Assembly: GCA_965262725.1 (NCBI GenBank)
Contig: OZ253555.1
Coordinates: forward strand, 672,001 to 736,000
Reading direction: 5' to 3'
Length of the DNA stretch: 64,000 nt
Source of the DNA: Dehalococcoidia bacterium
GTDB taxonomy: Bacteria; Chloroflexota; Dehalococcoidia; UBA2979
Part shown: positions 1-64,000 of the stretch, in pieces
Numbering within the stretch: position 1 is the stretch's first letter
Layout: the number at the start of each line of letters is the position of its first letter
The notes under the pieces: model-generated
Told to the model about the DNA's origin: nothing
The model's input: the letters and a program-made list of their open reading frames with translations, nothing else
The model's database searches: none
Made by a program: the position numbers and the translations under genes

Positions 1-1
1 C

Positions 2-2263
2 GAGCCCGCACCACCCGCCGTCAGCGTCGTCGGCCCGCTGCTCGTCTTCTCCGAGCGACTGGCGCCGCCCGGCGCGGCCGCCGGCGGGCAGGGAGACACG
101 CGGCGCGTGTACGTGTACGACCTCGGGCTCGGGGTCTACTGGGCTGCGCTCGACTACGAGGAGACGGATCGGTCATCGGTGCAGCCGGCGGGCCCGGGGC
201 TCATCGCGTGGAGCGACGGTCAGGTCCGACGCGTGGGCCTCGGAGGTCAGACGGAGGCCACCCTTCTCGAAGGTCGCACCATCGGGTCCGTTCGCGTTTC
301 GCCCGACGGCGCGAAGGTGGCGCTCATGCTCGAGGGGCCGCCGACCGTCCTCGTCCTCGACATCGCCAGCGGTGAGGAGCTGCTTCGGGCCACGAGCGCG
401 GGTTCACTGCTTGCGCCCCTGCGTGAGGCGACATCGGAGCCCGGACCGGTTCTCGGTAGCTGGAGCCACGACAGCGCCGGGCTGGGCGTGGTCTGGGGCG
501 AACGCACCGCGCTGCTCTCGATCGCCGGGGACCTGCGCCTGCTGCCGGTCGACTGGCACGTGTCGCCTCATCTCCGCTACGCCCTGCGCCTTGGCGAGAG
601 TGCCGAGACCGCCTGTCTGAACCGCCACGACTGCAGGGAGACATGGAAGAGCTTCGATGCGATCGACATCGTGACGGCGAACGTGCTGTGGACCGTAACC
701 GGCGCCGAGGGGGCCGGCCTGACGTGGTACTCAGGGGACCATGATGACCGCTGGTGGAGGCCCACCGGCCCGGGATGGTCGGGCGAGCCCCGATTCGTCG
801 CCTTCCGTGACATGGCGGGCGGTCCGCGGATGCTGGACGCCGCCTCGGGGGAGACATATCCGGTCCAGTTCTACCGGAACTCGGTGCCCCGGGAGGCGAG
901 GGGGCTGCTCGAAGGCGGAGCGTGGAGCAACTGCCGCGGAGGCGACGGGCGGGGTCGCAGCTATCCGTGCCAGGTCTGGTACGACGAGCGCGTCGTGTGG
1001 GAGGGGGCGGGGGGGTGGACTCGCTACCTCGGATTCGTGGAGTCGGCAGCCGGACTGGCGCTCCACGGGGTGAGAACGATCGAGGTGGGACCGGAGCCCC
1101 CTGCCGGGGAGCCCCCGGCCCGGGAGGCGATGGTCGGGCCGCTCCTGCTGTACGCGGTGTGGGGCGGACCCGCGTACGCGGACGAGGGCGCCGGTCTCGA
1201 CATCTTCTCAACCTCCGACGTCGAGGCAGTCGCCACCTGGCGTGTGATGGCCTACGACGCAGGCACGGGACGGAGCTGGCCGGCCCACGAGGATCGGTAC
1301 CACTTCTCCTGGTGGGGATCCTCCTGGGGCGACTGGGACGACCAGGTGCAGGGAGCGCGGGACGGTCTCGTCACCGGCGGACCGGGAGGGATGCGCCACA
1401 TCGCCCCCGGCGGCCAGGCGGAGAGGTTGCTGACCGAGCACTGGCCGGCCGAATTCCGCGTCTCCCCGGATGGACGCCGGGTCGCCGCCCGCTTCCACGG
1501 CGGAGGTCGTGGGCCTGATGGGCGCTACAACCCTGCCCGCACCGTCGTCTTCGACCTTCGCTCCGGGGAAGAGATCCTGCGTGTCGTGCACGACGAGATT
1601 CCCACCGCCGTTGGACTACGTTCTGCCGGGTCCGCCTGGACCGTCTGGGGACAGGCATGGACCTCGGACTCCAGCGCCCTCGTGCTGGACGTCGTGGACG
1701 ACCCCATGGGGCACGGGGGTCCGGCGGTCGGGGTCATCGCACGGCTCGACGGCGCGATTCACCGCCTTCCCTGTCCGGGGAACCCTTATTCCGAATCGGG
1801 GAGGTGCGACGCACCCGACGGCAGGCATGTCGTGCGGGGGCGCCAGACGGAGTCGGGGCCGTACACCGAGTCGAACTGGCGATCCATCGACATCATCGCC
1901 GTCGAGTCCGGGGACATCCTCCGGTCCGTCGCGTCGCCCGTCCGTCTCGGTGACTGGGACTGGGAGTGGGCCTCCCCCGACCACTTCGCCTGGTCGGATG
2001 CCCTCCTGCCCCGCGTCTACCCTTCCGAGTTCGCCGCCCGCACCAGGGCGGGCAAGCATGCGGACGTCTCGGTTCTGAACATCCGCACGGGCGAGACCGC
2101 CATGCTGGACATACAGGAGTACCTCGCGCGCTTCCACCCGCCCCCCCGGGCGATCACCGACTGCCCCGAGAACCCCGGACACCCGTGCCGCATCCTTCTC
2201 GACGGCGAGGTCGTGGGGGAGGGGCGCTGGCCCACCATCATCGGCTTCGCCGAGCTCGACTGA
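2..2263 (+). CDS. Probable secreted beta-propeller-like protein with two tandem ~350-aa repeats (5' end outside window)
   Basis: Frame is open from position 2. Two homologous halves (VGPLL..RRVYVYD/VGPLLL..RVMAYD; VSPDG.KVA/VSPDGRRVA; PC.V..D..VV.EG..GF.E) with PD40-like SPDG motifs. Confidence 0.65.
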   Translation, partial: EPAPPAVSVVGPLLVFSERLAPPGAAAGGQGDTRRVYVYDLGLGVYWAALDYEETDRSSVQPAGPGLIAWSDGQVRRVGLGGQTEATLLEGRTIGSVRVSPDGAKVALMLEGPPTVLVLDIASGEELLRATSAGSLLAPLREATSEPGPVLGSWSHDSAGLGVVWGERTALLSIAGDLRLLPVDWHVSPHLRYALRLGESAETACLNRHDCRETWKSFDAIDIVTANVLWTVTGAEGAGLTWYSGDHDDRWWRPTGPGWSGEPRFVAFRDMAGGPRMLDAASGETYPVQFYRNSVPREARGLLEGGAWSNCRGGDGRGRSYPCQVWYDERVVWEGAGGWTRYLGFVESAAGLALHGVRTIEVGPEPPAGEPPAREAMVGPLLLYAVWGGPAYADEGAGLDIFSTSDVEAVATWRVMAYDAGTGRSWPAHEDRYHFSWWGSSWGDWDDQVQGARDGLVTGGPGGMRHIAPGGQAERLLTEHWPAEFRVSPDGRRVAARFHGGGRGPDGRYNPARTVVFDLRSGEEILRVVHDEIPTAVGLRSAGSAWTVWGQAWTSDSSALVLDVVDDPMGHGGPAVGVIARLDGAIHRLPCPGNPYSESGRCDAPDGRHVVRGRQTESGPYTESNWRSIDIIAVESGDILRSVASPVRLGDWDWEWASPDHFAWSDALLPRVYPSEFAARTRAGKHADVSVLNIRTGETAMLDIQEYLARFHPPPRAITDCPENPGHPCRILLDGEVVGEGRWPTIIGFAELD

Positions 2264-2274
2264 ACCTGTCCCCT

Positions 2275-2455
2275 CGCCGTGTCCACCGCGCGCTCGCCAA
2301 CAGGGAGACCGCGGTCATCCTCAACACGCTCTTCGATCGTCTCTACGTCCTCCGCATCCAGCTCATGCACGGCGGGGCGACGTGGCAGAGTTCCGTCAAC
2401 CGCGACCAGGTCCGCGACGGGTCGCGGATCCTGGCGTTCCTCGTGCCCCTGTATC
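2275..2455 (+). pseudogene. C-terminal fragment of a HEPN-domain protein
   Basis: LFDRLYVLRIQLMHGGATWQSSVNRDQVRDG contains an RxxxxH HEPN-type motif; no start codon of its own. Confidence 0.55.
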
Positions 2456-2559
2456 GTCCGGGCCTGCAATTCCTCCGGCTGCTCCGCGTTCAGCGCCGCG
2501 GTCGCGGAAAACTAGCACCCCGTCGATGTCACGCCGGCCACGCCCCCTGAGGCCGGGTG

Positions 2560-3020
2560 ACGCGAGGGGAGCCCCCACGGCAGTCCGCGCTCCGGCGAGC
2601 GGCGGCGCTCCCCGACGCGGACGCGCTCGCGGAGTTACGAGAGCGCCGCGGCGCTCTGCCGGGGAGACTTCCTCGAGGGGGAGCCGTTCCCGTGGCTCGA
2701 CGCCTACCGGGCCAACTACCGCCGGCGCCTGGCCGAGGGCGCGAGCGGGGCGCGGCCGTGGCCGAACGGCTCGGGGAACCGGAGCGGGCGGCCCGCCTCT
2801 ACCAGGCGGTCCTGGATCAGGAGCCGGCGGACGAGGCGGCGGCGCGCGGGCGGATGCGCCTGCTCGCGGCGGCCGGGGACAGCACCGGCGTCCGCCGGGT
2901 CTTCAAGGCGCTGACCGAGGCGCTGCGGCGGGAGCTGGACGACCCGCGGGTCGCGCCCGCGCGGGAGACGAGGGAGTTGCTCGCCGAGCTCTGGCCGGGG
3001 AGCAGGGAGCGGGGGTGTGA
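2560..3020 (+). pseudogene. BTAD (SARP-type transcriptional activator domain) fragment, copy 1, frameshifted
   Basis: AALPDADALAE / RGDFLEGEPFPWL / LDQEPADEAAARGRMRLLAAAGD..VRRVFKALTEALRRELDD..PARETREL; homologous to 18.2-18.45 kb and 29.2-29.65 kb. Confidence 0.75.
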
Positions 3021-3574
3021 TCATGCCGCTCGCCCGGGTGCGACGCGCGGGTCGGATGGGCGGCCGCGGTGCGTGGGGCGCCTGCCCGGCGCTCGCGGGA
3101 GCGGCGCTCCTGCTGGCGGCGATCCTCGGCGTGCGCAGGCGGGAGCCGGCGGACATCGCCTGGGGCGCGGGCTTTGGCGCCTGCTTCCTGGCGCTGGCCT
3201 GGTCGGATCTCCGCAGCCGCGTGATCCCGAACCGGATCGTCTGCCCGGCGCTGGTGCTGGCGCTCGCCGCCTCCGGCGCCTGGCCCGACCGCGCCTTCGC
3301 CGAGGCGCTCACGGGCGGGCTCGGCGCGCTGGCCGCCGCGATCGCCGTCGCCGGCCTGAGCGGAGGCGGGCTCGGCGGCGGGGACGTGAAGATGGCCGCT
3401 CTTGTCGGGGCGGTCGTGGGCTACCCGGCGGTGCTGCCGGCCGGCCTCGTGACCGTGTTGGCGGGAGGCGCGACGGCCGCGGTGCTGCTCGTCACGCGGC
3501 GCGTTGGGCGGGGTGACCGCATGCCGTACGGGCCGTTCATCGCGGCCGGCGCGGTCGCAGCGCTGCTGGCCTGA
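3017..3574 (+). CDS. Prepilin peptidase, A24 family
   Basis: Multi-TM protein with both catalytic Asp motifs, SDLRSRVIPN and GLGGGDVKM, and C-terminal PYGPFI. Confidence 0.85.
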   Translation: MIMPLARVRRAGRMGGRGAWGACPALAGAALLLAAILGVRRREPADIAWGAGFGACFLALAWSDLRSRVIPNRIVCPALVLALAASGAWPDRAFAEALTGGLGALAAAIAVAGLSGGGLGGGDVKMAALVGAVVGYPAVLPAGLVTVLAGGATAAVLLVTRRVGRGDRMPYGPFIAAGAVAALLA

Positions 3575-3709
3575 TGCCGTTGGGGGGCGCCGGCGGATGG
3601 CACCGGCGACGGTGTCGGGGGTGGGCGGATCAGCGCGAGATCGTTCGAGCCCCGTTTGGTGGGCCTGGTGCGAACGCCGAGCAGCGCGGGCGTCGGCCGG
3701 CCGCCCGCC

Positions 3710-4153
3710 TCACTCCCCGAAGAAGTAGCTGGTGCCGTAGCGCTCGCCAATGGCGATGATGTCGTGGGGGCGCTCACCCAGCTCGTCGAAGAGGCCCTCG
3801 ATGCCCGCTGGGGCGAACCAGAAGATCATCTCGGCCTCGCTGTCCGAGTCGTTGCGGAAGCCGTGCCTGGTACCGCGCGGGATGTTCAGGAACGTACCGG
3901 GCCCCGCTTCGACCAGGCGGTCGTCGAGGCGGAAGGTGAGCCGTCCGCGCAGCACGAAGAAGGCCTCTTCCTCGCGACTGTGCACATGCGCGGCCGGCCC
4001 GCCACCGGGCGGCACGATCGCGTGCGTGAGGAAGTAGCTGCCGTGCGTGTGCTCGCCCCGCGCGAGCGTCGCGTAGATGTCGCCGCCGGCCGCCGTCGCC
4101 TGACCCCGACGATCCTCGGGTCGGACGATGCGAGGCTCAATCGGTTCGTTCAT
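3710..4153 (-). CDS. Cupin-domain protein
   Basis: PPGGGPAAHVHSREEEAFFVLRG..GPG..IPRG.RHGFRN; GGAGGAG RBS before the ATG at 4153. Confidence 0.85.
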   Translation of the reverse strand: MNEPIEPRIVRPEDRRGQATAAGGDIYATLARGEHTHGSYFLTHAIVPPGGGPAAHVHSREEEAFFVLRGRLTFRLDDRLVEAGPGTFLNIPRGTRHGFRNDSDSEAEMIFWFAPAGIEGLFDELGERPHDIIAIGERYGTSYFFGE

Positions 4154-4306
4154 GACTCCTCCGTCAGCGCTCTGGTGCCCCAGGACGGCGGCGCGACAGC
4201 CCTGACCCGAGACCTGTAGGCCGAAGCACGATTGTGCCAGACGTAGCGACATGCTGGCTTCCGTCGCCCGGATGGACGAGTCGATCCGCTGAGCAAAGAC
4301 TGGGCC

Positions 4307-4531
4307 CTGCCCCACCCCGTCGTGCACTTCGAGCTCGGGGGCGCCACCGGCACCGCGCTCTAGCGGTTCTACGCGGCTGCCATCGGGTGGGAGGTCAACG
4401 TCGACCACCACACAGGCATCGACGGCGGGATCGCCGCCGCGGAGCAGCAGCGGATGGTGACGATCGCGCTGTTCGCCGACCCCAGGGGCAACTTCATCGG
4501 GCTGGTCCAGCCGGAGACGCCTCCCGCGTAG
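4307..4531 (+). pseudogene. VOC/glyoxalase family remnant
   Basis: PHPVVHFELG..L*RFY..IGW..IALFADPRGNFIGLVQ; in-frame TAG at 4361 and an internal deletion. Confidence 0.7.
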
Positions 4532-5395
4532 GGTAGCCTTGGTACCCGGTGGCTGCGAAGGTGCGGCGATCTGGAGTAGGGACAGGCGGGCCATCCCCCG
4601 CTGTCCAACACGGGAGCGATTCACGCCGCGACGCCGCGACGCGGGCCCGCTCCGCCGGGCTCGCGACCGGGCGGCGCGGGGATCACGCCGGCGGTCGCCG
4701 TTCTGCGTGATCGCTTAAGCCGTGCGTAGACTGCACGCGCGAGCGGGCGGAGCGTGAGGCGGGACTGACCGACGGGTCCGGGGGCGACTGGCGGCGCGAG
4801 GCGAAAGCCCCCTCGCGACGCGCCCCACCCACCACGACCGGATCGTGAGAGAGCGTGGCGATGGCGACCGCTCATGGGATCGCGCCCGGGGAGCTGCGGG
4901 AGTGAATGGCATGCCGCGAGCTCACGGTGGGAGGCCGGCGGCGCCGCTCGACGTGGGGGTGATAACGCCGCCTCGCCGGCGAACGGGCACTGCGCGCCCG
5001 GCGTGCCTGCCGCCGGCGCTGCAGGCGGCAGGTGCCGACGGCTGCGCGCCCGCGCCGGCGGAGGGCCGGTCCACCGACGGCCCCGCCACGGCCGCCCGGC
5101 GCGGCCCGCCCGCGAGCCCTGAGCCGTGGCCCTCGACTCGCCGGGGTCCCCGGGAGGGAGAGGGAGCGGCCTGGATCCCCGAGGGCGACCTGACGGCGGA
5201 CGGCGGCGGGGGTGGGCGGGCTCGCCGGGCACCAGGCCCGGGAGCGGCTCCAGCGCCGTGCCGCTCTCGTCGAGCTGCCCGTCCAGGAGCCCGCGAGCGT
5301 CCCGTCGCCCGGTCGTGCGTGGCCCCGATGGCGGCGCGGCGTGCGGGATCCGGCCGCGGAGCCGGGCCCGCGGTGGCGCCCTCGCCGGAGACCCG

Positions 5396-6316
5396 ATGAG
5401 CGAGGCCGGCGAGACCTGGTGGGTCTACGAGGACGATATCGCCGCGCACGCGCGCGTCCACAAGGCGAGCTGCTGGCACTGCAACAACGGCCGCGGCCAC
5501 AGCCGTCTTCCCAGCAACCGCTGGCATGGCCCGTACGCGAGCGAAGCGGAGGCGCTCCGTCTCGCCGTGCGCCTCTGGCCGGACGACGCCCGCGTGTGCA
5601 ACCGGTGTGCGGGTCGCGGCACGGCGACCGCGGCCGAGGCGCGCACGCCGGCCACGTGGACGGCCTACGGCTCCGCCTGGCGCCGCTTCAGCGCCTGGTG
5701 CGAGGAGCGGGGAGCCCAGGCGCTGCCGGCCACCTCCGAGGACGTCGGCAGCTACCTGCTCGAGCGCATCGCCCAGGGCCGCACGCCCTCGACCGTCAAC
5801 GTCGACGCCGGTGCGATCTCCGCGCAGCACCGCGACGCCGGACTCCCCGATCCGACGCGGGCGGAGAGCGTGCTCCGCCTGGTCGGCGAGCAGCGGAGCC
5901 GGCGGCGCGGCGCGGCGCGGCGCGGCGACCCGCTCACGGCCGCCCGACTCGACCAGGTGCTTCAGGCGATCCCCGACACGGCGATCGGCCGGCGCGACCG
6001 CGCGCTGCTGCTGGTGATGCGCGACTGCCGGCTGCGGCCGTTCGAAGCCGCGGCGCTGAGGTGGAGGGACGTCGCGGCCGGCGGCGTGGCGATCGCGGTG
6101 CGCCTCACCCAGGTCCGCGGGAGCGTCACGGTCGACCTGTGGCTGATCAGCGAGCGAGCGCGCCAGGCGCTCGCCGCCCTCCTCCCGGACGCGGAGCGCG
6201 ATCCCGAGCAGCACGTCTTCCTGGTGGTCACCGCCCCGCGGCGCGGTCAGCCGCTGAGCGGGGACACCGTCAGCGACATCGTCCGGCGCCGCGTGAAGGC
6301 CGCCGGGATCGAGGGG
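5396..6316 (+). pseudogene. Cre-like tyrosine recombinase with an N-terminal Cys/His domain, 3'-truncated by IS110
   Basis: SAM-like N-domain (T..AY..AWRRF..WC..LPA..V..YL) and RDRALL..LR..E box. Homology stops at AAGIEG, exactly at the IS110 end, before the HxxR and Tyr motifs. Confidence 0.75.
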
Positions 6317-8118
6317 AGACACCCCATGTCCGTAACGCGCAAGGGGCGCCCCCACCCGGGCAGCGAATCGGGGTGTCGGGTGCGCGATGCGCAAGGAGAT
6401 CGTGAGCAGTCGGAGCGCCGTGTTAGAGCCGTGCGCGCGGCGGTGTTCCGAGGTCGACGCCGCCGCAGAGAATGGTCTTGGCCGGCGTGAGATGGGTGTC
6501 GGCTTCTGCGGACATGCGGTGGCTGGCCGACCGCTGCCGGTCGCCCGTGACGCGGGGTGCGCAGGTACTCGCCTCGCCGAGTTGCGCCCTCAACGAGCTC
6601 CAGACCCTGGATGAGTCGCGGCCCGCCGAGGCGCTCCGCGACCTCCGTCAGGCGGCGAGCTCAGCGTCCTCGGTGCCCAGGCCGCCCCAGGCAGTCTCCT
6701 CGTCGTAGAGCCGGCGCTTGTGCAGGCAGCCGTGCAGGAACGCGACCAGGCGGTTGGCGAGGGCGCGCAGCGCCTGGTTGTGCCCGTCGCCGAGCGCCCG
6801 CCGCTGCTGGTAGTACGCCCGGCACCCGGGACTCGCCTGGAGCGAGCAGAACGCCCACATGTGTATCGCGTCGTAGAGGCGCCGGTTCCGCACGTGGCGC
6901 GCGGTGACCGCCCGCTTCCGCCCCGATGATATGGTGAGCGGCGACGTGCCCGCGTAGTTCCTGCGGGACTTCGCGGACACGAAGCGTTCGGGGTCATCCC
7001 CGAACTCGCCCAGCACCCGGGCGCCGAGCACGGGCCCCAGGCCCGGCATCGACAGGTAAATCGCGGCGTCCGGGTGCTCCTCAAGAGACGCGGCCAGCTT
7101 CGACTCCAGTACCTCGAGTTGCCGGTTGATCTCCTGGAGCTGGGCAACCTGGGCGAGCACGCTGTCGGCGAACGCCTCGCTGAGCGCGGGCGCGACCGGG
7201 AGCGTGCGGAGCCGGAGTACCTCGCGTATCTCTTCCGCCCGCGTGTCCAGGTTGCGCTTGCGGCCTCCGCGCCTGAGCGCCGCGCGGAGCTGCGTCCGCG
7301 TCAGCTTCGCCGCCGCGAGCGGCTCCGGGGCGACGGCCAGCACCGAGAGCGCATCGGGATGCGTGAGGTCGGGGAAGGCCTGGAGTGCGGCCGGGAAGTA
7401 CTGCAGCAGCGCGCTGCGCAGCCGGTTGCTCTCGCGGGTGCGATTCCAGACCAGCTGCTGCTGGGCGCGGGCGCGCACCTGCACGGCGGAGGCGAGGGCG
7501 CTGTCGCCCGCGACCGGCCGGTGGTTGTGGCTGTCGGTGCGAACGAGGTTCGCGAGCATGCGCGCATCGCCCCGGTCCGACTTCCCGCCGCCGACCTGGT
7601 GTCGCTCGCGGTAGAGGGCCGCCACCCGCGGATTGATGGCGTAGACCCGGTAGCCCGCGCCGATGAGCGCTGCGACCCACGGGCCGCGGTCGGTCTCGAT
7701 GCCGACCACGACCTGGCCGGCCTCCTGTGCATGCTCGGCGAGCAGCGCATGGAGCGCGGTCATGCCCTCCGCTCCCTCGGGGAGTCGCTTCGCCGCGAGG
7801 CTCTCGCCCTCCTCGTTCATGACATGGACATCGTGATGGTCCTCGGCCCAGTCGTCGCCCACGTACACCGTCAACCCGTGCTCCCTTCCTGCTCGACCCT
7901 GCTGGCTAAACCCACGGGCCTGCTCCGCAACGAGCTAATGGCACGGTGCTCTACAGGCACGACACCCCATCAGTGCATCGCAGGCCCGGACGAACCAGCC
8001 GGGGCACGGTCTACCTGTGGAGGTCGCAAGCGCCTCAGCGTTGGTCAGTGCTCTCCGACTGGCGGGTCCGGAACCATCCTCCCAGATCGCTCTGGTCCTC
8101 TGGTTCGGCTCCCATTAG
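6317..8118 (-). mobile_element. IS110 family element with CT core dinucleotide at both ends
   Basis: Minus strand: left junction ..CCG-CT-AATGGG (8118-8111), right end ..CATGGGGTGT-CT (to 6317). Both junctions coincide with truncated genes. Confidence 0.7.
6648..7874 (-). CDS. IS110 family DEDD transposase/recombinase
   Basis: VGDDWAEDHHDV, GIET, KSDRGDA, SMPGLG..LGEFGDD.RF, YAGTSP..SSG, ALRALANRL. Confidence 0.95.
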   Translation of the reverse strand: MTVYVGDDWAEDHHDVHVMNEEGESLAAKRLPEGAEGMTALHALLAEHAQEAGQVVVGIETDRGPWVAALIGAGYRVYAINPRVAALYRERHQVGGGKSDRGDARMLANLVRTDSHNHRPVAGDSALASAVQVRARAQQQLVWNRTRESNRLRSALLQYFPAALQAFPDLTHPDALSVLAVAPEPLAAAKLTRTQLRAALRRGGRKRNLDTRAEEIREVLRLRTLPVAPALSEAFADSVLAQVAQLQEINRQLEVLESKLAASLEEHPDAAIYLSMPGLGPVLGARVLGEFGDDPERFVSAKSRRNYAGTSPLTISSGRKRAVTARHVRNRRLYDAIHMWAFCSLQASPGCRAYYQQRRALGDGHNQALRALANRLVAFLHGCLHKRRLYDEETAWGGLGTEDAELAA

Positions 8119-8246
8119 CGGAGGATCTCTCCGTCCTCGGTGATGCGCTCCGACACGAGTGCCGGGTCGAGCGGATGTGCCAGCTGCTCAAGCGCGGCCC
8201 GGCTCAGGCGGCGCGATCGCGTCGCCCTGCGTCTGACTTCAGCCAT
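8115..8246 (-). pseudogene. N-terminal stub of a probable Rad52/Rad22-like annealing protein, cut by IS110
   Basis: LEQLAHPLDPALVSERITEDGEILR followed by a stop supplied by IS sequence; resembles the segment preceding Y(I/L)EG in Rad52_Rad22 proteins; overlaps the primase stop. Confidence 0.5.
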
Positions 8247-9292
8247 GATTCCTTCTCTCTTGCGTGTGCCTCGTGGAGCGAACGCAGGAACGCCGCGCGT
8301 CCGTCGCGGCGCCGTCCCAGTTCGCTGAGGTCGTGCGCCCCACCGGGGAGCGGCACGACGGTCGCCCGCTCCGCGAGCGCGGAGATGAGGCGGTCGGCGG
8401 CCTGACGGCCGGGGTGGTCGGCGTCGAGCGCGAGGTAGACGCGCCCGAGCGAGCGGAGGGCTGAGAGCGCCTCCCGCGAGACGTGGGTGCCGAGCAGCGC
8501 GACGGCCGGCAGCCGCCACGCGCAGAGGGTCAGCCAGTCGAAGGGACCCTCGGTCACGACGGCGGCCGCGGCCCCGGCCCGGCGTACCTGCTCCAGGCCG
8601 AGCAGCGGCGACGGCAGGCGCAGGTTGAGGTAGCGAGGCTCCCGGCCGTCGAGCGACCGCGCGGTGAGCCAGGTCGCCAGGCCCCGGGCGTCCAGGTCCG
8701 GGACGACGATCCGCCCGGCGAGCGCGTCGCGATCGCCGCTCAGGAGCCCGAGCCCCCGGGCCGTGTCGAGCCCGAGCCTCGAGCGCTCCAGGTGACGGGC
8801 GAGCCCGCCGCCCGCGAAGCCGACGCGCAGCCCGGAAGCCACGCCCTCGTCGATACCGCGGCCGCGGACGTACGAGCGGGCCTCGCGGCTGCGCCCGTAC
8901 TGCCCGGCGTAGAGGGAGGCGGCGGCCTCGATGACCGCCGCCTCGTCCGCGGCCACCGCCCGGACCGCTCGCCGAAGCGGGGATCGCGGCGCGGCGGCGG
9001 GCGCCGGGTGACCCCCAGCGGCGCTTCCTGCGAGCAGGGCGGCCGTCTCCCGGAACCCGATTCCCTGCAGGCGGCCGACGAAGTCGAAGACGTCGCCGCC
9101 CGCGTCGCAGCCGAAGCAGAAATAGCTGCCCGACTCCTCGTAGACCACGAGGCTCGGGGTGCGGTCCTCGTGGAACGGGCAGAGCCCGACGAGGCGGCGG
9201 CCCGAGCGCCGGAGCTCCACTCCGGCGCCCGAGACCGCGTGCGCGATCGGGTGTTGAGCCCGGATCGCCTCGATGTCGTAGAGCTCAGCCAC
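8204..9292 (-). CDS. CHC2 zinc finger/TOPRIM DnaG-like primase (paralog of 40807-41871)
   Basis: CPFHEDRTPS..YFCFGCDAGGDV; TEGPFDW; LALDADHPG; DLSEL. Confidence 0.9.
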   Translation of the reverse strand: MAELYDIEAIRAQHPIAHAVSGAGVELRRSGRRLVGLCPFHEDRTPSLVVYEESGSYFCFGCDAGGDVFDFVGRLQGIGFRETAALLAGSAAGGHPAPAAAPRSPLRRAVRAVAADEAAVIEAAASLYAGQYGRSREARSYVRGRGIDEGVASGLRVGFAGGGLARHLERSRLGLDTARGLGLLSGDRDALAGRIVVPDLDARGLATWLTARSLDGREPRYLNLRLPSPLLGLEQVRRAGAAAAVVTEGPFDWLTLCAWRLPAVALLGTHVSREALSALRSLGRVYLALDADHPGRQAADRLISALAERATVVPLPGGAHDLSELGRRRDGRAAFLRSLHEAHAREKESWLKSDAGRRDRAA

Positions 9293-9587
9293 CGCGGGTG
9301 AGCTCGAGCAGGCGCCGCCGGAAGCAGGCCTCCTCGAGCGTGAGCCTCGCGCCGGCGCCCCATCCGCCCGGCAGGTGCCGCCCGAGCAGCACCCCCGGCG
9401 GGTCACCGGACTCCCAGTAGCGGAGATGAAGCTCCGCCTCGCTGTCGCACTCGCCCAGCCGGGCGAGCAGTGCCGAGACGGCGGGCTTCGCCGCCTCGCG
9501 TCGCTCCTCGGGCCACCCGAGGTACTGCTCGTAGCTGCGTTCCCAGACGGCTCGCACCGCCTGCCGGAAGCGATTCTCCCTCTGCAT
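9285..9587 (-). CDS. Hypothetical protein in primase operon
   Basis: AAGGAG RBS; overlaps the primase start; 100 aa. Confidence 0.6.
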   Translation of the reverse strand: MQRENRFRQAVRAVWERSYEQYLGWPEERREAAKPAVSALLARLGECDSEAELHLRYWESGDPPGVLLGRHLPGGWGAGARLTLEEACFRRRLLELTRGG

Positions 9588-9738
9588 GTCGCACTCCTTC
9601 CTCGGACACTCGCTGGACACCAGCCGATCGCTTCGCGCCCGCGGGCGGACGCATCTCGCCCACGCATGGACACGACGACATCGGGGCCGCCCGAAGGCGG
9701 CCCCGAAGATGACGGCGGTGCCGGTGGCTACGAGGGGG

Positions 9739-10725
9739 TCAGGCGAGCGGGCGTGCACCCCGGAGCGCCTGCGGGGCGAAGCGTCGGCCGCGCTCCCATC
9801 GCCTGAGGCCGAGCGCCGAGACGACCTCCCAGCCGCCGTCCGCAGTGGGGATCAGCACGGCCCCCCGGCCGAAGCCGGCGCGGTAGTGGATCGCCGCCAG
9901 GAGGTCGAGACGGCGGCAGGCGGTGAGCCAGCAGCCGTAGAGGTGGCGTGCCAGCTCGTCCGGCAGCCCGTCCAGCTCGGCGGATTCGAGCAGCTCGATC
10001 GCCCGGGCCGGCTCGCGCCGGTACAGGCGCCGCGCCTCGCGGAGCGCCGCCTCCGCGGCCCTCGTCTTGACGTCCTGTTCGCGCCGCCGTAGCGTTACGA
10101 ACGTACGTTCGAGGTCCGGCACGCTGCTGATTGTCTTTCCTACGGATGACAGCAGCCGCCGGGCCTCACCAATCCTTCCGCCGTCCAGGTGGTCCCCGGC
10201 CAGCTCCAGCTCATCCCGCATCCGCGCCTCCTCTTCCTGCGCCTGCTCCTCCGCCAGCAGTCGGGCGATGTCCTCACGCCCGGCGAGCGTCGCAGCCTCT
10301 CGTTCCAGCACGGCGGCGTGCGCCTCGGCCTGGTTCACGAGCCGCTGAGCCGCCCCCGCCACGCCCTCCGCCCGCTGCCCGGCGGCGGGCTCGAAGGCCG
10401 ACCGCGCGAGTGCGCCGGCACGGCCCGCGGCCTCGCCCAGCTCCGAGGCGACCCCCCGCAGCCGTGCGGCCTCGCTCCGGAGCGCCCTGAGGCGGCCGAG
10501 ACCCTGCTCCGCCTCCCGGCGGCGCTCGCCGTCACGGGCGAGCAGCACCTGCAGCTCGTCGAGCGCCCGCCGCGCCGCCCGCGTGAGCGCCTCGATCTCC
10601 TCCGGTCCGCTGCGCCGGATCACGGGCACGAGCGCCCGCGTCCCGGGGACCGGCCCCGCCTCGGCGAACAACCCGCGGACTCCTGCCAGCTCACCCAGAC
10701 TCGTCAGCACGATTTCCTGCGTCAC
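9739..10725 (-). CDS. Hypothetical coiled-coil/helical protein
   Basis: 328-aa Ala/Glu/Arg-rich ORF whose start overlaps the stop of the upstream gene. Confidence 0.65.
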   Translation of the reverse strand: MTQEIVLTSLGELAGVRGLFAEAGPVPGTRALVPVIRRSGPEEIEALTRAARRALDELQVLLARDGERRREAEQGLGRLRALRSEAARLRGVASELGEAAGRAGALARSAFEPAAGQRAEGVAGAAQRLVNQAEAHAAVLEREAATLAGREDIARLLAEEQAQEEEARMRDELELAGDHLDGGRIGEARRLLSSVGKTISSVPDLERTFVTLRRREQDVKTRAAEAALREARRLYRREPARAIELLESAELDGLPDELARHLYGCWLTACRRLDLLAAIHYRAGFGRGAVLIPTADGGWEVVSALGLRRWERGRRFAPQALRGARPLA

Positions 10726-11345
10726 CTTCCATCACTCCTTCCCGCCGCTGCGGCGAATCCGCCGTTGCGGCCCTCGAACGCCTCCAGGGGCGATGCTTCC
10801 TTCTCGAACGGGCCCACCCACGGGGTCGGTTCCGCCGGTGCCGGCTCCGGCGCCGGCTCCTGCTCGGGCCGAACCCGCTCCGGCTCCCGCGGCATGCTCA
10901 CGGGCGTTCCGAGCTGTGGGGCCACGACGCGCTGGAGCTGCTGCCTGAGGGTCGCCAGCAGCTCCTCGTCGTCCACGTCCCGGCCTGATGCCGTCAGCGC
11001 GAGGAAGAGCACGTGCCGCCTGTGGCCCTCTGCGTCCTCGAACACCTGCAGCAGCGACTCCAGCGGACGCTCCTCGAGCGTGACCGTGCGCTGCACCACC
11101 ACGAGCAGGTGCCCGGGCGGTGCCACGCCGAGTCCGCGGAGGTGATCCCGCGTCACGCGTGTGATCGCACGCCTGAGGCGTCGCCCCTGTCTTCCGTCCA
11201 CGTCCGCCTCGACCGTCGGGCGCCACGGCCGCCTGCGTGCGGCACACGCGCTCCGCATCGCCGTGAACCGCCGGCCGCACCCGTTCCGCATGCGGGCCAC
11301 CGGCCCCGCGGCCCGGCCCCTCCGGCCCTTCTTCCTGCCTGCCAT
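10722..11345 (-). CDS. Hypothetical protein, first clear gene of the leftward operon
   Basis: AGGAGAG RBS; globular core (HLLVVVQR..LLQVFED..VLFLAL). Confidence 0.6.
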   Translation of the reverse strand: MAGRKKGRRGRAAGPVARMRNGCGRRFTAMRSACAARRRPWRPTVEADVDGRQGRRLRRAITRVTRDHLRGLGVAPPGHLLVVVQRTVTLEERPLESLLQVFEDAEGHRRHVLFLALTASGRDVDDEELLATLRQQLQRVVAPQLGTPVSMPREPERVRPEQEPAPEPAPAEPTPWVGPFEKEASPLEAFEGRNGGFAAAAGRSDGR

Positions 11346-11872
11346 CCGACTCTCTCCTTCTGCTGCTCCGTCCCGGCTCATCGCGGCGGGACGGCCCTTA
11401 ACTCGATCGCCGAGTCCTCCCCGGCACAGAAAAGCCCCGTGGCACGGGAGCCGTACGGGGCTGCTTCGCCGCCGACACCCGACCCGCGGCACGCGCGGGG
11501 CGATGCCGCAGCTCGCCTCTGCGAGGCCTCGGGTCTCAGTCGTCGCTCGTGGTCGCCTCTATGCGAACCGGGGCCGGTCCGCTTCATTCGTCTTCCTCGG
11601 TGGTCCTCCTCCGTCTGTCGAACCTCTCGGTCCGCCACGTCGCTGTCTCGCTGCCTTCCCTGCTGCTCGTGCACCTCCTCTACCGTCGTTCGTCTCTGGG
11701 TTGCCCTGTCTGCTCGATTCGATGCCTGCCGCGGAGAGCGCTGCTCGTTGCCTCGGGTGAGGGTGATCCGTGCCTGCGTCCCGGATGAGCGATCCGTGCC
11801 GGTTTCTCTTCTCCCTGGAGTTGGCGGTACCGGCGAAACGCACTGCTGACGAGGGGAAGGCTACGCCCAGAC

Positions 11873-11941
11873 GTTCACAGAAAGTTCCGGCTGCGTTCCA
11901 TGAGAGTTCCAAACGTTCCGGATTTCTTCCGGATTTGTTCC
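11873..11941 (-). promoter_or_regulatory. Phased GGAAC direct-repeat array upstream of the leftward primase operon
   Basis: GTTC(C/A) at 11873, 11884, 11895, 11906, 11915, (11926), 11937; spacing 11,11,11,9,11,11. Inverted homolog of 35167-35246. Confidence 0.75.
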
Positions 11942-12297
11942 TTTTCCGCCGTGCGGGGCCGATTGGCGCCGCCAGCCCCGTCCCGGAGGGCGCCGCGACT
12001 CCCGGGCTGCGGGAATGACCCGGAACGATGGGCACGGTGGCAGCCGCACGGCCGTGGACGCGGCTCGACCCCGGTCCAGGCTGGTCGCACGAGCGATCAG
12101 CCGCGTGCCGACGGTCCGCTACCTCAGCAGCGCATGGATTGAATCTGGCCACGCGACCGTCGGAACCTCTCCCGGGGCCCCTGCCTGTGGCCCACGCCGT
12201 CCGGTCAGGGCCGTGCGGACCCGCTTGGGCGCCCGCGCACGGGCCGGCCGCGGGCCGGCGGCTTCGCCCGGGCAGGCGACTCCGCCTTCGGGTCGCA

Positions 12298-12335
12298 GGA
12301 ACGCCCTGTGAACAAATCCGGAACAAATTAGGAGC
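12298..12335 (+). promoter_or_regulatory. Third, shorter 11-bp phased GGAAC array (divergent)
   Basis: GGAAC 12298, TGAAC 12309, GGAAC 12320, GGAGC 12331; shares GAACAAATCCGGAACAAAT with the 35.2 kb array. Confidence 0.6.
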
Positions 12336-12999
12336 GGATCTTTGTATTTTGTTTTCTTGAACGGGGTGTGCAGGTCGCGTTCTGGCTCGCTCACGGACGA
12401 TCCGTGCATCCCCACAGCGAGCAGCACGTCCCGGCAGTCGGCTCTGTCCTCAGTGGTAGTGATCCCGCCTCAGCAGACGTGCGGCTTCTTGCGAACTCAC
12501 GGGTGCTGGACGAGTTCACTGCTGGAGTCGGTACCGGTCGGTCGCATGGCGACTCCAGTCACGGGCATGCACGCTCGGCAGAGTGCCGTTCTCGAAGCGC
12601 CCACGGACGAGATGTCAGGAGTGGCGACGACCCTCGTCCTGCTGCGCGAGCGCACCCACGACGTCGTGGTACCGCTGGCCGAGCAGCGCCGCCGACCGAA
12701 GGCTCCGCAGGTGCGCACGACGCCGGCCTGCTCCCCCGAAAGGGGACGTGTTCGCGCGGTGTACGCCATCGCCGTAGCCCAGACCGCTGCCGGCAGCACC
12801 TGCCCGGCACGGCTCCACCGAAGGTCCGGTCCGACGTGGATGCGGGGAGATGCACAGAGGTGCCTCGCTGACTCTGGGATAATGATGTCTGACGGCCTTC
12901 CGCCCCTGACGCCGCTGATCGCCAGGAGTGGCGATCCGCCGGCCATACCGGGGCGGGCGCGCCGAGGAACCGCATTCCGGGACAAGAGGAGAGGATCTG

Positions 13000-13257
13000 A
13001 TGCCCACATTCACGAAGATGGACCCTGCTGATGTCGCCGTCGGCCGCGGGCGCGCCGCCGCGGAGATGCGGAAGCCCTACATCGAGGCGCTGAACGCGGG
13101 CGACGCGGGGAGCGTGGAGCTTGAGCGCGGCGAGAAGCCGGCGACCGTGAAGCGGCTGCTTCAGGAAGCGGCACGTCAGGCGAACGTCCGCATCCGCTGC
13201 TCGTGGGCGGACAGCCAGCAGCGCATGCTGGTGTGGAAGAAGGTTGGCACGCGCTGA
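13000..13257 (+). CDS. Small basic hypothetical protein (possible DNA-binding)
   Basis: GAGGAGAGG RBS; 85 aa MPTFTKMDP..WKKVGTR; -10-like GGGATAAT near 12877. Confidence 0.7.
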   Translation: MPTFTKMDPADVAVGRGRAAAEMRKPYIEALNAGDAGSVELERGEKPATVKRLLQEAARQANVRIRCSWADSQQRMLVWKKVGTR

Positions 13258-13633
13258 CGCGGCGCGCGCGGCACCGGAGGGGCTCCAGCGGATCCCGCCT
13301 CGCGGTCGGGACTCCGCCCCGACCTTGCCGCGCGGGGACGTTACGTACATTCCTCTTCACGGCGCTCGCCGGCACGACCGTCCGACGCCGTTGATCCAGG
13401 CCTATGCCCGGCCCAGTGGAGCGCGTGCAAGCGCGCTCGATGACTCGCGACCTGACGCCCCCCGGTGCGGCGCGCGCCGCTTCAGCACTTGGCGGGTCGG
13501 GGACGGTGCCGGGTGCGTTGCTCCGGCGGCCCACCGATCGTGCGGGCGGGGCACCGAAGGGATCGTGTTTCTGAGTGCCGCCCACGAAGAAGATGGCGAC
13601 CGCCCGGGAGGACGAGAACGGGGAGGCCGGAGG

Positions 13634-13837
13634 ATGACCGGGGCCTTCTTCGTCAACGAGGACAAGCCGACCGGCTCGGCGACGGTCCACCAGGCGGGGG
13701 GCCCCTGCCGTGTCCCCCAGCGGAAGCGGGCACGAGATGGGCAATGGCACGGCCCGTTTCGACTCAAGGAGGGGGCCCTGCGAGTTGCCCGTGACGTCGG
13801 CCGCGACGTCTACGAATGCCAGCGCTGTAACCCCTGA
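13634..13837 (+). CDS. Small Cys/His (putative Zn-binding) protein
   Basis: GGAGG RBS; VH..C..WHGPF..CQRC; homologous to the N-terminus of the 5396 recombinase. Confidence 0.7.
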   Translation: MTGAFFVNEDKPTGSATVHQAGGPCRVPQRKRARDGQWHGPFRLKEGALRVARDVGRDVYECQRCNP

Positions 13838-13974
13838 GGCCGCGTCCGCCGTCCTCCCGTGGGCGCGCCCGGGCGGGGTGCTCGGCTGCACATGGCGATT
13901 CGTCGTTCCCGCGGTTGCGTCCGTTGCTCTCGACACGACACGTCCGGTGGCAGGCAGACACGGGGACTGGCGGG

Positions 13975-14868
13975 TCAGCGGCCGGCCATCCGGTCGCCGC
14001 CGGCCGCCGCCACGTCGAAGGGCACATCGATCGTGACGGCCGGCCACAGTCCGATCGAACGGAGGTAGCCGACCACCCGACGCCAGGCCTCGTCGGCGCC
14101 GACGGTCAGCTGCATCATCGCGTTCTGCGGATTGGGAAAGTGCACACCGAACAGCTGGTTGATGAACGGCCGCGCAAACCCTGTCATCTGCGGCGCGCGG
14201 AAGGGTGTGCACGGCACGAACGAGAACGGTGCGGTCGTGATCTGATCGAGCATCCGCCCGTTGTACAGAACCCGGTGCCCGAACTCGACGGAGGCGTTGC
14301 CCCGCATGAGCGAGGTCTCTACGTAGAACCCGTCGATTGCGGCCTCGTCGGCGATGTCGCAGCCGCGACGGCTCATGCCGTACGGGAAGCGCTCCGCAAC
14401 GACGAAGGCGGTATCGAGCATGAAGTCGAACCCGGCCTCGCCCGCGCGGACCGAGCCGAAGAAGATGACATCCCCGTCATCGAGGTCCCGAAGTACCGGT
14501 CGCGCCTCCTGCCGGCAGATCGCGTACCGCATCTGCGACCCGAAGACCCACGGGTCCGTGTTCTGGGCACGCGGCGGTGGCTTTCCCGGTGTGACGAGGC
14601 GGTGTAGCTGCGTCGGTAGTCCTGACTCGCGGGCCGAGAGCGACGTGACGCTCGTCGGAGCTTCCCACTCGCCCCAGAACCCGATCGACTGCGCCGCGGG
14701 CCGGCGCATCCACCGGCCGTCGTCACCGACCGGGATCGCGAGTCGGGCGTCTGCGTTGATGAACTTGCGTGTGTGACCGCGACCCGTGTTCCAGGCGCAC
14801 CGATCATCCTGGAGGGAGCGTGCCGACGGCTCACCGCCGGGATGATTGAAGAGGATCGCGCGTCCCAT
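13975..14868 (-). CDS. Hypothetical protein with conserved-looking motifs (weak Nmad2-like resemblance)
   Basis: GGAGG RBS; HPGGE, WN.G.H.RKF, FWGEWE, NTDP.VFG, Y..C.Q, GDVIFFGS, F.LDT.FVV. Confidence 0.65.
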   Translation of the reverse strand: MGRAILFNHPGGEPSARSLQDDRCAWNTGRGHTRKFINADARLAIPVGDDGRWMRRPAAQSIGFWGEWEAPTSVTSLSARESGLPTQLHRLVTPGKPPPRAQNTDPWVFGSQMRYAICRQEARPVLRDLDDGDVIFFGSVRAGEAGFDFMLDTAFVVAERFPYGMSRRGCDIADEAAIDGFYVETSLMRGNASVEFGHRVLYNGRMLDQITTAPFSFVPCTPFRAPQMTGFARPFINQLFGVHFPNPQNAMMQLTVGADEAWRRVVGYLRSIGLWPAVTIDVPFDVAAAGGDRMAGR

Positions 14869-14919
14869 CTGCGGGCTCCCTCCGCGCCGTCCCGGGGAGT
14901 CTACGCCCGGTCCGGGGTC

Positions 14920-15745
14920 CCGCGCGCACGAGCCGAGCTCCTCGACGCTCCCGCCCTCGTAGAGGACGAGGCTGACGCCCGAGGCGATCTCTCCGCGCAG
15001 GCAGCCCGGCCAGGACTGCGCCGCCACGCCGTCGCGCGACGGGTCGGCCGTGGCCGGTCCGTCGCTCCGGGCGATCACGAGCGCCGTGGCCGGGACGCCC
15101 TCCGCGTACAGCTCGAGGGAGGAGCGGTTCACGAATTCCGGCGCCCCGAGGATGTAGGAGACGTAGGCGCCGCCCTCGAGCTCGTAGAGCGCCGTGACGT
15201 GCCGGCTCTCGGCGCAGCCGACCAGGTCGCCGACGCTTCCCCCCTCGTAGATTGAGGATGCTGAAGCCCACCGCCACGGCGCCCCGCAGGCAGTCCGGCG
15301 CCGGCCCCGCCTCCTCGAACCCGACGTGGTAGACGCGCGTGCGGCTGCCGTCCCCCGAGGTCACCCGTCACCGTGATCTCGCGGAGGTCCTCCAGGGCAA
15401 CCTGGTGGCCCTCCGCCTCCTCGTCGGCATCGGGCGGGTCGATGTCGACGTCGCCGAGGCGATGCAGCGCCTCGGCGGTGACGGTCGTCTCGCTCACGCC
15501 GTCGTCCGCTGCGCCCTCGTAGCCGGTGGTGCCGGGGTCGAACTCCCCGATGTCGACGTCGCTCAGCGTGAGCGAGCTGAGGCGAGCAATGGCGTCGGGC
15601 ATGTTGTAGGTGTAGACGCGATCGTCGCTCTCGACGGCGACGTACATCACGTCGCCGTCGGACCAGATGCCTCGCGGGCTGTTGTTGCTGGCCTTCTTCA
15701 GTTCCCTGGACTCTCCGAACTCCTCGTCGCGGACGCGCTCCAGCT
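14920..15745 (-). pseudogene. Fragment of a surface protein (propeller repeat, cadherin-like beta-sandwich, YEGGSV/GAP..VN domains), frameshifted
   Basis: PRGIWSDGDVMYV; LSSLTLS..F.PGTT.Y..ITVTVTS.DGS.TRVY; two YEGGSV..L..CA repeats across frame changes. Confidence 0.7.
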
Positions 15746-18460
15746 CCTGTGGGAGATCGCGCGGCGCTGCTACGGCGACGGCAGCCGCTTCGTCGAGATC
15801 TTCGAGGCGAGCCGCGGCCTGCCGATGGAGGGCGGCGAACACTTCAGCGACCCGCGGGTCATCCGGCCCGGCTGGGTGCTGCGCGTGCCGCTGCCCGCGC
15901 TCAACGTGGACGCCGGGGACGACGTCACGACCTACCGCGTGCGCCGCGGCGACCACCTCTGGGGGATCGCCGAGCGCTTCCTCGGCGACGGCTTCCGCTG
16001 GATCGAGATCTGGGAGCACAACAGCGGGCGGGAGGTGGACGCGGGCTCCCGGCTCACCGACCCGAACCAGATCCACCCGGGATGGCTGCTGGAGCTGCCG
16101 CTGCGGGACGGCGAGGCGGCGCTGCGGGCAGAGGCCCGGGCCCCGGCGGCACCCCCCGCGCCTCTCCCGGTGGAGAGCGCGGTCCGGCCGGCCTTCGCGG
16201 ACGCCATGGCTGGTGCTGCCACCCGCGCCGGCACCGTGGCCGCCGGGGACGCCGATGCAGACGCCGGCGTTGCGGATGGCGGTGGTGGCTGGGACTGGGA
16301 ATGGCCGCAGGTGCCGCGAACGGTCACCTGGAGCGCGGCGGGCTTCGCGGTGATCGGCGGCACGGCCATCTTCGTGCAGCGGCTGCACCGCGGAGGCCGG
16401 CTGCGGTTCCGCCCCGGCGGGGGCCGCGGCGGGGACGGTCCGGGCGACGCCGGGCGCGTGGCGCTCGCCACCGGTGCGCTCGGGACGGCGCTCGCGGACC
16501 TTGGCTTCGCTGGCTCGATGCCGCTGCTCGTGCTCGAAGGGGGCTCGGTGCTCGAGTTCACGGTGGCGTGCCCGCCCGGTGACGCCGGCGCCCTCCTCGC
16601 GGCGCGCCATGACCTCGAGCGCCGCCTCGGCTGCGATGTCGAGGCCGCGGCGCACGGCCCCACGCGCGTCGCACTGACGCTGGGTGCGTCCGGGCGGCCT
16701 CCGGGCGGGCTCGGCGAGGCACCGTACGCCTCGCCGGCGCTCGTGGTGCCGGTCGGCGCGACCGACGCGGGCGTCGTCTACCTCAACCTCGCGGCCGCGG
16801 GCAGCGTGACCGTGACCGGCCCGGCCGGGGAGCGGCGGGCACGGCTGCGCTCGTGGGTCGCGACGCTCCAGACGACCTGTAGCCCGGACCAGCTCTCATT
16901 CCGCGTGGACTCCGCCGCCGCCGGGCTGCTCGATGCGGATGAGGGTCTCCTCTACTTCGGCGACGCGGCCGGCGCCCATGGCGCCGCGGACCTGGCGGAC
17001 GAACTGGATGAGATCATCCAGAGCCGGAACTCGGGTCATGGGATGAGCCGGCCGCTCGTCGCCGTCTTCGATCTGACCGGAAGCGGCGACGATGTGCCGG
17101 CCGGAGCGATGCGCCACGGGCCGGCGGCCGGGTCATCGTGATCCGCTGCCTGCCGCCGGGCGAATCCGCGGATCCGCTCACGGACTCCGGAGGGCTGGTC
17201 GCCTTCCGCGGGGCGGGAGACGGAGCGGACGGAGACGCGGACGCAGTCCCGCCCGGTGCGATCGTCCTGAGGATCGGCCGGGACGGGCCGCTGCTGCTCG
17301 AGCGGTGCACGTGCGGCGGGACACGTCGGCCAGGTGGAGCGAGAGCGCGGACCCGGCCGCGCTGACAGACGTGCTCGACCGGATGGCCGGGGATCTGCCA
17401 CCTCCACGGGAGGCGGACGTGAGCACCTCGGCCGACGGACGACCACGGACCGGCGCCGCTCGCGAGGGCGATGCCGAAGGTGTGGGCGCCGCCCTCGCGC
17501 ACCCGGTGATGCCCCGCGACCCGCTCGCCGCGTTCGCGGCGGACGACGGCGTCGGGGACCAGGACGCGGCCTGTGCACCCGTCCAGCCGGACGGCGAGGC
17601 CGAGCCGGATCCTCCCGGGCCCGTGGAGCCTGCGGTCGGGCACGATACCGGGTGCGAGGACGGGTGCGCGTGGCCAGCCGTCCCCGCGGAGCAGGCTGAA
17701 GAGGATGTCTCGCCGCAGGCCGGTGAGGCGCCCGACGAAGCGATCCTCTCCGGCGAAGCCCTGCGGGCCGAGGGCCCGGTGACGCCGCCGGAGCCGCAAC
17801 CGGTGGCGGCGCCGGGCGGTGTCAGCCAGCCCGCGGCCGCGATCCGCCAGTCGGCGCTGCTCACGCACGACGGCCTCCCCGCGGCGGCGGTGGATGCCCC
17901 GACCGCCGCGCAGGCGGTCTTCACGGTGCGGTCTTCGAGCTGCAGCTCGGAACCACGACCGTCGCGGGCTGGCCCATAGCGAAGTCCCGCGAACTGCTGG
18001 CGTTCCTCGCCACGCATGGCGGAACGCCCGTGCCACGCGAGTTCGTCGCCGAGGCGCTGTGGCCGGACCTACCCCTGGGATGCGAGCCTCCGGCACACCA
18101 TCGCGAATGCCGTGAGCAGCCTGCGGGGAGTCGTGCGGTCCGCGGCAGGCAGCGATGAACTTGCAGCCGGTGGTCACCGCCCGCCAGCGATACCAGCTCC
18201 AGACCGCTCTCTTCCGCATCGACCTCGACGAATTCGAGTCCGCGCTCAGGCGCGCGGCCGTGCTCCCCGATGTGGACGCGCTTGCCGAGTACGAGCGCGC
18301 CGCGGCGCTCTGCCGGGGAGACTTGATCGAGGGAGAGCCGTTCCCGTGGCTCGACGCCTGCCGGGCCGACTACCGCCGGCGAGCGGCCGAAGGGGCGAGC
18401 CGCGGCGCGGTGATCGCCGCACGGCTCGGGGAGCGGGAGCGGGCTGCGCTTCTCTACGGG
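15746..18460 (+). pseudogene. LysM-LysM-TM-linker-wHTH/BTAD membrane-anchored SARP-like regulator (5'-truncated, several frameshifts), copy 2
   Basis: Two LysM domains (LWEIA..YGDG; YRVRRGDHLWGIAERFLGDG..IHPGW.L.LP), TM WSAAGFAVIGGTAIFV, then KSRELLAFLA..EALWP and IDLDEFE..BTAD. Confidence 0.75.
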
Positions 18461-19512
18461 GGAGGCATGGGAGGCGCAGCGGGAGGCGGGCGAGGGAGGA
18501 ACTCCCGAATCCGCCGACCGCTAGTTCGTTCTATGCGCTCGCTTCCCAACGGATCATGTCCGCCTCGTGGGGGCGTGGCGACCGGCGGAGGAACGGTCCC
18601 CTGAGGAACGCGGGTGACCAGCATGCCCGCTCCGCACTGATCGCGAATGACGCCGGGCACGACCTGTGGCGCCCGTGGGGCGCGGTCGAGCGGGTCGCCC
18701 ACGGGGTCACCAACCGCAGGGCGTGGTGATGGGCTCGCGAGCGTCGGACGCCTCCACCGCGTGATCCTCACGCACGAGCCGACCGGCGAGGCGGCGGCGC
18801 GCGGGCTGGTGTGCCAGCTCGAGGCTACGGGGCGGGGCACGGCGACGACCTTCACCGGGCCGGCGCGCCGAAACGGGATCGCTGAGCGCAATCCTAGCGA
18901 ATAGGCTGCGATCAGCCCCGAGCATAGCTTCTTCCTGAGAATCGTTACCGAACTGCCACTAGAAGGGGGCCGATTGTCCACTGAACGTTCATAGCTAGTT
19001 GGTACGCTGCCATGAATGGACCCCGTGCTCCGGGAGGCATTGACGTGGCGCTCGACAGACCAGTCCATGCACCTGAGATGGTGGGCGGAACGACGGCCCG
19101 TGCCGTCGCTCTGGGGTCTCCTGTGCAGGGCGACCTAGCACATACCCCCCTCCCCCCACTTCTGTATCGCCCATGCTTCATCGCGCTTCCTCCTGCATCC
19201 CGTCCCGCCGGGCCGTGCTTCGACGCGGCTCGTGCCGCTTGCGATCGTCGCCGGCCTCACGGGCCGTTCGCGGCGGTGGGCGCGGGCAACGCCGACCGGG
19301 CGGAACACCCCGCGGGTTCTCACTGACCACTCGCCCCCTGCGCCCGCACGGTCCGGTGCCGGCACCGAGGGAGCACGCGTGACCATGCGGGAACGGCCAC
19401 CGGTCGGCTACGCGGTCCCTGACTCACGGGCAGCACCGTCGCACGTCCCGGTCGGGGCGATGCCGACAGCGCGCCGTGCCACTTGGCACGTCGGTGGGGG
19501 AATGGCGGACCG

Positions 19513-22179
19513 GTGAACAGACGCGATCTCTGGTGGCTCGGTCTCGCGGTCGTCGCCGGCCTGGCGGTGGGGATGGTCATCCGCCAGACGTACGAGCCGT
19601 TCGCGGCGGTGGCGTCCCATCTGGACGCCGCCGGGACACTGCCCCCGATCGTGGCTCAGGGTACGACGTCTTCGGCGATTCGGGCCGCGGAGCGGGCGCT
19701 GTGCGTGAGCGGCTCGGCGGTGGGCGCGGGCAACGAGGGTCTGCTCGACGACTGCGCGGTGCTGCTTCAGGCGAGGGACACGCTGCGCGGCACGGCGACG
19801 CTCAACTGGAGCGCCGACACCGCGATCGCGGACTGGACTGGCATCGCCCTATCCGGGACGCCGCAGCGCGTGACGGAACTGACGCCGACGTACGCCGGTC
19901 TCAACGGCAGCATCCCGCCCGTGTTGGGCAGTCTCCCCGGGCTGGAGGACCTGCAACTCTCCAACAATGCGCTGACGGGCTCGATTCCCGCGGAGCTGGG
20001 CTCGCTGAGTGAGCTGGACATCCTCTACCTCCACAACAACCAGCTTGAGGGCGCGATTCCCGCGGAGCTGGGGAACCTCGCGAAGCTGCGATTCCTGGGC
20101 CTGCGCAACAACCAGCTCACGGGCACGATCCCGGCCGCGTTCGCCAGCCTGTGGGAACTGCAGGACCTCTACCTCAACAACAACCAGCTCACGGGCGCGA
20201 TTCCGGCCCTGCTGGGCGACCTCGACCTGCGCATCCTCTACGTGGCGGGCAACAGCGGGCTCACGGGCTGCATCCCTGCGGCGCTGAGCAGCGTCACCTT
20301 CAGCGACCTCGCGACGCTGAGCCTGGAGGATTGTGAGGCGGAGCCCACGCACACGCTGACGACATCGAGGACCGGCATCGGCAGCATCTCTCCGGCGCCG
20401 GGCGCGCACAGCCACCGCAGCGGGGCGCTCGTGCGCGTGGAGGTGACTCCGGGAGACGGGTATCGCGTGGCGTCGTGGGGCGGCGACTGCAGCGGAAACG
20501 GCCGGGCGACGGAGTGCATCCTCACGCTGGACGCCGCCAGGACGGCGAGCGTGACCTTTGAGGCGGGAGAGCCCATCGCGACGTACACGCTGACGACGTC
20601 GGCGGGGTCGAACGGGAGCATCTCGCCCGCAGCGGGCACGCACATCTACGACGAAGACACGAGCGTGACGGTGACGGCGGCGCCGGGGGAAGGCTACCGC
20701 GTGGGGGCCTGGGGCGGCGACTGCAGCGGCGCGGCCCTGACCTGCGTGCTGACGATGGACGCGGACAAGACGGCGAGCGTGACCTTCGAGCGGACGGCGC
20801 ACACGCTCACGACCTCGGCGGGAGCGAACGGGAGCATCTCGCCCGCGGCGGGCTCGCACAGCTACGACGAGGACACGAGCGTCACCATCACGGCGACGCC
20901 GGATGAGGGCTACGGCGTCGACTCGTGGGGTGGCGACTGCAGCGGCACGGCCCTGACGTGCGTGCTGACGATGGACGCGGACAAGGCCGCGCGCGTCGTG
21001 TTCGCGCCGTCGGGTGCGGTCTGCACAACCGCCACGGACGCGACCTGCGTCCGGGCCGTCTACACCGGCGCGCCGGGCGACTACAGCTCCATCGCGGACA
21101 TCCCCGCGGACGCGCTCATCACGCCGGACGCGGCCGGCCGCTACCACGTGGAGCGGGGCGAGCAGGTGACGGTCATCACGGCCGCCACGGTGCCCACGGG
21201 CTACACGCGCTTCTACCTGCAGTGGCGGCCTGAGGGGACCCCCCCGCCGACCTCGTTCACGCGGCTGATCCCCCCCGTGGGGACGACGTACACGTTCACG
21301 CCGACGGAGGACGAGGCCGGGTCGACGCTGATCACGTTCGACCTGACGGCGGCGCGGCCGCGGCCGCTCTCAATCGGCGACAAGCCCGAGCTGGGGGACG
21401 TGGTGGCGACGACCGTCTTCCAGGTGGTCTCGTGTGGGTCGGGTGTCGCCGTGCCTGCTCCGACGACGAACGGGGAACTGGTCGGGGACTGCGAACAACT
21501 CTTGGCGCTCCGGGACACGCTGGAGGGCGCGGCAGCGCTGAACTGGAGCGCGAGGAGGGCCATGACGAGTTGGGCCGGCGTGACGATGTCGGGCACGCCC
21601 CGGCACGTGACGGAGCTGGAGCTGGCGAACAGCGGGTTGACGGGCGAGCTAACGGGCCTGCTGGGCACGCTCACGGCGCTGACGGAGCTGCGGCTCGATG
21701 GGAACGCCCTCACGGGCATGGTCCCGTCGAAGCTTGGCCAGTTGGCGGACCTGACGCATGTCTACCTGGCCGGGAACAACCTGACGGGCTGCGTGCCGAC
21801 GTCGCTGAGGGCGGTGGCGAACAACGACATCCCCCTGTTGAACTTGGCAGACTGCGGCGCGCCGGCCGACGTTTCCGACCGAACGCGAGGGGATCCGCTC
21901 CCGGTCGGCACCTACCAGTTCGACTTTTCCTCTCAGCACGGACCTCTTGTGTTCGACATCCCACCTGGTGCCAGCGTGGAGTTGGATTACTTGGTCGTCA
22001 GCGAGCCACAGGAAGGGACTGGCGATTCCACTGAGGGTCTCCTTCTGCAAGACGAAGCCACAAAATCTTGGGTCTGTCTCGATCTAGTACGGGCCATCGA
22101 ATGTAATCGATGGGTGAGCGGTCAGAGTGTAGACGTGACCTTTGACCGTATCATCGAATCGCTCTGGGTAGCTGAGTAG
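19513..22179 (+). CDS. Secreted/anchored LRR plus InlB B-repeat surface protein
   Basis: N-terminal TM; plant-type LRRs (LxLxNNxLTGxIPxxLG); three ~72-aa repeats (LTTSAG.NGSISP..WGGDCSG..C.LTMD..KTASVTF); second LRR block. Confidence 0.9.
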   Translation: MNRRDLWWLGLAVVAGLAVGMVIRQTYEPFAAVASHLDAAGTLPPIVAQGTTSSAIRAAERALCVSGSAVGAGNEGLLDDCAVLLQARDTLRGTATLNWSADTAIADWTGIALSGTPQRVTELTPTYAGLNGSIPPVLGSLPGLEDLQLSNNALTGSIPAELGSLSELDILYLHNNQLEGAIPAELGNLAKLRFLGLRNNQLTGTIPAAFASLWELQDLYLNNNQLTGAIPALLGDLDLRILYVAGNSGLTGCIPAALSSVTFSDLATLSLEDCEAEPTHTLTTSRTGIGSISPAPGAHSHRSGALVRVEVTPGDGYRVASWGGDCSGNGRATECILTLDAARTASVTFEAGEPIATYTLTTSAGSNGSISPAAGTHIYDEDTSVTVTAAPGEGYRVGAWGGDCSGAALTCVLTMDADKTASVTFERTAHTLTTSAGANGSISPAAGSHSYDEDTSVTITATPDEGYGVDSWGGDCSGTALTCVLTMDADKAARVVFAPSGAVCTTATDATCVRAVYTGAPGDYSSIADIPADALITPDAAGRYHVERGEQVTVITAATVPTGYTRFYLQWRPEGTPPPTSFTRLIPPVGTTYTFTPTEDEAGSTLITFDLTAARPRPLSIGDKPELGDVVATTVFQVVSCGSGVAVPAPTTNGELVGDCEQLLALRDTLEGAAALNWSARRAMTSWAGVTMSGTPRHVTELELANSGLTGELTGLLGTLTALTELRLDGNALTGMVPSKLGQLADLTHVYLAGNNLTGCVPTSLRAVANNDIPLLNLADCGAPADVSDRTRGDPLPVGTYQFDFSSQHGPLVFDIPPGASVELDYLVVSEPQEGTGDSTEGLLLQDEATKSWVCLDLVRAIECNRWVSGQSVDVTFDRIIESLWVAE

Positions 22180-22185
22180 CGCGCG

Positions 22186-22821
22186 GTGATGGTACTTCAG
22201 CATGCCCCCAAGCCGATCGTAAAGGTTATCGCCACACTGCTTCTTGCTTTGGCCTCCACCGGGTTGTCACTCTTCCTACCCGTCGTAGTTTCCCCGGAGC
22301 TCTCCCAGATGGCGTTTGCGGATATCGACACTACAGCCGCAAACGTGCTGTGGGCTAACGTAAGTCGAGAGACGATCGAGGGTGAGAGCGTTACTGTTTG
22401 CTCCGACACGCATCGGAACGCCGCGCAGGACGCAGTACAGATGTGGAACAGCGGCCTGCGGGACAAGGGCTTCGTGGAATTCGACGTGTTCACCTTCGCC
22501 GACACGTGCCCCAGTGTCGCCGCCGAGTCAACGGTCAGTGTCGATCACATACTCGTACGGGGTTTGCCCGAGACTGACCCGGACTTCCGATGTCCCACAT
22601 ACTCGGATGGCACTGGCGCTACTGGTTGTGCGCTGTTGGTGGCTCAGAGAGGTGTCCAGAACAATTTTGTTGGGATTCTCGAACTGCGATTGAATACTGA
22701 CAAGAGACCCGTCGCGCACGAGAATCCGTCGCATCCAGGCTACACCGTGGCGGGGTTTGAGGCCAATCGACGCACGGTAGCCCACGAGTTGGGTCATGCA
22801 CTCGGCATGGATCACCCTAGC
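22186..22821 (+). pseudogene. Secreted zinc metallopeptidase (matrixin-like), broken after the active site
   Basis: Signal peptide; HELGHALGMDH metzincin motif; out-of-frame junction to InlB repeats at 22822. Confidence 0.75.
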
Positions 22822-23333
22822 GCAGCGGCACGTCCCGGACGAGCAGCACGTGCACGCTCACGATGAGCGGTAACCGCAGCGCGAGCGTCAGCTTCATCCG
22901 GCAGTACAGGCTGACGACATCGGCGGGAGCGAACGGGAGCATCTCCCCTGCGACGGGCAGCCACGACAGCGGCGCGTCCGTGACTGTGAGGGCGACGCCG
23001 ACGAACGCCAACTACGCCATCAGTTCGTGGGGCGGGAACTGCAGCGGCACGTCCCGGACGAGCAGCACGTGCACGCTCACGATGAGCGGTAACCGCAGCG
23101 CGAGCGTCAGCTTCATCCGGCAGTACAGGCTGACGACATCGGCGGGAGCGAACGGGAGCATCTCCCCTGCGACGGGCAGCCACGACAGCGGCGCGTCCGT
23201 GACTGTGAGGGCGACGCCGACGAACGCCAACTACGCCATCAGTTCGTGGGGCGGGAACTGCAGCGGCACGTCCCGGACGAGCAGCACGTGCACGCTCACG
23301 ATGAGCGGTAACCGCAGCGCGAGCGTCAGCTTC
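22822..23333 (+). repeat. Exact 219-bp tandem repeat (~2.3 copies) encoding InlB B-repeats
   Basis: GCAGCGGCACGTCCCGGACG recurs at 22822, 23041 and 23260. Confidence 0.9.
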
Positions 23334-23645
23334 GCGAGGGTGCCGGTCACGTACACGCTGAGCACGTCGGTGAGGCCGTCGGGAATCGGGTCGATCAGCG
23401 TCAGCCCGGCGGGGCCGTACAGTCCGGGGACAAGCGTGAGCGCGTCGGCCACATCGAACTATCCGGACTATCGGTTCTCCCACTGGGTGGGTCCGGGATC
23501 GGGCGTCTCGCCGCGGACCATCACGATGAACGGGCACTATAGCCTGACGGCCGTCTTCGTGCCGATCACCGAGTGCACGCCGGGCGTGGACTGCCGCCGG
23601 AGCGACGACGGCGAGGGCGAGGAGGGGAGCACGCCCGCGCCGTAG
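22863..23645 (+). pseudogene. InlB B-repeat C-terminal part of the peptidase-linked surface protein
   Basis: Repeated LTTSAGANGSISP..WGGNCSG..CTLTMSGNRSASVSF; no signal peptide of its own. Confidence 0.7.
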
Positions 23646-23702
23646 CGACGCCGCTGGGGCGACAATCGCTTCGGGCAGGCCGATGCGCCCGTGGGCCTCT
23701 AG

Positions 23703-25095
23703 CAGGGTTGTGATTTTCTCCCTGGGTGCCCGGAGCATGGCCGGCGGTGCCCCGCGGGTGCAACAAACGCCCCCGGTAGCTGTCAGAAGCCCCAGGTAGT
23801 GGTCGACTGTAACTGATAAGACGAGTACACTAACGATCATACAAGAGGGACCCCCACGAGGGAGGATATCGATGCGAGGACAGAGCGAGGACCAGGGCCG
23901 CGCCACTCTCACCTACCCGGAGATGTTCGTCCCCAGCGACCACCCGCTCCGACGCATCAAGCCCATCGTCGACCGGGCGCTCGCCAATCTCTCCCCGCGC
24001 TTCGACGGTCTCTACAGCGAGTCCGGGCGACCGTCGATTCCGCCCGAGACGCTGCTCAAGTCGACACTCCTCATCGCCTTCTTCTCGATTCGTAGCGAGA
24101 GCCAGTTCTGCGAGCGGCTGCGGTCCGACATGGCGTTCAAGTGGTTCCTCGACCTCCCGGGAGACCCCGGTTCCTTCGACCGCTCCACGTTCTCGAAGAA
24201 CCGCTCCCGGCTCCTTGACGGCGACATCGCCCGGGGGTTCTTCGAGGAAGTCGTGAGGGAGGCGAGGGAGCGGAACCTGCTGTCCGAGGAGCACTTCACG
24301 GTCGACGGGTCGCAGCTCGAGGCGTGGGCGTCGCACAAGAGCTACCGGTCACGCGACGAGCAGGACGGGGACAAGCCTGCGGGCCGCAATCCGGACGTCG
24401 ACTTCCGCGGCGAGCGCCGGCACCGGGACACCCACGTCAGCACGACCGATCCCGGCGCGCACCTGTACCGGAAGGGGAACGGGCAGGCGGCGCGCCCGAG
24501 CTACATCGGGCATGTGATGACGGAGAACCGCAACGGGCTCATCGTCGATGTCGAGCTCACGACGGCGCACGGGCGGGCGGAGCGGGATGCGGCGCTGGCC
24601 ATGGCCGAGCGCAGCCTGACACCGGGGGCGACGCTGGGCGCCGACAAGGGATACGACGCGAAGCACTTCGTGGAGGGGCTGTGCGAACTCGGGGTCGTGC
24701 CGCACGTGGCACGGCGAGCGAAGCACAGCGCCATCCCCGAGGAGGTGGCGCAGACGCCCGGCTACGAGGTGAGTCAGCGCCGGCGCAAGATGGTGGAGGA
24801 GAGCTTCGGGTGGCTGAAGACCGTGGGGGGCGGGCGCAAGCTCCGCTACATCGGCGAACAGGTCAACGGTTTCTGGATGGAGATGGGCGCTGCCGCGTAC
24901 AACCTGGTGCGCGTGGCCAATATCGACGCCGCGCTGTCACGGGCGTAGTGCGCCCGGAGTAGGTCCCGGGGCGCCCGGACGGGGTGAGAGAGCCCCGGAG
25001 GGGGCCAGAATCGGCCCCGAAATGACGCCGCATACGCCCTCTTGGCGGTGATTCGCTCCGTGGCCGCGCCAAAGGGGGCCTTTTTCCCGACCCTG
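23703..25095 (+). mobile_element. IS5 family element
   Basis: Imperfect IRs CAGGGTTGTGA / TCCCGACCCTG flanked by CTAG on both sides (23699-23702 and 25096-25099). Confidence 0.85.
23872..24948 (+). CDS. IS5 family DDE transposase
   Basis: HPLRRI, GRPSIPPE, VDGS, STTDP.A, GADKGYD, R..VEESFGW.K. Confidence 0.95.
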   Translation: MRGQSEDQGRATLTYPEMFVPSDHPLRRIKPIVDRALANLSPRFDGLYSESGRPSIPPETLLKSTLLIAFFSIRSESQFCERLRSDMAFKWFLDLPGDPGSFDRSTFSKNRSRLLDGDIARGFFEEVVREARERNLLSEEHFTVDGSQLEAWASHKSYRSRDEQDGDKPAGRNPDVDFRGERRHRDTHVSTTDPGAHLYRKGNGQAARPSYIGHVMTENRNGLIVDVELTTAHGRAERDAALAMAERSLTPGATLGADKGYDAKHFVEGLCELGVVPHVARRAKHSAIPEEVAQTPGYEVSQRRRKMVEESFGWLKTVGGGRKLRYIGEQVNGFWMEMGAAAYNLVRVANIDAALSRA

Positions 25096-25260
25096 CTAGG
25101 CGGCGATCAGCGCCAGCCCGGAGTGCACCTGCGCTCTCGCACGTCGGCGATGTCGTGTGTTGGGGGGAAACGCGGTACGGGAAGGAGTTGTTGATTCTCC
25201 CGTAAGCGGGGCGAAGGCCGCTCGCATATTCGGGCCGAGAGCTGAGCAGAAGGCGGATTC

Positions 25261-25614
25261 ATGGAGATCGACTTTGGCGTATGGAACGCCGTGGCGGCGG
25301 ACGGCCGGCCTTATCCTGACCCCCTCACGCTGGCCGAGCAGCGCGTGCTGGAGGAACTGCGCAAGGGTGGAACGAACGGCGAGATCGCTGAGCGACTGGG
25401 GCTCGCCCCGGAGACGGTCCAGACTCACGTTGCGAGAATGCTCTCGAAGCTCGATCTCGACACCCGCCGACAGCTCACCGCGTGGCAACCCGAGCGACCC
25501 GGAGTCCGAAGACGGGTGCGCTCCCTGCTCGCGCCGCTGGCGTTCTGGATGCCCGGGTCTACAGTCAGCCAATACTTGGGGCGGCGTTGCCGCGTCGCGG
25601 GAGAAGTGCGATGA
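25261..25614 (+). CDS. LuxR C-terminal HTH regulator
   Basis: LT.AEQRVL..L.KG.TN.EIAERLG...ETV.THV..ML.KL; ATGA overlap with the next gene. Confidence 0.85.
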   Translation: MEIDFGVWNAVAADGRPYPDPLTLAEQRVLEELRKGGTNGEIAERLGLAPETVQTHVARMLSKLDLDTRRQLTAWQPERPGVRRRVRSLLAPLAFWMPGSTVSQYLGRRCRVAGEVR

Positions 25615-26849
25615 GAGTACGGCATCGAGGTCTCGGGGTTGCGGCTCTGGTGCTGACGCTGGTCGTGGGGGCTGCCTGTGGGTCGGCTACCCCTCAGCCG
25701 TCGCCGGTAGGCACGGCTCCACTGGCACCTGCCGCTCTGTCTAGCCCCAGCGCCGAGCCCACGGCGACTGCCGAGCCCACGGCGACCGCCGAGCCCACGG
25801 CGACTGCCGAGCCCACGGCGACCGCGACACCCACGGCGACTGCCGAGCCCACGGCGACCGCGACACCCACGGCGACCGCCGAGCCCACGGCGACCGCGAC
25901 ACCCACGGCGACTGCGGAGCCCACGGCGACTGCGGAGCCCACGGCGACCGCGACACCCACGGCGACTGCGGAGCCCACGGCGACTGCGGAGCCCACGGCG
26001 ACTGCGGAGCCCACGGCGACTGCGACACCCACTCCGACCACACCTGTCCAGGTTGCGTCGTGCGCGTCAGGGATCGCGGTCCCGAATCCGACCACGAACG
26101 AGCAACTCGTGGGGGAATGCGCCCATCTGCTAGCGCTCAGGGACACACTCGCGGGAACAAGGACGCTCAACTGGAGCACCACGAGGGATATGGCAAGCTG
26201 GACCGGCGTGACGGTGGAGGGGACGCCCCGACGGGTGGTGAAACTGGATCTGGCGAATAGCGGGTTGACGGGCGAACTCTCGGGCCTGCTGGGCACGCTC
26301 ACCTCGCTAACGGAACTGCGGCTGGACGGGAACGCCCTCACGGGCCGGATCCCGTCGAAGGTCATCAGGTTGACGCGCCTGACGGATGCCTACCTGGCCA
26401 GCAACAACCTGACTGGCTGTGTGCCGCCGTCGCTCCGGCTAGTGGGGAACAACGACATGCCCTCCCTCGGCCTGGGGGACTGCGACGCACCAACAGACGT
26501 CTCCGACCGAACTCGAGGGGATCCGCTCCCGGTCGGCACCTATCAATACAAGGCGTCATCGCGGCACGTGCCTCTTGTATTCGATATCCCGCCCGGAGCC
26601 AGCATGGCGTTGGATGACCTTGTGGCCACCGAGCCAGAGGAAGGGACCGGATACTCCACTCAGGGTCTCCTTCTGCAAGACGAAGCCACACAATCCTGGC
26701 TGTGCCTCGACCTACTCCGCGCAATCGAATGCAATCGGTGGGTGCTGCAGACGGGTCAGGGTCCGGCGTTATCGGGCGAGCCTAGTCTCGATGTGATCTT
26801 TGACCGCATCGTCGAATCCCTATGGTTGGCCGAGCGGAGCGAAGGGTGA
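25611..26849 (+). CDS. Lipoprotein with Pro/Thr/Ala stalk and LRR domain (paralog of the C-terminal part of 19513-22179)
   Basis: Lipobox VGAAC; PTATAE repeats; LDLANSGLTGELSGLLG..LDGNALTG; shared C-domain ending FDRI.ESLW. Confidence 0.85.
   Translation: MRVRHRGLGVAALVLTLVVGAACGSATPQPSPVGTAPLAPAALSSPSAEPTATAEPTATAEPTATAEPTATATPTATAEPTATATPTATAEPTATATPTATAEPTATAEPTATATPTATAEPTATAEPTATAEPTATATPTPTTPVQVASCASGIAVPNPTTNEQLVGECAHLLALRDTLAGTRTLNWSTTRDMASWTGVTVEGTPRRVVKLDLANSGLTGELSGLLGTLTSLTELRLDGNALTGRIPSKVIRLTRLTDAYLASNNLTGCVPPSLRLVGNNDMPSLGLGDCDAPTDVSDRTRGDPLPVGTYQYKASSRHVPLVFDIPPGASMALDDLVATEPEEGTGYSTQGLLLQDEATQSWLCLDLLRAIECNRWVLQTGQGPALSGEPSLDVIFDRIVESLWLAERSEG
25752..26030 (+). repeat. 18-bp coding minisatellite (PTATAE/PTATAT)
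   Basis: About 15 units of CCCACGGCGAC(T/C)GC(C/G)(GAG/ACA). Confidence 0.9.
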
Positions 26850-26896
26850 CGCTACGAGATGGCTCCAGCGCAGATCGCAGGATGCATCACCGGTGG

Positions 26897-27300
26897 TACG
26901 ACAGCGGTGCGTCGGTGACGGTAACGGCGAGGCCGAACGCCAACTAGGCCATCGCCTCCTGGGGCGGGAACTGCAGCGGCACGTCCTCCACGAGCAGCAC
27001 GTGCACGCTCACGATGAGCGGTAACCGCAGCGCGAGCGTCGGCTTCGCGCGGGTGCCGGTCACGTACACGCTGAGCACGTCGGTGAGGCCGTCGGGAATC
27101 GGGTCGATCAGCGTCAGCCCGGCGGGGCCGTACGGTCCGGGGACAAGCGTGAGCGCATCGGCCACATCGAACTATCCGGACTATCGATTCTCCCACTGGG
27201 TGGGTCCGGGATCGGGCGTCTCGCCGCGGACCATCACGATGAACGGGCACTACAGTCTGACGGCCGTCTTCGTGCCGATCACCGAGTGCACGCCGGGCGT
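26897..27300 (+). pseudogene. Second copy of the InlB-repeat C-terminus (near-identical to ~23185-23590)
   Basis: Near-identical DNA; in-frame TAG near 26945 (AAC TAG GCC versus AAC TAC GCC). Confidence 0.8.
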
Positions 27301-27805
27301 GGAGCAGGTGGAGCTGCCCCCGGAGCGGCGGCGGCGGGTCGTGGTGCTGGTCGACGAGTCGAGCACGCTCGCGGCGGTCGACTACAGCCGGATGCTCTCC
27401 GAGCCTGGGAAGTAGGGAGCGAGCTTCGTGCTGGTCACGCAGGGCCTGGCGAAGCTCGATGCCGTCGACCGGTCGCTGGCGCCGACGATCTTCTCGAACA
27501 TCGACGGCCTCACCGTCTTCCAGGTCAGCGCCGAGGACGCCCGCCGGCTGGCGCCGGAACTCGGGGGCGACCTCGAGGTCGAGGACTTGACCGGCCTCGA
27601 CGATTTCGCGTGCTACGCGCGTTGGTGGGACGGCGCCGCGCGGCCGGCCGCGTTCTCGTTCCGCGTGGACCCGCCGGCCGCGGTGGCGGCGGAGCGGGTG
27701 CGCGCGGTGGCGGGACGCTCGGCGCTGCGCTTCGGCCGGCCGCGAGAGACCGTCGCAGCCGAGGTCGCGCTCGCTCTTGAGGCCACGGGCTCGCCCGCGC
27801 CGTGA
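27301..27805 (+). pseudogene. C-terminal fragment of a VirD4-like coupling protein
   Basis: VLVDESSTL..DY.RMLSE.GK*GASFVLVTQ matches 43.7-44.2 kb; in-frame TAG at 27413. Confidence 0.85.
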
Positions 27806-28052
27806 GGGGCCGAGAGCGGTCGGGCGCGGCCGGACCGCTCCGGCCCGTGGGCGGCAGAGTGGACCGGGCGGTTTGGCCGTGGCCTCAATGCTGAAGGGGG
27901 ACAGGTCCCGGAGCAGATCAGGTAGTCGACCGGAAGCTCGAAGCGCTCTCGAGCCAGACCAGTCGGCTGATGGAGGAACACCAGGACTTGTGTGCGGGCG
28001 GAGGTGGTCGGGCAGGTTCTGCCTCGTCCGGCCACATCCACGAGCGAATCGC

Positions 28053-28370
28053 TCAGAGCCGCCACGCGGGCGACTCGCCGTCGTTGAGGGCGACGAGCGC
28101 GTCGCGCACGGGCTCAGGGAGGCTCTCCCAGGGCGGCAGTGTGTAGCCGTCGAACTCGGCGACGGGCACCCACTCCTCCGGCGCGACCTCCTTCTCGATC
28201 GCTTCGATCCCGTAGTTGTGCAGCCCCCAGATCTGGGTACGGCAGCGGTAGGGGCCAGCCGCCTCGATGGCGGCGGCGACCTCGTCGGTGAAGTTGGGTC
28301 CGTCCCCGTCGTCGAAGCCGAACTTCGAGAACGCGTCGGTGATCTCCCAGCAGATGATCCGTCGTGGCAT
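28053..28370 (-). CDS. Small acidic hypothetical protein
   Basis: GAGGGAG RBS; W..TDAFSKFGFDDGDG..WGLHN; 105 aa. Confidence 0.7.
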   Translation of the reverse strand: MPRRIICWEITDAFSKFGFDDGDGPNFTDEVAAAIEAAGPYRCRTQIWGLHNYGIEAIEKEVAPEEWVPVAEFDGYTLPPWESLPEPVRDALVALNDGESPAWRL

Positions 28371-28394
28371 CAGGTTCTCCCTCTCTCGGTGCTG

Positions 28395-29654
28395 CAGAGG
28401 TGCTCGGCCGGATGGCCGGGGATCCTCCGCCTCCCCGGGAGGCGGAGGCGCGCACCCCGGCCGGCGGACGGCCGCGGACCGGCGACGATCGCGGGGGCGA
28501 TGCCGCCGGTGTGGGCGCCACCCTCGCGCACCCGGTCGTGCCCCCGGTCGTGCCCCACGACCCGCCCGGGTTCGCAGCACGCGGCGGCGGCGGGCGAGAC
28601 GCCGTGTCCTCTGCGCCCGTCCGACCGGGCGGCGAGCCGGATCTGGATCTGGATCCGGATCTGCCCGAGCCCGTGCCCGCGGCCCCGCAGGATGCCGGGT
28701 GCGAGGACGGTCGGGTGCGGTCGGCGGCCCCCCCGGAGCCGCCCGGCGGGGCGGCCGCGGGCGCGATCCTCTCCGGCGGATCCCCGCAGGCACACGGCCC
28801 GGCGCCGGCGATCCGCCAGTCGGCGCTGCTCACTCACACCGACCTCTCCCCGGCGGCGGCGGATGGCCCGCCCGCCGCGCAGGCGGTCTTCACGGTGCGG
28901 TGCCTCGGCCCCTTCGAGCTGCGGCTCGGAGCCACCCCCGTCGCGAGCTGGCCCGTCACGAAGTCCCGCGAGCTGCTGGCGTTCCTCGCCACGCAGGGCG
29001 GAAGGCCCGTGCCGCGCGAGTCCGTCGCCGAGGCGCTGTGGCCGGACTACCTCTGGGACGCGAGCCTCCGGCACACGATCGCGAATGCCGTGAGCAGCCT
29101 GCGGGGAGTCGTGCGGTCCGCGGCAGGCAGCGATGAACTTGCAGCCGGTGGTCACCGCCCGCCAGCGATACCAGCTCCAGACCGCCCTCTTCCGCATCGA
29201 CCTCGACGAATTCGAGTCCGCGCTCAGGCGCGCGGCCGTGCTCCCCGATGTGGACGCGCTTGCCGAGTACGAGCGCGCCGCGGCGCTCTGCCGGGGAGAC
29301 TTCCTCGAGGGGGAGCCGTTCCCGTGGCTCGACGCCTACCGGGCCGACTACCGCCGGCGAGTGTCCGACGGGGCGAGCCGCGGCGCAGCGGTCGCCGAAC
29401 GGCTCGGGGAGCGGGAGCGGGCGTCGCTCCTCTACCGGGTGGTCCTGGAGCAGGAGCCGACCGACGAGGCGGCCGCGCGGGGACTGATGCGCCATCTCGC
29501 GGCGGCCCGGGACGCCAACGGGGTCCGCAAGGTCTTCAAGGTGCTGTCCGAGGCGTTGAAACGGGAGCTGGACGACCCGCAGGCGGCGCCCGGGCAGGAG
29601 ACGCGGGAGCTGCTCGCCGCGCTCCTGGCCCGGGAGCCGGGAGCGGTGGTGTGA
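28395..29654 (+). pseudogene. wHTH-BTAD regulator C-terminal half, copy 3 (frame change at ~29137)
   Basis: VRCLGPFEL..KSRELLAFLA..VAEALWP..SSLR, then LQPVVTARQRYQL..BTAD in another frame. Confidence 0.8.
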
Positions 29655-30208
29655 CGGGGCGCATCGCCGGCGTGCGCCCCGCTTGGCTGGTGAGGGACCG
29701 GGAGCCGCGGGCAGCGTACCCGGCGCTCGCGGGAGCGGCTCTCGTGGTCGGGGCGATCCTCGCGCTGCGCGGGCGGGAGCCGGCGGAGATCGTCCTGGGT
29801 TCGGGCTTCGGTGTCTGCTTCCTGGCGCTGGCCTGGTCGGACCTCCGGCGCCGCGTCATCCCGAACCGGCTCGTCTACCCGGCGCTGGTCCTGGCGATCG
29901 CCGTCTCCGGCGCCTGGCCCGACCGCGGGGTGGTCGAGGCGCTCACGGGCGGGCTCGGCGCGCTTGTCGTCGCGATCGCCATCCGCGGACTGAGCGGGGG
30001 CGGCCTCGGCGGCGGGGACGTGAAGATGGTTGCGCTTGTTGGGGCGGTCGTGGGCTACCCGGGCGTGCTGTCGGCCGGATTCTGGGCCGCGCTCGCGGGA
30101 GGCGTGACGGCCGCGGCGCTGCTGGTCACGCGGCGAGCCGGCCGCGGTGACCGCGTGCCCTACGGGCCGTGCATCGCGCTCGGCGCGGTTGCGGCGCTGC
30201 TGGGCTGA
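29651..30208 (+). CDS. Prepilin peptidase, A24 family (copy 2)
   Basis: SDLRRRVIPN, GLGGGDVKM, PYGP; GTGA overlap with the BTAD gene. Confidence 0.85.
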   Translation: MTGRIAGVRPAWLVRDREPRAAYPALAGAALVVGAILALRGREPAEIVLGSGFGVCFLALAWSDLRRRVIPNRLVYPALVLAIAVSGAWPDRGVVEALTGGLGALVVAIAIRGLSGGGLGGGDVKMVALVGAVVGYPGVLSAGFWAALAGGVTAAALLVTRRAGRGDRVPYGPCIALGAVAALLG

Positions 30209-30566
30209 TGGTGCCCGTAGGCATCAGCGAACAGTCGCGGAGATCGTGTGACCCACCCCGACTTGCCTCTCTGCATGGCCACGCGAATCGGAGTCGGGTC
30301 GGATGGGCGCGAAGTCGTTCGAGCGTTGTGTGGTGGGCCTAACTTGGGGATTATATAGTTCGTCACCCTTGACGCCGCGAACCTGTGGTACGGTCGAGGC
30401 GCTCACCACAGATTGACTGCTCACCGCATAGGCGGCTCTCCATGCCTCCCTGCGGAGTGTGAGTTGTCTGCTGTGGTGAGCGGCCAGCCGTCCACCGCAG
30501 GGAGGCACCCCACTACGTAGTCACCCAGGCAACGGTCCTTCCTGCACCACAGGAAGGAGAAGGAGA

Positions 30567-31197
30567 ATGACCCATCGTTTCCCGGATAGTGACTGCACTC
30601 GCGCTGGCCACGCTGGCGCTGGCGGTACTCGGAGTCCGGACGACCGCCACACCCAACGAAGCGCGCATTCCTCTAGACGCCGTGGCCGCAGTCCACGTCA
30701 AGGAGCGCGACTCAAGCTGGATGTCCTACATCGCCGGGGCACCGCCACTCGTCAACCGCGACTTCATGAGCCGCTACGGCCCGCCGGTCACCCCGACGCC
30801 CGAGCCGCCAGCGGTCGACGGCTTCACCGTCAGCGGCGTAGGCCCGGAGACACACACCTTCGAGGCAAGCGGCATTCTCTCCTGCTCCGTCGACTATGAA
30901 CGCCCACGATCTGCTGCGGGCATCAGCGTTGATGTGCGGATAGCCGGCGATAGTGGCACGCCGTGGAGGACTGGCCCGAGCGGAACCACCAGCCCGGTGA
31001 GTCAGCTCAGCAGCACGCAACACAGAGAGATCTACTTCGGGGACCGCTACCCGGACCTTGAGGGCCGCTTCCTGAGTGGCGGGGACCGCTTCCTCCCGCC
31101 CTACTCAGTGGTGGTCCTGACTGCCGAGTACAGCGTGTTCGCGAGGGGGATCTACGTTTGGCGGCCCCTCCCATGGACTGTCGAGTGCCGACCGTGA
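30567..31197 (+). CDS. Secreted protein with SYI.GAP..VN motif (probable 1-bp frameshift near the start)
   Basis: AGGAGA RBS before ATG 30567; signal-peptide-like TALALATLALAVLG lies in the 30589 frame; WMSYIAGAPPLVNRDF. Confidence 0.6.
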
Positions 31198-31261
31198 GCC
31201 CGCTGGCAGCGTGCGCCGTACCGGATTCTGATACGCTGAGCCCGGGATAGGGAGGCGAAGC

Positions 31262-31357
31262 ATGGCGAGGCAACCGAAGGATCTACGGATACCCACCACG
31301 CCCGAGAAGCTCCTACAGGCGGTGCTGAAACCGCCGAAGAAGCCGCCCGCGCGGTAA
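31262..31357 (+). CDS. 31-aa basic peptide (IS1595 passenger)
   Basis: GGAGG RBS; MARQPKDLRIPTTPEKLLQAVLKPPKKPPAR. Confidence 0.5.
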   Translation: MARQPKDLRIPTTPEKLLQAVLKPPKKPPAR

Positions 31358-31372
31358 TCTCCCACTGGCTGT

Positions 31373-31449
31373 TGGAGGCCCCGGCGGGATTCGAACCCGC
31401 GTCTCGCGATTTTCAGTCGCGTGTCTTGCCCAGACTTGACTACGGGGCC
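31373..31449 (-). tRNA. tRNA with GAA (Phe) anticodon on a Cys-like scaffold
   Basis: GGCCCCG/CGGGGCC acceptor, GTC/GAC D stem, CGCGA-CTGAAAA-TCGCG anticodon arm, GCGGG-TTCGAAT-CCCGC T arm, U73 and encoded CCA. Confidence 0.9.
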
Positions 31450-31578
31450 TCTGATGCACGCAGCGGCGCGGTTGAATCCGACCGCTGCTCGGGCTACGAT
31501 GGGGGCCGCGAGGCACTCCATCGTGAACCGAAGAAGCGGCCCCGCCCGGCAAGGCGGGGTCGCTTCACGTCTGGGGCC

Positions 31579-31614
31579 ATTATAGGGGAAGGCACAGAAC
31601 GCGCGTTCTGTGCC
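31579..31614 (-). promoter_or_regulatory. TATAAT -10 box with adjacent perfect 24-bp palindrome containing AGAAC-N4-GTTCT (LexA-like operator)
   Basis: ATTATA at 31579-31584 (TATAAT on minus); GGCACAGAACGCGCGTTCTGTGCC at 31591-31614. Confidence 0.6.
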
Positions 31615-31655
31615 GTGTGCTGCGGGTGGCGGGATCTGCTGCGGGCGATACAGAC

Positions 31656-32240
31656 CTAGCGGATCAGTTCCCCGTACTGGAGGCGCTTCCCGACCAGCCC
31701 GCGCACGACGGCGCGCATCTGGTCGATGGTGTCCATCGGGCGGGCGTTGTGCCGCCCGGCGAACTCCGTCACGTAGCGGTCCAGGTGCTTCACGCTCATG
31801 TGGTGGAGCGTGCCCTGATACCCGCGCTTGAACATCGACCACAGCGACTCGATGCCGTTGGTGTGGGTGTTCCCGATCACGTATGTCCCGACCGAGTGCT
31901 GGACCGCGTCGTGCTTGTACTCGCCCGCCAGCGGGACGTAGGCCGCGTGGCCGTCGGAGTACACCTGAGCGCCGCGGGCGGCGTGCTCGCGCACGAAGTC
32001 GCGCAGGGTGTCGCCGTCCGTCGAGGCGATCGCTCGGGCGCTGACGCGGTTGGTCGCGCGGTCCTTGACGCCGACGACGGCGGCCTTGTCGGAGAGCACG
32101 CCGCGTGGGTGGATGCGATCGCGCTCGGAGGCGTGCTTGTTCTTCGCCAGCCCGCCCACGTAGGTCTCGTCGACCTCGACCGGGCCGTCGAACGGATCGC
32201 CGCCGTTCTCCTCCCACGCTTGCCGGAGCCGGTGTGCGAA
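31656..32240 (-). pseudogene. IS1595 family transposase lacking the N-terminal zinc ribbon/HTH
   Basis: VEVDETYVGG, VYSDG, HTNGIESLWSMFKR, Y.TEF.GRHN. Confidence 0.9.
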
Positions 32241-32956
32241 GTCGGTGCAGCCAGCGCCTACGCGGTTGACGCCCAAACAGAGGCGAGGGTTGCAGCATGC
32301 CGGCTGCAGGACGATGCCCTCAAGCTAGTTCATCGTTACCTTGTCCGGCGTGATCCTCAGGATGACGCGTTTGTCGGCGTCGAGCTGCGTGTGGCCCCAG
32401 GGGAGAACCCCTTGATTCGCTAGGCTTCCCTACGAACTCGAAATGCGAAGGGAAGCCCGATGAAGATCGTCATCGAGCAAGAGGGGTGGGGCGAGACGGG
32501 GCAATACCACCTCAACGCGGCCGCTACCACCAATGGCCCCTTGTTCAGACCTTTCTTAGCGGCCGGCGGCGCCATTCTTGGTACTGGCCGGCGACGGCTC
32601 TGGCGTCGGCGCCTTCGAGGAGGCTAAGACCGAGGCTTGAAGGTGTGGCACTTGTCCGCAGTTGACGGCGACTTCCGCTACAGGAGGCGGGAACGCGATG
32701 GCCGCCTGTTGATGCCCGATAACGCAGAGCGGCTAGTGGGGGGCGCGCTGTTCCAGCGGCTTTGGCGCAAGGCGTTGTCGCCCCGGCAGTTCGTTTGAGC
32801 ATCCCACTGGAGTCCTCGAACAGCCAGCATGTGACAAGATGCTGGCGTAGCTCGCGTCACAAGCGGGTTCCACCAAGGGGCGGACGTGACCCGGCGGAAC
32901 GCAAGCGTGAAACCCACGGTGTGCTACACTTGTGGACACAATGAAGGAGCCAGTAG

Positions 32957-33250
32957 ATGCCAAGCGCAAGCGACCTTAAATGGATCACTCGTGGACCCAA
33001 CGATGTCCAACAGTTTCGGCAAGCAGAGTGGAACGGTATTTCCATGAGGATTACAGCTATCGGTCTGGATAGTTGTGAAGTTTTTGTCACCGATGGTGGT
33101 GAGCACAAGAAAGAGAGCGGGCTCTCTCCGTGCGACGCTGTCAAGTGGGCTGTGGAGCAGGCGGAGGTCATCCACAAGGACTATCTGGAGCGGCTTCAAA
33201 AGGACAAGCTGGAAACCATCCAGGCAGTGGATAAGTGCATTAGTGCCTGA
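32957..33250 (+). CDS. Low-GC hypothetical protein
   Basis: AAGGAG RBS; extended -10-like TGCTACACT upstream; 97 aa. Confidence 0.6.
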   Translation: MPSASDLKWITRGPNDVQQFRQAEWNGISMRITAIGLDSCEVFVTDGGEHKKESGLSPCDAVKWAVEQAEVIHKDYLERLQKDKLETIQAVDKCISA

Positions 33251-33401
33251 GCACTACACTAGATACAGCCATCAGGCTCTCTTCACACTCTGTTAGTGGC
33301 TTGACGTGCTGATCGTAGACACGATGAAACCTCACACACAAGGGAAGACTGGGGAGGCCACCGCTCGCACGGAGTGGTAGCCTCCCCCCTGGCAGTGGAG
33401 C

Positions 33402-33690
33402 CTAGCGGTCTGCCCCGGCCGGCTCTGCCTCCCGCTCCAGCGCCCACTCGAGGAGCGAGATGGACGCGGGCTCGGGCATGCGGCTGCGGCGCTTCGGGTT
33501 GACCGGATCCTCGGCCATGAACTCCGCCCACGAGAACAGTGTCCGCTGCGCCTCGCGGGCATTGGCGCCACGGCCGCCCTCGCCGACCGTGGCGACCTCC
33601 TCCGCCATCGGCTCCGGAGCAGCCCATCCCGCGTCCACCAGTAGCGCCTCGGCTTCCGCCGCGACCGGCTGCGCTGAACACCTGCGCCCG
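33402..33690 (-). pseudogene. C-terminal remnant of a large element-borne protein (possibly helicase-like)
   Basis: QRTLFSWAEFM motif shared with 34943-35090; no N-terminus. Confidence 0.45.
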
Positions 33691-33949
33691 ACCCAATCTT
33701 GAGCACTTCCGTGGGGACCAACTCTGGCGCGTGCCTGCCATCGTCGACGGGCAGTAGCTACGGCCTCAGGTTCAACTTGCCGAGGAGCGCCTCAACCGTC
33801 ATGGCGTTCTTTGGTATGAACTTTCTCGCACCGTCGGCTGGATCCTCACGTTTGATGAAGTAACGATCGAAGGCCCGGACATCACTCGTCTTGCCTGTCC
33901 TGTATGACTCGTACAACCATCGGATTAGAGCGCGAAGCCGCCGCCAGTG

Positions 33950-34939
33950 CGCCGCGCCGTTGCGCCTGGGGCAGCTCGCCCTGCTCGCGGATGACGGCGT
34001 CCGTGAGGTTGAGGCCGGAGGCACCCACGAGCGCGGCGACGTCCTTCCCGGCCGCGCCCTGCGCGGTGGAGACGAGCAGCACGCCCCGTCGAGGATCGTG
34101 CGCCTGAGGTCGATAGTGGAGCGGGGCTGGCCGAGGATGGCGCGCGCCCGCTTCGAGGAGGCGTAGTAGGAGAGCCGCGTCTGGACGGGGGCGAGGGCGT
34201 CGGCGCGGTACTCGCGGCGCCGGCCCTTGAAGTCGCGCTCCCACCAGTCCAGCAGGAACTCGTCGCTCACCCGCTTCAGCACCAGCGTGCGGAAGCGGTC
34301 GTCGGAGAGCAGGCGCAGCCCGTCGAGGATCGTGCACTGCTCCTCGGCGGCGGTGGCGGGATGGGCGTTGTGCTCGTGCCGGGTCTTCACGACCTGCTCG
34401 AGGATCGACTGCATGCGCGGCCCCCACTGCTCCCAGATCCCCTTCGCCACGCGCACGACCGAGTCGGCGGTGCGGTCGCGGTCGCTGAAGACGCGCGTGT
34501 CGAGCAGGTTGATGCCGGGGTAGCCGCGCTCGCCCGCGAGGTCGAGGAGGCGGACCTGCCCCGCCAGCGACTCGGGGACCTGCTGGAGGATGTCGGCGAC
34601 GAGGTCGGCGTGGGGGTCGACGACGACGATCGCGTCGCCGTCGCGGCCCGCCGCCTTCTCGCGCAGCCTGTGCGCGACGAGGTGCTGCATGAGCGTGGAC
34701 TTGCCCATGCGCGTGCGCGCGACGTAGAGGTGGTGGCGGCGCAGCAGGTCGTCGGGGAAGCGGATCTCCCGCGGCGCGCCCGCCGTCGTCTGGCCGACGA
34801 GCGCCCCGCCGCTTACGTCCCTCGCCTGGGGGACGTGCACCCGCGCCCCGGACCGCGCCACGAGCGGCGTCTCGTCCTTCGCGCCGGGCGGGTGCCAGAG
34901 CGCCGCGGCCTCGCGCACGCCGAGCACGCGCAGGCCCAC
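33950..34939 (-). pseudogene. Central fragment of a second VirD4-like paralog
   Basis: HHLYVARTRMGKST, VVDPHADL, WGPRM, ARAILGQPRSTID; truncated at both ends and frameshifted. Confidence 0.85.
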
Positions 34940-34942
34940 CGC

Positions 34943-35090
34943 CTACGGGGACGAGGTCGACGACCTGATGCTGGCGCTCGCCGGGAAGATCGTCGCCGGC
35001 GGGGAGGACGCCGCCTCGGTCGAGTCGGTCTTCGCCCGGGCCCCGGGCCGGCAGCGGTCTCTGTTCTCCTGGGCGGAGTTCATGTGGGCA
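34943..35090 (+). pseudogene. Second C-terminal remnant of the same large protein family
   Basis: YGDEVDDLMLALAGKIV..VESVFA..QRSLFSWAEFM. Confidence 0.45.
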
Positions 35091-35166
35091 TGTGGGCGTC
35101 GCCCCATGTGTCCGCAGCATGCGGAAACGCCGCCCGGACCCGCGTTGAGCCGATTCTGGCGTGTTC

Positions 35167-35246
35167 GGAACGAATCCGGAACAAATCCGGAACAAATCCG
35201 GAACGTTTGGAACTCTCGTGGAACGAATCCGGAACTTTCTGTGAAC
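35167..35246 (+). promoter_or_regulatory. Eight phased GGAAC direct repeats upstream of the conjugation operon
   Basis: GGAAC at 35167, 35178, 35189, 35200, 35209, 35220, 35231 and TGAAC at 35242 (spacing 11,11,11,9,11,11,11). Confidence 0.8.
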
Positions 35247-35306
35247 GCCTGATCGCACCCTAGCCCTGCATCGCCGCACGCCGCCAATCGAGGCGAGCGC
35301 TCGCCG

Positions 35307-36494
35307 ATGCGGAAGGGGCTGGCCGTGCGGGGTCCGCTGCTCGCCGTCGCCGGAGCGCTCGTCTGCTGGCTACTGCTGGCCGTGCCCGCCCACGCGGAGC
35401 AGGCGGCGGATCCGCTCGCGGCCCTCACCCGGGCCGGCGCACCTCTCGTCGCCGCGGCGGCGCCCCCATCCGCCGGCCCCACACCAGAGGCGAGGCCGAT
35501 GGCGGCCGCCGCGACGGCCCCGGTCGCAGCACAGCCCGGCACCGCCCCCGCGATCGGCATTCCCGGGCTCCCGAGCCCCTCCGACCTGCTGAGCGGGCTC
35601 GACCCGCGCGAGTGGGCGGCCTCGATCCTCGACGGCGTCGTGAGCGCGCTCGGGCGGGAGCTGCTCGGGGCGATGCGCAGCTTCATCGACTGGGCGCTCG
35701 GCTTCGGGGGCTCCTCGCTCAACTTCGTCACGCGCACCCCCGCAGCGGGCTCCTACGAGAGCCCGACCGTGCGCTCCCTCTGGGACTTCTCGCGCGCCAT
35801 CGCCAACGCCGGCCTCGCCGTGGTGGTGATGTGGGGCGGCTTCAACGTCATCGTCCGGCGGCACATCGGCAGCCCCTACCACGGGGCGATGGAACTGCTT
35901 CCCCGCGTCATCCTCGCCGCCCTCGCCGTGAACCTCACGCTCGAGTTCGCGGGCCTCCTGATCGAGGTCAACAACGCCTTCGCCTCAGCCGTCGGCCAGG
36001 TCGGCCTGCCCGGCTACGAGCAGGCGAACGTCGCGCAGGAGGGGATCGCTCTCGTCTTCGTGGCGATCGCGTACGCCGTGATGGCGCTCCTGCTGGTCTT
36101 CCAGATGCTGATGCGGCTCGCACTCCTGGACGTATTGATCGTGCTGTCGCCGCTGATGGTGCTCTGCTGGGTGCTGCCCCAGACGCAGGGCTGGACGCGC
36201 TGGTGGGCGCACCTCTTCCCGATCGTGGTCTTCCAGCAGGCGGTCCAGCTCGTCGTGCTGCGCCTCGGCGCGGCGCTGATGGTCGAGCTGGTGCCCGGCG
36301 GCGCCGCGGACGCGCTGCTGACCCTGCTCCTCGGCATCGCCATCGCCGCCCTGACGCTCCGGGTGCCCTCGCTCCTCCACGGCCAGGTCCAGCAATCGGG
36401 CACCGGGGCGGCCGTCGCGCTCGTCGTGGCCGGCCGCGTCGCCGCCGGCGTCGCCGGGCGCGGTAGCGCCGCCGCCGGCGCGGTGGGGAGGTAG
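35307..36494 (+). CDS. TrbL/VirB6-like polytopic membrane protein
   Basis: Multiple TMs; MRLALLDVLIVLSPL..W.LPQT.GW..WW..VFQQ pattern; operon context. Confidence 0.75.
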   Translation: MRKGLAVRGPLLAVAGALVCWLLLAVPAHAEQAADPLAALTRAGAPLVAAAAPPSAGPTPEARPMAAAATAPVAAQPGTAPAIGIPGLPSPSDLLSGLDPREWAASILDGVVSALGRELLGAMRSFIDWALGFGGSSLNFVTRTPAAGSYESPTVRSLWDFSRAIANAGLAVVVMWGGFNVIVRRHIGSPYHGAMELLPRVILAALAVNLTLEFAGLLIEVNNAFASAVGQVGLPGYEQANVAQEGIALVFVAIAYAVMALLLVFQMLMRLALLDVLIVLSPLMVLCWVLPQTQGWTRWWAHLFPIVVFQQAVQLVVLRLGAALMVELVPGGAADALLTLLLGIAIAALTLRVPSLLHGQVQQSGTGAAVALVVAGRVAAGVAGRGSAAAGAVGR

Positions 36495-36497
36495 CCC

Positions 36498-36911
36498 GTG
36501 CTCCAGGCCGCGCTCATCGCCAGTTCGCTGCTCGGCGACCTCCCGCGCGAGGCGCTCCGCATCGCCGGCGCGCTCCTGCTGCTCGTCCTCGCCTCCGTGC
36601 TCGTGGTGGTGATCGCCGTGGCGGCGCTGGCGGCGACGCTGCTCGCGGCACTTCCCGGCGTCGGCGGTCCCGAACCGCCTCCGCCTCCGCCCGAACACGC
36701 CACCGCCATCTCCAGAGACGGCGCTGCGCACGGCGTGCCCGCGGAGCTGCCGGTAGTGGCGATCACCCCGGTGGGGCGCGGCTTCGGCGCCCGCACCAAG
36801 GCGCCAGCGGCCGCCGTGGCGCCGGCGCCCGCCCGCGAGAGCTATGCCGCCGCCGAGCTCATGACGGCACCGCCGCCCGTGCCGGCCGCGTTTGCCGGGG
36901 CAGCGTCGTGA
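36498..36911 (+). CDS. Membrane-anchored hypothetical protein (possibly a degenerate VirB1-like hydrolase)
   Basis: Long N-terminal TM, short low-complexity tail; position in the tra operon. Confidence 0.45.
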   Translation: MLQAALIASSLLGDLPREALRIAGALLLLVLASVLVVVIAVAALAATLLAALPGVGGPEPPPPPPEHATAISRDGAAHGVPAELPVVAITPVGRGFGARTKAPAAAVAPAPARESYAAAELMTAPPPVPAAFAGAAS

Positions 36912-37465
36912 CCGGGCGCGGACCGGGCTACGCGCTGCTCGCGCTCGCCGCGCTGCTCTTGGCGGTCGCCGTCGCCTCCGCCTGGAGCGGGGCCTCGCGC
37001 CTCGCCGGGCGCGGTGAGGACGGCGCCGCGCGCAGGGCGGCCGATGCCGCCTCCGTGGAGGCCGCGGCGTCCGCGTTCGTGTCCGCCTACGGCGGCTTCG
37101 ACTACCGCGACGCAGACAGCTATATGGCGCGCCTCGCCGCGCTCACCTCAGGCGAACTCCGCGCGGCGCTCGCGGGAGCGGCGGTCGATCCGGCCGCCAT
37201 CGCCGGGGGCCGCCGGAGCCGCGCGGCCGTCCAGTCGGTCTCGGTCGCCGCGCTCACCGCCGCTGTCGCGGAGGCGACGGTCCGCTCGCTGCACGAGCGG
37301 AGCTGGCTGGACCCGGCGTCCGGACGCGCCGCCCGGGAAGAGGTCACCCAGCACGTCCGCCTGCGGCTCGTCCGCGAGGGCGGCCGCTGGCTGGTGACGG
37401 AGGTGCTTGTGATGAGCGAGGAGCCGGCCGGCGCACGGGGCGCCGGCCGAGAAGGGAGCCAGTGA
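36908..37465 (+). CDS. VirB8/NTF2-like bitopic protein
   Basis: N-terminal TM; A..FV.AY..FDY; LRLVREGGRWLV. Confidence 0.6.
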   Translation: MTGRGPGYALLALAALLLAVAVASAWSGASRLAGRGEDGAARRAADAASVEAAASAFVSAYGGFDYRDADSYMARLAALTSGELRAALAGAAVDPAAIAGGRRSRAAVQSVSVAALTAAVAEATVRSLHERSWLDPASGRAAREEVTQHVRLRLVREGGRWLVTEVLVMSEEPAGARGAGREGSQ

Positions 37466-37695
37466 TGGAAGAGATCAACGTGCTGTTCGGGAACCTGCTC
37501 GACATCGGCATCGGTGTGGCGGCGGCGGTCTCGGCGTTCTTCGTGATGTGGGGGGCATTCCTCTACATGTCGGCGTCCGGGTCGCCCCGCCAGATGGAGG
37601 CGGGCAAGACGGCGATCCTCAACGCGCTCGCGGGGTTCGCGATCGTGCTGCTCGCGCGCGCGATCGCCGGCATCGTGCAGGGGGCGATGGCGTGA
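37465..37695 (+). CDS. TrbC/VirB2-like pilin
   Basis: Two TMs, G..YM.A.G.P..ME.GK..I.NA..G motif. Confidence 0.8.
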   Translation: MEEINVLFGNLLDIGIGVAAAVSAFFVMWGAFLYMSASGSPRQMEAGKTAILNALAGFAIVLLARAIAGIVQGAMA

Positions 37696-38090
37696 TGGGG
37701 CGCCACGAGATCCCGACCCACCTCGGCGTCGCCGACAAGGCCGTCCTCGGCCTGACGATGCGCCAGCTGCTCTCGGCCGCCGCCGGCCTCTCGCTGGCCT
37801 ACGGCGCCGCGGGCGACCTGCCGCTGCCGCTGCCCGTCCGCCTCTGTGCGGCCGCGCTGGTGCTGGCCGCGGTGCTGCCGCTGGTCTTCTGGCGGCCCGC
37901 CGGACGCCCGCTCGAGGAGTGGGTATTCGTGCTGCTGCGCTACCGGGCCGTGCCCCGCACCGCCGTCTGGAGGCCGCGCGAGCGCTCCGTGCCTCCGCGC
38001 GCGGCTCGCGAGGTGGTGCTGCGCCCGCTCGCGGCGCCGCCCGTCCACCCGGTGACGAGGAGGGGAGACGTGCATGCGACCGCGTCCTGA
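37695..38090 (+). CDS. PrgI/VirB3-like protein
   Basis: HEIPTHL.V.DK..LGLTMRQL, two TMs, GRPLEEW. Confidence 0.8.
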   Translation: MGRHEIPTHLGVADKAVLGLTMRQLLSAAAGLSLAYGAAGDLPLPLPVRLCAAALVLAAVLPLVFWRPAGRPLEEWVFVLLRYRAVPRTAVWRPRERSVPPRAAREVVLRPLAAPPVHPVTRRGDVHATAS

Positions 38091-38289
38091 CCGGAGACGG
38101 CGGTGGCGGCCGTTCGGGAAGAGCGCTCACCCGGCCGAGCAGCGGGCCGAGCAGCGGGCCCATCAGCGGGCCCGACGGGAAGCACGCAGGCAATCGCACC
38201 GGATCAGGAGACGCACGTGGCGAGCACGCATGAGGCGCTACCGCTGATGGAACGCGGAGCCCGGGTGGTGGCGAGGAAGGGAGTGGCAC

Positions 38290-38994
38290 ATGTGGTCACG
38301 CGGTAGCAGGAGGCGGCGCCTCGCGAGCGTGCAGGAAATCCTGCCGCTGGAGGAGATATCGGGCGACATCGTGCGCCTGCGCGGCGGCGACTACCGCTGC
38401 GTGCTCGAGGCCCAGGGCATCCACTTCGCGCTGAAGTCGGAGCCGGAGCAGGAGGCGATCCTCGCCGGGTACCGGCGCTTCCTGAACGGACTCACCTACC
38501 CGCTGCAGGTGCTGGTGCGCCTGGTCCCGGCCGACGTCGAGGGCTACCTCGCCGGTCTCGGGGGCGCCCGCGCGGGCACGGAGACGCTGCGGCGGCTCGC
38601 GCTCGACCACGAGGCGTTCGTGCGGCGCATCGCCCGCGAGCGGACGCTGCTCGACCGCCGCTTCTACGTGGTCGTCCCGGCGGACGTGGACGCAGCACCC
38701 GGGCGGGCCGCGCCGGGCTGGCCGTGGCGCCGCGGCCTGCAAGCGCAGGGGCAGAGCGACCTCGCCCGGGCGCGGCGCACGCTCTCCTTGCGCTCAGGCG
38801 AGGTGGCGCAAGGCCTCGGCTCATTCGGCGTGAGCACGCGGCGGCTGGGCGGCGAGGAACTGGCGGCGCTCTGGCGCGCCGCGCTCGGCGGTGTCTCAGG
38901 CGGCACCGCCAGTCGTGAGGCTCTGGTCGCCACACCGGTCGTCACATCGCCCGCCGCCTTCTCCGGGCTCCGGCAGGCGGTCTCCCGTGCGTAG
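38290..38994 (+). CDS. VirB4-associated conjugation protein
   Basis: I.FALKSE.EQEAI..Y..FLN.L.YPLQ; RRFYVVVP. Confidence 0.7.
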   Translation: MWSRGSRRRRLASVQEILPLEEISGDIVRLRGGDYRCVLEAQGIHFALKSEPEQEAILAGYRRFLNGLTYPLQVLVRLVPADVEGYLAGLGGARAGTETLRRLALDHEAFVRRIARERTLLDRRFYVVVPADVDAAPGRAAPGWPWRRGLQAQGQSDLARARRTLSLRSGEVAQGLGSFGVSTRRLGGEELAALWRAALGGVSGGTASREALVATPVVTSPAAFSGLRQAVSRA

Positions 38995-40810
38995 CCCCGC
39001 GGCACTCCTGCGGCGCCGGGATCGCGGCGCGGGCTCGTCCGGTGCGCATCGCTTCGCAGCGGGCGAGCGCTCCACCGCCGACCTGATCGCGCCCACGGCG
39101 ATCGAGGAGGCGCGAGACTGCCTCGCCATCGACGGGCGGCTCACGCGCGTGCTGGCGCTCACCGGCTACCCGCGCCACGTCGCCCCGAACTGGCTCGGGC
39201 GGCTCATCGACCAGGGCGAGCCGCTCGACCTCAGCCTGCACCTCGAGCCGCTGGACTCGGGGGACGCGGTGCGCGGCCTGACCCACCGCCTGGTGGAGCT
39301 CCAGTCATCGCGCCTGCTCGACGCCAGGGGCGGGCGCATCGCCTCCGCCGAGCGCGAGGTCGCCTACGAGGATGCCGAGCGGCTGCGCGACGCGCTGGAG
39401 CGCGGCGACGAGCGCGTCTTCTCGGGAAGCCTCTACGTCCGGGTGCACGGCCGCTCGGTTCAGGAGCTCGACCGGGCCGCGGCGCGCGTCCAGGGGACGC
39501 TCGCCGGGATGATGGCGGGAGTCCGGCCGGCTCTCTACGAGATGATGCCGGGCCTGCTCTCGTGCCTCCCGGCCGGGCAGGACCACCTGGGGCGCCGCCG
39601 CAACCTCGACACGTCGAGCGTGGCGACGATGATCCCCTTCACCTCGAGCGCTCTCTCCGCCGGCCGCGGGCTGCTCTACGGCGAGAGCGTCCACAACAGC
39701 TCGCTGGTGGTCTTCGACCCCTTCGGACCCGACCAGGAGAACGCCAACAAGGTCGTCTTCGCGAAGAGCGGGGCCGGTAAGTCCTACGCCTGCAAGGTGG
39801 AGGCGCTGCGGGCGCTGCTGCTCGGCGTCGAGTACTACGTGATCGACCCCGAGGACGAGTACGGCCGCATCTGCGAGGCGGTCGGCGGGCAGATGGTCCG
39901 CCTCTCCGGCGGCTCGCCCGTCCGCATCAACCCCTTCGACCTGCCACCGTGGGCGCCGGAGCCGGACCGGGCGGATCCCGACGCGCGCGATCCGCTCGCC
40001 GAGCGCGTCCTGGCGCTTCAGGGACTGCTCGCGCTGATGCTGGCGGGGCCCGGTCAATCGCTCGGGCAGCGCGAGCAGGGCGTGCTCGACCGGGCGCTCT
40101 ACGAGAGCTACCGGCGGGCCGGCATCACCGCCGACCCGGCGACGCACGACCGCCCTGCGCCGGTGCTGCGCGACCTGGTCCGGGTGCTGGCGGGCTCAGG
40201 CGATGAGCACGGGCTCGCCGGGCGCCTGGAGCGCTACGTCTCGGGCAGCCTCGGCCGCGTCTTCTCGGAGCGCACGACGGCCTCACTCGACCGCCCCTTC
40301 GTCGTCTTCAACGTGGAGGGCCTCGAGGAGGAGCTGCGCCCGCTCGCCACCTACCTCATCGCGGATCACATCTGGGGGCGGGTGACGCGCGACCCGAGAC
40401 CCCGCGTGCTCCTGATCGACGAGGCGTGGTCCCTGATGCGCTACCCCGAGGGGGCGCGCTTCCTGGCGCAGCTCGCGCGCCGGGCGCGCAAGCGCTGGCT
40501 CGGCCTCACGACGGTCACGCAGGACGTGGGGGACTTCCTGGCCTCGCCGGAGGGTCACACCGTGCTCGCCAACAGCTCGGTGCAGCTCCTGATGCGGCAG
40601 GACAGCTCCACGGCCGGGCTCGTCGCGGAGACCTTCGGGCTCTCGGCCGCGGAGCGGGAGTTCCTGCTCGCCTGCCGCAGGGGCGAGGGCCTCTTCCTGG
40701 CCCGCGGCAACCACATCGCGCTGCGCGTCGAGGCGAGCCCGCTCGAGCACGCGCTGGCGACGACAGACCCCGCGGAACGCGCTGCCGACAGGACGGAGGT
40801 GCAGCCATGA
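38987..40810 (+). CDS. virB4: VirB4-like conjugative ATPase
   Basis: AKSGAGKS Walker A, VIDPEDEY, INPFD, LLIDEAW, RRARK, TVTQDV.DF. Confidence 0.9.
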   Translation: MRSPAALLRRRDRGAGSSGAHRFAAGERSTADLIAPTAIEEARDCLAIDGRLTRVLALTGYPRHVAPNWLGRLIDQGEPLDLSLHLEPLDSGDAVRGLTHRLVELQSSRLLDARGGRIASAEREVAYEDAERLRDALERGDERVFSGSLYVRVHGRSVQELDRAAARVQGTLAGMMAGVRPALYEMMPGLLSCLPAGQDHLGRRRNLDTSSVATMIPFTSSALSAGRGLLYGESVHNSSLVVFDPFGPDQENANKVVFAKSGAGKSYACKVEALRALLLGVEYYVIDPEDEYGRICEAVGGQMVRLSGGSPVRINPFDLPPWAPEPDRADPDARDPLAERVLALQGLLALMLAGPGQSLGQREQGVLDRALYESYRRAGITADPATHDRPAPVLRDLVRVLAGSGDEHGLAGRLERYVSGSLGRVFSERTTASLDRPFVVFNVEGLEEELRPLATYLIADHIWGRVTRDPRPRVLLIDEAWSLMRYPEGARFLAQLARRARKRWLGLTTVTQDVGDFLASPEGHTVLANSSVQLLMRQDSSTAGLVAETFGLSAAEREFLLACRRGEGLFLARGNHIALRVEASPLEHALATTDPAERAADRTEVQP

Positions 40811-41871
40811 GCCACATCGACATCGATCAGCTGAAGCGCCGCAACCCGCTCGCCGACATCGTCCGGCGCCACGGGGTCGAGCTGCGCGGGCAGGGGAGGC
40901 GACTGACGGGGCGCTGCCCGTTCCACGAGGACCGGACCCCGAGCCTCTGCGTCTATCCCGAGACGGAGTCCTTCCACTGCTTCGGCTGCGGCGCCTCGGG
41001 CGACGTGATCGACTTCATACGCCGCACAGAGGGCCTGAGCTTCCGCGAGGCCGTCGTGCGGCTCGGAGGCGGAGCCGTGGGCGCCGCCGCCGGCAGGGCA
41101 CCCGCGCCCCCGGGGCAGGCCCGTCCGTCGCACGAGAGCGAGCAGGTCCCGGTGCTCTCGCTCGACGACCGGCTGATCCTCACGGCGGCCTGCGAGCTCT
41201 ACCACGAGACGCTGCTTGAGACGCCCGCGGCGCTGCGCTACCTGGATGAGCGGGGAGTGCAGCCCTGGGTCGCGAAGCGCTGCCGGCTCGGCACGAGCGA
41301 CGGCCGGAGGCTCGTGCCCTACCTGAAGCGGCGCCGGCTCAGCCTGAAGCGCGCCGGGGAGCTCGGCCTCCTCTTCGCTTCCGGCGACGAGGCGATGGCC
41401 GGCCGCCTCGTGATCCCGGAGCTGCGAGGCGCGCACTGCGGCTGGATGGTCGGGCGCGCCCCGGACGGCGCCGGAGGGCCGAAGTACCGCGGGCTCTCGC
41501 TCCCGAAGCCGTTGCTCGGTTACGAGCGCGGCAGGCGGCGCCTCTTCCTCACCGAGGGGCCGTTCGACTGGCTGACGCTCACGGGATGGGGGCTGCCGGC
41601 GTGCGCGCTGCTCGGGACGCAGCCCGGCCGGGGCGTGCTGCGGCTGCTCGAACGCGCTCGCTCGGTCGTGCTCGTGATGGACTCAGACGAGGCAGGCAGA
41701 GGCGCCGCGCAGCGGCTCTCCGCCGAGCTCGAAGGGCGCGCGCGGGTGCTCGAGCTGCCCGCGGGCGTCAAGGACGTGAGCGAGCTCGGCGCGCGTCCCG
41801 GCGGCCGCGACACCTTCTTCCGGCTGCTGGGCGCGGAGAGGAGGGACGCGGATGTCGCGATCACGCACTGA
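40807..41871 (+). CDS. CHC2 zinc finger/TOPRIM primase
   Basis: CPFHEDRTPS, FHCFGCGASGDV, TEGPFD, MDSDEAG, KDVSE. Confidence 0.9.
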   Translation: MSHIDIDQLKRRNPLADIVRRHGVELRGQGRRLTGRCPFHEDRTPSLCVYPETESFHCFGCGASGDVIDFIRRTEGLSFREAVVRLGGGAVGAAAGRAPAPPGQARPSHESEQVPVLSLDDRLILTAACELYHETLLETPAALRYLDERGVQPWVAKRCRLGTSDGRRLVPYLKRRRLSLKRAGELGLLFASGDEAMAGRLVIPELRGAHCGWMVGRAPDGAGGPKYRGLSLPKPLLGYERGRRRLFLTEGPFDWLTLTGWGLPACALLGTQPGRGVLRLLERARSVVLVMDSDEAGRGAAQRLSAELEGRARVLELPAGVKDVSELGARPGGRDTFFRLLGAERRDADVAITH

Positions 41872-44410
41872 ACTCTCGTACCTGGCAGAGGTCGTCGCGC
41901 CCCGCGATCTGGAGGCGAGCGTCGCCTCGGCGCGGGGGATGTTCGGCGCGCTGGCCGGCGAGTCGATCTCGCTCGAGATCGCGACGGGCGCGGCCGGCCC
42001 GCGCTGGTACGTGCGCTCCGGCACGGAATCGGGCCTCGATCGCGCGCTCGCGCAGCTGCGCGCGGCCTACCCGCAGGCCCGGGCCGAGCGCATCGCGCCG
42101 GACCGCGCCGACCTCGATCCGGTCCGCGTGCTGGGGGCGGAGCAGGCCGCAGTGGTCGAGCTGAGGCCCTCCGCCGGGAACATCCTCTCGCTCCGCAGCG
42201 ACTGGCGGAACGAGCCCTCACCGCTGACCGGGGTGCTGGCGCGGGCGGCGCCGCGGGGAGACGAGCGGGTCGTCTGCCGGCTGACACTCGGCCCGGCGCC
42301 GGCCGGAGCCGCGGGCCGCATCCACCGCCGGGCGGCGCCCGCCGGCGCGCCGCGGCGCGAACCTGCCGGAGACACGGGGCCGAGCCCGGTCCCGCTCGTC
42401 GGGGCGCTCGCGATCGCCGCGGCGGGCCTGCTGGGACGACAGTGGTACCTCGATGGGGAGTGGCCGCTGCTGCTCGCGGGCGGCATCGGCGCCTTCGTCG
42501 GGCTGCCGCTCGCGGGAGCGCTCGCCATGCGCATGCTGCGCTCCCCCGAACCGCTCCCGCCGAGGGTGGTGGAGCAGAAGCTCGGCTCGCCCCTGGTGAG
42601 CGCGAGCCTCGAGGTCCACGCGATCGGCTGGCATGACTCGGGCCCCGAGCGCCTGCGCCTGCTCGCTCGTGAGACCGCGGCGGCCTACGGCGCCTACGAC
42701 TCGGCGGGCGGGGGACTGCGCCCCGCGGCTCCGCACGCGCCGCGCCGCAGGCCGGACCGGAAGCTGCCGCTCCTTCTGAACACCGCCGAGCTCGCCGGCC
42801 TCTGGCACCTGCCCGACCAGGCGGGCGCCCCGGCCGGGATCCGCCGTACCACCGCGCAGCGGCTCCCGCCGGCGCCCGGCCACGCGGCGCGCGGCGCGCG
42901 CGTCGGCACCTCAGATGCGGACGGCGGCGACGCTCCCGTCCACCTCCCCGCGCCGCTCCTGCACCGCAACCAGCTGATCGTGGCGAAGACGCGGCGCGGC
43001 AAGTCGACGCTGCTCAGGCACCTCGCGGCCCGCGTGATGGAGGGGGCAGGCGGGGGATCGGACGGGACGGCGCTGGTGGTGGTCGACCCCCACCAGGACC
43101 TCGCCGAGGCGGTGCTGGACGCCGTGCCGCCGGAACTCGCGGACCGCACGACTTACCTCGACTTCGCAAACCTGGAGCGTCCGGTCGGCCTCAACCTGCT
43201 CGACGTCTCGCTCTTCCCGGACCGCGACCGGACGACCGAGCACATCGTCACGATGATGAACCGCCTCTGGCCGGCCAACTGGGGGCCGCGCATGGAGGGA
43301 GCGCTGCGGGCCTCGCTGCTCGCGCTGCTCGACGCGAACCGCCACTACGAGCGGGAGGCGCAGTTCACGCTGCTCGACGTCGCGCCGATGCTCACCGACC
43401 GGGAGCTGCGCGAGCGCGTGCTCGACCAGGTGCAGGATCCGGCGGTGCGCGCCTGGTGGCGGGACAACTACGACCGCGCGGGGCGCGTGCTGCAGCAGCA
43501 GACCGCGAACCCCGTCACCTCGAAGATCGGCCGCTTCACGGTCACGGAGGCATCGCGCCTGGTCTTCGGGCAGGCGCGCTCCACCTTCGATCCGCGCGCG
43601 ATCGTGCGCGACGGCGGCGTGCTCGTCGTCAACACCGCCGTCGGCGCGCTCGGCGAGGGCGCCGCCTCGCTCGTGGGGGCGACGCTGCTCAACCTGCTCG
43701 GTCTCCTGATCGAGGAGCAGGTGGCGCTGCCGCCTCAGCACCGGCGGAAGGTGATCGGGCTCATCGACGAGTCGAGCACGCTCGGCGCCGTCGACTACAC
43801 GCGCATGCTCTCCGAGCTCGGCAAGTACGGCGCGAGCTTCGTGCTGGTGACGCAGTCGCTCGCCAAGCTCGACGCCATCGACCGCAACCTCGCCCCGACG
43901 ATCTTCGCCAACTCCGACGGCCTCACCGTCTTCGGGGTCAGCGCCGAGGACGCCCGCCGGCTCACGCCGGAGCTGGGAGGCGGGATCGAGGTCCCCGACC
44001 TGGTCTCGCTCGACGACTTCACCTGCTACGCGCGCTGGTGGGACGGCCGCGCCCGCCCGCCCGCGTTCTCGTTCCGGGTCGACCCGCCGCCGCCGACCGT
44101 CCCGGGTCGGGCCCGGGCGATCGCGGCGCGCTCCGCCGAGCGCGTCGGCAGGCCGCGCGAGCAGGTGGTCGAGGAGATCACGCAGGCGCTCTCGGAGCAC
44201 TCGCCGTCGAGGTCGTCGGACCGCCGCGGGCGGAAGTCCCAGGAGGAAGTGGCGGAGGCAGGGCAGGGGAGTGCCGCGGGAGCGGGTGACGACCTCGGAA
44301 CCCCGACGGGCAGGGCGGAGCGGCGCGAGAGTCCGGGGACCGCAGGACGGTCGTCCCGCGGCAACGACCACCGCGGCCGCGGCCCCCACCCCCGGGGGCG
44401 CCATGCGTGA
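41852..44410 (+). CDS. VirD4/TraD-like type IV coupling ATPase
   Basis: Two TMs; AKTRRGKST Walker A variant; VVDPHQDL; LIDES; LVTQSL; FGVSAEDA. Confidence 0.85.
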   Translation: MSRSRTELSYLAEVVAPRDLEASVASARGMFGALAGESISLEIATGAAGPRWYVRSGTESGLDRALAQLRAAYPQARAERIAPDRADLDPVRVLGAEQAAVVELRPSAGNILSLRSDWRNEPSPLTGVLARAAPRGDERVVCRLTLGPAPAGAAGRIHRRAAPAGAPRREPAGDTGPSPVPLVGALAIAAAGLLGRQWYLDGEWPLLLAGGIGAFVGLPLAGALAMRMLRSPEPLPPRVVEQKLGSPLVSASLEVHAIGWHDSGPERLRLLARETAAAYGAYDSAGGGLRPAAPHAPRRRPDRKLPLLLNTAELAGLWHLPDQAGAPAGIRRTTAQRLPPAPGHAARGARVGTSDADGGDAPVHLPAPLLHRNQLIVAKTRRGKSTLLRHLAARVMEGAGGGSDGTALVVVDPHQDLAEAVLDAVPPELADRTTYLDFANLERPVGLNLLDVSLFPDRDRTTEHIVTMMNRLWPANWGPRMEGALRASLLALLDANRHYEREAQFTLLDVAPMLTDRELRERVLDQVQDPAVRAWWRDNYDRAGRVLQQQTANPVTSKIGRFTVTEASRLVFGQARSTFDPRAIVRDGGVLVVNTAVGALGEGAASLVGATLLNLLGLLIEEQVALPPQHRRKVIGLIDESSTLGAVDYTRMLSELGKYGASFVLVTQSLAKLDAIDRNLAPTIFANSDGLTVFGVSAEDARRLTPELGGGIEVPDLVSLDDFTCYARWWDGRARPPAFSFRVDPPPPTVPGRARAIAARSAERVGRPREQVVEEITQALSEHSPSRSSDRRGRKSQEEVAEAGQGSAAGAGDDLGTPTGRAERRESPGTAGRSSRGNDHRGRGPHPRGRHA

Positions 44411-46325
44411 CGAACCGGCGCGTCTCGCACGGGCCCTGGAGTGGATCGCCCGGCTCCCGCTCTGCGGCGAGCCGGAGCTGGCCCGGCTGCTCGGCGTGGA
44501 TGAGCACGACGCCCGCCGGCTCATCCACCTGCTTTCCGCGCAGGGATGGGTCGAGACCGTCGCGGCAGCCTCGCCGGAGCTGGAACCGCGGCGACTCGCC
44601 GTCCTGCGGGACGAGGCGGTGCCGGCCCTGGCGACCGCGTGCGGACGGGATCTCGCCTCGCTCGCGGGCGCCGTCCCGGTCCGCCCGCGCGATCTCTCAA
44701 GCCGGGTGGCCCGCCTCGAGATCACCGCCTGCGTGAATCGCTTCCTGGCCGACCTCGCCGACGATCTGGAGAGCTCCGGTATCGCCGAGCTCGCCGACGC
44801 GCGGTCGCTCCCGCTCGCCCTGCCTCCGGCCGAGCGCTGGTGGCTCCCGGACATCGAGGGCTACGGCTGCCTGCGCTCGGGTCCGATCCACGCGCCCTTC
44901 CTCGTGGCGTGGGACCGCGCGGCGGCGCCGGACGTCCATCGCCGCAGGCGGCTGGCCGGGTGGTTCGCGGCGAGCGCCCGTGTCGACAGGCGGTGGGGCA
45001 CCGAAGGGCTCCCGCCCGTGCTCGTGATCTGCCCGTCGCCCCGGGAGCGGCGGGTGTGGGAGGACGCACTCGCGAAGCGGGACGGGGCAGGCTCCGGGTG
45101 TCTCGACCTGCTCCTCACCACCCGCGAGGAGCTGCACGCAGCCGGCGCGGGCGATGCGCGGTGGTCGCGGCCCGGCCGCGCGCCGGCGCCGCTCGTCGAG
45201 CAGGTCGGATGGGGGGAGGCACCGGTCCTGGGCGCCGTCCCGATCGAACGGCCGCTCGACGACTGCCGGCCGCCGGCCCGCCGCGACGGAACATCGCTTG
45301 GCAGGCGTGCGTTCGATCAGGCGACGAGCGGGCAGGTGGGGCCGGACCGGCAACGTCTTGCCCGCCTCGCGCGCGCGACCAGCCCGGCTGAGAAGACCCT
45401 CATCGAGTGGGTGGCGCGGCATCCGCTCCTCACCGCCGCCGATCTCGCGGCGCTCACGAGCGAACCGGCGGGACTGATCAGGCGCCGACTGGAGCGGCTC
45501 ACGAGCTGCGGCGCGATCGGTGCGGACGCGGAATCCGTGGAGACGGGGAGGAACTCCCGTATGAACAGAGCCGACGACCTCGAGTCGCGGTACCTGCTGA
45601 CCGAGCTGGGAATGCGTTGGCTCGCCGCTCGGGCCGGCGTGCCTCCGGCCATCTTCGCCAACCACGGGGGAGTCACGTTCGCCTCCGGGGAGCGGACATC
45701 CTCCCGGCGAGTGGTCCGGCACCGCGAGCACACGCTCGGCGTGAACCGGTTCGCCGCTCGTCTGGCCCTAGATGCCAGGGCCGCCGGCTGGCGCCTCGCG
45801 GAGTGGCGAAACGAGGCGGAGTCGACGCACCGCTTCGTGGCGGAGGACGGGCGGATCGCCTGGGTCCGCCCAGACGCTTCGGGTGTGCTCGTGCGCGGCG
45901 CGGAGGCGCGACCGTTCCTCCTTGAGTACGACCGCGGAACGCTCGACTCGGGCGATTACCGCGCGAAGTTCGAGGGGTACCGGCGCTATTACGCCGCCGG
46001 GGAGTGGGGGGACCACTTCCCCCGCGAGCCCGCCTTGCTCTTCGTGTGCAGCGATCGCCGCGCGGAGCACCGCGTCGGGCGAGCGGTGAACGAGTGGACG
46101 GGCCAGGCGCGCGTGCTCGTGGCCGCTGAATGGGGGATCGAGCCGCGGGGCGGTACCAGCGTGGCCCGCTTGCTCGCGTCTGGCGGCCGATCAGGCGAAG
46201 GAGGGAACGACCTGGAAGACCAGCGAGGCTCGCTGAAGACGGGCCGGCTCCGGCCGCGGTCCGGCGACACACAACTGCATGGCTTGGCGCCGCGCGCGAG
46301 GCCGCTCACCGGGGGTGACAGGTGA
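44403..46325 (+). CDS. Replication-relaxation (Replic_Relax-like) protein with duplicated domain
   Basis: C-domain HREHTLGVNRF..RPDA.G..FLLEYDRGT..KF..Y; degenerate N-terminal copy VNRFL..LPD..G..FLVAWDR. Confidence 0.75.
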   Translation: MRDEPARLARALEWIARLPLCGEPELARLLGVDEHDARRLIHLLSAQGWVETVAAASPELEPRRLAVLRDEAVPALATACGRDLASLAGAVPVRPRDLSSRVARLEITACVNRFLADLADDLESSGIAELADARSLPLALPPAERWWLPDIEGYGCLRSGPIHAPFLVAWDRAAAPDVHRRRRLAGWFAASARVDRRWGTEGLPPVLVICPSPRERRVWEDALAKRDGAGSGCLDLLLTTREELHAAGAGDARWSRPGRAPAPLVEQVGWGEAPVLGAVPIERPLDDCRPPARRDGTSLGRRAFDQATSGQVGPDRQRLARLARATSPAEKTLIEWVARHPLLTAADLAALTSEPAGLIRRRLERLTSCGAIGADAESVETGRNSRMNRADDLESRYLLTELGMRWLAARAGVPPAIFANHGGVTFASGERTSSRRVVRHREHTLGVNRFAARLALDARAAGWRLAEWRNEAESTHRFVAEDGRIAWVRPDASGVLVRGAEARPFLLEYDRGTLDSGDYRAKFEGYRRYYAAGEWGDHFPREPALLFVCSDRRAEHRVGRAVNEWTGQARVLVAAEWGIEPRGGTSVARLLASGGRSGEGGNDLEDQRGSLKTGRLRPRSGDTQLHGLAPRARPLTGGDR

Positions 46326-46504
46326 ACGACGACTCACTGCTGCTGACAGTCCCCGAGACCGCGAAGCTGCTTCGGATCTCGCGCAACCTCGCCTATGAAC
46401 TGGTGGCGCGGGGAGAGCTGCCGGCCGTTCGGTTGGGAAGGGTGATCCGGATACCCCGGGACGAGCTTAGAGCCCGGATCAAGGCGAAGGCCAGCGACGA
46501 CTGA
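46322..46504 (+). CDS. xis: Excisionase-like HTH_17 protein
   Basis: LLTVPETAKLLRISRNLAYELVARGELPAVRLGRVIRIP. Confidence 0.9.
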   Translation: MNDDSLLLTVPETAKLLRISRNLAYELVARGELPAVRLGRVIRIPRDELRARIKAKASDD

Positions 46505-46610
46505 ACAAGGCCGGGTAACAGCACTAACGTTCGGATAGAATGGATGTTCTGACCGGGGGACTCGTGGTTGGAGCGGACACGACCGGCCGGTCGCGCCGAG
46601 GAAGCGGGAG

Positions 46611-47753
46611 ATGATGACTGGTCACATAGAGCGCCGCGGGAAGGGCAGTTGGCGGATCACCGTGGAACTGGCACCTGATCCCGTCATTCACCGGCGCCGC
46701 AAGCGCACGTTCACGATTCGCGGGACGAAGAAGGAGGCGGGGCGTGCGCTGACCGAGGCGCTGAGGCTGCGGGACCAGGGGATCGACATTGCGCCGAGCC
46801 GCATCACCGTCGCGGAGTACCTCGAACGCTGGCTGAGCGACTACGCCGAGCCGAACGTCGCACCATCGACGCTCCAGCGCTACCAGCAGATATGCAGGCG
46901 GCTCGCTGAACACCTCGGCGCGCTGAGACTACAGGCCCTGCGGCCGGCACACATCCAGACGACGTACTCGCGGCTCCGGGAGCACGCCCTGGCTCCCCGC
47001 ACCATCCTCCACCACCATCGCGTCCTGAAGGAGGCCCTGCGCCACGCGGTCGGCTGGCAGCTTCTTGAACGTAGTCCGGCGGATGCCGTGTCGGCGCCTC
47101 GTCCCGAGCGGACGGAGATGCGGGCGCTCGACGCGGATGAGGTCGAGCGGCTGGTGAATGCCTGCGAAGACGACGACCTGCGCCGTCTGGTCTTTGTTGC
47201 GGTGTCGACGGGTCTCCGGCTCGGTGAGCTGCTCGGTCTGCGGTGGGCAGACCTCGATCTGGAGGCGGGAACGGCAGCCGTTCGGCGGACTTCCCAGTAC
47301 CTGGGACCGGACGGGGTGAAGCTGCGGACACCCAAGACGGCGCGGAGCCGGCGCACGATCTCGCTGTCGCCGTCGACGGTTGTCGTGCTCCGTGAGCACA
47401 GGGTTGCGCAGAACGAGCGACGGCTGCGCATGGGACCTTCATACGGGGACCATGGGGTCGTCTTTGCTGCGGACGATGGCCGGCTAGTGGCGCCCTACTC
47501 CGCGTCCGCCGAGTTCCGGAAGGTCGTGCGGAGGCTCGGACTCACCGGCTTCCGCTTCCACGATCTGCGACACACGTCGGCAACGCTGGCGCTGCAGGCC
47601 GGCGTGCCCGCGAAGGTCGTCTCAGAACGCCTCGGGCATGCGAGCGTTGCGTTCACGCTCGATACGTACGCGCACGTCCTTCCCGATCAGCAGCGCCAGG
47701 CTGCGGATCTGATGGACTCGCTGCTGCCCGTACCTCGCAGAAGCGCCCGTTAG
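46611..47753 (+). CDS. int: Tyrosine integrase (ICE/prophage type)
   Basis: TGLRLGELLGLRW, PKT, FHDLRH, SERLGH, TLDTYAHV; complete catalytic set. Confidence 0.95.
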   Translation: MMTGHIERRGKGSWRITVELAPDPVIHRRRKRTFTIRGTKKEAGRALTEALRLRDQGIDIAPSRITVAEYLERWLSDYAEPNVAPSTLQRYQQICRRLAEHLGALRLQALRPAHIQTTYSRLREHALAPRTILHHHRVLKEALRHAVGWQLLERSPADAVSAPRPERTEMRALDADEVERLVNACEDDDLRRLVFVAVSTGLRLGELLGLRWADLDLEAGTAAVRRTSQYLGPDGVKLRTPKTARSRRTISLSPSTVVVLREHRVAQNERRLRMGPSYGDHGVVFAADDGRLVAPYSASAEFRKVVRRLGLTGFRFHDLRHTSATLALQAGVPAKVVSERLGHASVAFTLDTYAHVLPDQQRQAADLMDSLLPVPRRSAR

Positions 47754-48130
47754 CGCACTCACCGACCATGGCCTAGGCTGCGCGATCGGCGGTGTCGAGG
47801 CCGGCGCCGTGAGCCACGCGCCTTGGTAGCGATCGGCATCTTTTGGGCGGAACTCGGGGGGTGGCCGCTCTGGGAATGGGCGTCTGTCGTGCCCGTCTGT
47901 CCTGCCTCATTTCGTTCCGTGGTGACCGGTTTGACGCCAAAGATCCTCCGGTGCTCAAGCGCTACCTTGCGCGCGAGGTCCATCGCTGGCGTCGGCGCCA
48001 TCGTCGATCCGCCTGGGCGATGCGGACGCACGCCCGAGTCGATCGCGGCGATGAGGTTTCGGCGTAGCAGGACATACTTTTATGGGACCATTGTGGTCCA
48101 TGTGCTGACGCGATGTGCTATTATGGTCTC

Positions 48131-51100
48131 ATGGAAGAGTCGCTGCGGCGTCTAGCACCTGAAGAAATCCGCGCGATCCGAGATCGTCTCGGACTCACGC
48201 AGGTGGAGGCTGGCGAACTGATCGGTGGAGGCCCGCGCGCGTTCACCAAGTACGAGGCTGGGACGATCACCCCCGCAGCCTCCGTGGATACGTTACTGCG
48301 GCTCTTGGACGCGAATCCCGCGACGATCCGGTTGCTGAGCCCTGGCAGAGCTCTTCCGCAAGCAGCTGGCATGCGTTTCCCGTTCGAGGCGGGAGCTTCA
48401 GATGTCGCCACACTGAACGAGCGGGAATTGCCCGCTCTCTTGAGGCGCCTCCTCCGGGCAGAGGCAGTAGCTCACAGCGTCTCGCCCGCCGGGATCCACG
48501 TGGCCGAGAACATTCATGCCCCGGATGGGGGCGAGGACGGCCGCATTGAGTGGCAGGGAGCGCCGGAGCGAACCAGGTTCCTTCCCGGCCGACTCGTCCA
48601 GTTCCAGGCGAAGGCCGGACCGATGCCACCGAGTGCCGCGATTCGGGACGTCTTGGCGGCCAATGGCGAGGTAAAGGCCGCACTGCGGACCGGACTCGCT
48701 GGGGGTGGGTATTACATCATGCTGTGCGCGCACCCCTACACCCGAAAGCAGATCCGGGAGCGAGAAGCTGGGCTTCGGGCCGCAGTGCGGGACGCCGGCG
48801 TGGCAATCGCCGCCGAGCAGATCCAATTCTGGGATGCGGGCCAGATCGCTGAGTGGGCCAACTCCTACCCGTCGATTGTCATCTGGATCAAGGAGCGCAC
48901 GTCTCCCGGTACCATCGGTCCCTTCCGGTCGTGGAGCCACTGGGCCGCACGGAGCGAGCACGACCAGTCACTCTGGCTTGACGACGGCCGCCTGCCTGCT
49001 CTTAGAGCCCGACTACTTGAGCGCGTGGCCGAGCAGCGTAGCGCCTTCCGCGTGGTGGGGCTTCCTGGTGTCGGCAAGTCACGTCTCGTGCTCGAGGCTC
49101 TCGGTCGAGAGACCGAGGCGAGTGACCACTCGCTCAGCGACTTTGTGCTCTACGCCGTCCAGTCCGAGGTCGGTTGGGAGTCCATCGGCAGGACCGTCCA
49201 GACCCTGGTTGACGATGGGCAGCGTGCGATCCTGGTCGTCGACGATTGCGGACCCCAGTCGCATGGGGCCCTCGTTCGTATGATCTTGCGAAGGGGCAGC
49301 CGCCTCTCTCTGGTCACGATCGACAATGAGATTCCCGCCGGAACGCTGGATCGGAGCACCTTCCTGGTGCCCGAGGCGCCGCCCGCAGTCACCGAGGGCA
49401 TCATTGGTCAGCTCCTGCCCGGGCTGCCCTACGAGGACGGGCAACGGCTGGCTCGCTTCTCTAGGGGCTTTCCGGGAATCGCGATCCGCGTCGGGCACGT
49501 GTGGCTGGAATCTCGCCCCCTTGCCGATGCCGCCGATGAAGCTCTTGTCGGCGCTTTCGTATTGGGTCGCAACAGGAGAGACAGCGAGTCGCTACTGAAG
49601 TCTGCACAGCTGCTGGCCTCCTTCGGCCTGGTCGGAGTGAGGGATCAGGGGGAGCTGCGCGAACTCGCGGCGCTAGTGGGTAGCCTCAGCGCCGACAACT
49701 TCCACGCGGACTGCGCCACGCTCGCAGACCGCGGCGTTGCGAAGTATCGGGGGGCAAAGGTCGCTCTGCAGTCAGGACCAATCGCCTTCAAGTTGGCAGA
49801 GAGCCAGTGGCGAGAGTGGCCGCGGGACACGTGGGACCTGGTTCTGGCCGGCAGAATCGGTCCTGACCTGAAGAGGCAGGCTGCACGACGACTTGCGGAA
49901 CTCAATACCACCGATATCGCTGTGACGGTCGCGGAGCATGTCTGCAGGGTAGGCGGCCCCCTTGATGGATTCCAGAAGGCGAGTGCGGAGGGCCTCGGGG
50001 ATGTCCTGTCGAGCCTCGCCGAGATCAGCCCGGAGATGGTCGGAGAGAGAATCGAGAGCGCCCTGGATGATGCCGCAGACCTGAGCAGGGTCGACGGCGA
50101 CCTGCGCCGAGGCCTTGTCATGGCGCTCGAGAGGGTCGCCTTCCACGCCAGGACCTTCGAGACCGGAGCCTTGCTCCTGTTACGGCTGGCAGTAGCCGAG
50201 AAGGAGCCTTGGAGCAACAACGCGGCGGGTCGATTCACCGAGCTCTTCCCCGTCCTAGAGGGCGGCACCGAGGCCGACGGCAGCGCCAGGATCGCAGTTC
50301 TGGATGGATTGGCGGCCACCAACGATCCCACTCAACGTGCCATCGTCGTCGCGGCTCTCGCTGCCGGTTCAGAGACCGCCACCTTCCAGCGCACGCTGGG
50401 GGCCGAGTCCCACGGGACCCGGCCTGCCTTGGCGCCATGGTTTCCGCCCACGCGGAAGGATGCCACGGACTACATTCGGGATTGTGTGACGCGCCTCGGG
50501 TATCTCGCTGAGTCGGATGACGCGGCGGGCAAGGCTGCGAGAGCTGCGTTCAGCAACGGCCTCGGGGAATGGGTGCAGGAGGGCTTGCTCGATGTCGTGG
50601 AGGGTGCCGTTCGGCGAATAGCTCCCGCGGTGGGCTATTGGCCTGAGGCAGCCGCGACCTTGGGAGACTTGCTCGCGGATGGCGTGGACGGCCTCGACCC
50701 AGACGCGCTCAAGCGTATCGAGGCGCTTATCGGGTCTCTCCAGCCGAGAACCATGGACGCGCTCATCCGTGCTCGAATCTCCACTGTTGCCTGGAACCCC
50801 GGGAAGGGCGAGGACATCGAGGCACAACACCAGCGCGCAGCTGGCGACGTTCGGGATCTGGTTAAGGAATTGATCGAACAGCCGGCTCTGCTTGAGTCCT
50901 ACCTTCCTCGACTGAGCTGCGGCCACCACCAGATGGCGCGTGTATTCGGAGAGGCTGTCGCCGATCTCACTCACGGATCCCCCGACTGGCTCCAGAGGTT
51001 CGAGGCGGCGGTCGCGGGGGTGCCCGCGGGCGAGCGCAGCTTCGATCTCCTGTCGGGGTACGTCGGATGGCTGCGCACAAACCGTCCGGCCGCAGCCGAG

Positions 51101-52132
51101 GCGTTCCAGCGGCGTGTGGCGGAGTCGCGGGAGCTGGCGATCGCCCTCCCGGAATTGTGCGTTTCTCCGGGGATCGCCACGTCCGACATCCCGGTGGTGA
51201 TCGCTGCTCTGGAATCCGGGCTGGTCCCGCCTTCGGGGTTGCGCTGTTGGGGCTTCGGCGGCGTGCTGCAGAAACTGCCACCGTCCGCTGTCGTGCCCCT
51301 GTTCGACGCACTGCTCGACCAAGATGCCGAGGGGCTCGCCGTAACCGCGGACCTCATGGGGATGTACGCGTTCGGTCAGGTCGACCGACTCGACGCACTG
51401 CGGCCTCAGGTTGTGAGGCTCGCCTCGAACGTCGGCAGCTGGCGCCGAGAGTCAAGTGAGCGGTCCGACTCTTACCATCTGGAGCAGGTCATGGAATGGA
51501 TTCTCGCCAAGGGGAGGGCGGATCCGGATGCCACCGCCTCGGCCCTCGCCCTCGCACGGGGACTGGTCACGGGGACATTCGATGGCGCCCAGAGGGTTCG
51601 GCCCCTGATTCGAACGCTGTTGTCGGGATTCCCAGAGGTCGTGTGGCCACTCATCGGTCAGGCGATCGTGTCCAATCCGCGAGCAGCGCGGCGCGCGGAG
51701 CTGCTCCTCGGGGACTCGCCGTCATTACGTCGAGGGCAACCCCCGATCCTCGATCTGCCCGAGGACAGCCTGTTCGCGTGGTGTCACGCCCACCCGGACA
51801 CTGCTCCGGCGTGCGCGGCCAGGATCATCCCGGTGCTGGACCCAGTGGACGCCGTCCCCAACGAGCGCTCGTTGCATCCCATCATGGCACGGTTGCTCGA
51901 CGAGTTCGGACACCGGGATGACGTGCTACGAGCGATTGAACTGAACGTCTGCAACTTCGGTTGGTGGGGGTCGGTGGCAGCCTACTACCGACAGTACGAT
52001 ATGCCGCTAGACGGGTTGTCGAAGCACCCGCGGCCTGAGGTGCGACGGTGGGCGAGGTCAATGCTCAGGAAGCTCCATGCCTCCATCGAGCAGGCCCGTG
52101 AAGAGGAAGAGGAGACGCGATGGGACGTCTAG
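48131..52132 (+). CDS. MqsA-like HTH, PD-(D/E)xK-like nuclease, STAND P-loop NTPase and long helical C-terminus; candidate anti-phage protein
   Basis: IRDRLGLTQ.EAGELIGGG..AF.KYE.G; PDGGEDG..FQAK; GLPGVGKS; LVVDDC; lower GC than the flanks. Confidence 0.75.
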   Translation: MEESLRRLAPEEIRAIRDRLGLTQVEAGELIGGGPRAFTKYEAGTITPAASVDTLLRLLDANPATIRLLSPGRALPQAAGMRFPFEAGASDVATLNERELPALLRRLLRAEAVAHSVSPAGIHVAENIHAPDGGEDGRIEWQGAPERTRFLPGRLVQFQAKAGPMPPSAAIRDVLAANGEVKAALRTGLAGGGYYIMLCAHPYTRKQIREREAGLRAAVRDAGVAIAAEQIQFWDAGQIAEWANSYPSIVIWIKERTSPGTIGPFRSWSHWAARSEHDQSLWLDDGRLPALRARLLERVAEQRSAFRVVGLPGVGKSRLVLEALGRETEASDHSLSDFVLYAVQSEVGWESIGRTVQTLVDDGQRAILVVDDCGPQSHGALVRMILRRGSRLSLVTIDNEIPAGTLDRSTFLVPEAPPAVTEGIIGQLLPGLPYEDGQRLARFSRGFPGIAIRVGHVWLESRPLADAADEALVGAFVLGRNRRDSESLLKSAQLLASFGLVGVRDQGELRELAALVGSLSADNFHADCATLADRGVAKYRGAKVALQSGPIAFKLAESQWREWPRDTWDLVLAGRIGPDLKRQAARRLAELNTTDIAVTVAEHVCRVGGPLDGFQKASAEGLGDVLSSLAEISPEMVGERIESALDDAADLSRVDGDLRRGLVMALERVAFHARTFETGALLLLRLAVAEKEPWSNNAAGRFTELFPVLEGGTEADGSARIAVLDGLAATNDPTQRAIVVAALAAGSETATFQRTLGAESHGTRPALAPWFPPTRKDATDYIRDCVTRLGYLAESDDAAGKAARAAFSNGLGEWVQEGLLDVVEGAVRRIAPAVGYWPEAAATLGDLLADGVDGLDPDALKRIEALIGSLQPRTMDALIRARISTVAWNPGKGEDIEAQHQRAAGDVRDLVKELIEQPALLESYLPRLSCGHHQMARVFGEAVADLTHGSPDWLQRFEAAVAGVPAGERSFDLLSGYVGWLRTNRPAAAEAFQRRVAESRELAIALPELCVSPGIATSDIPVVIAALESGLVPPSGLRCWGFGGVLQKLPPSAVVPLFDALLDQDAEGLAVTADLMGMYAFGQVDRLDALRPQVVRLASNVGSWRRESSERSDSYHLEQVMEWILAKGRADPDATASALALARGLVTGTFDGAQRVRPLIRTLLSGFPEVVWPLIGQAIVSNPRAARRAELLLGDSPSLRRGQPPILDLPEDSLFAWCHAHPDTAPACAARIIPVLDPVDAVPNERSLHPIMARLLDEFGHRDDVLRAIELNVCNFGWWGSVAAYYRQYDMPLDGLSKHPRPEVRRWARSMLRKLHASIEQAREEEEETRWDV

Positions 52133-52196
52133 TTGGACCGGCGACGGGTCAGGGCCTTGTGGCGGACGTTTCCCGTAGCGCACTCTGGCCTACTCG

Positions 52197-52270
52197 ATGA
52201 GCAGGGTCATGGTGTTCATTGATGGCAGCAACCTCTACTACAGCCTACGAGAGCATCACGGTCGCACCGA
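52197..52270 (+). pseudogene. NYN/PIN-like nuclease N-terminal stub
   Basis: MSRVMVFIDGSNLYY, truncated against an IS1595 fragment. Confidence 0.65.
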
Positions 52271-52429
52271 TGGCACACCGCATCCGCGAGGCGTGGGGCG
52301 AGCACGGACCGCAGGCTCCGTTCTTCGGCCCGGTGGAGGTAGACGAGACCTACGTCGGCGGGTGGGAATGATGCTTACATCTGGCCCCACTTTGATCCTC
52401 TGATCTGGCCCCACCCCCGGGGACCGGGA

Positions 52430-53212
52430 TCAGGTCGTTGGGGCACCTCCTCTCGGGGAGGTCGAGGCCCGGAGCCGGTAGGACTCGGTGCCGGTCTCGA
52501 TGATATGGGCACGGTAGGTGAGGCGGTCAACGACGGCCGCGGCGAGACGAGGGTCGGTGAAGATGCGGCCCCACTCGGAGAACGGGGAGTTGGAGGCGAC
52601 GGCGACCGATGCCCGTTCCTCGCGCTCGGTCAGGATCTGGAACAGCATTTCGGCACCGCGCGGGTCGAGGTGGACGTACCCGAACTCATCCAGGCAGAGC
52701 AGGTCGAGGCGGCCGTAGCGGGCGACGAGGCGTGAGAGCGCGCGATCATCCGACGCTTCGGCCAGTTCATTCACCAGGGCGGCCGTGGTCATGTACCGCA
52801 CGCGCAGCCCCAGGTGGCAGGCGGCCATGCCGAGGCCGATGAGCAGGTGTGACTTCCCGGTGCCGCTGTCACCGAGCAGGACGACGGGCTCGCCCCTTTC
52901 GACCCAGTCGCAGCGCTCCAGCGTGGCGAGCGCCGGCGCGTCGACTGTCGGCGCCGCCTCGAGGTCGAAGTCGGCGAGGTACTTGAAACGCGGGAACCGC
53001 GCCTCGACGATACGGCGCTGACGGCGCCGCTCCTCACGGTCATCGCGTTCGGCTCCCAGCACTTCGGCGAGATAGCCCAGATGGGTGATCCGGTCTCGGA
53101 CCGCGGCTTCGGCGAGCGGGAGCGCCTGCTTCCTGACGGTGGGGAGACGGAGCTCGCGGCAGATCGCCTCGATTGTCAGCTCCGCGGCCTGGTCGGTGAG
53201 GGGTGCTGTCAT
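52430..53212 (-). CDS. istB: IS21 helper ATPase IstB
   Basis: GDSGTGKSH, LDEFGY, SN.PFSEW, DRL, SYRL. Confidence 0.95.
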   Translation of the reverse strand: MTAPLTDQAAELTIEAICRELRLPTVRKQALPLAEAAVRDRITHLGYLAEVLGAERDDREERRRQRRIVEARFPRFKYLADFDLEAAPTVDAPALATLERCDWVERGEPVVLLGDSGTGKSHLLIGLGMAACHLGLRVRYMTTAALVNELAEASDDRALSRLVARYGRLDLLCLDEFGYVHLDPRGAEMLFQILTEREERASVAVASNSPFSEWGRIFTDPRLAAAVVDRLTYRAHIIETGTESYRLRASTSPRGGAPTT

Positions 53213-53228
53213 CGGGTGCCTCCTGTGG

Positions 53229-54863
53229 TCAGCGTGCCGTCGACACCGCAGCGGTGACGGCGGTTGTGGTGGTGTGCGACGCGTTCTCGGCAGACCGCGG
53301 AGCGCGGGAGCGCCCGCCCGGCGACGTGCCGGGCCATCGGGAATCACCCGAGAGCAGCGCATCGTAGCCATCGAGGAGCGGGGCAGGTCGGTCGTAGCGC
53401 TCCAGGTGCGGTCTCTCGACGGCGGCGTCTGGTGGCCTGCGGTCGGCGAGACGGCGCGCCTCGATGGCGACCAGTTCGGGGTTCACCGACTGGATCCTGT
53501 TGACCGTCCCGAGCGCGGCGTGCACCGCCGTGAAGGGAAGATGGCGATGCAGGAGCAGGACCTCGATGTACGCCTGCGTGCCCGCGCGGTCGCCGAGCTT
53601 GCGGCGGGCGCGGTCCCAGAAGCGCTGATGCTCGGCTGTGACGTGTCCCTTCGCACGCGCCTGCTGGAGCGCCACCGAGCCCGGGACCGCCCCGGGCTTG
53701 CGCGCGAGCACCTCCAGATAGTGGTCGAGCAGCAGGACCTCTGCTCCGGTGCGGGCGCTGCGCTCGTGGTGGGCGACTTCACGCCCCTCGGCCCACACGG
53801 TCAGGCTGTTCCCGGACAGCCGCACGTCCAGCTTCCGGCCTGCATAGGCCGCCGGGACCGAGTAGCGGGAGCTACGCACGGCGATGCGCGCCTTGCGGTC
53901 GACCTTCGCGCGCAGCGGGATTGACGGGTCGAAGCGCTCCGCCGGAAGCGGACGCAGCGAGGCCTTCTCGTTCTCTCCCATCTCGCCGACGGTGGCGAGG
54001 CGGCTCTCGATGTGCCGGGCGTCGTCGGTGCGGTCCGCCTCCCGCACTCGTTCGTTCAGCTCGCCGAGGGTCGCCACCTTCGGGACCGGCACGAAGTGCC
54101 GCCGGCGGAAGCGGCCGACCTCGCCCTCCACACCGCCCTTCTCGTGCGCGCCCTCGATGCCGGGCTCACAGAAGAAGCTGTCGAAGCCGTAATGCGAGCG
54201 GAGCGCGATGAAGCGCTCGGTCTGCAGGCGCTCGCGTCCCTGCAGCACGGTGGTGACGGCCGCCGTCAGATTGTCGTAGCGGATGCGCCGCGGCACTCCG
54301 CCGAGCCGCTCGAAGGCGACCACGTGCCCCTCGAGCAGAGACTCCTGGCCCTCGCCGACGAAGCAGACGTGCGCCGCCCGCCCCGAATGCGAGAGCCGCA
54401 TCACGAACATCGCCAGCCGGGTCTCGACGCCCTCCAGCCACACCGTCACCGTGCCGAAGTCGACCTCCGCCTCCTCGCCGGGAGGATGGACCTGCGGGAT
54501 CGTCACAACCGCGCGCCCGCCCTGGATCTCGCGACGCAGGCGCGCGACGCAGGCGCGGACCGTGGGCTCGGCCACCGTCGCCCCGTGTTCGTCGACGAGG
54601 CGCTCCCAGATGCGCCGGGCCGTGTGCCGCTGCTTGCGCGGCGCGCTGAGGTCGTCCACGAGCCAGCCCCGGATGACCGAGACGTACGGCCCGAGCTTCG
54701 GGGCCACGCGGGTCGCCTGCTTGCGTTCCGGGGGTATCGCCGACCCAAGAGCCTGCCGCACCGTGCGCCGGTGCACGCCATGCCGGCGTCCCAGCTCATG
54801 GATCGACAGCTCCTCCTCCCTCGCCATCCGTCGGATAGACTCGAACAGCTCCACTCTCGACAC
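53229..54863 (-). CDS. istA: IS21 transposase IstA
   Basis: EAEVDFG, YDNL, HEKGGVE, YSVP. Confidence 0.95.
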   Translation of the reverse strand: MSRVELFESIRRMAREEELSIHELGRRHGVHRRTVRQALGSAIPPERKQATRVAPKLGPYVSVIRGWLVDDLSAPRKQRHTARRIWERLVDEHGATVAEPTVRACVARLRREIQGGRAVVTIPQVHPPGEEAEVDFGTVTVWLEGVETRLAMFVMRLSHSGRAAHVCFVGEGQESLLEGHVVAFERLGGVPRRIRYDNLTAAVTTVLQGRERLQTERFIALRSHYGFDSFFCEPGIEGAHEKGGVEGEVGRFRRRHFVPVPKVATLGELNERVREADRTDDARHIESRLATVGEMGENEKASLRPLPAERFDPSIPLRAKVDRKARIAVRSSRYSVPAAYAGRKLDVRLSGNSLTVWAEGREVAHHERSARTGAEVLLLDHYLEVLARKPGAVPGSVALQQARAKGHVTAEHQRFWDRARRKLGDRAGTQAYIEVLLLHRHLPFTAVHAALGTVNRIQSVNPELVAIEARRLADRRPPDAAVERPHLERYDRPAPLLDGYDALLSGDSRWPGTSPGGRSRAPRSAENASHTTTTAVTAAVSTAR

Positions 54864-54995
54864 ACTCCTCTTCCCTCGCTCCGGGAGTCATGCAGTCACC
54901 CGAGCGTAGGTCCTGGATGGGTCGGGGGTGGGGCCAATTCAAAGGATCAAAACGGCTCCAGGTGGGGCCAATTCAGAGCATCATTCCCAGGCGGG

Positions 54996-55490
54996 CTCGC
55001 GAAGAACAAGCACGCCTCGGAGCGCGACCGCATCGGCAAGTGTGGCGGGCTCTCGACCAAGGCGGCCGTGATCGGCGTGAAGGACCGCGAGACCGGACAG
55101 GTGCGCGCGCAGGCGATCGCAGACACCGTTGGCGACACGCTGCGCGAGTTCTTGCGCGACAACACCCGCCCCGGCGCGCAGGTGTACTCAGACGGCCACG
55201 GCGCATACCTCGGCCTCGCTGGCGAGTACAAGCACGCTGCCGTGCAGCACAGCGCGGGGACGTACGTCATCGCGCAGGTGCACACCAACGGCCTCGAGAG
55301 CTTTTGGTCGATGCTGAAGCGCGGCTACATCGGCACGTTCCACCAGATGAGCGAGAAGCACCTGGGTCGCTACGTTTCTGAGTTCGCTGGCCGCCACAAC
55401 GCTCGCCCGATAGACACTATCGACCAGATGCGCGTCGCCGTGCGCGGGATGGTCGGGCGCAGGCTGCGCTACTCGGACCTCATCAACTAG
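54996..55490 (+). pseudogene. IS1595 transposase C-terminal part
   Basis: Paralog of 31656-32240; continues in frame across the IS21 TSD. Confidence 0.9.
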
Positions 55491-55633
55491 AGTGTGGTTG
55501 GGTACTCACGGGACCGCCGGGGCGCGCCTTGTCACCGGTGGCACGCGCCAGTACGCTGCGGCAGTCTGGCCGGTGGCCACTCCCTGACTTCTCGAATCGA
55601 GTACTATGTATAGTTGGACAAAGGGAGATGCGA

Positions 55634-56086
55634 ATGCAAGATGCACGTGCTGTGGCCAACTGGCTAATCGATAAGGCCATTAAGGACGGCAGGCCGCTCA
55701 CTCCACTGCAAGTCATCAAGTTGGTCTACTTCGCGCACGGCTGGACGCTGGCCTATTGCAGTCGTGCGCTGTTCCGGCAGCCTGTCGAGGCGTGGCCCCT
55801 CGGTCCGGTCATTGCTGATGTCTATCACGCTCTCAAGCAGTACCGGGCCAATCCCATCGACCACGTTATCCCGGGTGTCGCGCCGGCGGCGCTTTCCGAC
55901 GAAGAATCCAGTGTGCTGGAGGGCGTATACGCATCCTACGGCAGCATCGACGGCGTCCGGCTCTCGACCCTCACTCACCATGATGGCTCGCCGTGGCAGA
56001 AGACCATCAAGAAGCGTGGGCGTGGCACTACCATCGCCAACGCTCTCATCGAGGAGCACTTCCAGGAGCTGAAGCCGGTTGGCTAA
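55634..56086 (+). CDS. Panacea (DUF4065/SocA-like) antitoxin
   Basis: VAN..I..LTPLQ.IKLVY.AHG..L..LF...EAW..GPV..VY; L..LTH..SPW. Confidence 0.9.
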   Translation: MQDARAVANWLIDKAIKDGRPLTPLQVIKLVYFAHGWTLAYCSRALFRQPVEAWPLGPVIADVYHALKQYRANPIDHVIPGVAPAALSDEESSVLEGVYASYGSIDGVRLSTLTHHDGSPWQKTIKKRGRGTTIANALIEEHFQELKPVG

Positions 56087-56426
56087 TATTTGGATTCCGC
56101 CGCCTGCCGATAGGGAGCCAACTCGGCAGGCTGCACGCGAGGCTGAACGGTTCGGCGATGAGCGGGCACTCGGCCGCGCGACTAGGGAAGATGACAGGCG
56201 GGAACGCCTTCAGGCTATCCTTTACTGGCTGGCGGCCTTTGGAGTGGCCGTACTAGGTGCCGCGATTCTCTTTGGCATTGTCGCTCTGTCGTTGCACTAC
56301 CTTGCTCCAGCGCGCATGCACTGGCTGGCCGACCAGCAACTACGTGACTTGCAAACGATAGCAACCACCGGAGTGGGGGCAACCCTGCTGGGCGAGATTG
56401 CGCGTCGGTACCCTTTACGTAAGTAA
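56079..56426 (+). CDS. Two-TM membrane protein, putative cognate toxin
   Basis: Overlaps the Panacea gene; two hydrophobic segments. Confidence 0.6.
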   Translation: MANIWIPPPADREPTRQAAREAERFGDERALGRATREDDRRERLQAILYWLAAFGVAVLGAAILFGIVALSLHYLAPARMHWLADQQLRDLQTIATTGVGATLLGEIARRYPLRK

Positions 56427-56487
56427 CTTGCCTCTCCGAGTTTTCAGCGCCACCGCCTAGTCGGGATGGCGTAGGTATGTAATCCCC

Positions 56488-56669
56488 AACGTGACCGGAC
56501 TGACCGGACCCCGTTCGCGAGACCACCGCTTATGAGAGTCCAACCAGTTGTTCCGCCCTGCGTTGCTCGGCCACGAGTAGGGCGACGAAGGGTCGAGAAA
56601 GACGGGTGCCCATGCCCTTCTTGCCACGTGATAGAGATTCTGGATGTCAATCAGGACGAGAGTGCGCAT
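56488..56669 (-). pseudogene. NYN-like nuclease N-terminal remnant cut by the IS1595 end
   Basis: MRTLVLIDIQNLY. Confidence 0.5.
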
Positions 56670-56992
56670 AAGAGAACACCCGCCCGGGGACGGGACCTAA
56701 GGTCGCCGCCCAGCGGGCGGGGATGAGATACGAGCACATTGTCTCTCCAAGAAGCCGCCTGTCAAAGCAACGGGGACTACCAAGTTGGGTGGCTGGACGG
56801 GGATCCTACTCGTCCGGGCCGGGGGGTCGGCAGAGCCTGCAGGAAGTCCTCGACGCGGCGGGGCGGCGGTTCGCCCCTCGCCTGCGCCAGCAGGTTTGTC
56901 GATCGCCAGGGTCATTGAGCCACGCGTCGCCACGGTCATTGGACCACCCGGGACGCCGGTAGGCGGCTTGATATCAGCGAGCGTCTAGCTCG

Positions 56993-57766
56993 TCAATCAC
57001 CTCCCGTCTGCGCCTCGAGCAGGGCGCGGTGCGGCGAGAGCCGCTGGCGGTAGCTATCGCCCTCGATCACGATCTGGTAGCTGGCGTTGGCGAGGCGGTC
57101 GAGGGCGCTGTTGCCGAGGATCGGGTCGTCGAAGAGACCCAGCCATTCCTCCACGGCGCGGTTCGAGGTGATGACGAAGCTCGAGCTGCGGTGGCGCCCG
57201 ATGACCAGCTCGTAGAGGTCGATGGACTGCTGCGCGCTGAGGCGATGGAGCCCGAGGTCGTCGAGGATGAGCAGGTCGGGGGCGAGGAAGCTTCGGAAGA
57301 CCTTCTCGGCCGAGTGGTCGACGCGGGCCTGCGCCATCTCGCGGAAGTAGTGGTCGGCCGGGGCGAAGCGCACGCTGCGTCCGGAGCGGACGGCTGAGTA
57401 GCCGAGCGCCTGGGCTAAGAAGCTCTTGCCGACGCCGACGGGGCCGACGAGCAGGACGTGTTCGCGGCGATCGAGGAAGTGCAGCGAGAAGGCGGCGTCG
57501 AACAGGCGGCGGTCGAGCCGGATGGCGGCCGCCCAGTCGAAGTCCTCGAGGCGGCAGAGCTGCTCGAAGCCGGCCTGGCGCAACCGCAGCTCCAACCGCC
57601 CGTGGTCGCGGCGGCTCACCTCGTCGACGAGCAGGATCTGCAGGAAGTCCGCGTAGTCGAGGTGGTCGCGCCGCGCGAGGGCGATGCGCTCGGGCAACGT
57701 GTCGAGCATGCGGCCGAGCTTGAGGCGCTTGAGCAGCGGACGGAGGTCTGAGGTGGTGGCGGTCAT
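56993..57766 (-). CDS. istB: IS21 helper ATPase IstB
   Basis: GPVGVGKS, LILDDLG, TSNR, ALDRL, GDSYR. Confidence 0.95.
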   Translation of the reverse strand: MTATTSDLRPLLKRLKLGRMLDTLPERIALARRDHLDYADFLQILLVDEVSRRDHGRLELRLRQAGFEQLCRLEDFDWAAAIRLDRRLFDAAFSLHFLDRREHVLLVGPVGVGKSFLAQALGYSAVRSGRSVRFAPADHYFREMAQARVDHSAEKVFRSFLAPDLLILDDLGLHRLSAQQSIDLYELVIGRHRSSSFVITSNRAVEEWLGLFDDPILGNSALDRLANASYQIVIEGDSYRQRLSPHRALLEAQTGGD

Positions 57767-59343
57767 CGTGGTGCTCCTGTCGGGGTCTGCGTGCGGGACT
57801 GTGCGAAGACGGAGCCCGAGTGGGCGAAGCGCCCCGGAGGCGGCGGCAGCTCGGGCTGGTCTGGGGTGCTCTCCTGGTCGAGGGCCTCGACGAGGATGCG
57901 CTCGAGGCGGCGCACGTCGATGAGGTCGACCTCGAGCGCGCGGCGGCAGGCGGCGTCGAGGCGGGCGGGGGAGTAGCGCTCGGCGAGGCGGAGCAGCTTG
58001 TGGCCCTGCCGGAGCTTCGCCCAGGGCAGGGAGCCCTCGAAGAGACGCTCGGCGTAGGCGCCCACGGCCTCCCCCAGCTCGGCGGCGCGGCGCTGTATCC
58101 AGTCGGGCGCCCGCCTGGTGTAGGGGGTGAGCTCGGCCGGGTAGTCGTTCGGGTCGGTGGCGCGGCCGCCCCGGCGCTGGCGCGGGTGGACCTTGATGAG
58201 CTGACCGCGGTGGTAGATGCGCACCAGCTTCGAGCCGAGCTGCACCTCGACCTTCTGGCGGGGCGGGCAGGCCGTGGACGGCACCGAGTACAGCGCGTAC
58301 TGGCAGGCGATGTGGTGGTCGGGATGGACCGTGGCGGTCCGCCAGTCGGGGACCTCGTAGGGCTCGCCGTCCCAGGGAGCGAGGAGAGGGAGCTCCTCCT
58401 CCCGGAAGACCTCGAGCGGCCGGCGGCGGGTCGTGCCGTGGATGCGCTGTCCCGCCACCTCCAGGCACCAGCTGCGGGCGGCGGAGCGCAGGTCGACGAC
58501 GTCCCGGAAGTCGCCGCCCTTGAAGAGGCGCTCGCGCACGTAGGGGATGCTGCGCTCGACGCGCGGCTTGTCGCGGGGATGACGCACGCGCGCGGGGTCG
58601 GTGATGAAGCCGCGGTGGCGGGCGTACTCGAGGAAGCCCCGCGTGAAGCGCGGGTGCAGCGCGTCGGCCCCGGCGACGGCGGCCGGGAAGTTATCGATGA
58701 CGAGGTAGCGGGGCACTCCCCCGAAGAAGGCCCAGGCCTCCTCCAGGCCCTCGATCACAGCGTCCAGCTTCTGGCTGGTGGTGGGCCACACAAAGCAGTG
58801 GCGGGAGTAGCGCCAGACGACGACCAGCGCCCACACCGCGCGCCGACGGCCGCTCTCGGGGTCCCGGATGAAGCCGAGGCGGCCGAAGTCCATCTCCGCC
58901 ACCTCGCCCGGCGGCCCGTCGTCCATGCGCACGGTCGACGGCAGCCGGTGGCGCCAGCCGCGGCGCCGGATGAAACGCCGCAGCGTGGTGTAGGAGACCT
59001 CGCAGCCTCGTCCGGCGAGGAGCTCCTGGATGCGCGTCAGTTGCAGGCGGTCGGTCTCAAGCCAGCGCTCGATCTGCTCCGCCCAGGGCGAGAGCAGCTC
59101 TTCGCTCGGCGCCTCGACCTGCCGCGGGCCGGAGAGGCTCAGCGTCGCCAGCGCGGCGAGCTGCTCCTCACTCGGCTCGGGACCGTCAGGTGTGAGGCCG
59201 GCCGCTTCGGCCGCGTCGATGTAGCGGCGGACCGTCTGACGCGACAACCCCATCCCGCTGGCGATGCGGCGCTGGCTGAGCCCCGCCTGCCAGCGACGAA
59301 TGATCTCCTGGATCTCCACCCCGTGTACCTCCCGGTAGGCCAT
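57763..59343 (-). CDS. istA: IS21 transposase IstA
   Basis: AEMDFG, VIDN, PRDKPRVE, YSVP. Confidence 0.95.
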   Translation of the reverse strand: MAYREVHGVEIQEIIRRWQAGLSQRRIASGMGLSRQTVRRYIDAAEAAGLTPDGPEPSEEQLAALATLSLSGPRQVEAPSEELLSPWAEQIERWLETDRLQLTRIQELLAGRGCEVSYTTLRRFIRRRGWRHRLPSTVRMDDGPPGEVAEMDFGRLGFIRDPESGRRRAVWALVVVWRYSRHCFVWPTTSQKLDAVIEGLEEAWAFFGGVPRYLVIDNFPAAVAGADALHPRFTRGFLEYARHRGFITDPARVRHPRDKPRVERSIPYVRERLFKGGDFRDVVDLRSAARSWCLEVAGQRIHGTTRRRPLEVFREEELPLLAPWDGEPYEVPDWRTATVHPDHHIACQYALYSVPSTACPPRQKVEVQLGSKLVRIYHRGQLIKVHPRQRRGGRATDPNDYPAELTPYTRRAPDWIQRRAAELGEAVGAYAERLFEGSLPWAKLRQGHKLLRLAERYSPARLDAACRRALEVDLIDVRRLERILVEALDQESTPDQPELPPPPGRFAHSGSVFAQSRTQTPTGAPR

Positions 59344-59835
59344 CGCTGCTCCCTCCGCTGGGGATGCAGGCGATGGTGGCCGTACCGGCGGCCCGAGTGG
59401 TCAGACCCCCCGGAGGGGTGGCTCAATGACCTTGGCGAAGTGGCACATAGACCCTGGCGATCTCGCCGTTTGCTGGTCTATAGATCCTGGCGATTCACAC
59501 CCCCGGATCGCGGGAGCCACGCTCTACTCCCACGCGCCGCACGCACGCTTCACTTCCCACGTGTCACACGAGCACGTATCCGATGTGTTCGGAAATCCTG
59601 CTCCACGTTGAGCGTTGCCGAGAGGTCGACGGACGTGTCGATCGCGATGTGGTGGCGCTCGACCTCTCCGGCACGCTCGAGGAGGTGCTGGGGCGCGTCG
59701 GCTACGTCGCCGAGAGGGTGCGGGCCCTGTGGAATGAGGCGATTCGCTCGAGCCGCGTCGCGTAGCGCGGCGGGTTGGGGGCAGGCACCCGCTTGCGTGG
59801 AGGCAGTCGTCACACCGGAGAGCTTATGGTGACCC

Positions 59836-60564
59836 CTACCGCGACCGTCGGAGAGAGAGATCGGCAACGACGCCGAAGTGATCTGAGAGCTCCCGCTCCT
59901 CGAGCATATTACTGATCACGTACACGTGCTCGACCGTCAGATCCTCGCTGAGCGCGATGTGGTCGATGCTCTTGCGGTCATTGTGGGTAACCGGACCGGT
60001 CGCGATCGTGATATCCGAGGAGAAGCACTCGCGGAGCGCCGACCTGGTCCTGGCCGGCGCTCGGCCGCCCGGACCGACGACCTGATTGAAGTCGCCCATC
60101 ACGATGAGGCGCTCTGAAGTCCCCCGCCTCAGGATCGCCGTGAGACCGGCCACGTACCGCTCGTGGTCCTCCCACCGCCGCTTGCGCCCCGGCCCGCGGC
60201 GCTCCTCGGTCCGCGACCCGAACCAGGGGATGCAGACCCCGATCACGGTGACGGGTCCCAGTGATGTCCGGGTGATGCCGGACACGTACCGCCCGGGCGG
60301 CATCGAGGTGAGGCCCGCGTCGTCGACGTGCTCCCACGGCTCCCGGGACCAGAGCATGACTTTCCGGCGGTGCTCCCGGATCGGGTAGCCGTAGTCGGGC
60401 CCTGAGCGGGCGACGCATCCGTCTGGAGCAAGCAGCTCGTCATGGGTCTCGGTGAGGCAGAGCACCTCGGGATCCCAGCCGGCAATGCGGCGCAGGATCT
60501 CCGGCGTTCGCCGCGATCTGGGAGTCGCCCACCTGACATTCCACGTCGCCACCCTCAGCTGCAC
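59836..60564 (-). CDS. Endonuclease/exonuclease/phosphatase family protein
   Basis: ATWNV, LTET, MGDFN, IDHI, SDH; AAGGAG RBS. Confidence 0.85.
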   Translation of the reverse strand: MQLRVATWNVRWATPRSRRTPEILRRIAGWDPEVLCLTETHDELLAPDGCVARSGPDYGYPIREHRRKVMLWSREPWEHVDDAGLTSMPPGRYVSGITRTSLGPVTVIGVCIPWFGSRTEERRGPGRKRRWEDHERYVAGLTAILRRGTSERLIVMGDFNQVVGPGGRAPARTRSALRECFSSDITIATGPVTHNDRKSIDHIALSEDLTVEHVYVISNMLEERELSDHFGVVADLSLRRSR

Positions 60565-60581
60565 GCTCGACTCCTTCGGGT

Positions 60582-61700
60582 GTGCGCCTTGAAGTTGAAG
60601 GACGGTGCAGGATGACCTGACCAGTCTGGAGACGTGCTCGTTGTCGCCAACCGGTGCAAGTCCGGTCCGGGTAACTATCAGGAGGCTCGGTAGCAGGTCG
60701 GCGGCTTGGTCTGGAAACGGACCGGGTCGGAGCCCGACGTCGAAAGCCCTTTCAGGGGAAGCAAACACACGGTCCGCAGCATAAAGCGAAGCCTGCCGCG
60801 TCGTAAGAGTCCCCGCCATTGGCGGGAAAGAGGAAGAGCCGAGCCCCGACCCTCAGGGCGAAGGCCATGGAAGAGATGAAGACCTGGAATCGCAATCTCG
60901 AAGAACTTCCCGGCGTAAGGGGCGTGGAACGTGTGGAAGGTGACAACGGGAACAAGGGAGGCCCTCCCCGGCCCGGTACCTGCGGAATGGTGTCGGAGTG
61001 AGGCGTCCTATAACCGGTGATGAGCCGGGAAGTGGGCGACCTGCCGGGAGGGAGTCGGAGGCGGCCATATTACCGACTGAGCCGAGCGGACAACAGAACC
61101 GCCGGTGAGGGAAGGGCCGCTACTTCGCCTGTGCGTGTTGCTTGGGGAAGGATCGGTGAGTGCCCGTGGAGGCTAGACCCGCCAAGGAAACGGTCCGAGA
61201 ACTACAGCGCACGCTCTACCGGGCGGCCAAGGCCGAGCCCGGACGACGTTTTCATGCGCTCTACGACAAGGTCCACCGCAGGGACGTTCTGGAGCGCGGG
61301 TGGGGGCAAGTGCGTCGCAATCGCGGCGCAGCCGGCATCGACGGCATCACCCTTGCCGAGGTCGAACGCTACGGCGTGGACCGACTGCTTGACGAACTGT
61401 CCGTGGAACTGAAGGCGGAGAGCTATCGCGTGCAGCCGAGCCGCCGGGTCTGGATTCCCAAGCCCGGACGGTCGGAGCGACGACCGCTCTCTATCCCGAC
61501 GGTCCACGACCGCATCGTACAGGCAGCGCTGAAGCTGGTGGCGGAGCCGGTCTTTGAGGCCGACTTTCTGCCGTGTAGCTTTGGCTTTCGCCCGAAGCGT
61601 GCGGCGCATGATGCCCTGCAAGTGCTCATTGATGAGACGTGGCGGGGTCGGCGATGGGTGGTGGAGACGGATATCGCCTCGTGTTTCGAGTCGATACCGC
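60582..61700 (+). mobile_element. Group II intron 1, 5' part (outer)
   Basis: GTGCG 5' end at 60582, ~580-nt leader, then RT ORF. Confidence 0.8.
61160..61700 (+). pseudogene. ltrA: Group II intron reverse transcriptase/maturase N-terminal part, interrupted by intron 2
   Basis: LYDKV, GAAGIDG, IPK..RPL.IP..DRIVQ, SFGFRP, DIASCFESIP, followed immediately by GTGCG. Confidence 0.85.
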
Positions 61701-62422
61701 GTGCGTCCGGAAGTCGAAGGGGTGGTGACGTGATGACGTGACCGGTCCGGAGACATGCTCGTTGCTGCCAGCCGGTGAGAGTCCGGCACGGGTAACTGTC
61801 AGGAGGCCCGTTAGCAGGTCGGCGGCGTGGACGGGAAACGGTCTGCGTCGAAGCCCGACGTCAAGAGCCCTATGAGGGGGAGCAAACGTGCGGTCCGCAG
61901 CATGACGCGAAGTCTGCCGCGCCGTGAGACTCGCCTGTCTATTGACAGGACCAAGGAGGAGCCGAGCCCGGGTGGTCAGGGCGAAGGCCATGGACGAGGT
62001 GAAGATCCTGGAATGCAGCCTCAAGAAACCTCCCGGCGTATGGGACGTGGAACGTACGGAAGGTAGCGACGGGAACCGGAGAAGCCCTCCCCGGCCCGGC
62101 ACCCTGTGAGAGGGCGTCGGAGCGAGGCGTCCTATAACCGGTCAGAGCCGGGAAGTGGACAGCCAGCCGGAAGGGTGGCGGAGGGGGTCGTAGTACCGCT
62201 GGAGCCGGACGGACAACATAACCGCCGGTGATGGGAAGGACCCCTACTTTGTCCGTGCATGTTGCTGGGGGTGTGGACTGGTGAGTGCCCCTCGGGGCTA
62301 GCAACCACTTGGTAGGGTTCGAGGCTCTCCGCACATGCTGTACCGGCTGGCCAAGGCACGACCCACGTTGTGGGGAGCGCTGCATGCCATCTGGTGAAGG
62401 GCATCGGTGAGCCGGATGAGGG
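61701..62422 (+). mobile_element. Group II intron 2, ORF-deleted, inserted in the intron 1 RT gene
   Basis: GTGCG at 61701; RNA colinear with the intron 1 leader; only an RT stub (LYRLAKA) before the domain-V start GAGCCGGATGAGGG. Confidence 0.8.
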
Positions 62423-64000
62423 GTGCGCCAAGCTAACTGGTGTTTGGACAGGGGGTGAAAGTCCGCCGCGGTGAAGGGGCTAGCCACCCTACACCGCTCC
62501 CCGAGCCGTGCGTGGGTCGCTGCGAGGCGGCACGCGAAGCGTCGGTAGGGGTACATGTGGGCAAGGCTATAGAGCGCCGAAAGTGGCATCGTTCGGAGTG
62601 CCGAGGCTTTCTCGCAGGTCGAAGGCAACAGCGGCGGCGGCGTTTTTTTTTGGCGAGCCGTCGCCGTCTCCGCGGCGTCTAAGAACCATTGCACGCATGC
62701 ACGTCCATCACCGGGACTTGGGAGAGCTGCGCGCCGCCCCGGCGAGTCGTACGTCGGGGCCGCGTCGGGAAGGGAGGCAACCGTAGCCGATGATGAACGA
62801 CGCGCAGCAGTCTGATGGGGCCGTACGAGCGATGAAGGCGGCGAACAAAGGGGCGCGAGCCCTGGCGGAGTCGCTGGAGCAAAGGGCCCCAGCCGAGAGG
62901 AATCGGCGACGCTCCGGCACAGTCCGGTCTCAGAATCGGGGAGCTGTGTCACCCGGAGCGGAGCGGATACGGCAGCTCGCAGAGAAGAAGCCGGGAGAGA
63001 AACTCATCGCGCTCCTGCACCACATCACGCCGGAAACACTCAAGGAGGCGTACCACGCTTTGAAGCGGGACGCGGCTCCGGGCGTGGACGGGGTGACGTG
63101 GCGGGAGTACGGGGACGGGCTGGAAGAGCGACTGCTCGACCTGCACGGCCGCGTGCACCGGGGAGCGTATCGGGCGAAGCCCGTGCGGCGGGTAGAGATA
63201 CCAAAGCCGGACGGGGGCATACGACTGCTCGGTATCGTCACGCTGGAGGACAAGATCGTTCAGCGGGCAGTGGTGGACAATCTCTTGAATCCGATATTCG
63301 AGTCGGAGTTCTGCGGCTTCTCGTATGGCTTCAGGCCGGGGCGCTCGGCGCATGACGCGCTGGACGCCCTGGCCTACGCGGTCGAACGGCGCAAGGTCAG
63401 TTGGGTTGTCGAGGTGGACATCCGGCAGTTCTTCGACAGCATCGACCGGGAGCGGCTGATGTCGTTTCTGGAGATGCGCATCGGGGACCGGCGGGTGCTG
63501 CGCCTGATACGAAAGTGGCTGAACGCCGGCGTCATGGACGCGGAGACGGAAGTCGACTTTGTGCGGGGGACGCCGCAGGGAGCGCCGATATCGCCGCTGC
63601 TTGCGAACGTGTACCTGCATAACGTGCTCGACGACTGGTTCGCGCGTGTGTGGCGACCGCAGGAGGCCCAGGGCGAGGCGTACATCGTGCGGTATGCCGA
63701 TGACTTCATCCTGGGGTTTCAGCATCGCAGCGATGCGATGCGGTTCATGGAGGCACTCCGGGAGCGGTTCGCGGCCTACGGGCTAGAACTGCACCCGGAG
63801 AAAACCCGCCTGCTGTCGTTCGGTAGGTTCGCAGCGGCGAACAGGCGGCAGCATGGGGAGGGGCGACCGGAGACGTTCGACTTCCTCGGCATGACGCACT
63901 ACTGCCGGACGATGCAGAACGGGCGATTCGGGTTGGGGCGTAAGCCCTCAGCGAAGCGTATGCACCGCACGCTCAAGGCCATTAGGGCCGAGTTGCGGCG
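62423..64000 (+). mobile_element. Group II intron 3 (different lineage), inserted in domain V of intron 2; runs off the window
   Basis: GTGCG at 62423 directly after GAGCCGGATGAGGG; distinct leader sequence and RT. Confidence 0.85.
62790..64000 (+). CDS. ltrA: Group II intron reverse transcriptase/maturase (3' end outside window)
   Basis: ALLHHI, AAPGVDG, EDKIVQ, GTPQGA.ISPLLANVYL, RYADDF, FDFLG; frame open to the window end. Confidence 0.95.
   Translation, partial: MMNDAQQSDGAVRAMKAANKGARALAESLEQRAPAERNRRRSGTVRSQNRGAVSPGAERIRQLAEKKPGEKLIALLHHITPETLKEAYHALKRDAAPGVDGVTWREYGDGLEERLLDLHGRVHRGAYRAKPVRRVEIPKPDGGIRLLGIVTLEDKIVQRAVVDNLLNPIFESEFCGFSYGFRPGRSAHDALDALAYAVERRKVSWVVEVDIRQFFDSIDRERLMSFLEMRIGDRRVLRLIRKWLNAGVMDAETEVDFVRGTPQGAPISPLLANVYLHNVLDDWFARVWRPQEAQGEAYIVRYADDFILGFQHRSDAMRFMEALRERFAAYGLELHPEKTRLLSFGRFAAANRRQHGEGRPETFDFLGMTHYCRTMQNGRFGLGRKPSAKRMHRTLKAIRAELR

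Follow-up and report, generated by a model that had tools for sequence, protein, structure and literature searches.

Three decayed copies of a LysM-SARP gene in a Dehalococcoidia genome and their probable origin in Tad pilus operons

Why should a bacterial genome carry, within 64,000 nucleotides (the whole stretch of DNA that we analysed, hereafter "the window"), three sequences encoding the BTAD domain of SARP regulators, two of them coupled to an A24 prepilin peptidase, and no Tad gene (none detected by tblastn at E<1e-4, or by phmmer and HMM searches at E<=1e-2)? The original prediction, made from the window alone, was that an intact form of this module encodes a membrane-spanning activator sensing cell-wall glycan, and that the peptidase, having no visible pilin to process, might release that activator. 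Comparison with intact loci in this and other genomes points elsewhere: The three copies are very probably the pseudogenised 3' ends of Tad operons from a multi-copy conjugative element.

Decayed copies and their lesions

We use "LysM-SARP" for the large LysM-membrane-FtsK-like-SARP protein and its gene, the SARP module being wHTH plus BTAD. Three related decayed copies occupy 2582-3576, 15746-18461 and 28394-30340, with a remnant beside the second at 18749-18825, and in all three the LysM-SARP gene is truncated at its 5' end and frameshifted. The features are as follows.

2582..3020, + strand: copy 1, LysM-SARP 3' fragment, BTAD part only (83-84% DNA identity to intact paralogues from 2582)
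3017..3574, + strand: copy 1, A24 (TadV-type) prepilin peptidase ORF, intact, 185 aa (PF01478, E 6.9e-14)
14900..15746, no strand: multi-copy repeat, about 20-40 genome copies (blastn coverage against the whole genome)
15746..18461, + strand: copy 2, LysM-SARP pseudogene (88% DNA identity to intact genes)
15747-15890, + strand: copy 2, LysM1 (partial)
15933-16100, + strand: copy 2, LysM2
about 16320-16376, + strand: copy 2, TM helix
16434-17353, + strand: copy 2, FtsK-like domain, then linker
17919-18171, + strand: copy 2, wHTH
18137-18461, + strand: copy 2, BTAD
18749..18825, + strand: remnant of the 3' part of BTAD (81% to genome 2087332-2087401; family HMM E 7.4e-6)
27298..27748, + strand: C-terminal fragment of a conjugative coupling protein, with internal stop (78% to 43711-44161)
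28000..28394, no strand: multi-copy repeat, 5-9 copies, 90-96% identical (blastn coverage against the whole genome)
28394..29654, + strand: copy 3, LysM-SARP 3' third: linker, wHTH, BTAD (97.1% identity to the intact gene of locus L023)
29651..30208, + strand: copy 3, A24 (TadV-type) peptidase ORF, intact, 185 aa (Pfam E 2.1e-14)

The BTAD sequences predicted at 2.6, 18.2 and 29.2 kb, and the remnant, were confirmed by DNA self-comparison together with Pfam and a family HMM. Self-comparison aligned 2582-3576 with 29215-30210 (84% over 998 bp), 17361-18461 with 28391-29439 (79%), 2582-2802 with 18237-18457 (85%), and 2794-2870 with the remnant (77%). Pfam recognised a partial BTAD in the 2551-3513 frame of copy 1 (E 7.8e-4, under the cut-off), LysM in the 15333-17138 frame of copy 2 (E 3.9e-6), and a full BTAD in the 29094-29651 frame of copy 3 (E 7.2e-7); it reported no BTAD at 18.2 kb at E<=1e-3, where the family HMM detected one (18137-18472, E 2.5e-41).

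Each copy is broken in its own way. Copy 1, whose 5' break falls inside BTAD, covers positions 112-249 of the 257 in the wHTH_BTAD HMM (E 6.7e-30) and its reading frame changes about three times, near 2640, 2740 and 2985. Copy 2, which matches two intact genes (genome 2517271-2520026 and 1659275-1662000), is missing the first ~197 codons (it begins at about residue 198 of ~1190), is truncated at its 3' end at 18461, has no A24, and is followed by ~288 bp of unrelated unique sequence before the remnant. It was here that two LysM domains, a TM helix and BTAD had been linked: They do belong to the same gene, but joining them takes five frame changes, among them a deletion of 10 nt near 17945 and insertions of a single nucleotide near 18087 and 18161. 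Copy 3 (wHTH 28874-29149, BTAD 29115-29651) is broken inside the linker, matches the intact L023 gene at 97.1% identity over 28802-30340, and has one frameshift, an inserted T at 29139 that separates wHTH from BTAD. The repeat at 14900..15746 sets the 5' breakpoint of copy 2, which it directly adjoins, and that at 28000..28394 adjoins the 5' breakpoint of copy 3; the coupling-protein fragment is itself multi-copy (9-12 copies). Searches by tblastn and HMM found no remnant of the N-terminal module of the large gene in the window.

Because the G+C content is very high, such breaks might be assembly errors in genes that are really intact; the genome is a single contig with an estimated completeness of only 91.6%, and the database relatives P0002, P0003 and P0004 also look frameshifted. 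We regard this as extremely unlikely, given that the same assembly contains four paralogues with unbroken frames of 1150-1320 codons, and that large 5' truncations at repeat boundaries, present in all three copies, do not arise from base-calling error. Moreover, in an independent re-assembly of runs X2 and X3 the inserted T aligns without a gap, and their contigs carry it at about twice baseline depth, but since these runs may be the source sample of the genome, they provide no independent support for the frameshift. Runs X1 and X6 have the intact form of the junction, without the T.

The inserted T is common to copies 2 and 3, which read GAT GAA CTT GCA G where intact genes read GAC GAG CTG CAG, and the ~200-bp tract around it is 98-100% identical between the two copies and 88-98% identical to the intact paralogues, which looks like the outcome of gene conversion. 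A programmed +1 frameshift at CTT-G, from Leu CUU to UUG, would instead allow copy 3 to make a soluble linker-wHTH-BTAD regulator; a slip at CUU_G restores the exact intact residues (...SDELQPVV...), and the codons just upstream show a cluster of three synonymous changes to rare forms ending in A/T. We give this idea almost no credence: Copies 2 and 3 have no 5' end, start or promoter of their own, gene conversion accounts for the identity of the tract, the T is absent from intact paralogues and from other organisms, and inspection of the sequence disclosed no Shine-Dalgarno-like stimulator. The window copies are non-functional, with the possible exception of the two orphan A24 genes.

Intact Tad operons and the peptidase

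Tad/Flp (type IVc) pilus operons with a TadV/CpaA prepilin peptidase are known from the tad genes of Aggregatibacter and the cpa genes of Caulobacter. The argument that no Tad or type IV pilin accounts for the A24 fails outside the window, where all four intact loci of the genome (L023-L026) are complete Tad/Flp operons that include Flp. Their order is RcpC-TadZ-TadA-TadB-TadC-Flp-TadE-TadE-TadG-orf-orf327, followed by the membrane protein of 1150-1320 aa and directly by the 185-aa A24, gene content having been established by Pfam in L023 and the order repeated in L024-L026 by tblastn. In L023, we find RcpC/CpaB (PF16976+SAF), TadZ (a ParA/CbiA-type protein), the TadA/CpaF ATPase (PF00437, E 4.6e-48), the platform proteins TadB and TadC (PF00482 twice), the Flp prepilin (PF04964, E 7.4e-9), two pseudopilins (PF07811 twice) and a TadG-like protein (PF13400). 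The genome has only four T2SSE matches, one 5-6 kb upstream of each intact LysM-SARP gene. These operons resemble the classic ones in RcpC/CpaB, TadZ, TadA, TadB, TadC, an Flp with the G/XXXXEY motif at all four loci, TadE-type pseudopilins, a TadG-like protein and a short two-Asp A24, and differ from them in the additional conserved orf327 and LysM-FtsK-like-SARP genes and in the adjoining conjugation module. Among the genes identified in them, none for a secretin or another outer-membrane component was seen.

The peptidases in the window match this picture. Pfam places A24 in the 2915-3571 frame (copy 1) and at about 29813-30110 (copy 3), the two ORFs scoring 52.6 and 54.3 bits against PF01478 (curated cut-off, 26.5), and the copy 3 enzyme is 96% identical to that of L023. 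The second catalytic Asp of A24 enzymes lies in a GxGD-type motif; here, D64 and D123 (in GGGDVK) are invariant in 9/9 aligned A24 sequences, both window copies included. The predicted coupling to BTAD was found twice, the GTG start of A24 overlapping the upstream TGA stop as GTGA at 3017-3020 and 29651-29654. Since the copies are broken ends of Tad (Flp) operons, the peptidase is, as judged by its sequence, their ordinary prepilin peptidase. As the TadV of the operon, it would be expected from the habits of its family to cleave the leaders of Flp (G/AAMVEY...) and of the TadE/TadG pseudopilins.

The same association is seen in other genomes, 45 of the 79 loci that we fetched being family loci. 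Among those with 7 kb or more of upstream sequence, TadA lies upstream in 29/29; each of 10 Chloroflexota loci encodes a canonical Flp prepilin, with G/XXXXEY and 42 aa in the mature part, and the four Actinomycetota loci tested all have TadE pseudopilins, so that intact relatives do carry Tad genes, the outcome that the original prediction had named as its own refutation. Actinomycetota loci showed only TadE/TadG, the major Flp pilin escaping detection (strict motif, 1/22; Pfam Flp_Fap, 0/4).

These data bear directly on the proposal that A24 does something other than, or besides, pilin processing and cleaves the membrane-anchored activator, freeing its SARP module. The stop/start overlap of the two genes is what such a pairing might look like, their adjacency recurs across distant lineages (4/4 in this genome, L033, L035, L037, L048, and a Microbacterium plasmid), and in our alignment the N-terminus of the large protein, with a basic stretch, a conserved Gly and a hydrophobic helix, loosely resembles a class III signal. 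Yet each intact operon has genes for canonical substrates, and the same alignment shows no E at +5 and no EY motif at that N-terminus, where cleavage of the helix would in any case leave the C-terminal SARP module held by further TM helices. The adjacency that holds throughout this genome is the exception elsewhere: A24 lies directly downstream in at least 4 of the 31 external loci and is not adjacent in 27, and in the genome of L030 it is 160 kb away. Therefore, there is no obligate pairing of A24 with the activator, and we consider its release by A24 very unlikely.

The conjugative element

That the element is conjugative, as had been predicted, is evident beside copy 3.

33946..46081, + strand: conjugation module of the copy 3 element (Pfam, blastn, genome map)
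35253-36491, + strand: TrbL/VirB6 (Pfam)
within 33946..46081, + strand: T4SS pilin, PrgI (Pfam)
38834-40807, + strand: VirB4 (Pfam)
40207-41868, + strand: primase (Pfam)
41780-44407, + strand: coupling protein (Pfam)
43851-46322, + strand: relaxase (Pfam)
46539..47750, + strand: tyrosine integrase, end of the element (Pfam Phage_integrase, E 9.7e-28)

By Pfam, VirB4, coupling protein, relaxase and integrase form one block (35253-47750), and the module is 95.3% identical to that downstream of the intact L023 Tad operon, where TrbL, VirB4, primase, coupling protein and relaxase follow on the same strand. From 28.4 to 47.7 kb, the window contains a paralogue, 95-97% identical, of an intact element with both Tad and conjugation genes; the window version has lost ~14 kb. 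Rearrangements at the ends of repeated elements deleted the Tad genes here along with 5' portions of the large gene, and what was left was disrupted by small indels.

The genome contains about seven related conjugation modules, and Tad operons of this family sit frequently, rather than universally, on conjugative elements and plasmids, because two of the four intact operons have their nearest co-oriented module 35 and 96 kb away, and L027, L030 and L032 have no conjugation genes within 10 kb. A type IV thin pilus with its own prepilin peptidase beside transfer genes is familiar from the conjugative plasmid R64, whose pilus is type IVb and whose host is diderm; here, too, a type IV-class pilus with its own peptidase is encoded beside transfer genes, but the pilus is of the Tad type and the hosts are Chloroflexota and Actinomycetota.

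The large protein: regulator or structural part

The four intact paralogues (open frames of 1185, 1196, 1322 and 1152 aa) place LysM, a TM helix and SARP in one polypeptide, as predicted, in the order N-terminal TM helices, two LysM, TM helix, FtsK-like pseudo-ATPase, Pro/Ala-rich linker, wHTH plus BTAD. Elsewhere, too, LysM and BTAD mostly share one protein, as in 10/14 database relatives and in 26/30 non-EccC representatives. Hydropathy indicates 2-3 TM helices at the N-terminus and another following LysM, so the SARP-bearing protein is membrane-anchored, in a topology that agrees with the positive-inside rule.

The ~300-aa domain between TM helix and linker, which the original prediction did not mention, matches FtsK_SpoIIIE (PF01580) above the cut-off in eight distant members. 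In its structure model (pLDDT 81, pTM 0.86), it has an FtsK/HerA-type P-loop fold, the best Foldseek matches being FtsK (2ius, E 3.2e-9), TcpA and EccC, with E values from 3e-9 to weaker. The fold is common to the FtsK motor, the TcpA coupling protein and EccC/EssC, but this family has a single such domain, against three in EccC, and its Walker A motif (GxxGxGK[ST]) is missing in 17/17 members and present in 2/2 EccC-like controls. The SARP module aligns end to end with EmbR (E 4.8e-15) and AfsR (E 5e-10) over profile positions 5-252 of 257; members reach E 5.5e-17 for BTAD and E 9e-7 for Trans_reg_C, and the family has the OmpR-type winged helix followed by BTAD that defines a SARP. EmbR (2fez) and AfsR (8hvr, 8jke, 8k60) share this module, but known SARPs are soluble, EmbR adding FHA and AfsR adding NB-ARC and TPR, whereas here it is carried by a polytopic membrane protein with extracytoplasmic LysM and an FtsK-fold pseudo-ATPase.

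This protein is a conserved, unstudied component of Tad operons. Its only trace that we found in print is a table row: PAGK_2369, in the Tad locus of the Cutibacterium (Propionibacterium) acnes plasmid pIMPLE-HL096PA1, is listed after RcpC-TadZ-TadA-TadB/C-TadE x3 with the Pfam domains "LysM, BTAD" and is labelled "TadB", the table adding no further analysis (PMC3666418, Table 2). The likeness to our family lies in the operon position and domain pair given in that row, and PAGK_2369 was not among the matches listed (30 of 53 plasmid records).

The mechanism that we tentatively prefer, with somewhat less than even confidence, is that of a SARP activator tethered to the membrane in the manner of ToxR and acting on tad and/or transfer promoters. 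Its N-terminus would be cytoplasmic, and the two LysM domains would lie outside and bind peptidoglycan (sensing of cell-wall glycan by this ectodomain is plausible); the TM helix would return the chain to the cytoplasmic FtsK-fold domain, which with its dead Walker A probably serves oligomerisation or docking, and a long flexible Pro/Ala/Gly linker would lead to the SARP-type module. Activity would then depend on contact with the cell wall or on the state of the pilus machine.

The main alternative, which we consider somewhat less likely, is that the protein is instead mainly a structural part of a secretin-less Tad machine in monoderm-type envelopes, with LysM fixing the machine to peptidoglycan, the pseudo-ATPase docking on TadA/TadZ, the TPR-like BTAD end recruiting partners as in FimV/HubP, and the wHTH vestigial or secondary. 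In two phyla, the gene occupies a constant place, closing the run of pilus-assembly genes (29/29; also on plasmids), and secretin and outer-membrane parts are reported absent from the Chloroflexota Tad systems covered in PMC12488501. The type IVa polar hubs FimV/HubP, as described in PMC12918733, have periplasmic LysM, a TM helix, a long low-complexity cytoplasmic region and a TPR-type C-terminus; that description offers a likeness in domain layout and in association with a type IV filament machine, but FimV has no wHTH or FtsK-like domain, and its linker is acidic rather than Pro/Ala/Gly-rich. Against a mainly structural role, the SARP DNA-binding unit is whole, matching EmbR and AfsR over its entire length, and Trans_reg_C is detectable in many members, the DNA-binding fold being apparently under selection.

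The view of the membrane protein as an activator would be weakened if the real activator were another SARP-like gene, a soluble one that lies upstream of each operon in divergent orientation and could take over regulation. We found no clear SARP-type tandem heptamer boxes conserved in the tad promoter region, where two GTGAACC units 11 nt apart occur in L023 only, and, in three loci, a conserved inverted repeat, ACCGTTCCAA / TTGGAACGGT.

Truncated copies in the window

Because the G+C content of the window is high (64-76%), we analyzed it by similarity rather than from lists of open reading frames. A DNA self-comparison returned four pairs of related stretches.

Related stretches within the window (DNA self-comparison)
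2582-3576 and 29215-30210: 84% identity
17361-18461 and 28391-29439: 79% identity
2582-2802 and 18237-18457: 85% identity
2794-2870 and 18749-18825: 77% identity

Among the window's open reading frames, Pfam places BTAD and the A24 prepilin peptidase in copies 1 (2582-3576) and 3 (28394-30340), and LysM in copy 2 (15746-18461, with a remnant at 18749-18825); and the upstream stop overlaps the start of A24 in a GTGA at 3017-3020 and 29651-29654. Since self-comparison, domain matches and overlaps agree, the original prediction of three related copies is confirmed along with its coordinates. The Pfam scan, applied to open reading frames of at least 100 aa, overlooked the BTAD at 18.2 kb, which was recovered by an HMM built from the family itself.

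Translation and the mapping of intact relatives onto copy 2 give the order partial LysM, LysM, transmembrane (TM) helix, domain of about 300 aa, linker, winged helix-turn-helix (wHTH) and BTAD, read over five frame changes and ending at 18461. Copy 3 starts within the linker at 28394 and continues through wHTH, BTAD and A24 with one frameshift, and copy 1 starts within BTAD at 2582 and runs through about three frame changes to an intact A24. All three are 5'-truncated fragments, because their homology to intact genes begins internally: in copy 2 at 15746, immediately 3' of a repeat with 20-40 copies in the genome, and in copy 3 at 28394, 3' of a repeat with 5-9 copies. Similarity and HMM searches of the window found no remnant of a Tad gene or of the large protein's N-terminal module. 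The feature is thus a set of pseudogene fragments, ordinary in itself; its value is as a caution that a seemingly orphan pair of peptidase and regulator can be no more than the leftover tail of a larger operon. The repeat beside copy 2, a sequence of roughly 850 bp (14900-15746), may be an unclassified mobile element; a minus-strand open reading frame adjoining it (13978-15360, 461 aa) has no Pfam match.

Copies 2 and 3 share a frameshift at the wHTH/BTAD junction, which reads GAC GAG CTG CAG CCG in intact genes and GAT GAA CTT GCA GCC G in both copies. Over a tract of about 200 bp around the junction the two copies are 98-100% identical, vs. 88-98% for either against any intact paralogue, which is the pattern expected of gene conversion between the two pseudogenes. 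The extra T is present in contigs re-assembled from two sequencing runs (X2 and X3), which show no gap there and about twice the depth of the adjoining sequence, and the intact form of the junction occurs in two runs from two other studies (X1 and X6). X2 and X3 may come from the source sample itself, so that the extra T in them serves more to exclude an artefact of assembly than as independent support.

Intact Tad operons and their terminal gene

A database search with the copy 2 open reading frame matched 28 proteins, and 10 of the 14 relatives scanned carry LysM and BTAD in a single chain of 933-1020 aa; one close relative reads uninterrupted across the wHTH/BTAD junction. The genome of the window, assembled as one contig of 3.67 Mb, itself has four unbroken genes for the large protein (open frames of 1185, 1196, 1322 and 1152 aa). 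Each is followed directly by an A24 gene (from a genome total of eight A24 matches), and each lies 5-6 kb downstream of a T2SSE match, of which the genome has only four. The claim that LysM, TM helix and SARP module (wHTH plus BTAD) belong to one membrane-spanning protein is borne out by these unbroken genes and single-chain relatives. The order of genes at the first of the four loci, L023, is repeated in the other three (L024-L026).

Gene order at L023 (assignments by Pfam)
1: divergent SARP-like gene, opposite strand
2: RcpC/CpaB
3: TadZ
4-6: TadA, TadB, TadC
7: Flp
8: two TadE
9: TadG-like protein
10: conserved 327-aa open reading frame
11: 1316-aa LysM/Trans_reg_C/BTAD protein
12: A24

The Flp prepilin has a classical leader, ...ERG/AAMVEYAIV... 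(cut at the slash), and a mature part of 42 residues. The proposal that A24 acts here without a pilin substrate is refuted, in that the intact loci are Tad operons with Flp; the apparent lack of a substrate is an artefact of decay in the window, and A24 is best read as TadV.

The 327-aa open reading frame (L023:10881-11864) and its homologues always lie 5' of the LysM-SARP gene in all Chloroflexota loci. It combines a hydrophobic N-terminal segment with collagen-like GTPG repeats and has no family in Pfam or NCBIfam; nor does NCBIfam hold a curated family for the large protein, the divergent SARP-like gene or the A24 copies. Among database relatives of the large protein, P0002 is out of frame at its end, after the FtsK-like domain, P0003 has its LysM stretch out of frame, and P0004 has lost the SARP frame. 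Several close relatives from other assemblies thus look truncated or frameshifted, and decay of the LysM-SARP gene may be common.

Architecture and possible roles of the large protein

Hydropathy and charge suggest that the N-terminus is inside, that two or three TM helices follow, and that LysM lies outside, with one further TM helix before the remainder, which is again inside. The central domain belongs to a family of 45 cluster representatives at E<=1e-30 (68 at E<=1e-10). Nine of the 39 proteins scanned are EccC-like multi-FtsK proteins; in the other 30, LysM and BTAD occur together in 26, and FtsK_SpoIIIE exceeds the Pfam cut-off, at a central position, in eight. The predicted structure of this domain (pLDDT 81, pTM 0.86; 12 input sequences) has as its best structural matches the FtsK motor, the coupling protein TcpA and EccC/EssC (E from 3e-9, TM-scores 0.38-0.50). 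All 17 family members examined lack the Walker A motif; both EccC-like controls have it. Over its full length the C-terminal module aligns with the SARP units of EmbR and AfsR. The linker (21% Pro, 21% Ala, 16% Gly) differs in length among paralogues, and no other part of the gene varies as much; in the 1316-aa paralogue of L023 it includes expanded Pro/Ala/Gly-rich tandem units (alignment columns about 1000-1160) that the other three do not have.

In this protein, LysM domains predicted to bind peptidoglycan are joined to a dead FtsK-type ATPase and a complete SARP module for DNA binding. We favour reading it as a candidate membrane-tethered SARP activator. A close second is that it is a candidate peptidoglycan-anchored scaffold, and the two readings may hold together. 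Should the protein link contact at the envelope to transcription, it would count as a membrane-bound SARP, a kind that we did not find described, and would also tie pilus contact to DNA transfer in bacteria without conjugative pili. A more extended version, which we consider improbable, is that the protein is a new type of membrane-tethered one-component activator, specific to mobile-element Tad pili in monoderm-type bacteria. With its LysM ectodomain and pseudo-ATPase it would sense cell-wall contact or the state of the pilus machine, and it would turn on the conjugation genes that lie downstream. On this view, ICEs and plasmids in Chloroflexota and Actinomycetota would use the Tad pilus as an organelle of mating or contact.

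In the literature searched, we found no study of a LysM-BTAD protein in Tad loci. The one published trace that we found is a row in Table 2 of PMC3666418, where, for the Tad locus of a C. acnes plasmid, the open reading frame after three TadE genes is given the Pfam domains 'LysM, BTAD' and named TadB. Secretin-less Tad loci are reported in PMC12488501 from 1,234 of 3,780 Chloroflexota genomes, about a third; little is known of the anchoring and regulation of such machines in monoderm-type envelopes.

The Tad operon of L023 is flanked by a second, apparently soluble SARP-like gene, transcribed divergently (L023:2488-3798, minus strand; BTAD E 2.4e-8), with equivalents at L024-L026, L033, L034 and L037. 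Other wHTH-BTAD genes lie in or beside conjugation modules of the same genome (1077681-1078511, 37133-37657 and 40103-40507). An inverted repeat, ACCGTTCCAA ... TTGGAACGGT, with arms about 190-240 nt apart, is conserved in the divergent promoter region, at about 3390 and 3590 in L023 and at corresponding positions in L025 and L026. L023 is alone in having a pair of GTGAACC heptamers, 11 nt apart, and no SARP box in the Tad promoter region is convincingly conserved.

Distribution and mobile context

From species-representative genomes we fetched 79 loci, of which 45 belong to the family by our own HMMs. TadA lies upstream on the same strand in all 29 family loci whose upstream sequence reaches 7 kb or more. 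In Chloroflexota the family occurs in Anaerolineae, Dehalococcoidia, Thermoflexaceae and Chloroflexia, and in Actinomycetota in Promicromonospora, Streptomyces, Modestobacter, Acidimicrobiales, Nocardioides and others; proteobacterial loci were rejected as LysM-only matches, none with the layout of Tad genes and large protein. A canonical Flp prepilin is found in 10 of 10 Chloroflexota loci, and the strict motif in one of 22 others. The four Actinomycetota loci scanned with Pfam (4 of 5 loci, 73 of 90 open reading frames) all have two TadE and a TadG-like protein, and none has Flp_Fap. A24 lies directly downstream in at least four of 31 external loci (L033, L035 and L037 by phmmer, L048 by Pfam), a lower bound because the single-query phmmer search overlooked the adjoining A24 of L048. 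Pfam did not find A24 at five other loci (6 of 10 loci, 90 of 148 open reading frames scanned), and in the genome of L030, a Thermoflexaceae MAG, the only A24 match is ~160 kb from the locus. Directly downstream of the L030 locus is a CBASS-like set (13092-17786, minus strand: SMODS, SAVED-TIR effector and ThiF-family protein).

The LysM protein also stands immediately 3' of TadE/TadG genes on all three plasmids inspected (Chlorohelix, Microbacterium and Streptomyces), with A24 directly 3' of it in Microbacterium. Our HMMs, which recovered the BTAD that Pfam overlooked in the Streptomyces and Microbacterium proteins, class two of the three as full family members; the Chlorohelix protein has only the N-terminal module and LysM in common, and the central-domain HMM has no match in any of the three. 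A tblastn search of plasmids with the relative P0093 matched 53 records, none covering at least 80% of the query, because at such distance the LysM part alone aligns.

Conjugation genes accompany many of these loci. The window's module (33946-47750) comprises TrbL, T4SS pilin, PrgI, VirB4, primase, coupling protein, relaxase and integrase. About seven related copies, plus fragments, occur in the 3.67-Mb genome, an unusual abundance for one ICE family; and each of the four Tad operons lies upstream of a co-oriented module, at about 5, 10, 35 and 96 kb. The predicted conjugative-element context holds. Because 33946-46081 matches the module after the L023 operon at 95.3% identity, and 28802-30340 matches the last 1.5 kb of that operon at 97.1%, the region at 28.4-47.7 kb is a sister element whose Tad genes have been lost together with two-thirds of the large gene. 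Conjugation genes also lie 3' of L033, L037, L035 (fragments) and the actinobacterial L048 and L084, and none was found within 10 kb 3' of L027, L030 and L032. Taken together, the comparison places the gene for the large protein at a fixed terminal position in one class of Tad operon, in two phyla and often on plasmids or conjugative elements. The family is real and conserved, an accessory of mobile Tad operons that has essentially gone unstudied.

Elsewhere in the window are large LRR and InlB B-repeat (Flg_new_2) surface-type proteins, repetitive both internally and among themselves (19423-22176, 22821-23642, 25392-26846 and 26948-27412), among which lie a DDE transposase (23800-24945) and an open reading frame with a LuxR-type HTH (25246-25611). 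Just after the element's integrase, a 1354-aa open reading frame (48068-52129) has an N-terminal MqsA-like/HTH_31 domain and no further assignable domain. The stretches 52433-59400 and 61160-64000 contain two IS21-type pairs (IstB and an IstA-like protein that has a Mu-transposase C domain), two IS1595-type transposases, and reverse-transcriptase genes or gene fragments of group II introns, which make the window a dense graveyard of mobile elements.

Follow-up and report, generated by a model that had tools for sequence, protein, structure and literature searches.

Repeat arrays that shift in step at all promoters of a Dehalococcoidia conjugative element point to an element-encoded, probably membrane-anchored, transfer activator

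Phased arrays of short direct repeats stand at three promoters (PA, PB and P3) of a conjugative element in the window, that is, the whole stretch of 64,000 nucleotides of Dehalococcoidia DNA analysed here. Between element lineages the repeat sequence changes, and it does so jointly at every promoter of an element, which points to a transfer activator that is encoded by the element and probably anchored in the membrane. Our main reading, to which a probability of roughly 55% is attached, is that the arrays are SARP activator sites at PA, P3 and PB, that a LysM-SARP protein is their binder, and that lineage-specific repeat words provide insulation. To our knowledge, it is understood for just a few families of integrative conjugative elements (ICEs) how conjugation is controlled, and full-text word searches of a limited literature set found no such case for ICEs of Chloroflexota.

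Arrays, promoters and operons

In every array the units repeat directly, all on one strand. Read along the minus strand from 11941 to 11873, the units of PA are GGAAC, GGAAG, GGAAC, GGAAC, GGAAC, GGAAC and GTGAAC, and PB consists of seven GGAAC units and a final GTGAAC on the plus strand; in both, successive units are 11 bp apart except for a single step of 9 bp (GGAACGTTTGGAAC). The units of P3 are AGGAAC, GTGAAC, CGGAAC and AGGAGC, and a short AT-rich stretch (12340-12358) lies just after this array. Comparison of the window with itself by blastn aligned 11852-11941 to 35267-35178, a stretch of 90 nt with 87.8% identity. The pattern GGAACN6GGAAC, with at most one mismatch, was matched 19 times in the window, 14 of these inside the PA, PB and P3 arrays, as against 3.32 +/- 1.83 in 100 dinucleotide-preserving shuffles of the window, none of which reached 19. 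A three-unit pattern occurred 15 times genome-wide, and its reversed control pattern not once. The arrays described by the first-pass annotation, including the third short one, are thus present far above chance, and the ORF positions agree with its placement of the long arrays upstream of, and co-oriented with, the primase and conjugation operons. The coordinates of all features are collected in Table 1.

It can be observed that the arrays are locked to a conserved, putative -10 hexamer. At this place in PA, TANNNT is present in 14/14 element lineages (TAGCCT in nine, TAGCGT in two, TAGGCT in two, TACCGT in one), separated from the final repeat core by 9 nt in 13 of the 14 PA promoters and by 10 nt in G038c1. 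The repeats of PA end 9, 20, 31, 42, 51, 62 and 73 nt from the presumed -10. A common ladder holds for PA and PB, consisting of four repeats that end 9, 20, 31 and 42 nt from the -10, the 9-bp step, and two to four more repeats that resume the 11-bp phase beyond it; its positions are the same for PA and PB of one element and also across lineages with different words. Among the 12 PB regions compared, a hexamer CA[CG][CGT]CT (GACGCT in G062) lies 8-10 nt past the final repeat core. The P3 -10 is conserved less well than those of PA and PB, and the leader motif downstream of the PA -10 is conserved in nearly all lineages compared. No sigma-70 -35/-10 pair was found within 11500-12700, and the repeats occupy the -35 region. 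The arrays therefore appear to sit in promoters with a -10 but without a -35 box, the -10 assignments themselves being putative. At SARP sites, as described in PMC10936776, direct repeats are 11 or 22 bp apart and the 3' repeat is 8 bp from the -10. The same arrangement is found here, with the hexamer core 9 nt (the heptamer 8 nt) before the presumed TANNNT in 13/14 PA promoters. Both the promoter-proximal position and the SARP/OmpR-type winged-helix site geometry proposed earlier are borne out by the 11-bp phase and the register to the presumed -10.

In the PA operon, an ORF preceded by GGAGG begins about 190 nt past the array. In the window, the first ORF is broken into two parts (11674-11378 and 11492-10725); another copy has it intact, at 322 aa. 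Next come an ORF of 328 aa (10725-9742) and a DnaG-type primase (9673-8207), and an IS110 insertion interrupts the operon at about 8116. Other copies of this operon continue with a putative ArdC-like ORF, named from its N-terminus and matching no family. Past P3 lies a conserved ORF of 85-109 aa (12928-13254; 78% at the amino-acid level in G083a). The PB operon starts 60 nt past its array with a TrbL/VirB6-like ORF (ATG at 35307), followed by small membrane ORFs, a VirB4-like ATPase (38891-40807), a second DnaG-type primase (40426-41868), a coupling protein (41852-44407), a Replic_Relax relaxase with an N-terminal HTH (44271-46322) and, lastly, a tyrosine recombinase (46611-47750). Pfam matches in this operon are TrbL_4, P-loop_TraG/AAA_10, TraG-D_C/TrwB, Replic_Relax and Phage_integrase, so that the gene set of an ICE, a VirB4-type ATPase, a coupling protein, VirB6/TrbL, a relaxase and an integrase, stands in one block. 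The operon is multi-copy in the genome, at 91-96% identity. Judged by its genes, the element is probably an ICE equipped with both a T4SS and a Tad pilus.

Table 1. Positions of the arrays, putative promoter elements, operons and neighbouring genes in the window
Feature	Position	Strand	Remarks
PA array	11873..11941	-	Seven direct repeats, preceding the primase/ArdC-side operon
Putative -10 of PA, TAGCCT	11858..11863	-	9 nt past final repeat
Leader motif AGTGCGTTTCGCC	11832..11844	-	Downstream of PA -10
PA operon	8207..11674	-	ORFs: split first ORF, 328-aa ORF, DnaG-type primase
P3 array	12298..12335	+	Four repeats, divergent from PA
Putative -10 of P3, TATTTT	12345..12350	+	9 nt past final repeat AGGAGC
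Regulator gene, broken copy 1	15339..18461	+	LysM-membrane-wHTH-BTAD; frameshifted
Regulator gene, copy 2	28364..30205	+	C-terminal part only; wHTH and BTAD in different frames
tRNA-Phe	31373..31449	-	Between regulator module and PB
PB array	35167..35246	+	Eight direct repeats, preceding the T4SS operon
Putative -10 of PB, CACCCT	35256..35261	+	9 nt past final repeat; CACGCT in most lineages
PB operon	35307..47750	+	Pfam; TrbL/VirB6-like through tyrosine recombinase

Repeat words and copies of the element

The repeat core varies by lineage, with GGAAC, TGGACC, GkGAC, GGGAG, CTGGAT, AGTCGC and others making up at least nine types. Within one element, the PA and PB arrays were each other's best match in 12/12 elements, in both directions; the mean 5-mer cosine was 0.535 for matched and 0.099 for mismatched pairs, and the value for matched pairs was not attained in any of 100,000 permutations. 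The P3 core co-varies too, as found in lineage 2, G016 and G094c1. The array is conserved while the flanks are unrelated between the PA-type, the PB-type and a third context. Since the words of PA and PB are matched within each element, the arrays, as far as sequence can tell, mark a regulon served by an element-specific trans factor, and the regulon postulated by the first-pass annotation holds. Several repeat types occur side by side in one genome, arguing against a host factor: GGAAC and GkGAC (lineage 2) in the genome of the window, TGGACC and GGGAG in G083, and GGGAG, CTGGAT and TAAGCG/GTGGA in G094. Co-variation of the word accounts for this coexistence, by which several related elements can share one genome, here with 12 arrays of the GGAAC family, all in copies of the element's promoters, and a second type besides. 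The regulon belongs to a conjugative element, as had been claimed, but its arrays are not confined to a single copy of the ICE. The element family is present in 20/99 related genomes, those bearing a taxon title being Dehalococcoidia/Chloroflexota MAGs.

The copy in the window is rearranged, with IS insertions, duplications, neither tad operon nor small SARP, and a broken regulator gene. Similarity of regulator copy 1 stops at 18461, within the BTAD part; in copy 2, the wHTH lies at about 28823-29143 and the BTAD at 29133-29651, with an A24 prepilin peptidase next. An intact homologue of 1316 aa is located at 436882-440832 of the genome, and since both copies in the window are broken, the element there would have to rely on intact copies at other loci of the genome. 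The position of the tRNA-Phe gene likewise implies that the window copy is rearranged or composite; a scan of the 20 kb preceding PB in ten other copies found no tRNA in any of them.

The candidate activator and its rivals

The best candidate binder is most likely the LysM-SARP protein. Its gene closes the tad operon. The protein has 1139-1316 aa (about 1100-1300), and its parts are, in order, predicted membrane helices at the N-terminus, LysM domains, a long linker rich in proline, of about 650 residues, and a SARP domain formed by the final 255 residues. Pfam reported LysM, Trans_reg_C (1087-1141, E 5e-4, under the gathering score) and BTAD (1165-1308, 25.8 bits vs a cut-off of 22.1), and phmmer matched the protein to EmbR (E 2e-5). 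The SARP region was modelled by AF2 with a pLDDT of 89.6, and its top Foldseek match was the AfsR SARP domain (8hvr_I, E 3e-10, TM 0.64/0.68 over 265 columns), further matches being EmbR and 8k60. The order of parts is that of the SARP family, an all-helical BTAD coming immediately after an OmpR-type winged helix, but the SARP domain is C-terminal, not N-terminal. Hydropathy gives three strong membrane helices, which at face value would place LysM and SARP on opposite, wrong sides, unless there is a fourth, weak helix. It should be noted that a membrane-tethered factor would need to reach 12 chromosomal arrays. Copies of this big protein and of TrbL stand at 3:3 in G083 and G094, 2:2 in G001 and G038, and 1:1 in G016, G018, G062, G086, G012, G098, G096 and G039. 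Its C-terminus was not found, profile search included, in G082, G084, G022 and G002, which are fragmentary or remnant genomes that do have the element backbone; G082 and G084 (73% and 85% complete, 280-290 contigs) still show PA arrays. The copy number of the gene thus matches that of the elements in multi-copy genomes, but no copy was detected in these four.

Comparison between elements provides further clues. G083a has the closest backbone to the window lineage (TrbL 85%, TadA 90%, T4CP 82%, modA 81%), yet it carries TGGACC repeats, and among the core proteins of the pair the big protein is conserved least (55%; N-terminal part 63%, wHTH 60%, BTAD 55%). The backbone of G016 is more distant (modA 73%), GGAAC is kept, and the wHTH and BTAD are the most similar (74% each). 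A recognition helix of the form ...TLRSTLR/...MLRSTLR is common to three TGGAC-type elements from three genomes, and ...LRG to three exact GGAAC-type elements. G086 keeps GGAAC though its wHTH is only 48% identical, and G083b and G094c1, both with GGGAG, differ in their helices. No Mantel test that set array similarity against protein identity (helix, wHTH, BTAD and N-terminal part of the big protein, small SARP, modA and TadA) reached significance, r ranging from -0.12 to 0.17 with the best result for BTAD (p 0.075); partial Mantel tests gave no distinction between the big and the small SARP. Regarding the earlier claim of a master activator, the SARP fold, the 1:1 copy number and the greatest divergence speak for it, and the small SARPs, which that annotation did not notice, the null Mantel tests and the four genomes where no copy was detected against it. 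The LysM-TM-wHTH-BTAD protein as activator is plausible.

With the same arrays and the same mechanism, the binder would rather improbably be the small (about 255 aa) stand-alone SARP, or a paralogue, in which case the LysM-SARP protein controls something else, for example the tad genes. A small BTAD-matching protein is encoded divergently from the tad operon in every compact element inspected; its size is that of a classical 'small SARP', its N-terminus was read from the sequence as an OmpR-type winged helix (Pfam reported none), and, being soluble, it could reach many chromosomal sites. Between the genome's own lineage 1 and G083a it is also the second least conserved core protein (63%), the relaxase being the third (68%). 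However, the small SARP tracks the backbone tree, its wHTH part in lineage 1 being 69% identical to that of G083a and 56% to that of G016, although it is G016 that shares GGAAC with lineage 1, and its helix begins with SLRTA in G094c4, G094c6, G094c1 and G062, which have four different repeat words. By eye, the small SARP/tad intergenic region contains another motif, GTTGCA/TGCAAC, common to G016 and G038, whose arrays differ. Moreover, the protein is distributed more widely than the element (31/99 vs 20/99 genomes), and none is encoded in the window.

It is unlikely that a non-SARP protein of the element binds, such as the relaxase via its N-terminal MarR-like HTH, a product encoded in the primase-side operon, or else a partition/KorB-like repressor, the arrays then being sites of repression or silencing, a centromere, oriT or an origin. 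Iteron-like direct repeats of R388-type conjugative plasmids do serve the global repressors StbA and ArdK, the HTH-bearing relaxase is among the core proteins that diverge between elements with different words, and the AT-rich stretch follows P3. But of an origin or oriT a single one per element would be expected, and without fixed register to a -10, whereas three arrays per element are found, oriented with transcription, 9 nt from a conserved -10 and with repeats filling the -35 region; the iteron/oriT alternative raised by the first-pass annotation is a poor fit. No ParB/KorB-type or ribbon-helix-helix family was found among the ORFs scanned, several of which have no family at all. The LexA-type box, also raised there, is a misfit and was rejected, since a LexA/Cheo-type SOS box is an inverted repeat of the GAAC-N4-GTTC type. 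Very improbable, finally, is a host OmpR/PhoB-class response regulator that couples conjugation to host physiology. PhoB-type sites have the same 11-bp phasing, and the last unit, read on the other strand as GTTCAC, resembles actinobacterial PHO-box units; a PhoP/PhoB regulon of the host would nevertheless be expected to use one shared word, and was rejected because the word differs between co-resident elements and lineages on an unchanged core promoter, for which a single host factor is insufficient, and because every one of the 12 GGAAC arrays of this genome belongs to an element promoter.

Proposed mechanism and closest known systems

With the LysM-SARP protein as binder, PA, P3 and PB would be activator-dependent promoters in which the repeat ladder takes the place of the -35 box. 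The element-encoded SARP-type protein, cognate to the arrays and supplied from the end of the tad operon, would sit on the repeats as side-by-side protomers on one helix face and recruit RNA polymerase, substituting for the -35 contact in an AfsR-like manner. Activation would turn on the leading-region genes (primase, ArdC-like) together with the mating apparatus, relaxase and integrase, and the lineage-specific word would keep co-resident elements insulated. Activation as opposed to repression, the binding paralogue, the membrane topology and the signal sensed by LysM are what we infer from sequence. Only tentatively, and at less than even odds, do we suggest that the LysM-SARP protein, anchored in the membrane with its LysM domains outside the cell and made last from the Tad operon, reports wall or mating contact to DNA and fires all of transfer from the three ladder promoters, helix and word having diversified jointly into at least nine orthogonal pairs, by which related ICEs could share one Chloroflexota cell free of cross-activation; if so, a new SARP signalling architecture outside actinomycetes and natural insulated pairs would be at hand. 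The sequences yield a testable wiring diagram in which each lineage has its own repeat code, the promoters are three and the candidate activators few. If the LysM-SARP protein binds, SARP biology would reach past the antibiotic clusters of actinomycetes, the family would gain a membrane-tethered architecture, and a ready panel of orthogonal activator/promoter pairs would become available.

The Streptomyces SARP promoters (AfsR/afs box, ActII-ORF4, DnrI; PMC10936776) resemble the present ones in their 11-bp direct repeats on one helix face, with the 3' repeat 8-9 nt from the -10 and the repeats in the -35 region. Like the SARPs, the candidate binder joins an OmpR-type winged helix to BTAD, AfsR and EmbR being its best structural matches. 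In contrast, the ICE arrays comprise 7-8 units, compared with 2-3 at Streptomyces sites, and include a conserved 9-bp step in their interior; the host is of the Dehalococcoidia class of Chloroflexota and the genes are conjugative, compared with actinomycetes and antibiotic clusters; and the SARP domain of the predicted binder is C-terminal in a large LysM membrane protein, compared with N-terminal. In the Cutibacterium acnes plasmid pIMPLE-HL096PA1 (PMC3666418), the tad locus ends with a 'LysM, BTAD' ORF, PAGK_2369, which shares with the candidate the LysM/BTAD pair, the place as last gene of a Tad/Flp pilus locus and the mobile element; in the table of that source it is an annotation line only, called TadB, with no function proposed. 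The plasmid collection held no close sequence relative of the candidate, the single match being from Skermanella at 31.6%. ToxR, TcpP and CadC are membrane-tethered OmpR-type winged-helix proteins with an extracytoplasmic sensing part, and they bind to direct repeats at their target promoters; their winged helix is N-terminal and BTAD is lacking, whereas that of the candidate is C-terminal, after the long linker. In R388 (StbA, ArdK, KorA) and pSM19035 (omega), a protein of the element recognises phased short direct repeats in several transfer or maintenance promoters. Those proteins are repressors and their promoters keep a -35 box, whereas in the ICE arrays the repeats replace the -35 box in the SARP register.

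Repeat arrays in the window and across the genome

Three arrays claimed by the first-pass annotation were read directly in the window sequence, at the positions listed in the table below. Array A is located at PA, the inferred promoter of the primase-side operon, array B at PB, that of the T4SS operon, and the third array at P3, which diverges from PA. In both A and B the units are spaced by 11 bp with a single 9-bp step mid-array, and alignment of the two gave 87.8% over 90 nt. With one mismatch at most, GGAACN6GGAAC matched 19 times in the window compared with 3.3 +/- 1.8 times in shuffles, and 14 of these 19 matches fall in the three arrays. The sole Rfam match within 11000-14000 was npcTB_6715, below threshold at 17 bits versus a gathering score of 72.

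Features of the element, in window coordinates unless noted
Feature	Position	Strand	Observation
DnaG-type primase, primase-side operon	8207-9673	-	
Array A (PA)	11941 to 11873	-	seven units: GGAAC, GGAAG, GGAAC, GGAAC, GGAAC, GGAAC, GTGAAC
Third array (P3)	12298-12335	+	four units
Region faced by P3	12336-12930	+	about 600 nt without convincing ORF
Large gene, copy 1	15339-18461		frameshifted and truncated
Cargo ORFs	19483-22176, 22863-23642, 25482-26846, 27014-27412	+	leucine-rich repeats, InlB B-repeat (Flg_new_2) domains
Near-identical genomic repeats	23699-25099, 52357-54995, 56897-59500, 60579-62422, 62425-64000		
Large gene, copy 2	28364-29654		wHTH and BTAD in different frames
tRNA-Phe	31373-31449	-	between regulator/peptidase module and T4SS promoter
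Array B (PB)	35167-35246	+	eight units
DnaG-type primase, T4SS operon	40426-41868	+	
1339-aa ORF	48113-52129	+	directly after integrase
Copy of 1339-aa ORF	1042509-1046554 (genome)		92%
Twelfth array copy	3772-3858 (genome)	+	outside window
Linker repeats of large gene	about 439400-439900 (genome); L046:12400-12900		81-bp units
Fourth array of G016, contig 9	L049:8631-8690		six units, spacing 11, 9, 11, 11, 11

The window lies on a single 3.67-Mb contig with 70.6% G+C, and a scan of the genome for three or more GGAAC inside 24 bp returned 26 clusters, comprising 12 arrays of the window type, 12 in an unrelated 1.9-kb repeat and 2 others. The near-identical arrays are real, as had been proposed, but are not confined to one locus. 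Aligned with their flanks, the 12 arrays share a common core of 70-80 bp within three unrelated contexts: seven are PB copies before a TrbL-like gene, four are PA copies before the primase-side operon and one is truncated. The latter, the twelfth copy, has a third kind of flank, in which CAGGCT at 9 nt precedes an IS copy, and is probably a truncated promoter. BLAST of the window demonstrated that both operons are multi-copy in the genome at 91-96% identity (lineage 1, the GGAAC type), with more distant copies at about 75% (lineage 2). In a related genome, G016, a fourth GGAAC array separates the TadA and TadB genes of the tad operon, a place where the window's own genome has none.

Gene order, rearrangement and distribution of the element

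The canonical gene order was taken from an intact copy elsewhere in the same genome and from compact copies in two relatives. A leftward primase-side operon is followed by PA and the divergent P3, a small BTAD protein (about 255 aa), a complete tad/Flp pilus operon (CpaB, TadZ, TadA, TadB/C, TadE, TadE, TadG), a secreted protein, a large protein of 1139-1316 aa (LysM, Trans_reg_C, BTAD), an A24 prepilin peptidase, and finally PB with the T4SS operon. Downstream of array B, Pfam identified TrbL/VirB6, a VirB4-type ATPase, a DnaG-type primase, a coupling protein, a Replic_Relax relaxase with an N-terminal HTH and a tyrosine recombinase. Downstream of array A, two family-less ORFs precede a second DnaG-type primase, and the operon is interrupted by an IS110 insertion; in our reading, made without a family match, an ArdC-like ORF may continue it in other copies. 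Neither NCBIfam nor Pfam provided a family for the ORFs of the primase-side operon, the 85-109 aa ORF after P3 or the 346-aa protein upstream of PB. The two primases, one per array-controlled operon, are about 72% identical across a 174-nt core. The N-terminus of the 1339-aa ORF has an HTH of MqsA/XRE type, and AAA_16 matched the ORF weakly. In compact elements (L049:2124-2480), P3 faces the 3' ends of a 461-aa ORF and of the small SARP gene on the opposite strand, and its product may be a long leader, a small RNA or an antisense transcript.

The copy in the window is rearranged. No tad operon or small BTAD gene was found in it, the large gene is present twice and broken both times, and the copy includes LRR/InlB-repeat cargo, IS copies and a tRNA-Phe. 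Elsewhere in the genome the large gene is found intact three times, with the same recognition helix. A tRNA was found within 20 kb before PB in 0/10 other element copies; in G092 (L022) a contig end carries a tRNA fragment, about 30 bp ahead of the PB array. The T4SS and tad/regulator halves may represent separable modules; alternatively, two remnants may abut within the window. The cargo ORFs occupy the position of the tad operon in other copies and are duplicated internally and mutually (e.g. 22822-23114 = 23041-23333 at 100%). The genome is rich in near-identical repeats, including an IS21-type pair (IstB and Mu-type transposase; at least 15 copies, 98-100%), a second rve/Mu-type IS (about 20 copies), a DDE_Tnp_1 IS (at least 10 copies, 99-100%), the 1.9-kb carrier of the unrelated GGAAC cluster (seen 12 times) and numerous copies of a group II intron-like reverse transcriptase.

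Relatives of the large protein's C-terminus in a species-level genome collection were Dehalococcoidia or Chloroflexota MAGs; the window looks actinobacterial by its high G+C, yet the host is not. Among 99 related genomes, the TrbL-like protein had any match in 29 and close relatives (58-100% identity) in 20, while the 328-aa primase-side protein was found in 18, the large protein's C-terminus in 15 and the small BTAD protein in 31. Regarding the proposed co-occurrence of arrays and the BTAD gene across homologous elements, TrbL and large-protein gene counts agree in genomes with several elements (3:3 in G083 and G094, 2:2 in G001 and G038). The C-terminus was undetected, even by profile, in four genomes with TrbL or primase-side genes. 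Two of these, G082 and G084 (73% and 85% complete, about 290 contigs), possess PA arrays; in G022 the array region is absent from the assembly; and G002 (10 contigs) retains only a T4SS remnant with an "array" of mixed words, a single case that fits decay after factor loss.

Repeat words and promoter anatomy

The conserved -10 and leader served as anchors for locating arrays, k-mer enrichment being swamped by coding repeats. A repeat array precedes TrbL in every assessable close relative (16/21 close loci, the other five being at a contig edge or starting inside the gene). It can be observed that the core of the repeat, or "word", differs between elements, while the primase-side and TrbL-side arrays of one element share the same word, as does P3 in the three cases looked at (lineage 2, G016, G094c1).

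Repeat words of related elements
Word	Elements
GGAAC	lineage 1, G016
CGGAAC	G086
AGGAAC/AGAAC	G001
G[G/T]GAC	lineage 2
TGGACC	G083a
TGGAC	G018
TTGGAC/TTGGTGC	G062
GGGAG/GGGGA	G083b, G083c, G094c1, G088
CTGGAT	G094c4, G039, G012 contig 87
TAAGCG plus GTGGA	G094c6, G038 contig 35
AGTCGC/GGGCG	G038c1

This co-variation was quantified in 12 elements whose PA and PB either share a contig or have no other copies in their genome. The two arrays of an element were mutual best 5-mer matches in 12/12 cases both ways, although the elements are kin, with at least nine distinct words by eye, and do not represent 12 independent events. Mean 5-mer cosine was 0.535 with the own partner versus 0.099 for mismatched pairs, and 0/100,000 permutations were as high. 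Binding by a host factor is ruled out here, since two or three words exist side by side in the window's own genome, G083 and G094; a host factor cannot account for such a pattern, while an element-encoded, word-specific factor can.

The sequence 3' of the variable repeats is kept across lineages. At PA, the last hexamer core is followed after 9 nt (10 nt in 1/14) by TAGCCT; the inferred -10 is TANNNT in 14/14 (TAGCCT in nine, TAGCGT and TAGGCT in two each, TACCGT in one), and AGTGCGTTTCGCC lies about 15 nt beyond it. At PB, the last core is followed after 8-10 nt by CACGCT or a close variant, in which the A and T of a -10 are retained. TAGCCC, 14 nt after array B, was dropped as the PB -10, being unconserved across lineages whereas CACGCT at 9 nt is conserved. 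P3 displays AGGAGC, 9 nt and TATTTT, its counterpart in other lineages being less clear. PA and PB share one ladder of distances from repeat end to -10. The values in G016 are 9, 20, 31, 42, then 51 and 62 (71/73, 82/84), and the ladder recurs, shifted by the offset of the counted 5-mer, in lineages 1 and 2, G083a, G094c1 and G001. The architecture read from these sequences is four proximal units at 11-bp phase, a conserved 9-bp step and a distal block. The earlier proposal that the arrays are promoter-proximal and define a regulon is borne out by the matching words and by the fixed spacing to the inferred -10, and we assign a probability of about 0.85-0.9 to the arrays being real, promoter-proximal and definitive of an element-specific regulon.

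No sigma-70 -35/-10 pair was detected around PA and P3, and the second proximal unit overlaps the -35 position. According to PMC10936776, SARP sites consist of direct repeats spaced by 11 or 22 bp, of which the 3' one lies 8 bp away from the -10, and AfsR occupies the site of the -35 contact otherwise made by sigma region 4. Since a hexamer placed 9 nt away equals a heptamer at 8 nt, the geometry of the arrays is the same as in the SARP rule. The arrays are likely to be activator sites of a SARP-type protein.

Candidate binders and relation to known SARP systems

The C-terminal 255 residues of the large protein constitute a SARP domain, according to Pfam matches and the sequence match to EmbR, which a PDB profile search reached alone, without AfsR. 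The model of the domain (pLDDT 89.6) matched best the AfsR SARP domain in transcription complexes and EmbR (E about 1e-10, TM 0.62-0.68, about 260 columns); position 12 of the recognition helix, as a possible counterpart of AfsR R92, offers a lead. By hydropathy, the 1316-aa copy has three strong membrane helices (21-39, 79-97, 390-408). In three homologues 4-6 Lys/Arg come after the last helix, and the positive-inside rule would accordingly put the LysM region outside and the C-terminal part on the cytoplasmic side. Such a topology would require a fourth, weak helix between residues 100 and 180. The proline-rich linker contains tandem 27-residue repeats (GATPSSGSPPEHGPATTPEPQP...) and varies in length among copies (open frames of 1185, 1196 and 1322 aa).

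Identity to lineage 1 of proteins and protein parts
Protein or part	G083a	G016
TrbL	85%	75%
TadA	90%	85%
Coupling protein	82%	
VirB4	81%	
328-aa protein	81%	73%
Large protein, whole (residues 1-736)	55%	
Large protein, N-terminal part	63%	56%
Large protein, wHTH	60%	74%
Large protein, BTAD	55%	74%

The comparison of G083a and G016 provides the best discriminating evidence. G083a is the nearest backbone relative of lineage 1, but its arrays are of the TGGACC type, nucleotide similarity ends exactly at the array, and the large protein is its least conserved core protein. G016 has a more distant backbone, shares the word GGAAC and is the most similar in wHTH and BTAD. In this comparison the large protein tracks the backbone with its N-terminal part and the repeat word with its C-terminal SARP part. 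Furthermore, the helix signature SN..(T/S)(T/M)LRSTLR is common to TGGAC-type elements of three genomes, two of which, G083a and G062, have domains only 52% identical, and LRG is common to the three exact GGAAC types. Some observations stand against the large protein. One word may accompany rather different helices (G086 for GGAAC; G094c1 versus G083b for GGGAG), and, after the large protein, the small BTAD protein (63%) and the relaxase (68%) rank lowest in conservation between lineage 1 and G083a. Mantel and partial Mantel tests of array similarity against the identity of seven protein parts in the 12 elements were all non-significant, nor could they distinguish the large SARP from the small one; since the majority of array pairs have nothing in common, power was low, and the outcome neither favours nor rules out any candidate. 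The large protein is favoured over the small one because the latter tracks the backbone tree, its helix starts with SLRTA in four elements with four words, and its intergenic motif is different and, by eye, conserved between elements with different arrays. The LysM-membrane SARP is considered the best candidate binder, with slightly better than even confidence.

Full-text word searches of a limited collection returned one precedent: a "LysM, BTAD" ORF that ends the tad locus of a Cutibacterium acnes plasmid, tabulated without function in PMC3666418. Nothing else relevant was found there on LysM/BTAD/Tad, SARPs with conjugative elements or membrane LysM-BTAD activators, and the SARP domain had one distant match in a plasmid collection. 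As cis-elements, the arrays behave like SARP sites; they differ in array length, the conserved 9-bp step, host phylum, the conjugation target and the architecture of the candidate. The arrays represent a variant form of an already known class of regulatory site. They belong to a Chloroflexota ICE family not described before, whose activator-site specificities co-vary in an unusually clear natural set.

Follow-up and report, generated by a model that had tools for sequence, protein, structure and literature searches.

A tRNA gene with a cysteine-type body and a phenylalanine-type anticodon arm in mobile DNA of a Dehalococcoidia bacterium

A tRNA gene that joins the anticodon of one amino acid to the body of another raises the question of where it came from and which amino acid, if any, it delivers to the ribosome. 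Such a gene lies in the window, by which we mean the whole 64,000-nucleotide stretch of Dehalococcoidia DNA that was analyzed. ARAGORN made a single tRNA call in the window (31373-31449, minus strand; tRNA-Phe, anticodon gaa at position 36), and the sequence scored 69.1 bits against the Rfam tRNA family RF00005 (gathering score 29, E 8.8e-15), which places it in the family. Its minimum free energy (MFE) structure is the cloverleaf (-34.4 kcal/mol, z -2.62), with 2 of 200 shuffled sequences folding equally well. The structural features listed in the original prediction are all present in the sequence: the acceptor stem (7 bp, perfect) begins G1-G2-C3, the discriminator is U73, the D stem consists of 3 bp (G10:C25, U11:A24, and C12:G23, followed by an A13/A22 mismatch), the variable loop is the 4-nt AGAC, the anticodon loop is CUGAAAA, and the anticodon and T stems are perfect at 5 bp each. 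All 20 stem pairs are Watson-Crick pairs, and the tertiary partners U8/A14, G15/C48, G18-G19 with U55-C56, and U54/A58 can be read from the sequence. The CCA end is encoded (31373-31375); the 50 ARAGORN calls from the same genome that served for comparison were chosen for a CCA ending, and this set cannot show whether encoding CCA is general. These features confirm a real, structurally intact tRNA gene (Table 1).

Table 1. Coordinates of the chimeric tRNA gene, its parts, and its surroundings in the window.
Feature	Position	Strand	Basis
Chimeric tRNA gene, 77 nt including encoded CCA, anticodon GAA	31373..31449	minus	ARAGORN; Rfam RF00005; MFE fold; read contigs
Cys-type 5' part: acceptor 5' strand (G1G2C3), U8 A9, D arm (3-bp stem, A13/A22, 10-nt D loop)	31423..31449	minus	Motif and body match
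Anticodon arm, nt 27-43: 5-bp stem and loop CUGAAAA, anticodon at 31412-31414	31405..31421	minus	Equals commonest clade tRNA-Phe arm
Cys-type 3' part: 4-nt variable loop, T arm, acceptor 3' strand, U73 (31376), CCA	31373..31404	minus	Alignment, BLAST
Segment unique in the genome, carrying the tRNA; GC 0.61-0.68 versus 0.706 for the genome	30341..31655		Own-genome BLAST, composition profile
IS1595/ISXO2-type DDE transposase remnant, 206 aa, N-terminally short	31656..32276	minus	Pfam PF12762, 122.4 bits
31-aa ORF, convergent with the tRNA, kept at homologous modules of two sister species	31262..31357	plus	Flank homology
Conjugative-element module adjoining the tRNA (context)	33758..47753		Pfam
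Putative promoter element: -10-like hexamer TATAAT, 130 nt upstream of the tRNA 5' end	31579..31584	minus	Hexamer count

The tRNA is a chimera in which a Cys-type acceptor stem, D arm, variable loop, T arm, and U73 are combined with a complete tRNA-Phe anticodon arm of the clade. The exact 17-nt arm occurs in 12 of 29 tRNA-Phe genes of relatives, making it the commonest tRNA-Phe arm of the clade, and its stem is found in none of 119 distinct non-Phe tRNA sequences. One base pair, 28:42, separates it from the arm of the genome's own canonical tRNA-Phe. The rest of the molecule resembles tRNA-Cys. Among the 50 CCA-ending calls, the motif TAG.CAAG (positions 8-15) with its matching AAG.CA return strand is limited to the chimeric tRNA and tRNA-Cys; the T stem is identical to that of the genome's tRNA-Cys, which was also the only full-length match in an own-genome BLAST search (77% identity). 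When the two parts were compared separately with the genome's own tRNAs, the body without the anticodon arm was closest to tRNA-Cys (37/57, followed by tRNA-Asp with 26; comparing bodies across all of the genome's own tRNAs gives a noisy signal, and the best match often belongs to another isotype), and the anticodon arm alone was closest to tRNA-Phe (13/17, with 9 for the next tRNA). The anticodon loop had been described as one base from that of tRNA-Cys, which is correct for the loop but not for the tRNA as a whole, as three base pairs of the anticodon stem are not those of the Cys stem and the stem matches that of tRNA-Phe. Compared with the genome's tRNA-Cys, the D loop has 3 extra nt. Five stem pairs are changed relative to tRNA-Cys (5:68, 11:24, 27:43, 29:41, and 31:39) and all remain paired, which fits descent from working tRNAs rather than decay. 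Canonical tRNA-Phe and canonical tRNA-Cys are both present elsewhere in the genome, and the chimeric gene is thus a third, extra one.

Comparison with the clade bears out the expectation that tRNA-Phe carries A73, a 4-bp D stem, and a 5-nt variable loop, as all three are found in the genome's own tRNA-Phe (C1:2294795-2294870) and in all 21 distinct aligned tRNA-Phe sequences of relatives; the chimeric tRNA has the GAA anticodon of tRNA-Phe but none of these three traits. Clade tRNA-Cys has U73, G1G2C3, and the A13/A22 D arm in 25 of 25 aligned sequences, mostly with a 4-nt variable loop. Covariance models for the two clade families, built from few effective sequences (1.25 and 1.2), scored the chimeric tRNA at 76.2 bits with the Cys model and 57.4 bits with the Phe model. 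The latter score is at the level of non-cognate tRNAs (own tRNA-Phe, 109; own tRNA-Cys, 56.1; Gly tRNAs, 55.9-59.4). The former lies below those of true tRNA-Cys (77.7-105.3) and only 3.5 bits above that of the best ordinary non-Cys tRNA, a tRNA-Gly(UCC) of other class genomes (72.7 bits). With the Phe model scoring below the Cys model, the proposed identity mismatch is real and stronger than first claimed.

We next consider which synthetase such a molecule would attract. The conserved Phe identity set is G34, A35, A36, and A73, and CysRS requires U73 plus all of G34, C35, and A36, with U73 alone giving Cys identity to minihelices (PMC9976931). By Table 1 of the same paper (PMC9976931), the chimeric tRNA has five of six bacterial CysRS sequence determinants, namely U73, G2:C71, C3:G70, G34, and A36; with A35 in place of C35, the G34 C35 A36 set of tRNA-Cys is broken. 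PheRS determinants beyond the anticodon are mostly missing, with U73 for A73, A44, G45, and A59 for G44, U45, and U59, and no U20. Because CysRS and PheRS both read the anticodon, the identity of the tRNA is truly ambiguous. The genome encodes one PheRS alpha gene and one full-length CysRS, and the window ORFs that were searched with Pfam included no synthetase. A second CysRS-family gene without an anticodon-binding domain (C1:766695-767831, 379-409 aa) lies 63 kb from the tRNA. Its product scored 338 with the NCBIfam cysS model (cut-off 340) and 322.6 with MshC (cut-off 485), and its best solved relative is E. coli CysRS (283.5 bits versus 259.4 for MshC). Fifteen of 30 Atlas look-alike clusters are labelled mycothiol-type ligase, and an MshA-like gene (389 bits) stands beside an LmbE-like gene elsewhere in the genome. 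The paralogue is thus probably a thiol-pathway (mycothiol-type) ligase, a role made less certain by the lack of any MshB or MshD equivalog scoring above cut-off. It was present at 52-86% identity in 24 of 24 family genomes searched, all of which lack the chimeric tRNA. As a core family gene found where the tRNA is absent, and probably a ligase of a thiol pathway, it is a weakened candidate for a dedicated synthetase; neither it nor any scanned ORF of the window is a paralogous synthetase that is both adjacent to the tRNA and co-distributed with it.

The chimeric gene sits in a mosaic of mobile DNA rich in insertion sequence and element remnants. Directly upstream, on the same strand, is the transposase remnant, whose open frame of 222 aa compares with about 310-345 aa for most homologues and whose alignment to them starts only at its own residue 12-13. 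The 31-aa ORF has no Pfam match; its flanks are 80% and 84% identical to the homologous modules of two sister species (G001:C177 and G002:C104, respectively). The adjoining conjugative module encodes a HerA-like ATPase, TrbL/VirB6, a T4SS pilin, PrgI, a VirB4-like ATPase, a primase, a coupling protein, a Replic_Relax protein, and a tyrosine integrase. Tyrosine integrases are encoded at two places in the window (5315-6490 and 46611-47753). Related copies of the conjugative module occur at three places in a further sister genome (G003), and no tRNA was found in six 20-kb stretches around them. The module lies on the upstream side of the tRNA 5' end rather than downstream of its 3' end, and no part of the tRNA is directly repeated elsewhere in the genome, save generic T-arm matches to tRNA remnants. 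The tRNA was therefore rejected as the attachment site of the neighboring conjugative element, given its wrong orientation, the missing repeats, and the three G003 copies without a nearby tRNA. It was likewise rejected as a regular IS1595 passenger: of 29 related-transposase loci in 400 class genomes, 7 have a tRNA call within 1.5 kb, in each case upstream of the transposase, and the downstream arrangement occurs in none.

The homologous module of G001 carries two irregular tRNAs, one without CCA and with C33, the other with two mismatched stem pairs; they look partly degenerate from their sequences. An Arg-bodied tRNA with an Asp anticodon is among the contents of this module, and the homologous site of G002 has no tRNA. 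The genome that carries the chimeric tRNA is itself full of tRNA 3'-half remnants, and in four relatives (G016, G001, G039, and G004) partial tRNA-Cys/tRNA-Phe repeats starting at nt 23-31 were found near these genes, which means that such segments are indeed carried and recombined by elements of the clade. As for possible expression signals, TATAAT occurs twice on the two strands of the window (0.43 expected). Scans around the tRNA with a two-hexamer promoter pattern and for terminators returned no full sigma-70-type site and no terminator. Upstream of the module tRNAs in G001 is TTGACT-16-TAGCAT.

No true relative of the chimeric tRNA was found in any search. Homologues were absent from 40 relatives and from 400 class genomes (two candidates scored per genome), the D-arm pattern had no match in 400 phylum genomes or in viral contigs, and scans of 185,579 species genomes, of metagenomes, and of viral contigs with a body-plus-loop pattern gave no relative either. 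The Cys body plus GAA matches from these scans were 3 in the species genomes, 2 in metagenome records, and none in viral contigs. These five matches keep a Cys-type anticodon stem; two of them are in the usual Gly-Cys gene cluster, and the loop of one is 6 nt long. They resemble tRNAs with a single-base change or error rather than relatives, and a family of such tRNAs was rejected. In the literature searched we also found no Cys/Phe arm chimera, and the irregular-tRNA list in the supplement of PMC5389517 might contain similar chimeras.

Our tentative preference, which we consider quite possible, is that this tRNA is functional, is carried horizontally, reads UUY, and receives its amino acid mainly from PheRS. 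If the gene is expressed, its product would have to read UUC and UUU on the ribosome, because GAA sits in a native Phe arm. Modification of the i6A37 type usually occurs in the context A36-A37-A38, as present here. Charging would most likely fall to PheRS, as Phe identity has a conserved core formed by the anticodon triplet. With A73 and the Phe-type core absent, charging would be less efficient than that of canonical tRNA-Phe; as the determinants outside the anticodon are mostly missing, PheRS may charge it poorly, and some leak by CysRS is possible. In effect, the molecule would be a body-swapped tRNA-Phe, or a tRNA-Cys that has undergone alloacceptor remolding, and it would move along with a cargo site associated with IS1595. 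The sequence data show the gene, its structure and chimerism, its mobile context, and its rarity; its expression and charging, and any benefit from it, are inferred. Evasion of anticodon nucleases is a role that we do not favour, because the arm is an ordinary tRNA-Phe arm of the clade, one base pair from the host's own.

The best surviving alternative, in our estimate somewhat unlikely, is that the gene is an inert by-product, formed when attachment-site sequences of the tRNA-Cys and tRNA-Phe types, carried by mobile elements, underwent gene conversion or recombined illegitimately. It would then be unexpressed or uncharged and evolutionarily short-lived, and not yet decayed. That the tRNA is an orphan in every search, that it lies in a mobile-DNA mosaic beside a truncated transposase, and that tRNA 3'-half remnants in the genome and partial tRNA-Cys/tRNA-Phe repeats in the four relatives are at hand all agree with such an origin, as do the irregular positional counterparts in G001 and the empty site in G002. 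However, the cloverleaf and tertiary positions are perfect and CCA is encoded, the five stem pairs that differ from tRNA-Cys have all stayed paired, and a -10-like hexamer is located upstream. Moreover, both junctions of the arm swap fall exactly at stem ends, which a single crossover in the anticodon loop would not yield.

A dual-identity, mistranslating tRNA is an unlikely reading. Here CysRS would charge a substantial share of the molecules through U73, G2:C71, and C3:G70, UUY would sometimes be read as Cys, and the gene would serve the mobile element as a stress or diversity device. Five of the six Cys determinants are present and those for Phe outside the anticodon are mostly absent, but A35 stands in the place of C35, one of the major determinants for CysRS, and the full Phe anticodon arm suggests tuning to the Phe system. 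The genome does have a CysRS paralogue without an anticodon-binding domain, yet this gene is 63 kb away, resembles a mycothiol-type ligase, and is kept in 24 of 24 family genomes lacking the tRNA, and no synthetase was seen among the scanned ORFs of the window. Natural precedents for hybrid identity are described for tRNAProX (PMC10404621) and for allo-tRNAs and selC* tRNA-Cys/CysRS* (PMC5389517, PMC11415595), and G001 has its Arg-bodied, Asp-anticodon tRNA at the same module. Because of this last tRNA, a cargo site for hybrid tRNAs downstream of the IS1595-type transposase can be proposed. The stronger form of the idea, which we regard as doubtful, sees in the chimeric tRNA a decoder on mobile DNA that deliberately turns Phe codons into Cys, or is ambiguous between Phe and Cys, and that is charged by CysRS or the short paralogue via U73/G2:C71/C3:G70, with the native Phe arm delivering Cys efficiently to UUY and the genus-specific cargo site collecting tRNAs of hybrid identity.

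Still less probable is a non-translational element, acting as a recombination target or decoy for tRNA-targeting integrases or as a decoy for tRNA-directed toxins. The anticodon stem-loop forms an inverted repeat of 5 bp around 7 nt, as is usual for core sites of tyrosine integrases. The two integrases of the window and the evidence for attachment sites in the anticodon region of relatives' tRNA-Phe and tRNA-Cys, with partial repeats from nt 23-31, would also suit a recombination target. Against this, direct repeats beyond generic T-arm matches are missing from the genome, the conjugative module lies on the wrong side of the tRNA, and a mere recombination site needs no complete, perfectly paired tRNA with CCA.

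The anticodon base itself was checked in Logan contigs of four runs, which span 31000-31851 at depths of 12.5-34.8 without a single difference or gap and reproduce GAA rather than GCA; all four runs stem from a single sample in one study. This is probably the source sample, and the runs are hence not independent of the assembly. A sequencing or assembly artefact of a tRNA-Cys with a true GCA anticodon is extremely improbable: although the five other public matches resemble one-base errors or mutations beside an A run, with the same base substituted in one and deleted in the other of two near-identical Terriglobia copies, here the runs agree, albeit within one sample, the stem flanking the anticodon is the Phe rather than the Cys stem, and the canonical tRNA-Cys is located elsewhere in the genome.

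Phages and other mobile elements carry tRNA genes to back up host tRNAs; these normally retain the identity elements of their own isotype, and those that evade nucleases differ in the anticodon loop or stem. The chimeric tRNA is likewise an extra tRNA with a host anticodon in mobile DNA, but its arm is the ordinary Phe arm of the clade. A second comparison is alloacceptor remolding, or anticodon shift (PMC4783518 and PMC3923123), with which it shares an extra gene copy whose sequence is nearer to another acceptor family (Cys) than to tRNAs of its own anticodon (Phe). Classical remolding is described as a point change of the anticodon in a duplicated gene, mostly in mitochondria and eukaryotes, whereas here a whole 17-nt arm is involved, the discriminator has not followed, the DNA is bacterial and mobile, and both ancestral genes are retained. 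The tRNAProX/ProRSx pair of Streptomyces and Kitasatospora (PMC10404621 and PMC11415595) is also bacterial and also joins one identity's body to another's anticodon; the chimeric tRNA, in contrast, has no adjacent synthetase and combines a Cys-type body with a Phe anticodon.

The selC* tRNA-Cys/CysRS* system and allo-tRNAs (PMC5389517) share with the chimeric tRNA the U73 Cys elements with a non-Cys anticodon and a location in mobile or accessory DNA, and the CysRS* without an anticodon-binding domain has a comparable gene in this genome. However, the acceptor/T geometry of those tRNAs is 8/4 or 9/3, their anticodons are UCA or GCA, and CysRS* is encoded in the same operon. Allo-tRNAs are defined by this geometry and a long variable arm (PMC5389517). 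The chimeric tRNA instead has the normal 7/5 geometry, with a 7-bp acceptor stem, a 5-bp T stem, and a 4-nt variable loop; the short CysRS paralogue belongs to the core genes of the family and lies 63 kb away.

Few natural tRNAs combine a body for one amino acid with an anticodon for another, and tRNAProX, allo-tRNAs, and selC* tRNA-Cys have changed views on the fixity of the genetic code. The present case is unusual in that it combines, arm for arm, two tRNAs whose canonical forms are also kept by the genome, and in that it rides in mobile DNA, at a site where a sister species has other mismatched tRNAs. Should the gene prove inert, it would record the recombination of element-borne tRNA fragments into new tRNA genes. 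Charging with Cys would make it a new natural mistranslation device, and the decoder reading, if true, would define a new class of natural mistranslating tRNAs that is synthetase-independent and dispersed by mobile elements. If the chimeric tRNA is charged with Phe, as we tentatively prefer, it would show the extent to which PheRS tolerates a foreign body in nature.

ARAGORN identified a single tRNA in the 64-kb window, which scored 69.1 bits against the Rfam tRNA model (gathering score 29). The cloverleaf is its free-energy fold (-34.4 kcal/mol, z -2.62), and the features listed in the original prediction were all found when the sequence was read 5' to 3'. The host genome, one contig (C1) of 3,674,403 bases with 70.6% GC in which the window spans C1:672001-736000, carries elsewhere a canonical tRNA-Phe(GAA) and a canonical tRNA-Cys(GCA), so the tRNA (hereafter the chimeric tRNA) is a third, extra gene and not the sole Phe or Cys tRNA.

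Features of the chimeric tRNA, its surroundings, and related loci (W, window coordinates; C1, host contig; G001 and G003, sister genomes; L, fetched loci)
Feature	Location	Description
Chimeric tRNA	W 31373-31449 (-)	anticodon GAA
Acceptor stem		7 bp, G1-G2-C3 at start
U8, A9		between acceptor stem and D stem
D arm		3-pair stem closed by A13/A22 mismatch; 10-nt D loop with G18, G19
A26		between D arm and anticodon stem
Anticodon arm		5-bp stem, loop CUGAAAA
Variable loop		4 nt, C48 at end
T arm		5-bp stem, loop UUCGAAU
3' end		U73, CCA encoded
tRNA-carrying segment	W 30341-31655	unique in genome, GC 0.61-0.68
31-aa ORF	W 31262-31357	convergent, directly downstream of the tRNA
IS1595/ISXO2-type transposase	W 31656-32276	same strand as the tRNA; Pfam 122.4 bits
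Conjugative-element module	W 33758-47753	right of the tRNA; HerA-like ATPase, TrbL/VirB6, T4SS pilin, PrgI, VirB4-like ATPase, primase, coupling protein, Replic_Relax protein, tyrosine integrase
HerA-like ATPase	W 33938-34929	four further places in G003
Module copies	G003 C1:1049824-1060346, C2:186021-194615, C1:911534-916582	77-87% identical
Leucine-rich-repeat/InlB B-repeat surface proteins	W 19513-23645	
SocA/Panacea antitoxin-domain protein	W 55652-56086 (+)	between two IS21 elements
Own tRNA-Phe(GAA)	C1:2294795-2294870	A73, 4-bp D stem, 5-nt variable loop
Own tRNA-Cys(GCA)	C1:2663160-2663233	U73
Second tRNA-Asn(GUU)	C1:2130970-2131046	outside window
IS1595-type transposase copy	C1:2128433-2129008	~2 kb from second tRNA-Asn
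tRNA-Ser(tga) calls	C1:342535-342616, 405878-405959, 736840-736921	identical, 82 nt, no CCA; last starts 840 bases beyond window end
Selenocysteine tRNA	C1:747136-747232	outside window, 44 kb from the chimeric tRNA
tRNA-Gly/tRNA-Arg 3'-half copies	near C1 160342, 327327, 459719, 3414745, 1651671, 84237	anticodon loop to CCA
Short CysRS paralogue	C1:766695-767831 (L060/L063)	outside window; 379-409 aa, without anticodon-binding domain
MshA-like and LmbE-like genes	C1:588985-590527	adjoining; MshA-like 389 bits (cut-off 462.5)
First G001 tRNA	L097 1863-1934	U73, G1G2C3, anticodon GGC, C33, no encoded CCA; Rfam 53.8 bits
Second G001 tRNA	L097 1953-2028	A73, anticodon GUC (Asp), two mismatched anticodon-stem pairs; Rfam 62.8 bits
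Terriglobia tRNA-Cys	L022 5872-5946; L025 2-75	MAG; metagenome contig

For comparison, ARAGORN was used to extract tRNA-Phe and tRNA-Cys genes from as many as 40 relatives. The 17-nt anticodon arm of the chimeric tRNA is identical to the arm seen most often in tRNA-Phe of the clade (12 of the 29 relatives' tRNA-Phe genes) and differs from that of the host's own tRNA-Phe at one base pair (28:42); its stem was absent from all 119 distinct non-Phe tRNA sequences in the fetched loci taken together. In local alignments within the host genome, the arm alone best matched tRNA-Phe (13/17; next tRNA, 9), and the tRNA with the arm removed best matched tRNA-Cys (37/57; next tRNA-Asp, 26). With BLAST, the sole full-length match in the host genome was tRNA-Cys (77% identity), from which the chimeric tRNA differs at five stem pairs (5:68, 11:24, 27:43, 29:41, and 31:39), all still Watson-Crick. 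Among the 50 host tRNA calls ending in CCA, four start with GGC, eight have U73, and only the chimeric tRNA and tRNA-Cys have an A13/A22-type D arm. These comparisons show the tRNA to be a chimera of a Cys-type body and a complete Phe anticodon arm, not a point mutant. The proposed mismatch of a Cys-type body with GAA was thus borne out, with a whole arm exchanged where a single base had been suspected.

Covariance models were built from 25 distinct tRNA-Cys and 21 distinct tRNA-Phe sequences of the clade. Bit scores for the chimeric tRNA were 76.2 (Cys model) and 57.4 (Phe model); the latter value is at the level of the controls, the own tRNA-Phe reaching 60.5 with the Cys model and the own tRNA-Cys 56.1 with the Phe model, so the Phe model treats it as non-cognate despite its perfect Phe arm. 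Gly tRNAs scored 36-59 bits on the clade models. When 150 class genomes were scanned with the Cys model, true tRNA-Cys genes scored 77.7-105.3 bits. The highest background, up to 72.7 bits, came from ordinary tRNA-Gly(UCC) genes, which also have U73 and resemble the chimeric tRNA in the T arm. The chimeric tRNA thus falls just short of the cognate scores, with a lead of only 3.5 bits over this background. This narrow margin counts against an over-strong reading, and the total score is less diagnostic than the signature features G2:C71, C3:G70, and the A13/A22 D arm.

No homologue was found by BLAST in 40 relatives (best full-length matches were their tRNA-Cys, 73-77%), among the two candidates per genome scored in 400 class genomes (one match, an ordinary tRNA-Cys, 81%), with a D-arm pattern allowing up to two mismatches in 400 phylum genomes, or with that pattern, three positions set to N and no mismatches, in viral contigs. 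A pattern joining a Cys-type body to the CUGAAAA loop matched three loci in 185,579 species genomes, two metagenome records, and no viral contigs. All five matches keep the Cys-type anticodon stem, two belong to a Gly-Cys cluster of the usual kind, and the loop of one is 6 nt long; they were rejected as relatives because they look like ordinary tRNA-Cys genes with a one-base variant or error. Two near-identical Terriglobia tRNA-Cys genes (L022 and L025) are hit at the same anticodon base, C-to-A in one and lost in the other (6-nt loop), which may reflect a sequencing problem beside an A run or real variation.

The chimeric tRNA lies 206 nt downstream of a transposase gene whose 222-aa open frame is N-terminally short compared with mostly ~310-345 aa in homologues. 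Beyond this gene and the conjugative-element module, the remainder of the window likewise consists of mobile or accessory DNA, with a second integrase, IS110, IS4-type, and two IS21 elements, a second primase, prepilin peptidases, LRR/InlB-repeat proteins, and a SocA/Panacea protein. On the tRNA strand, a TATAAT is found 130 nt upstream; this hexamer occurs twice in the 64-kb window versus 0.43 expected. A stricter two-hexamer scan found no promoter near the tRNA. Overall, the original observation was confirmed and refined: mobile DNA here carries an intact extra tRNA that is Cys-type in body and has the entire Phe anticodon arm.

Other irregular tRNA sequences were also noted. The body of the second tRNA-Asn(GUU) is closest to tRNA-Gly(UCC) (0.60 vs 0.32 to the other tRNA-Asn), and by its sequence this gene may be another remolded tRNA. 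The tRNA-Ser(tga) calls are probably the tRNA-like part of a repeated element. The 3'-half copies of tRNA-Gly and tRNA-Arg are the kind of scar that elements integrating into tRNA genes are expected to leave, and relatives also have partial repeats close to the intact genes, of tRNA-Cys in G016, G001, and G039 and of tRNA-Phe in G004. No link was found between the selenocysteine tRNA gene and the chimeric tRNA.

Two genomes of the genus, G001 and G002, also contain the 31-aa ORF flank and the transposase end. In G001 (C177, L097), the module homologous to window 31262-32276 has a promoter-like TTGACT-16-TAGCAT followed by two irregular tRNAs, the second with a body closest to the host's five tRNA-Arg genes (best 42/59); from their sequences, both look less intact than the chimeric tRNA. 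The G002 module (C104) contains no tRNA, its place being taken by an unrelated ORF. The site thus has variable cargo, identity-mismatched tRNAs included. No tRNA lay downstream in this way at any of the 29 related transposase loci taken from 400 class genomes.

Bacterial Cys determinants are listed as U73, G2:C71, C3:G70, tertiary interactions, and G34 C35 A36, and Phe determinants as A73, the 10:25 pair, U20, U45, U59, A26:G44, and G34 A35 A36, with the anticodon and A73 as the conserved Phe set (PMC9976931, Table 1 and text). Against these lists, the chimeric tRNA has five of six Cys sequence determinants, lacking C35; of the Phe determinants it has the anticodon, A26, and G10:C25 and lacks A73, G44, U45, U59, and U20. 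The host encodes one PheRS alpha gene and one full-length CysRS (482 aa), and the anticodon is read by both enzymes. Loss of C35 is costlier for CysRS than loss of A73 is for PheRS, which, with the shared reading of the anticodon and the conserved Phe set, favours PheRS. PheRS would then charge the chimeric tRNA with reduced efficiency and possibly some leak of Cys. That the tRNA is functional, reads UUY codons, and is charged chiefly with Phe is accordingly our leading reading, held tentatively at somewhat under even odds. That the gene is inert recombinant cargo of this variable site, its intact fold and paired stems notwithstanding, is unlikely but a serious contender. A Phe-to-Cys or ambiguous decoder, as the Cys determinants would allow and the missing C35 would disfavour, ranks just behind it as an unlikely reading.

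The short CysRS paralogue resembles the CysRS* of selC* tRNA-Cys described in PMC5389517 in having no anticodon-binding domain. It is present in all 24 family genomes searched (52-86% identity), and the chimeric tRNA is absent from all 24. It scored 338 against a cysS cut-off of 340 and 322.6 against an MshC cut-off of 485, and most of the labels on its Atlas look-alikes are MshC-like; no MshB or MshD equivalog reached its cut-off in the host genome. Given its core presence without the tRNA, the MshC-like labels, and the MshA-like/LmbE-like pair, a role as a thiol-pathway ligase is likelier than a partnership with the chimeric tRNA.

That the chimeric tRNA is a non-translational element is improbable. 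The idea that GAA is an artefact can be dismissed almost entirely: Logan contigs of four public runs kept GAA, with 0 differences and 0 gaps over window 31000-31851 at depths of 12.5-34.8 (all from one sample and one study, probably the assembly's source, and so excluding a consensus slip without being independent evidence), and a separate, independent argument for a Phe loop is the Phe-type stem that encloses it.

No described case combining Cys and Phe identities or swapping a whole arm was found in the literature searched. The chimeric tRNA belongs with alloacceptor remolding and hybrid-identity tRNAs, among which its whole-arm swap and Cys/Phe pairing would set it apart from the described examples.
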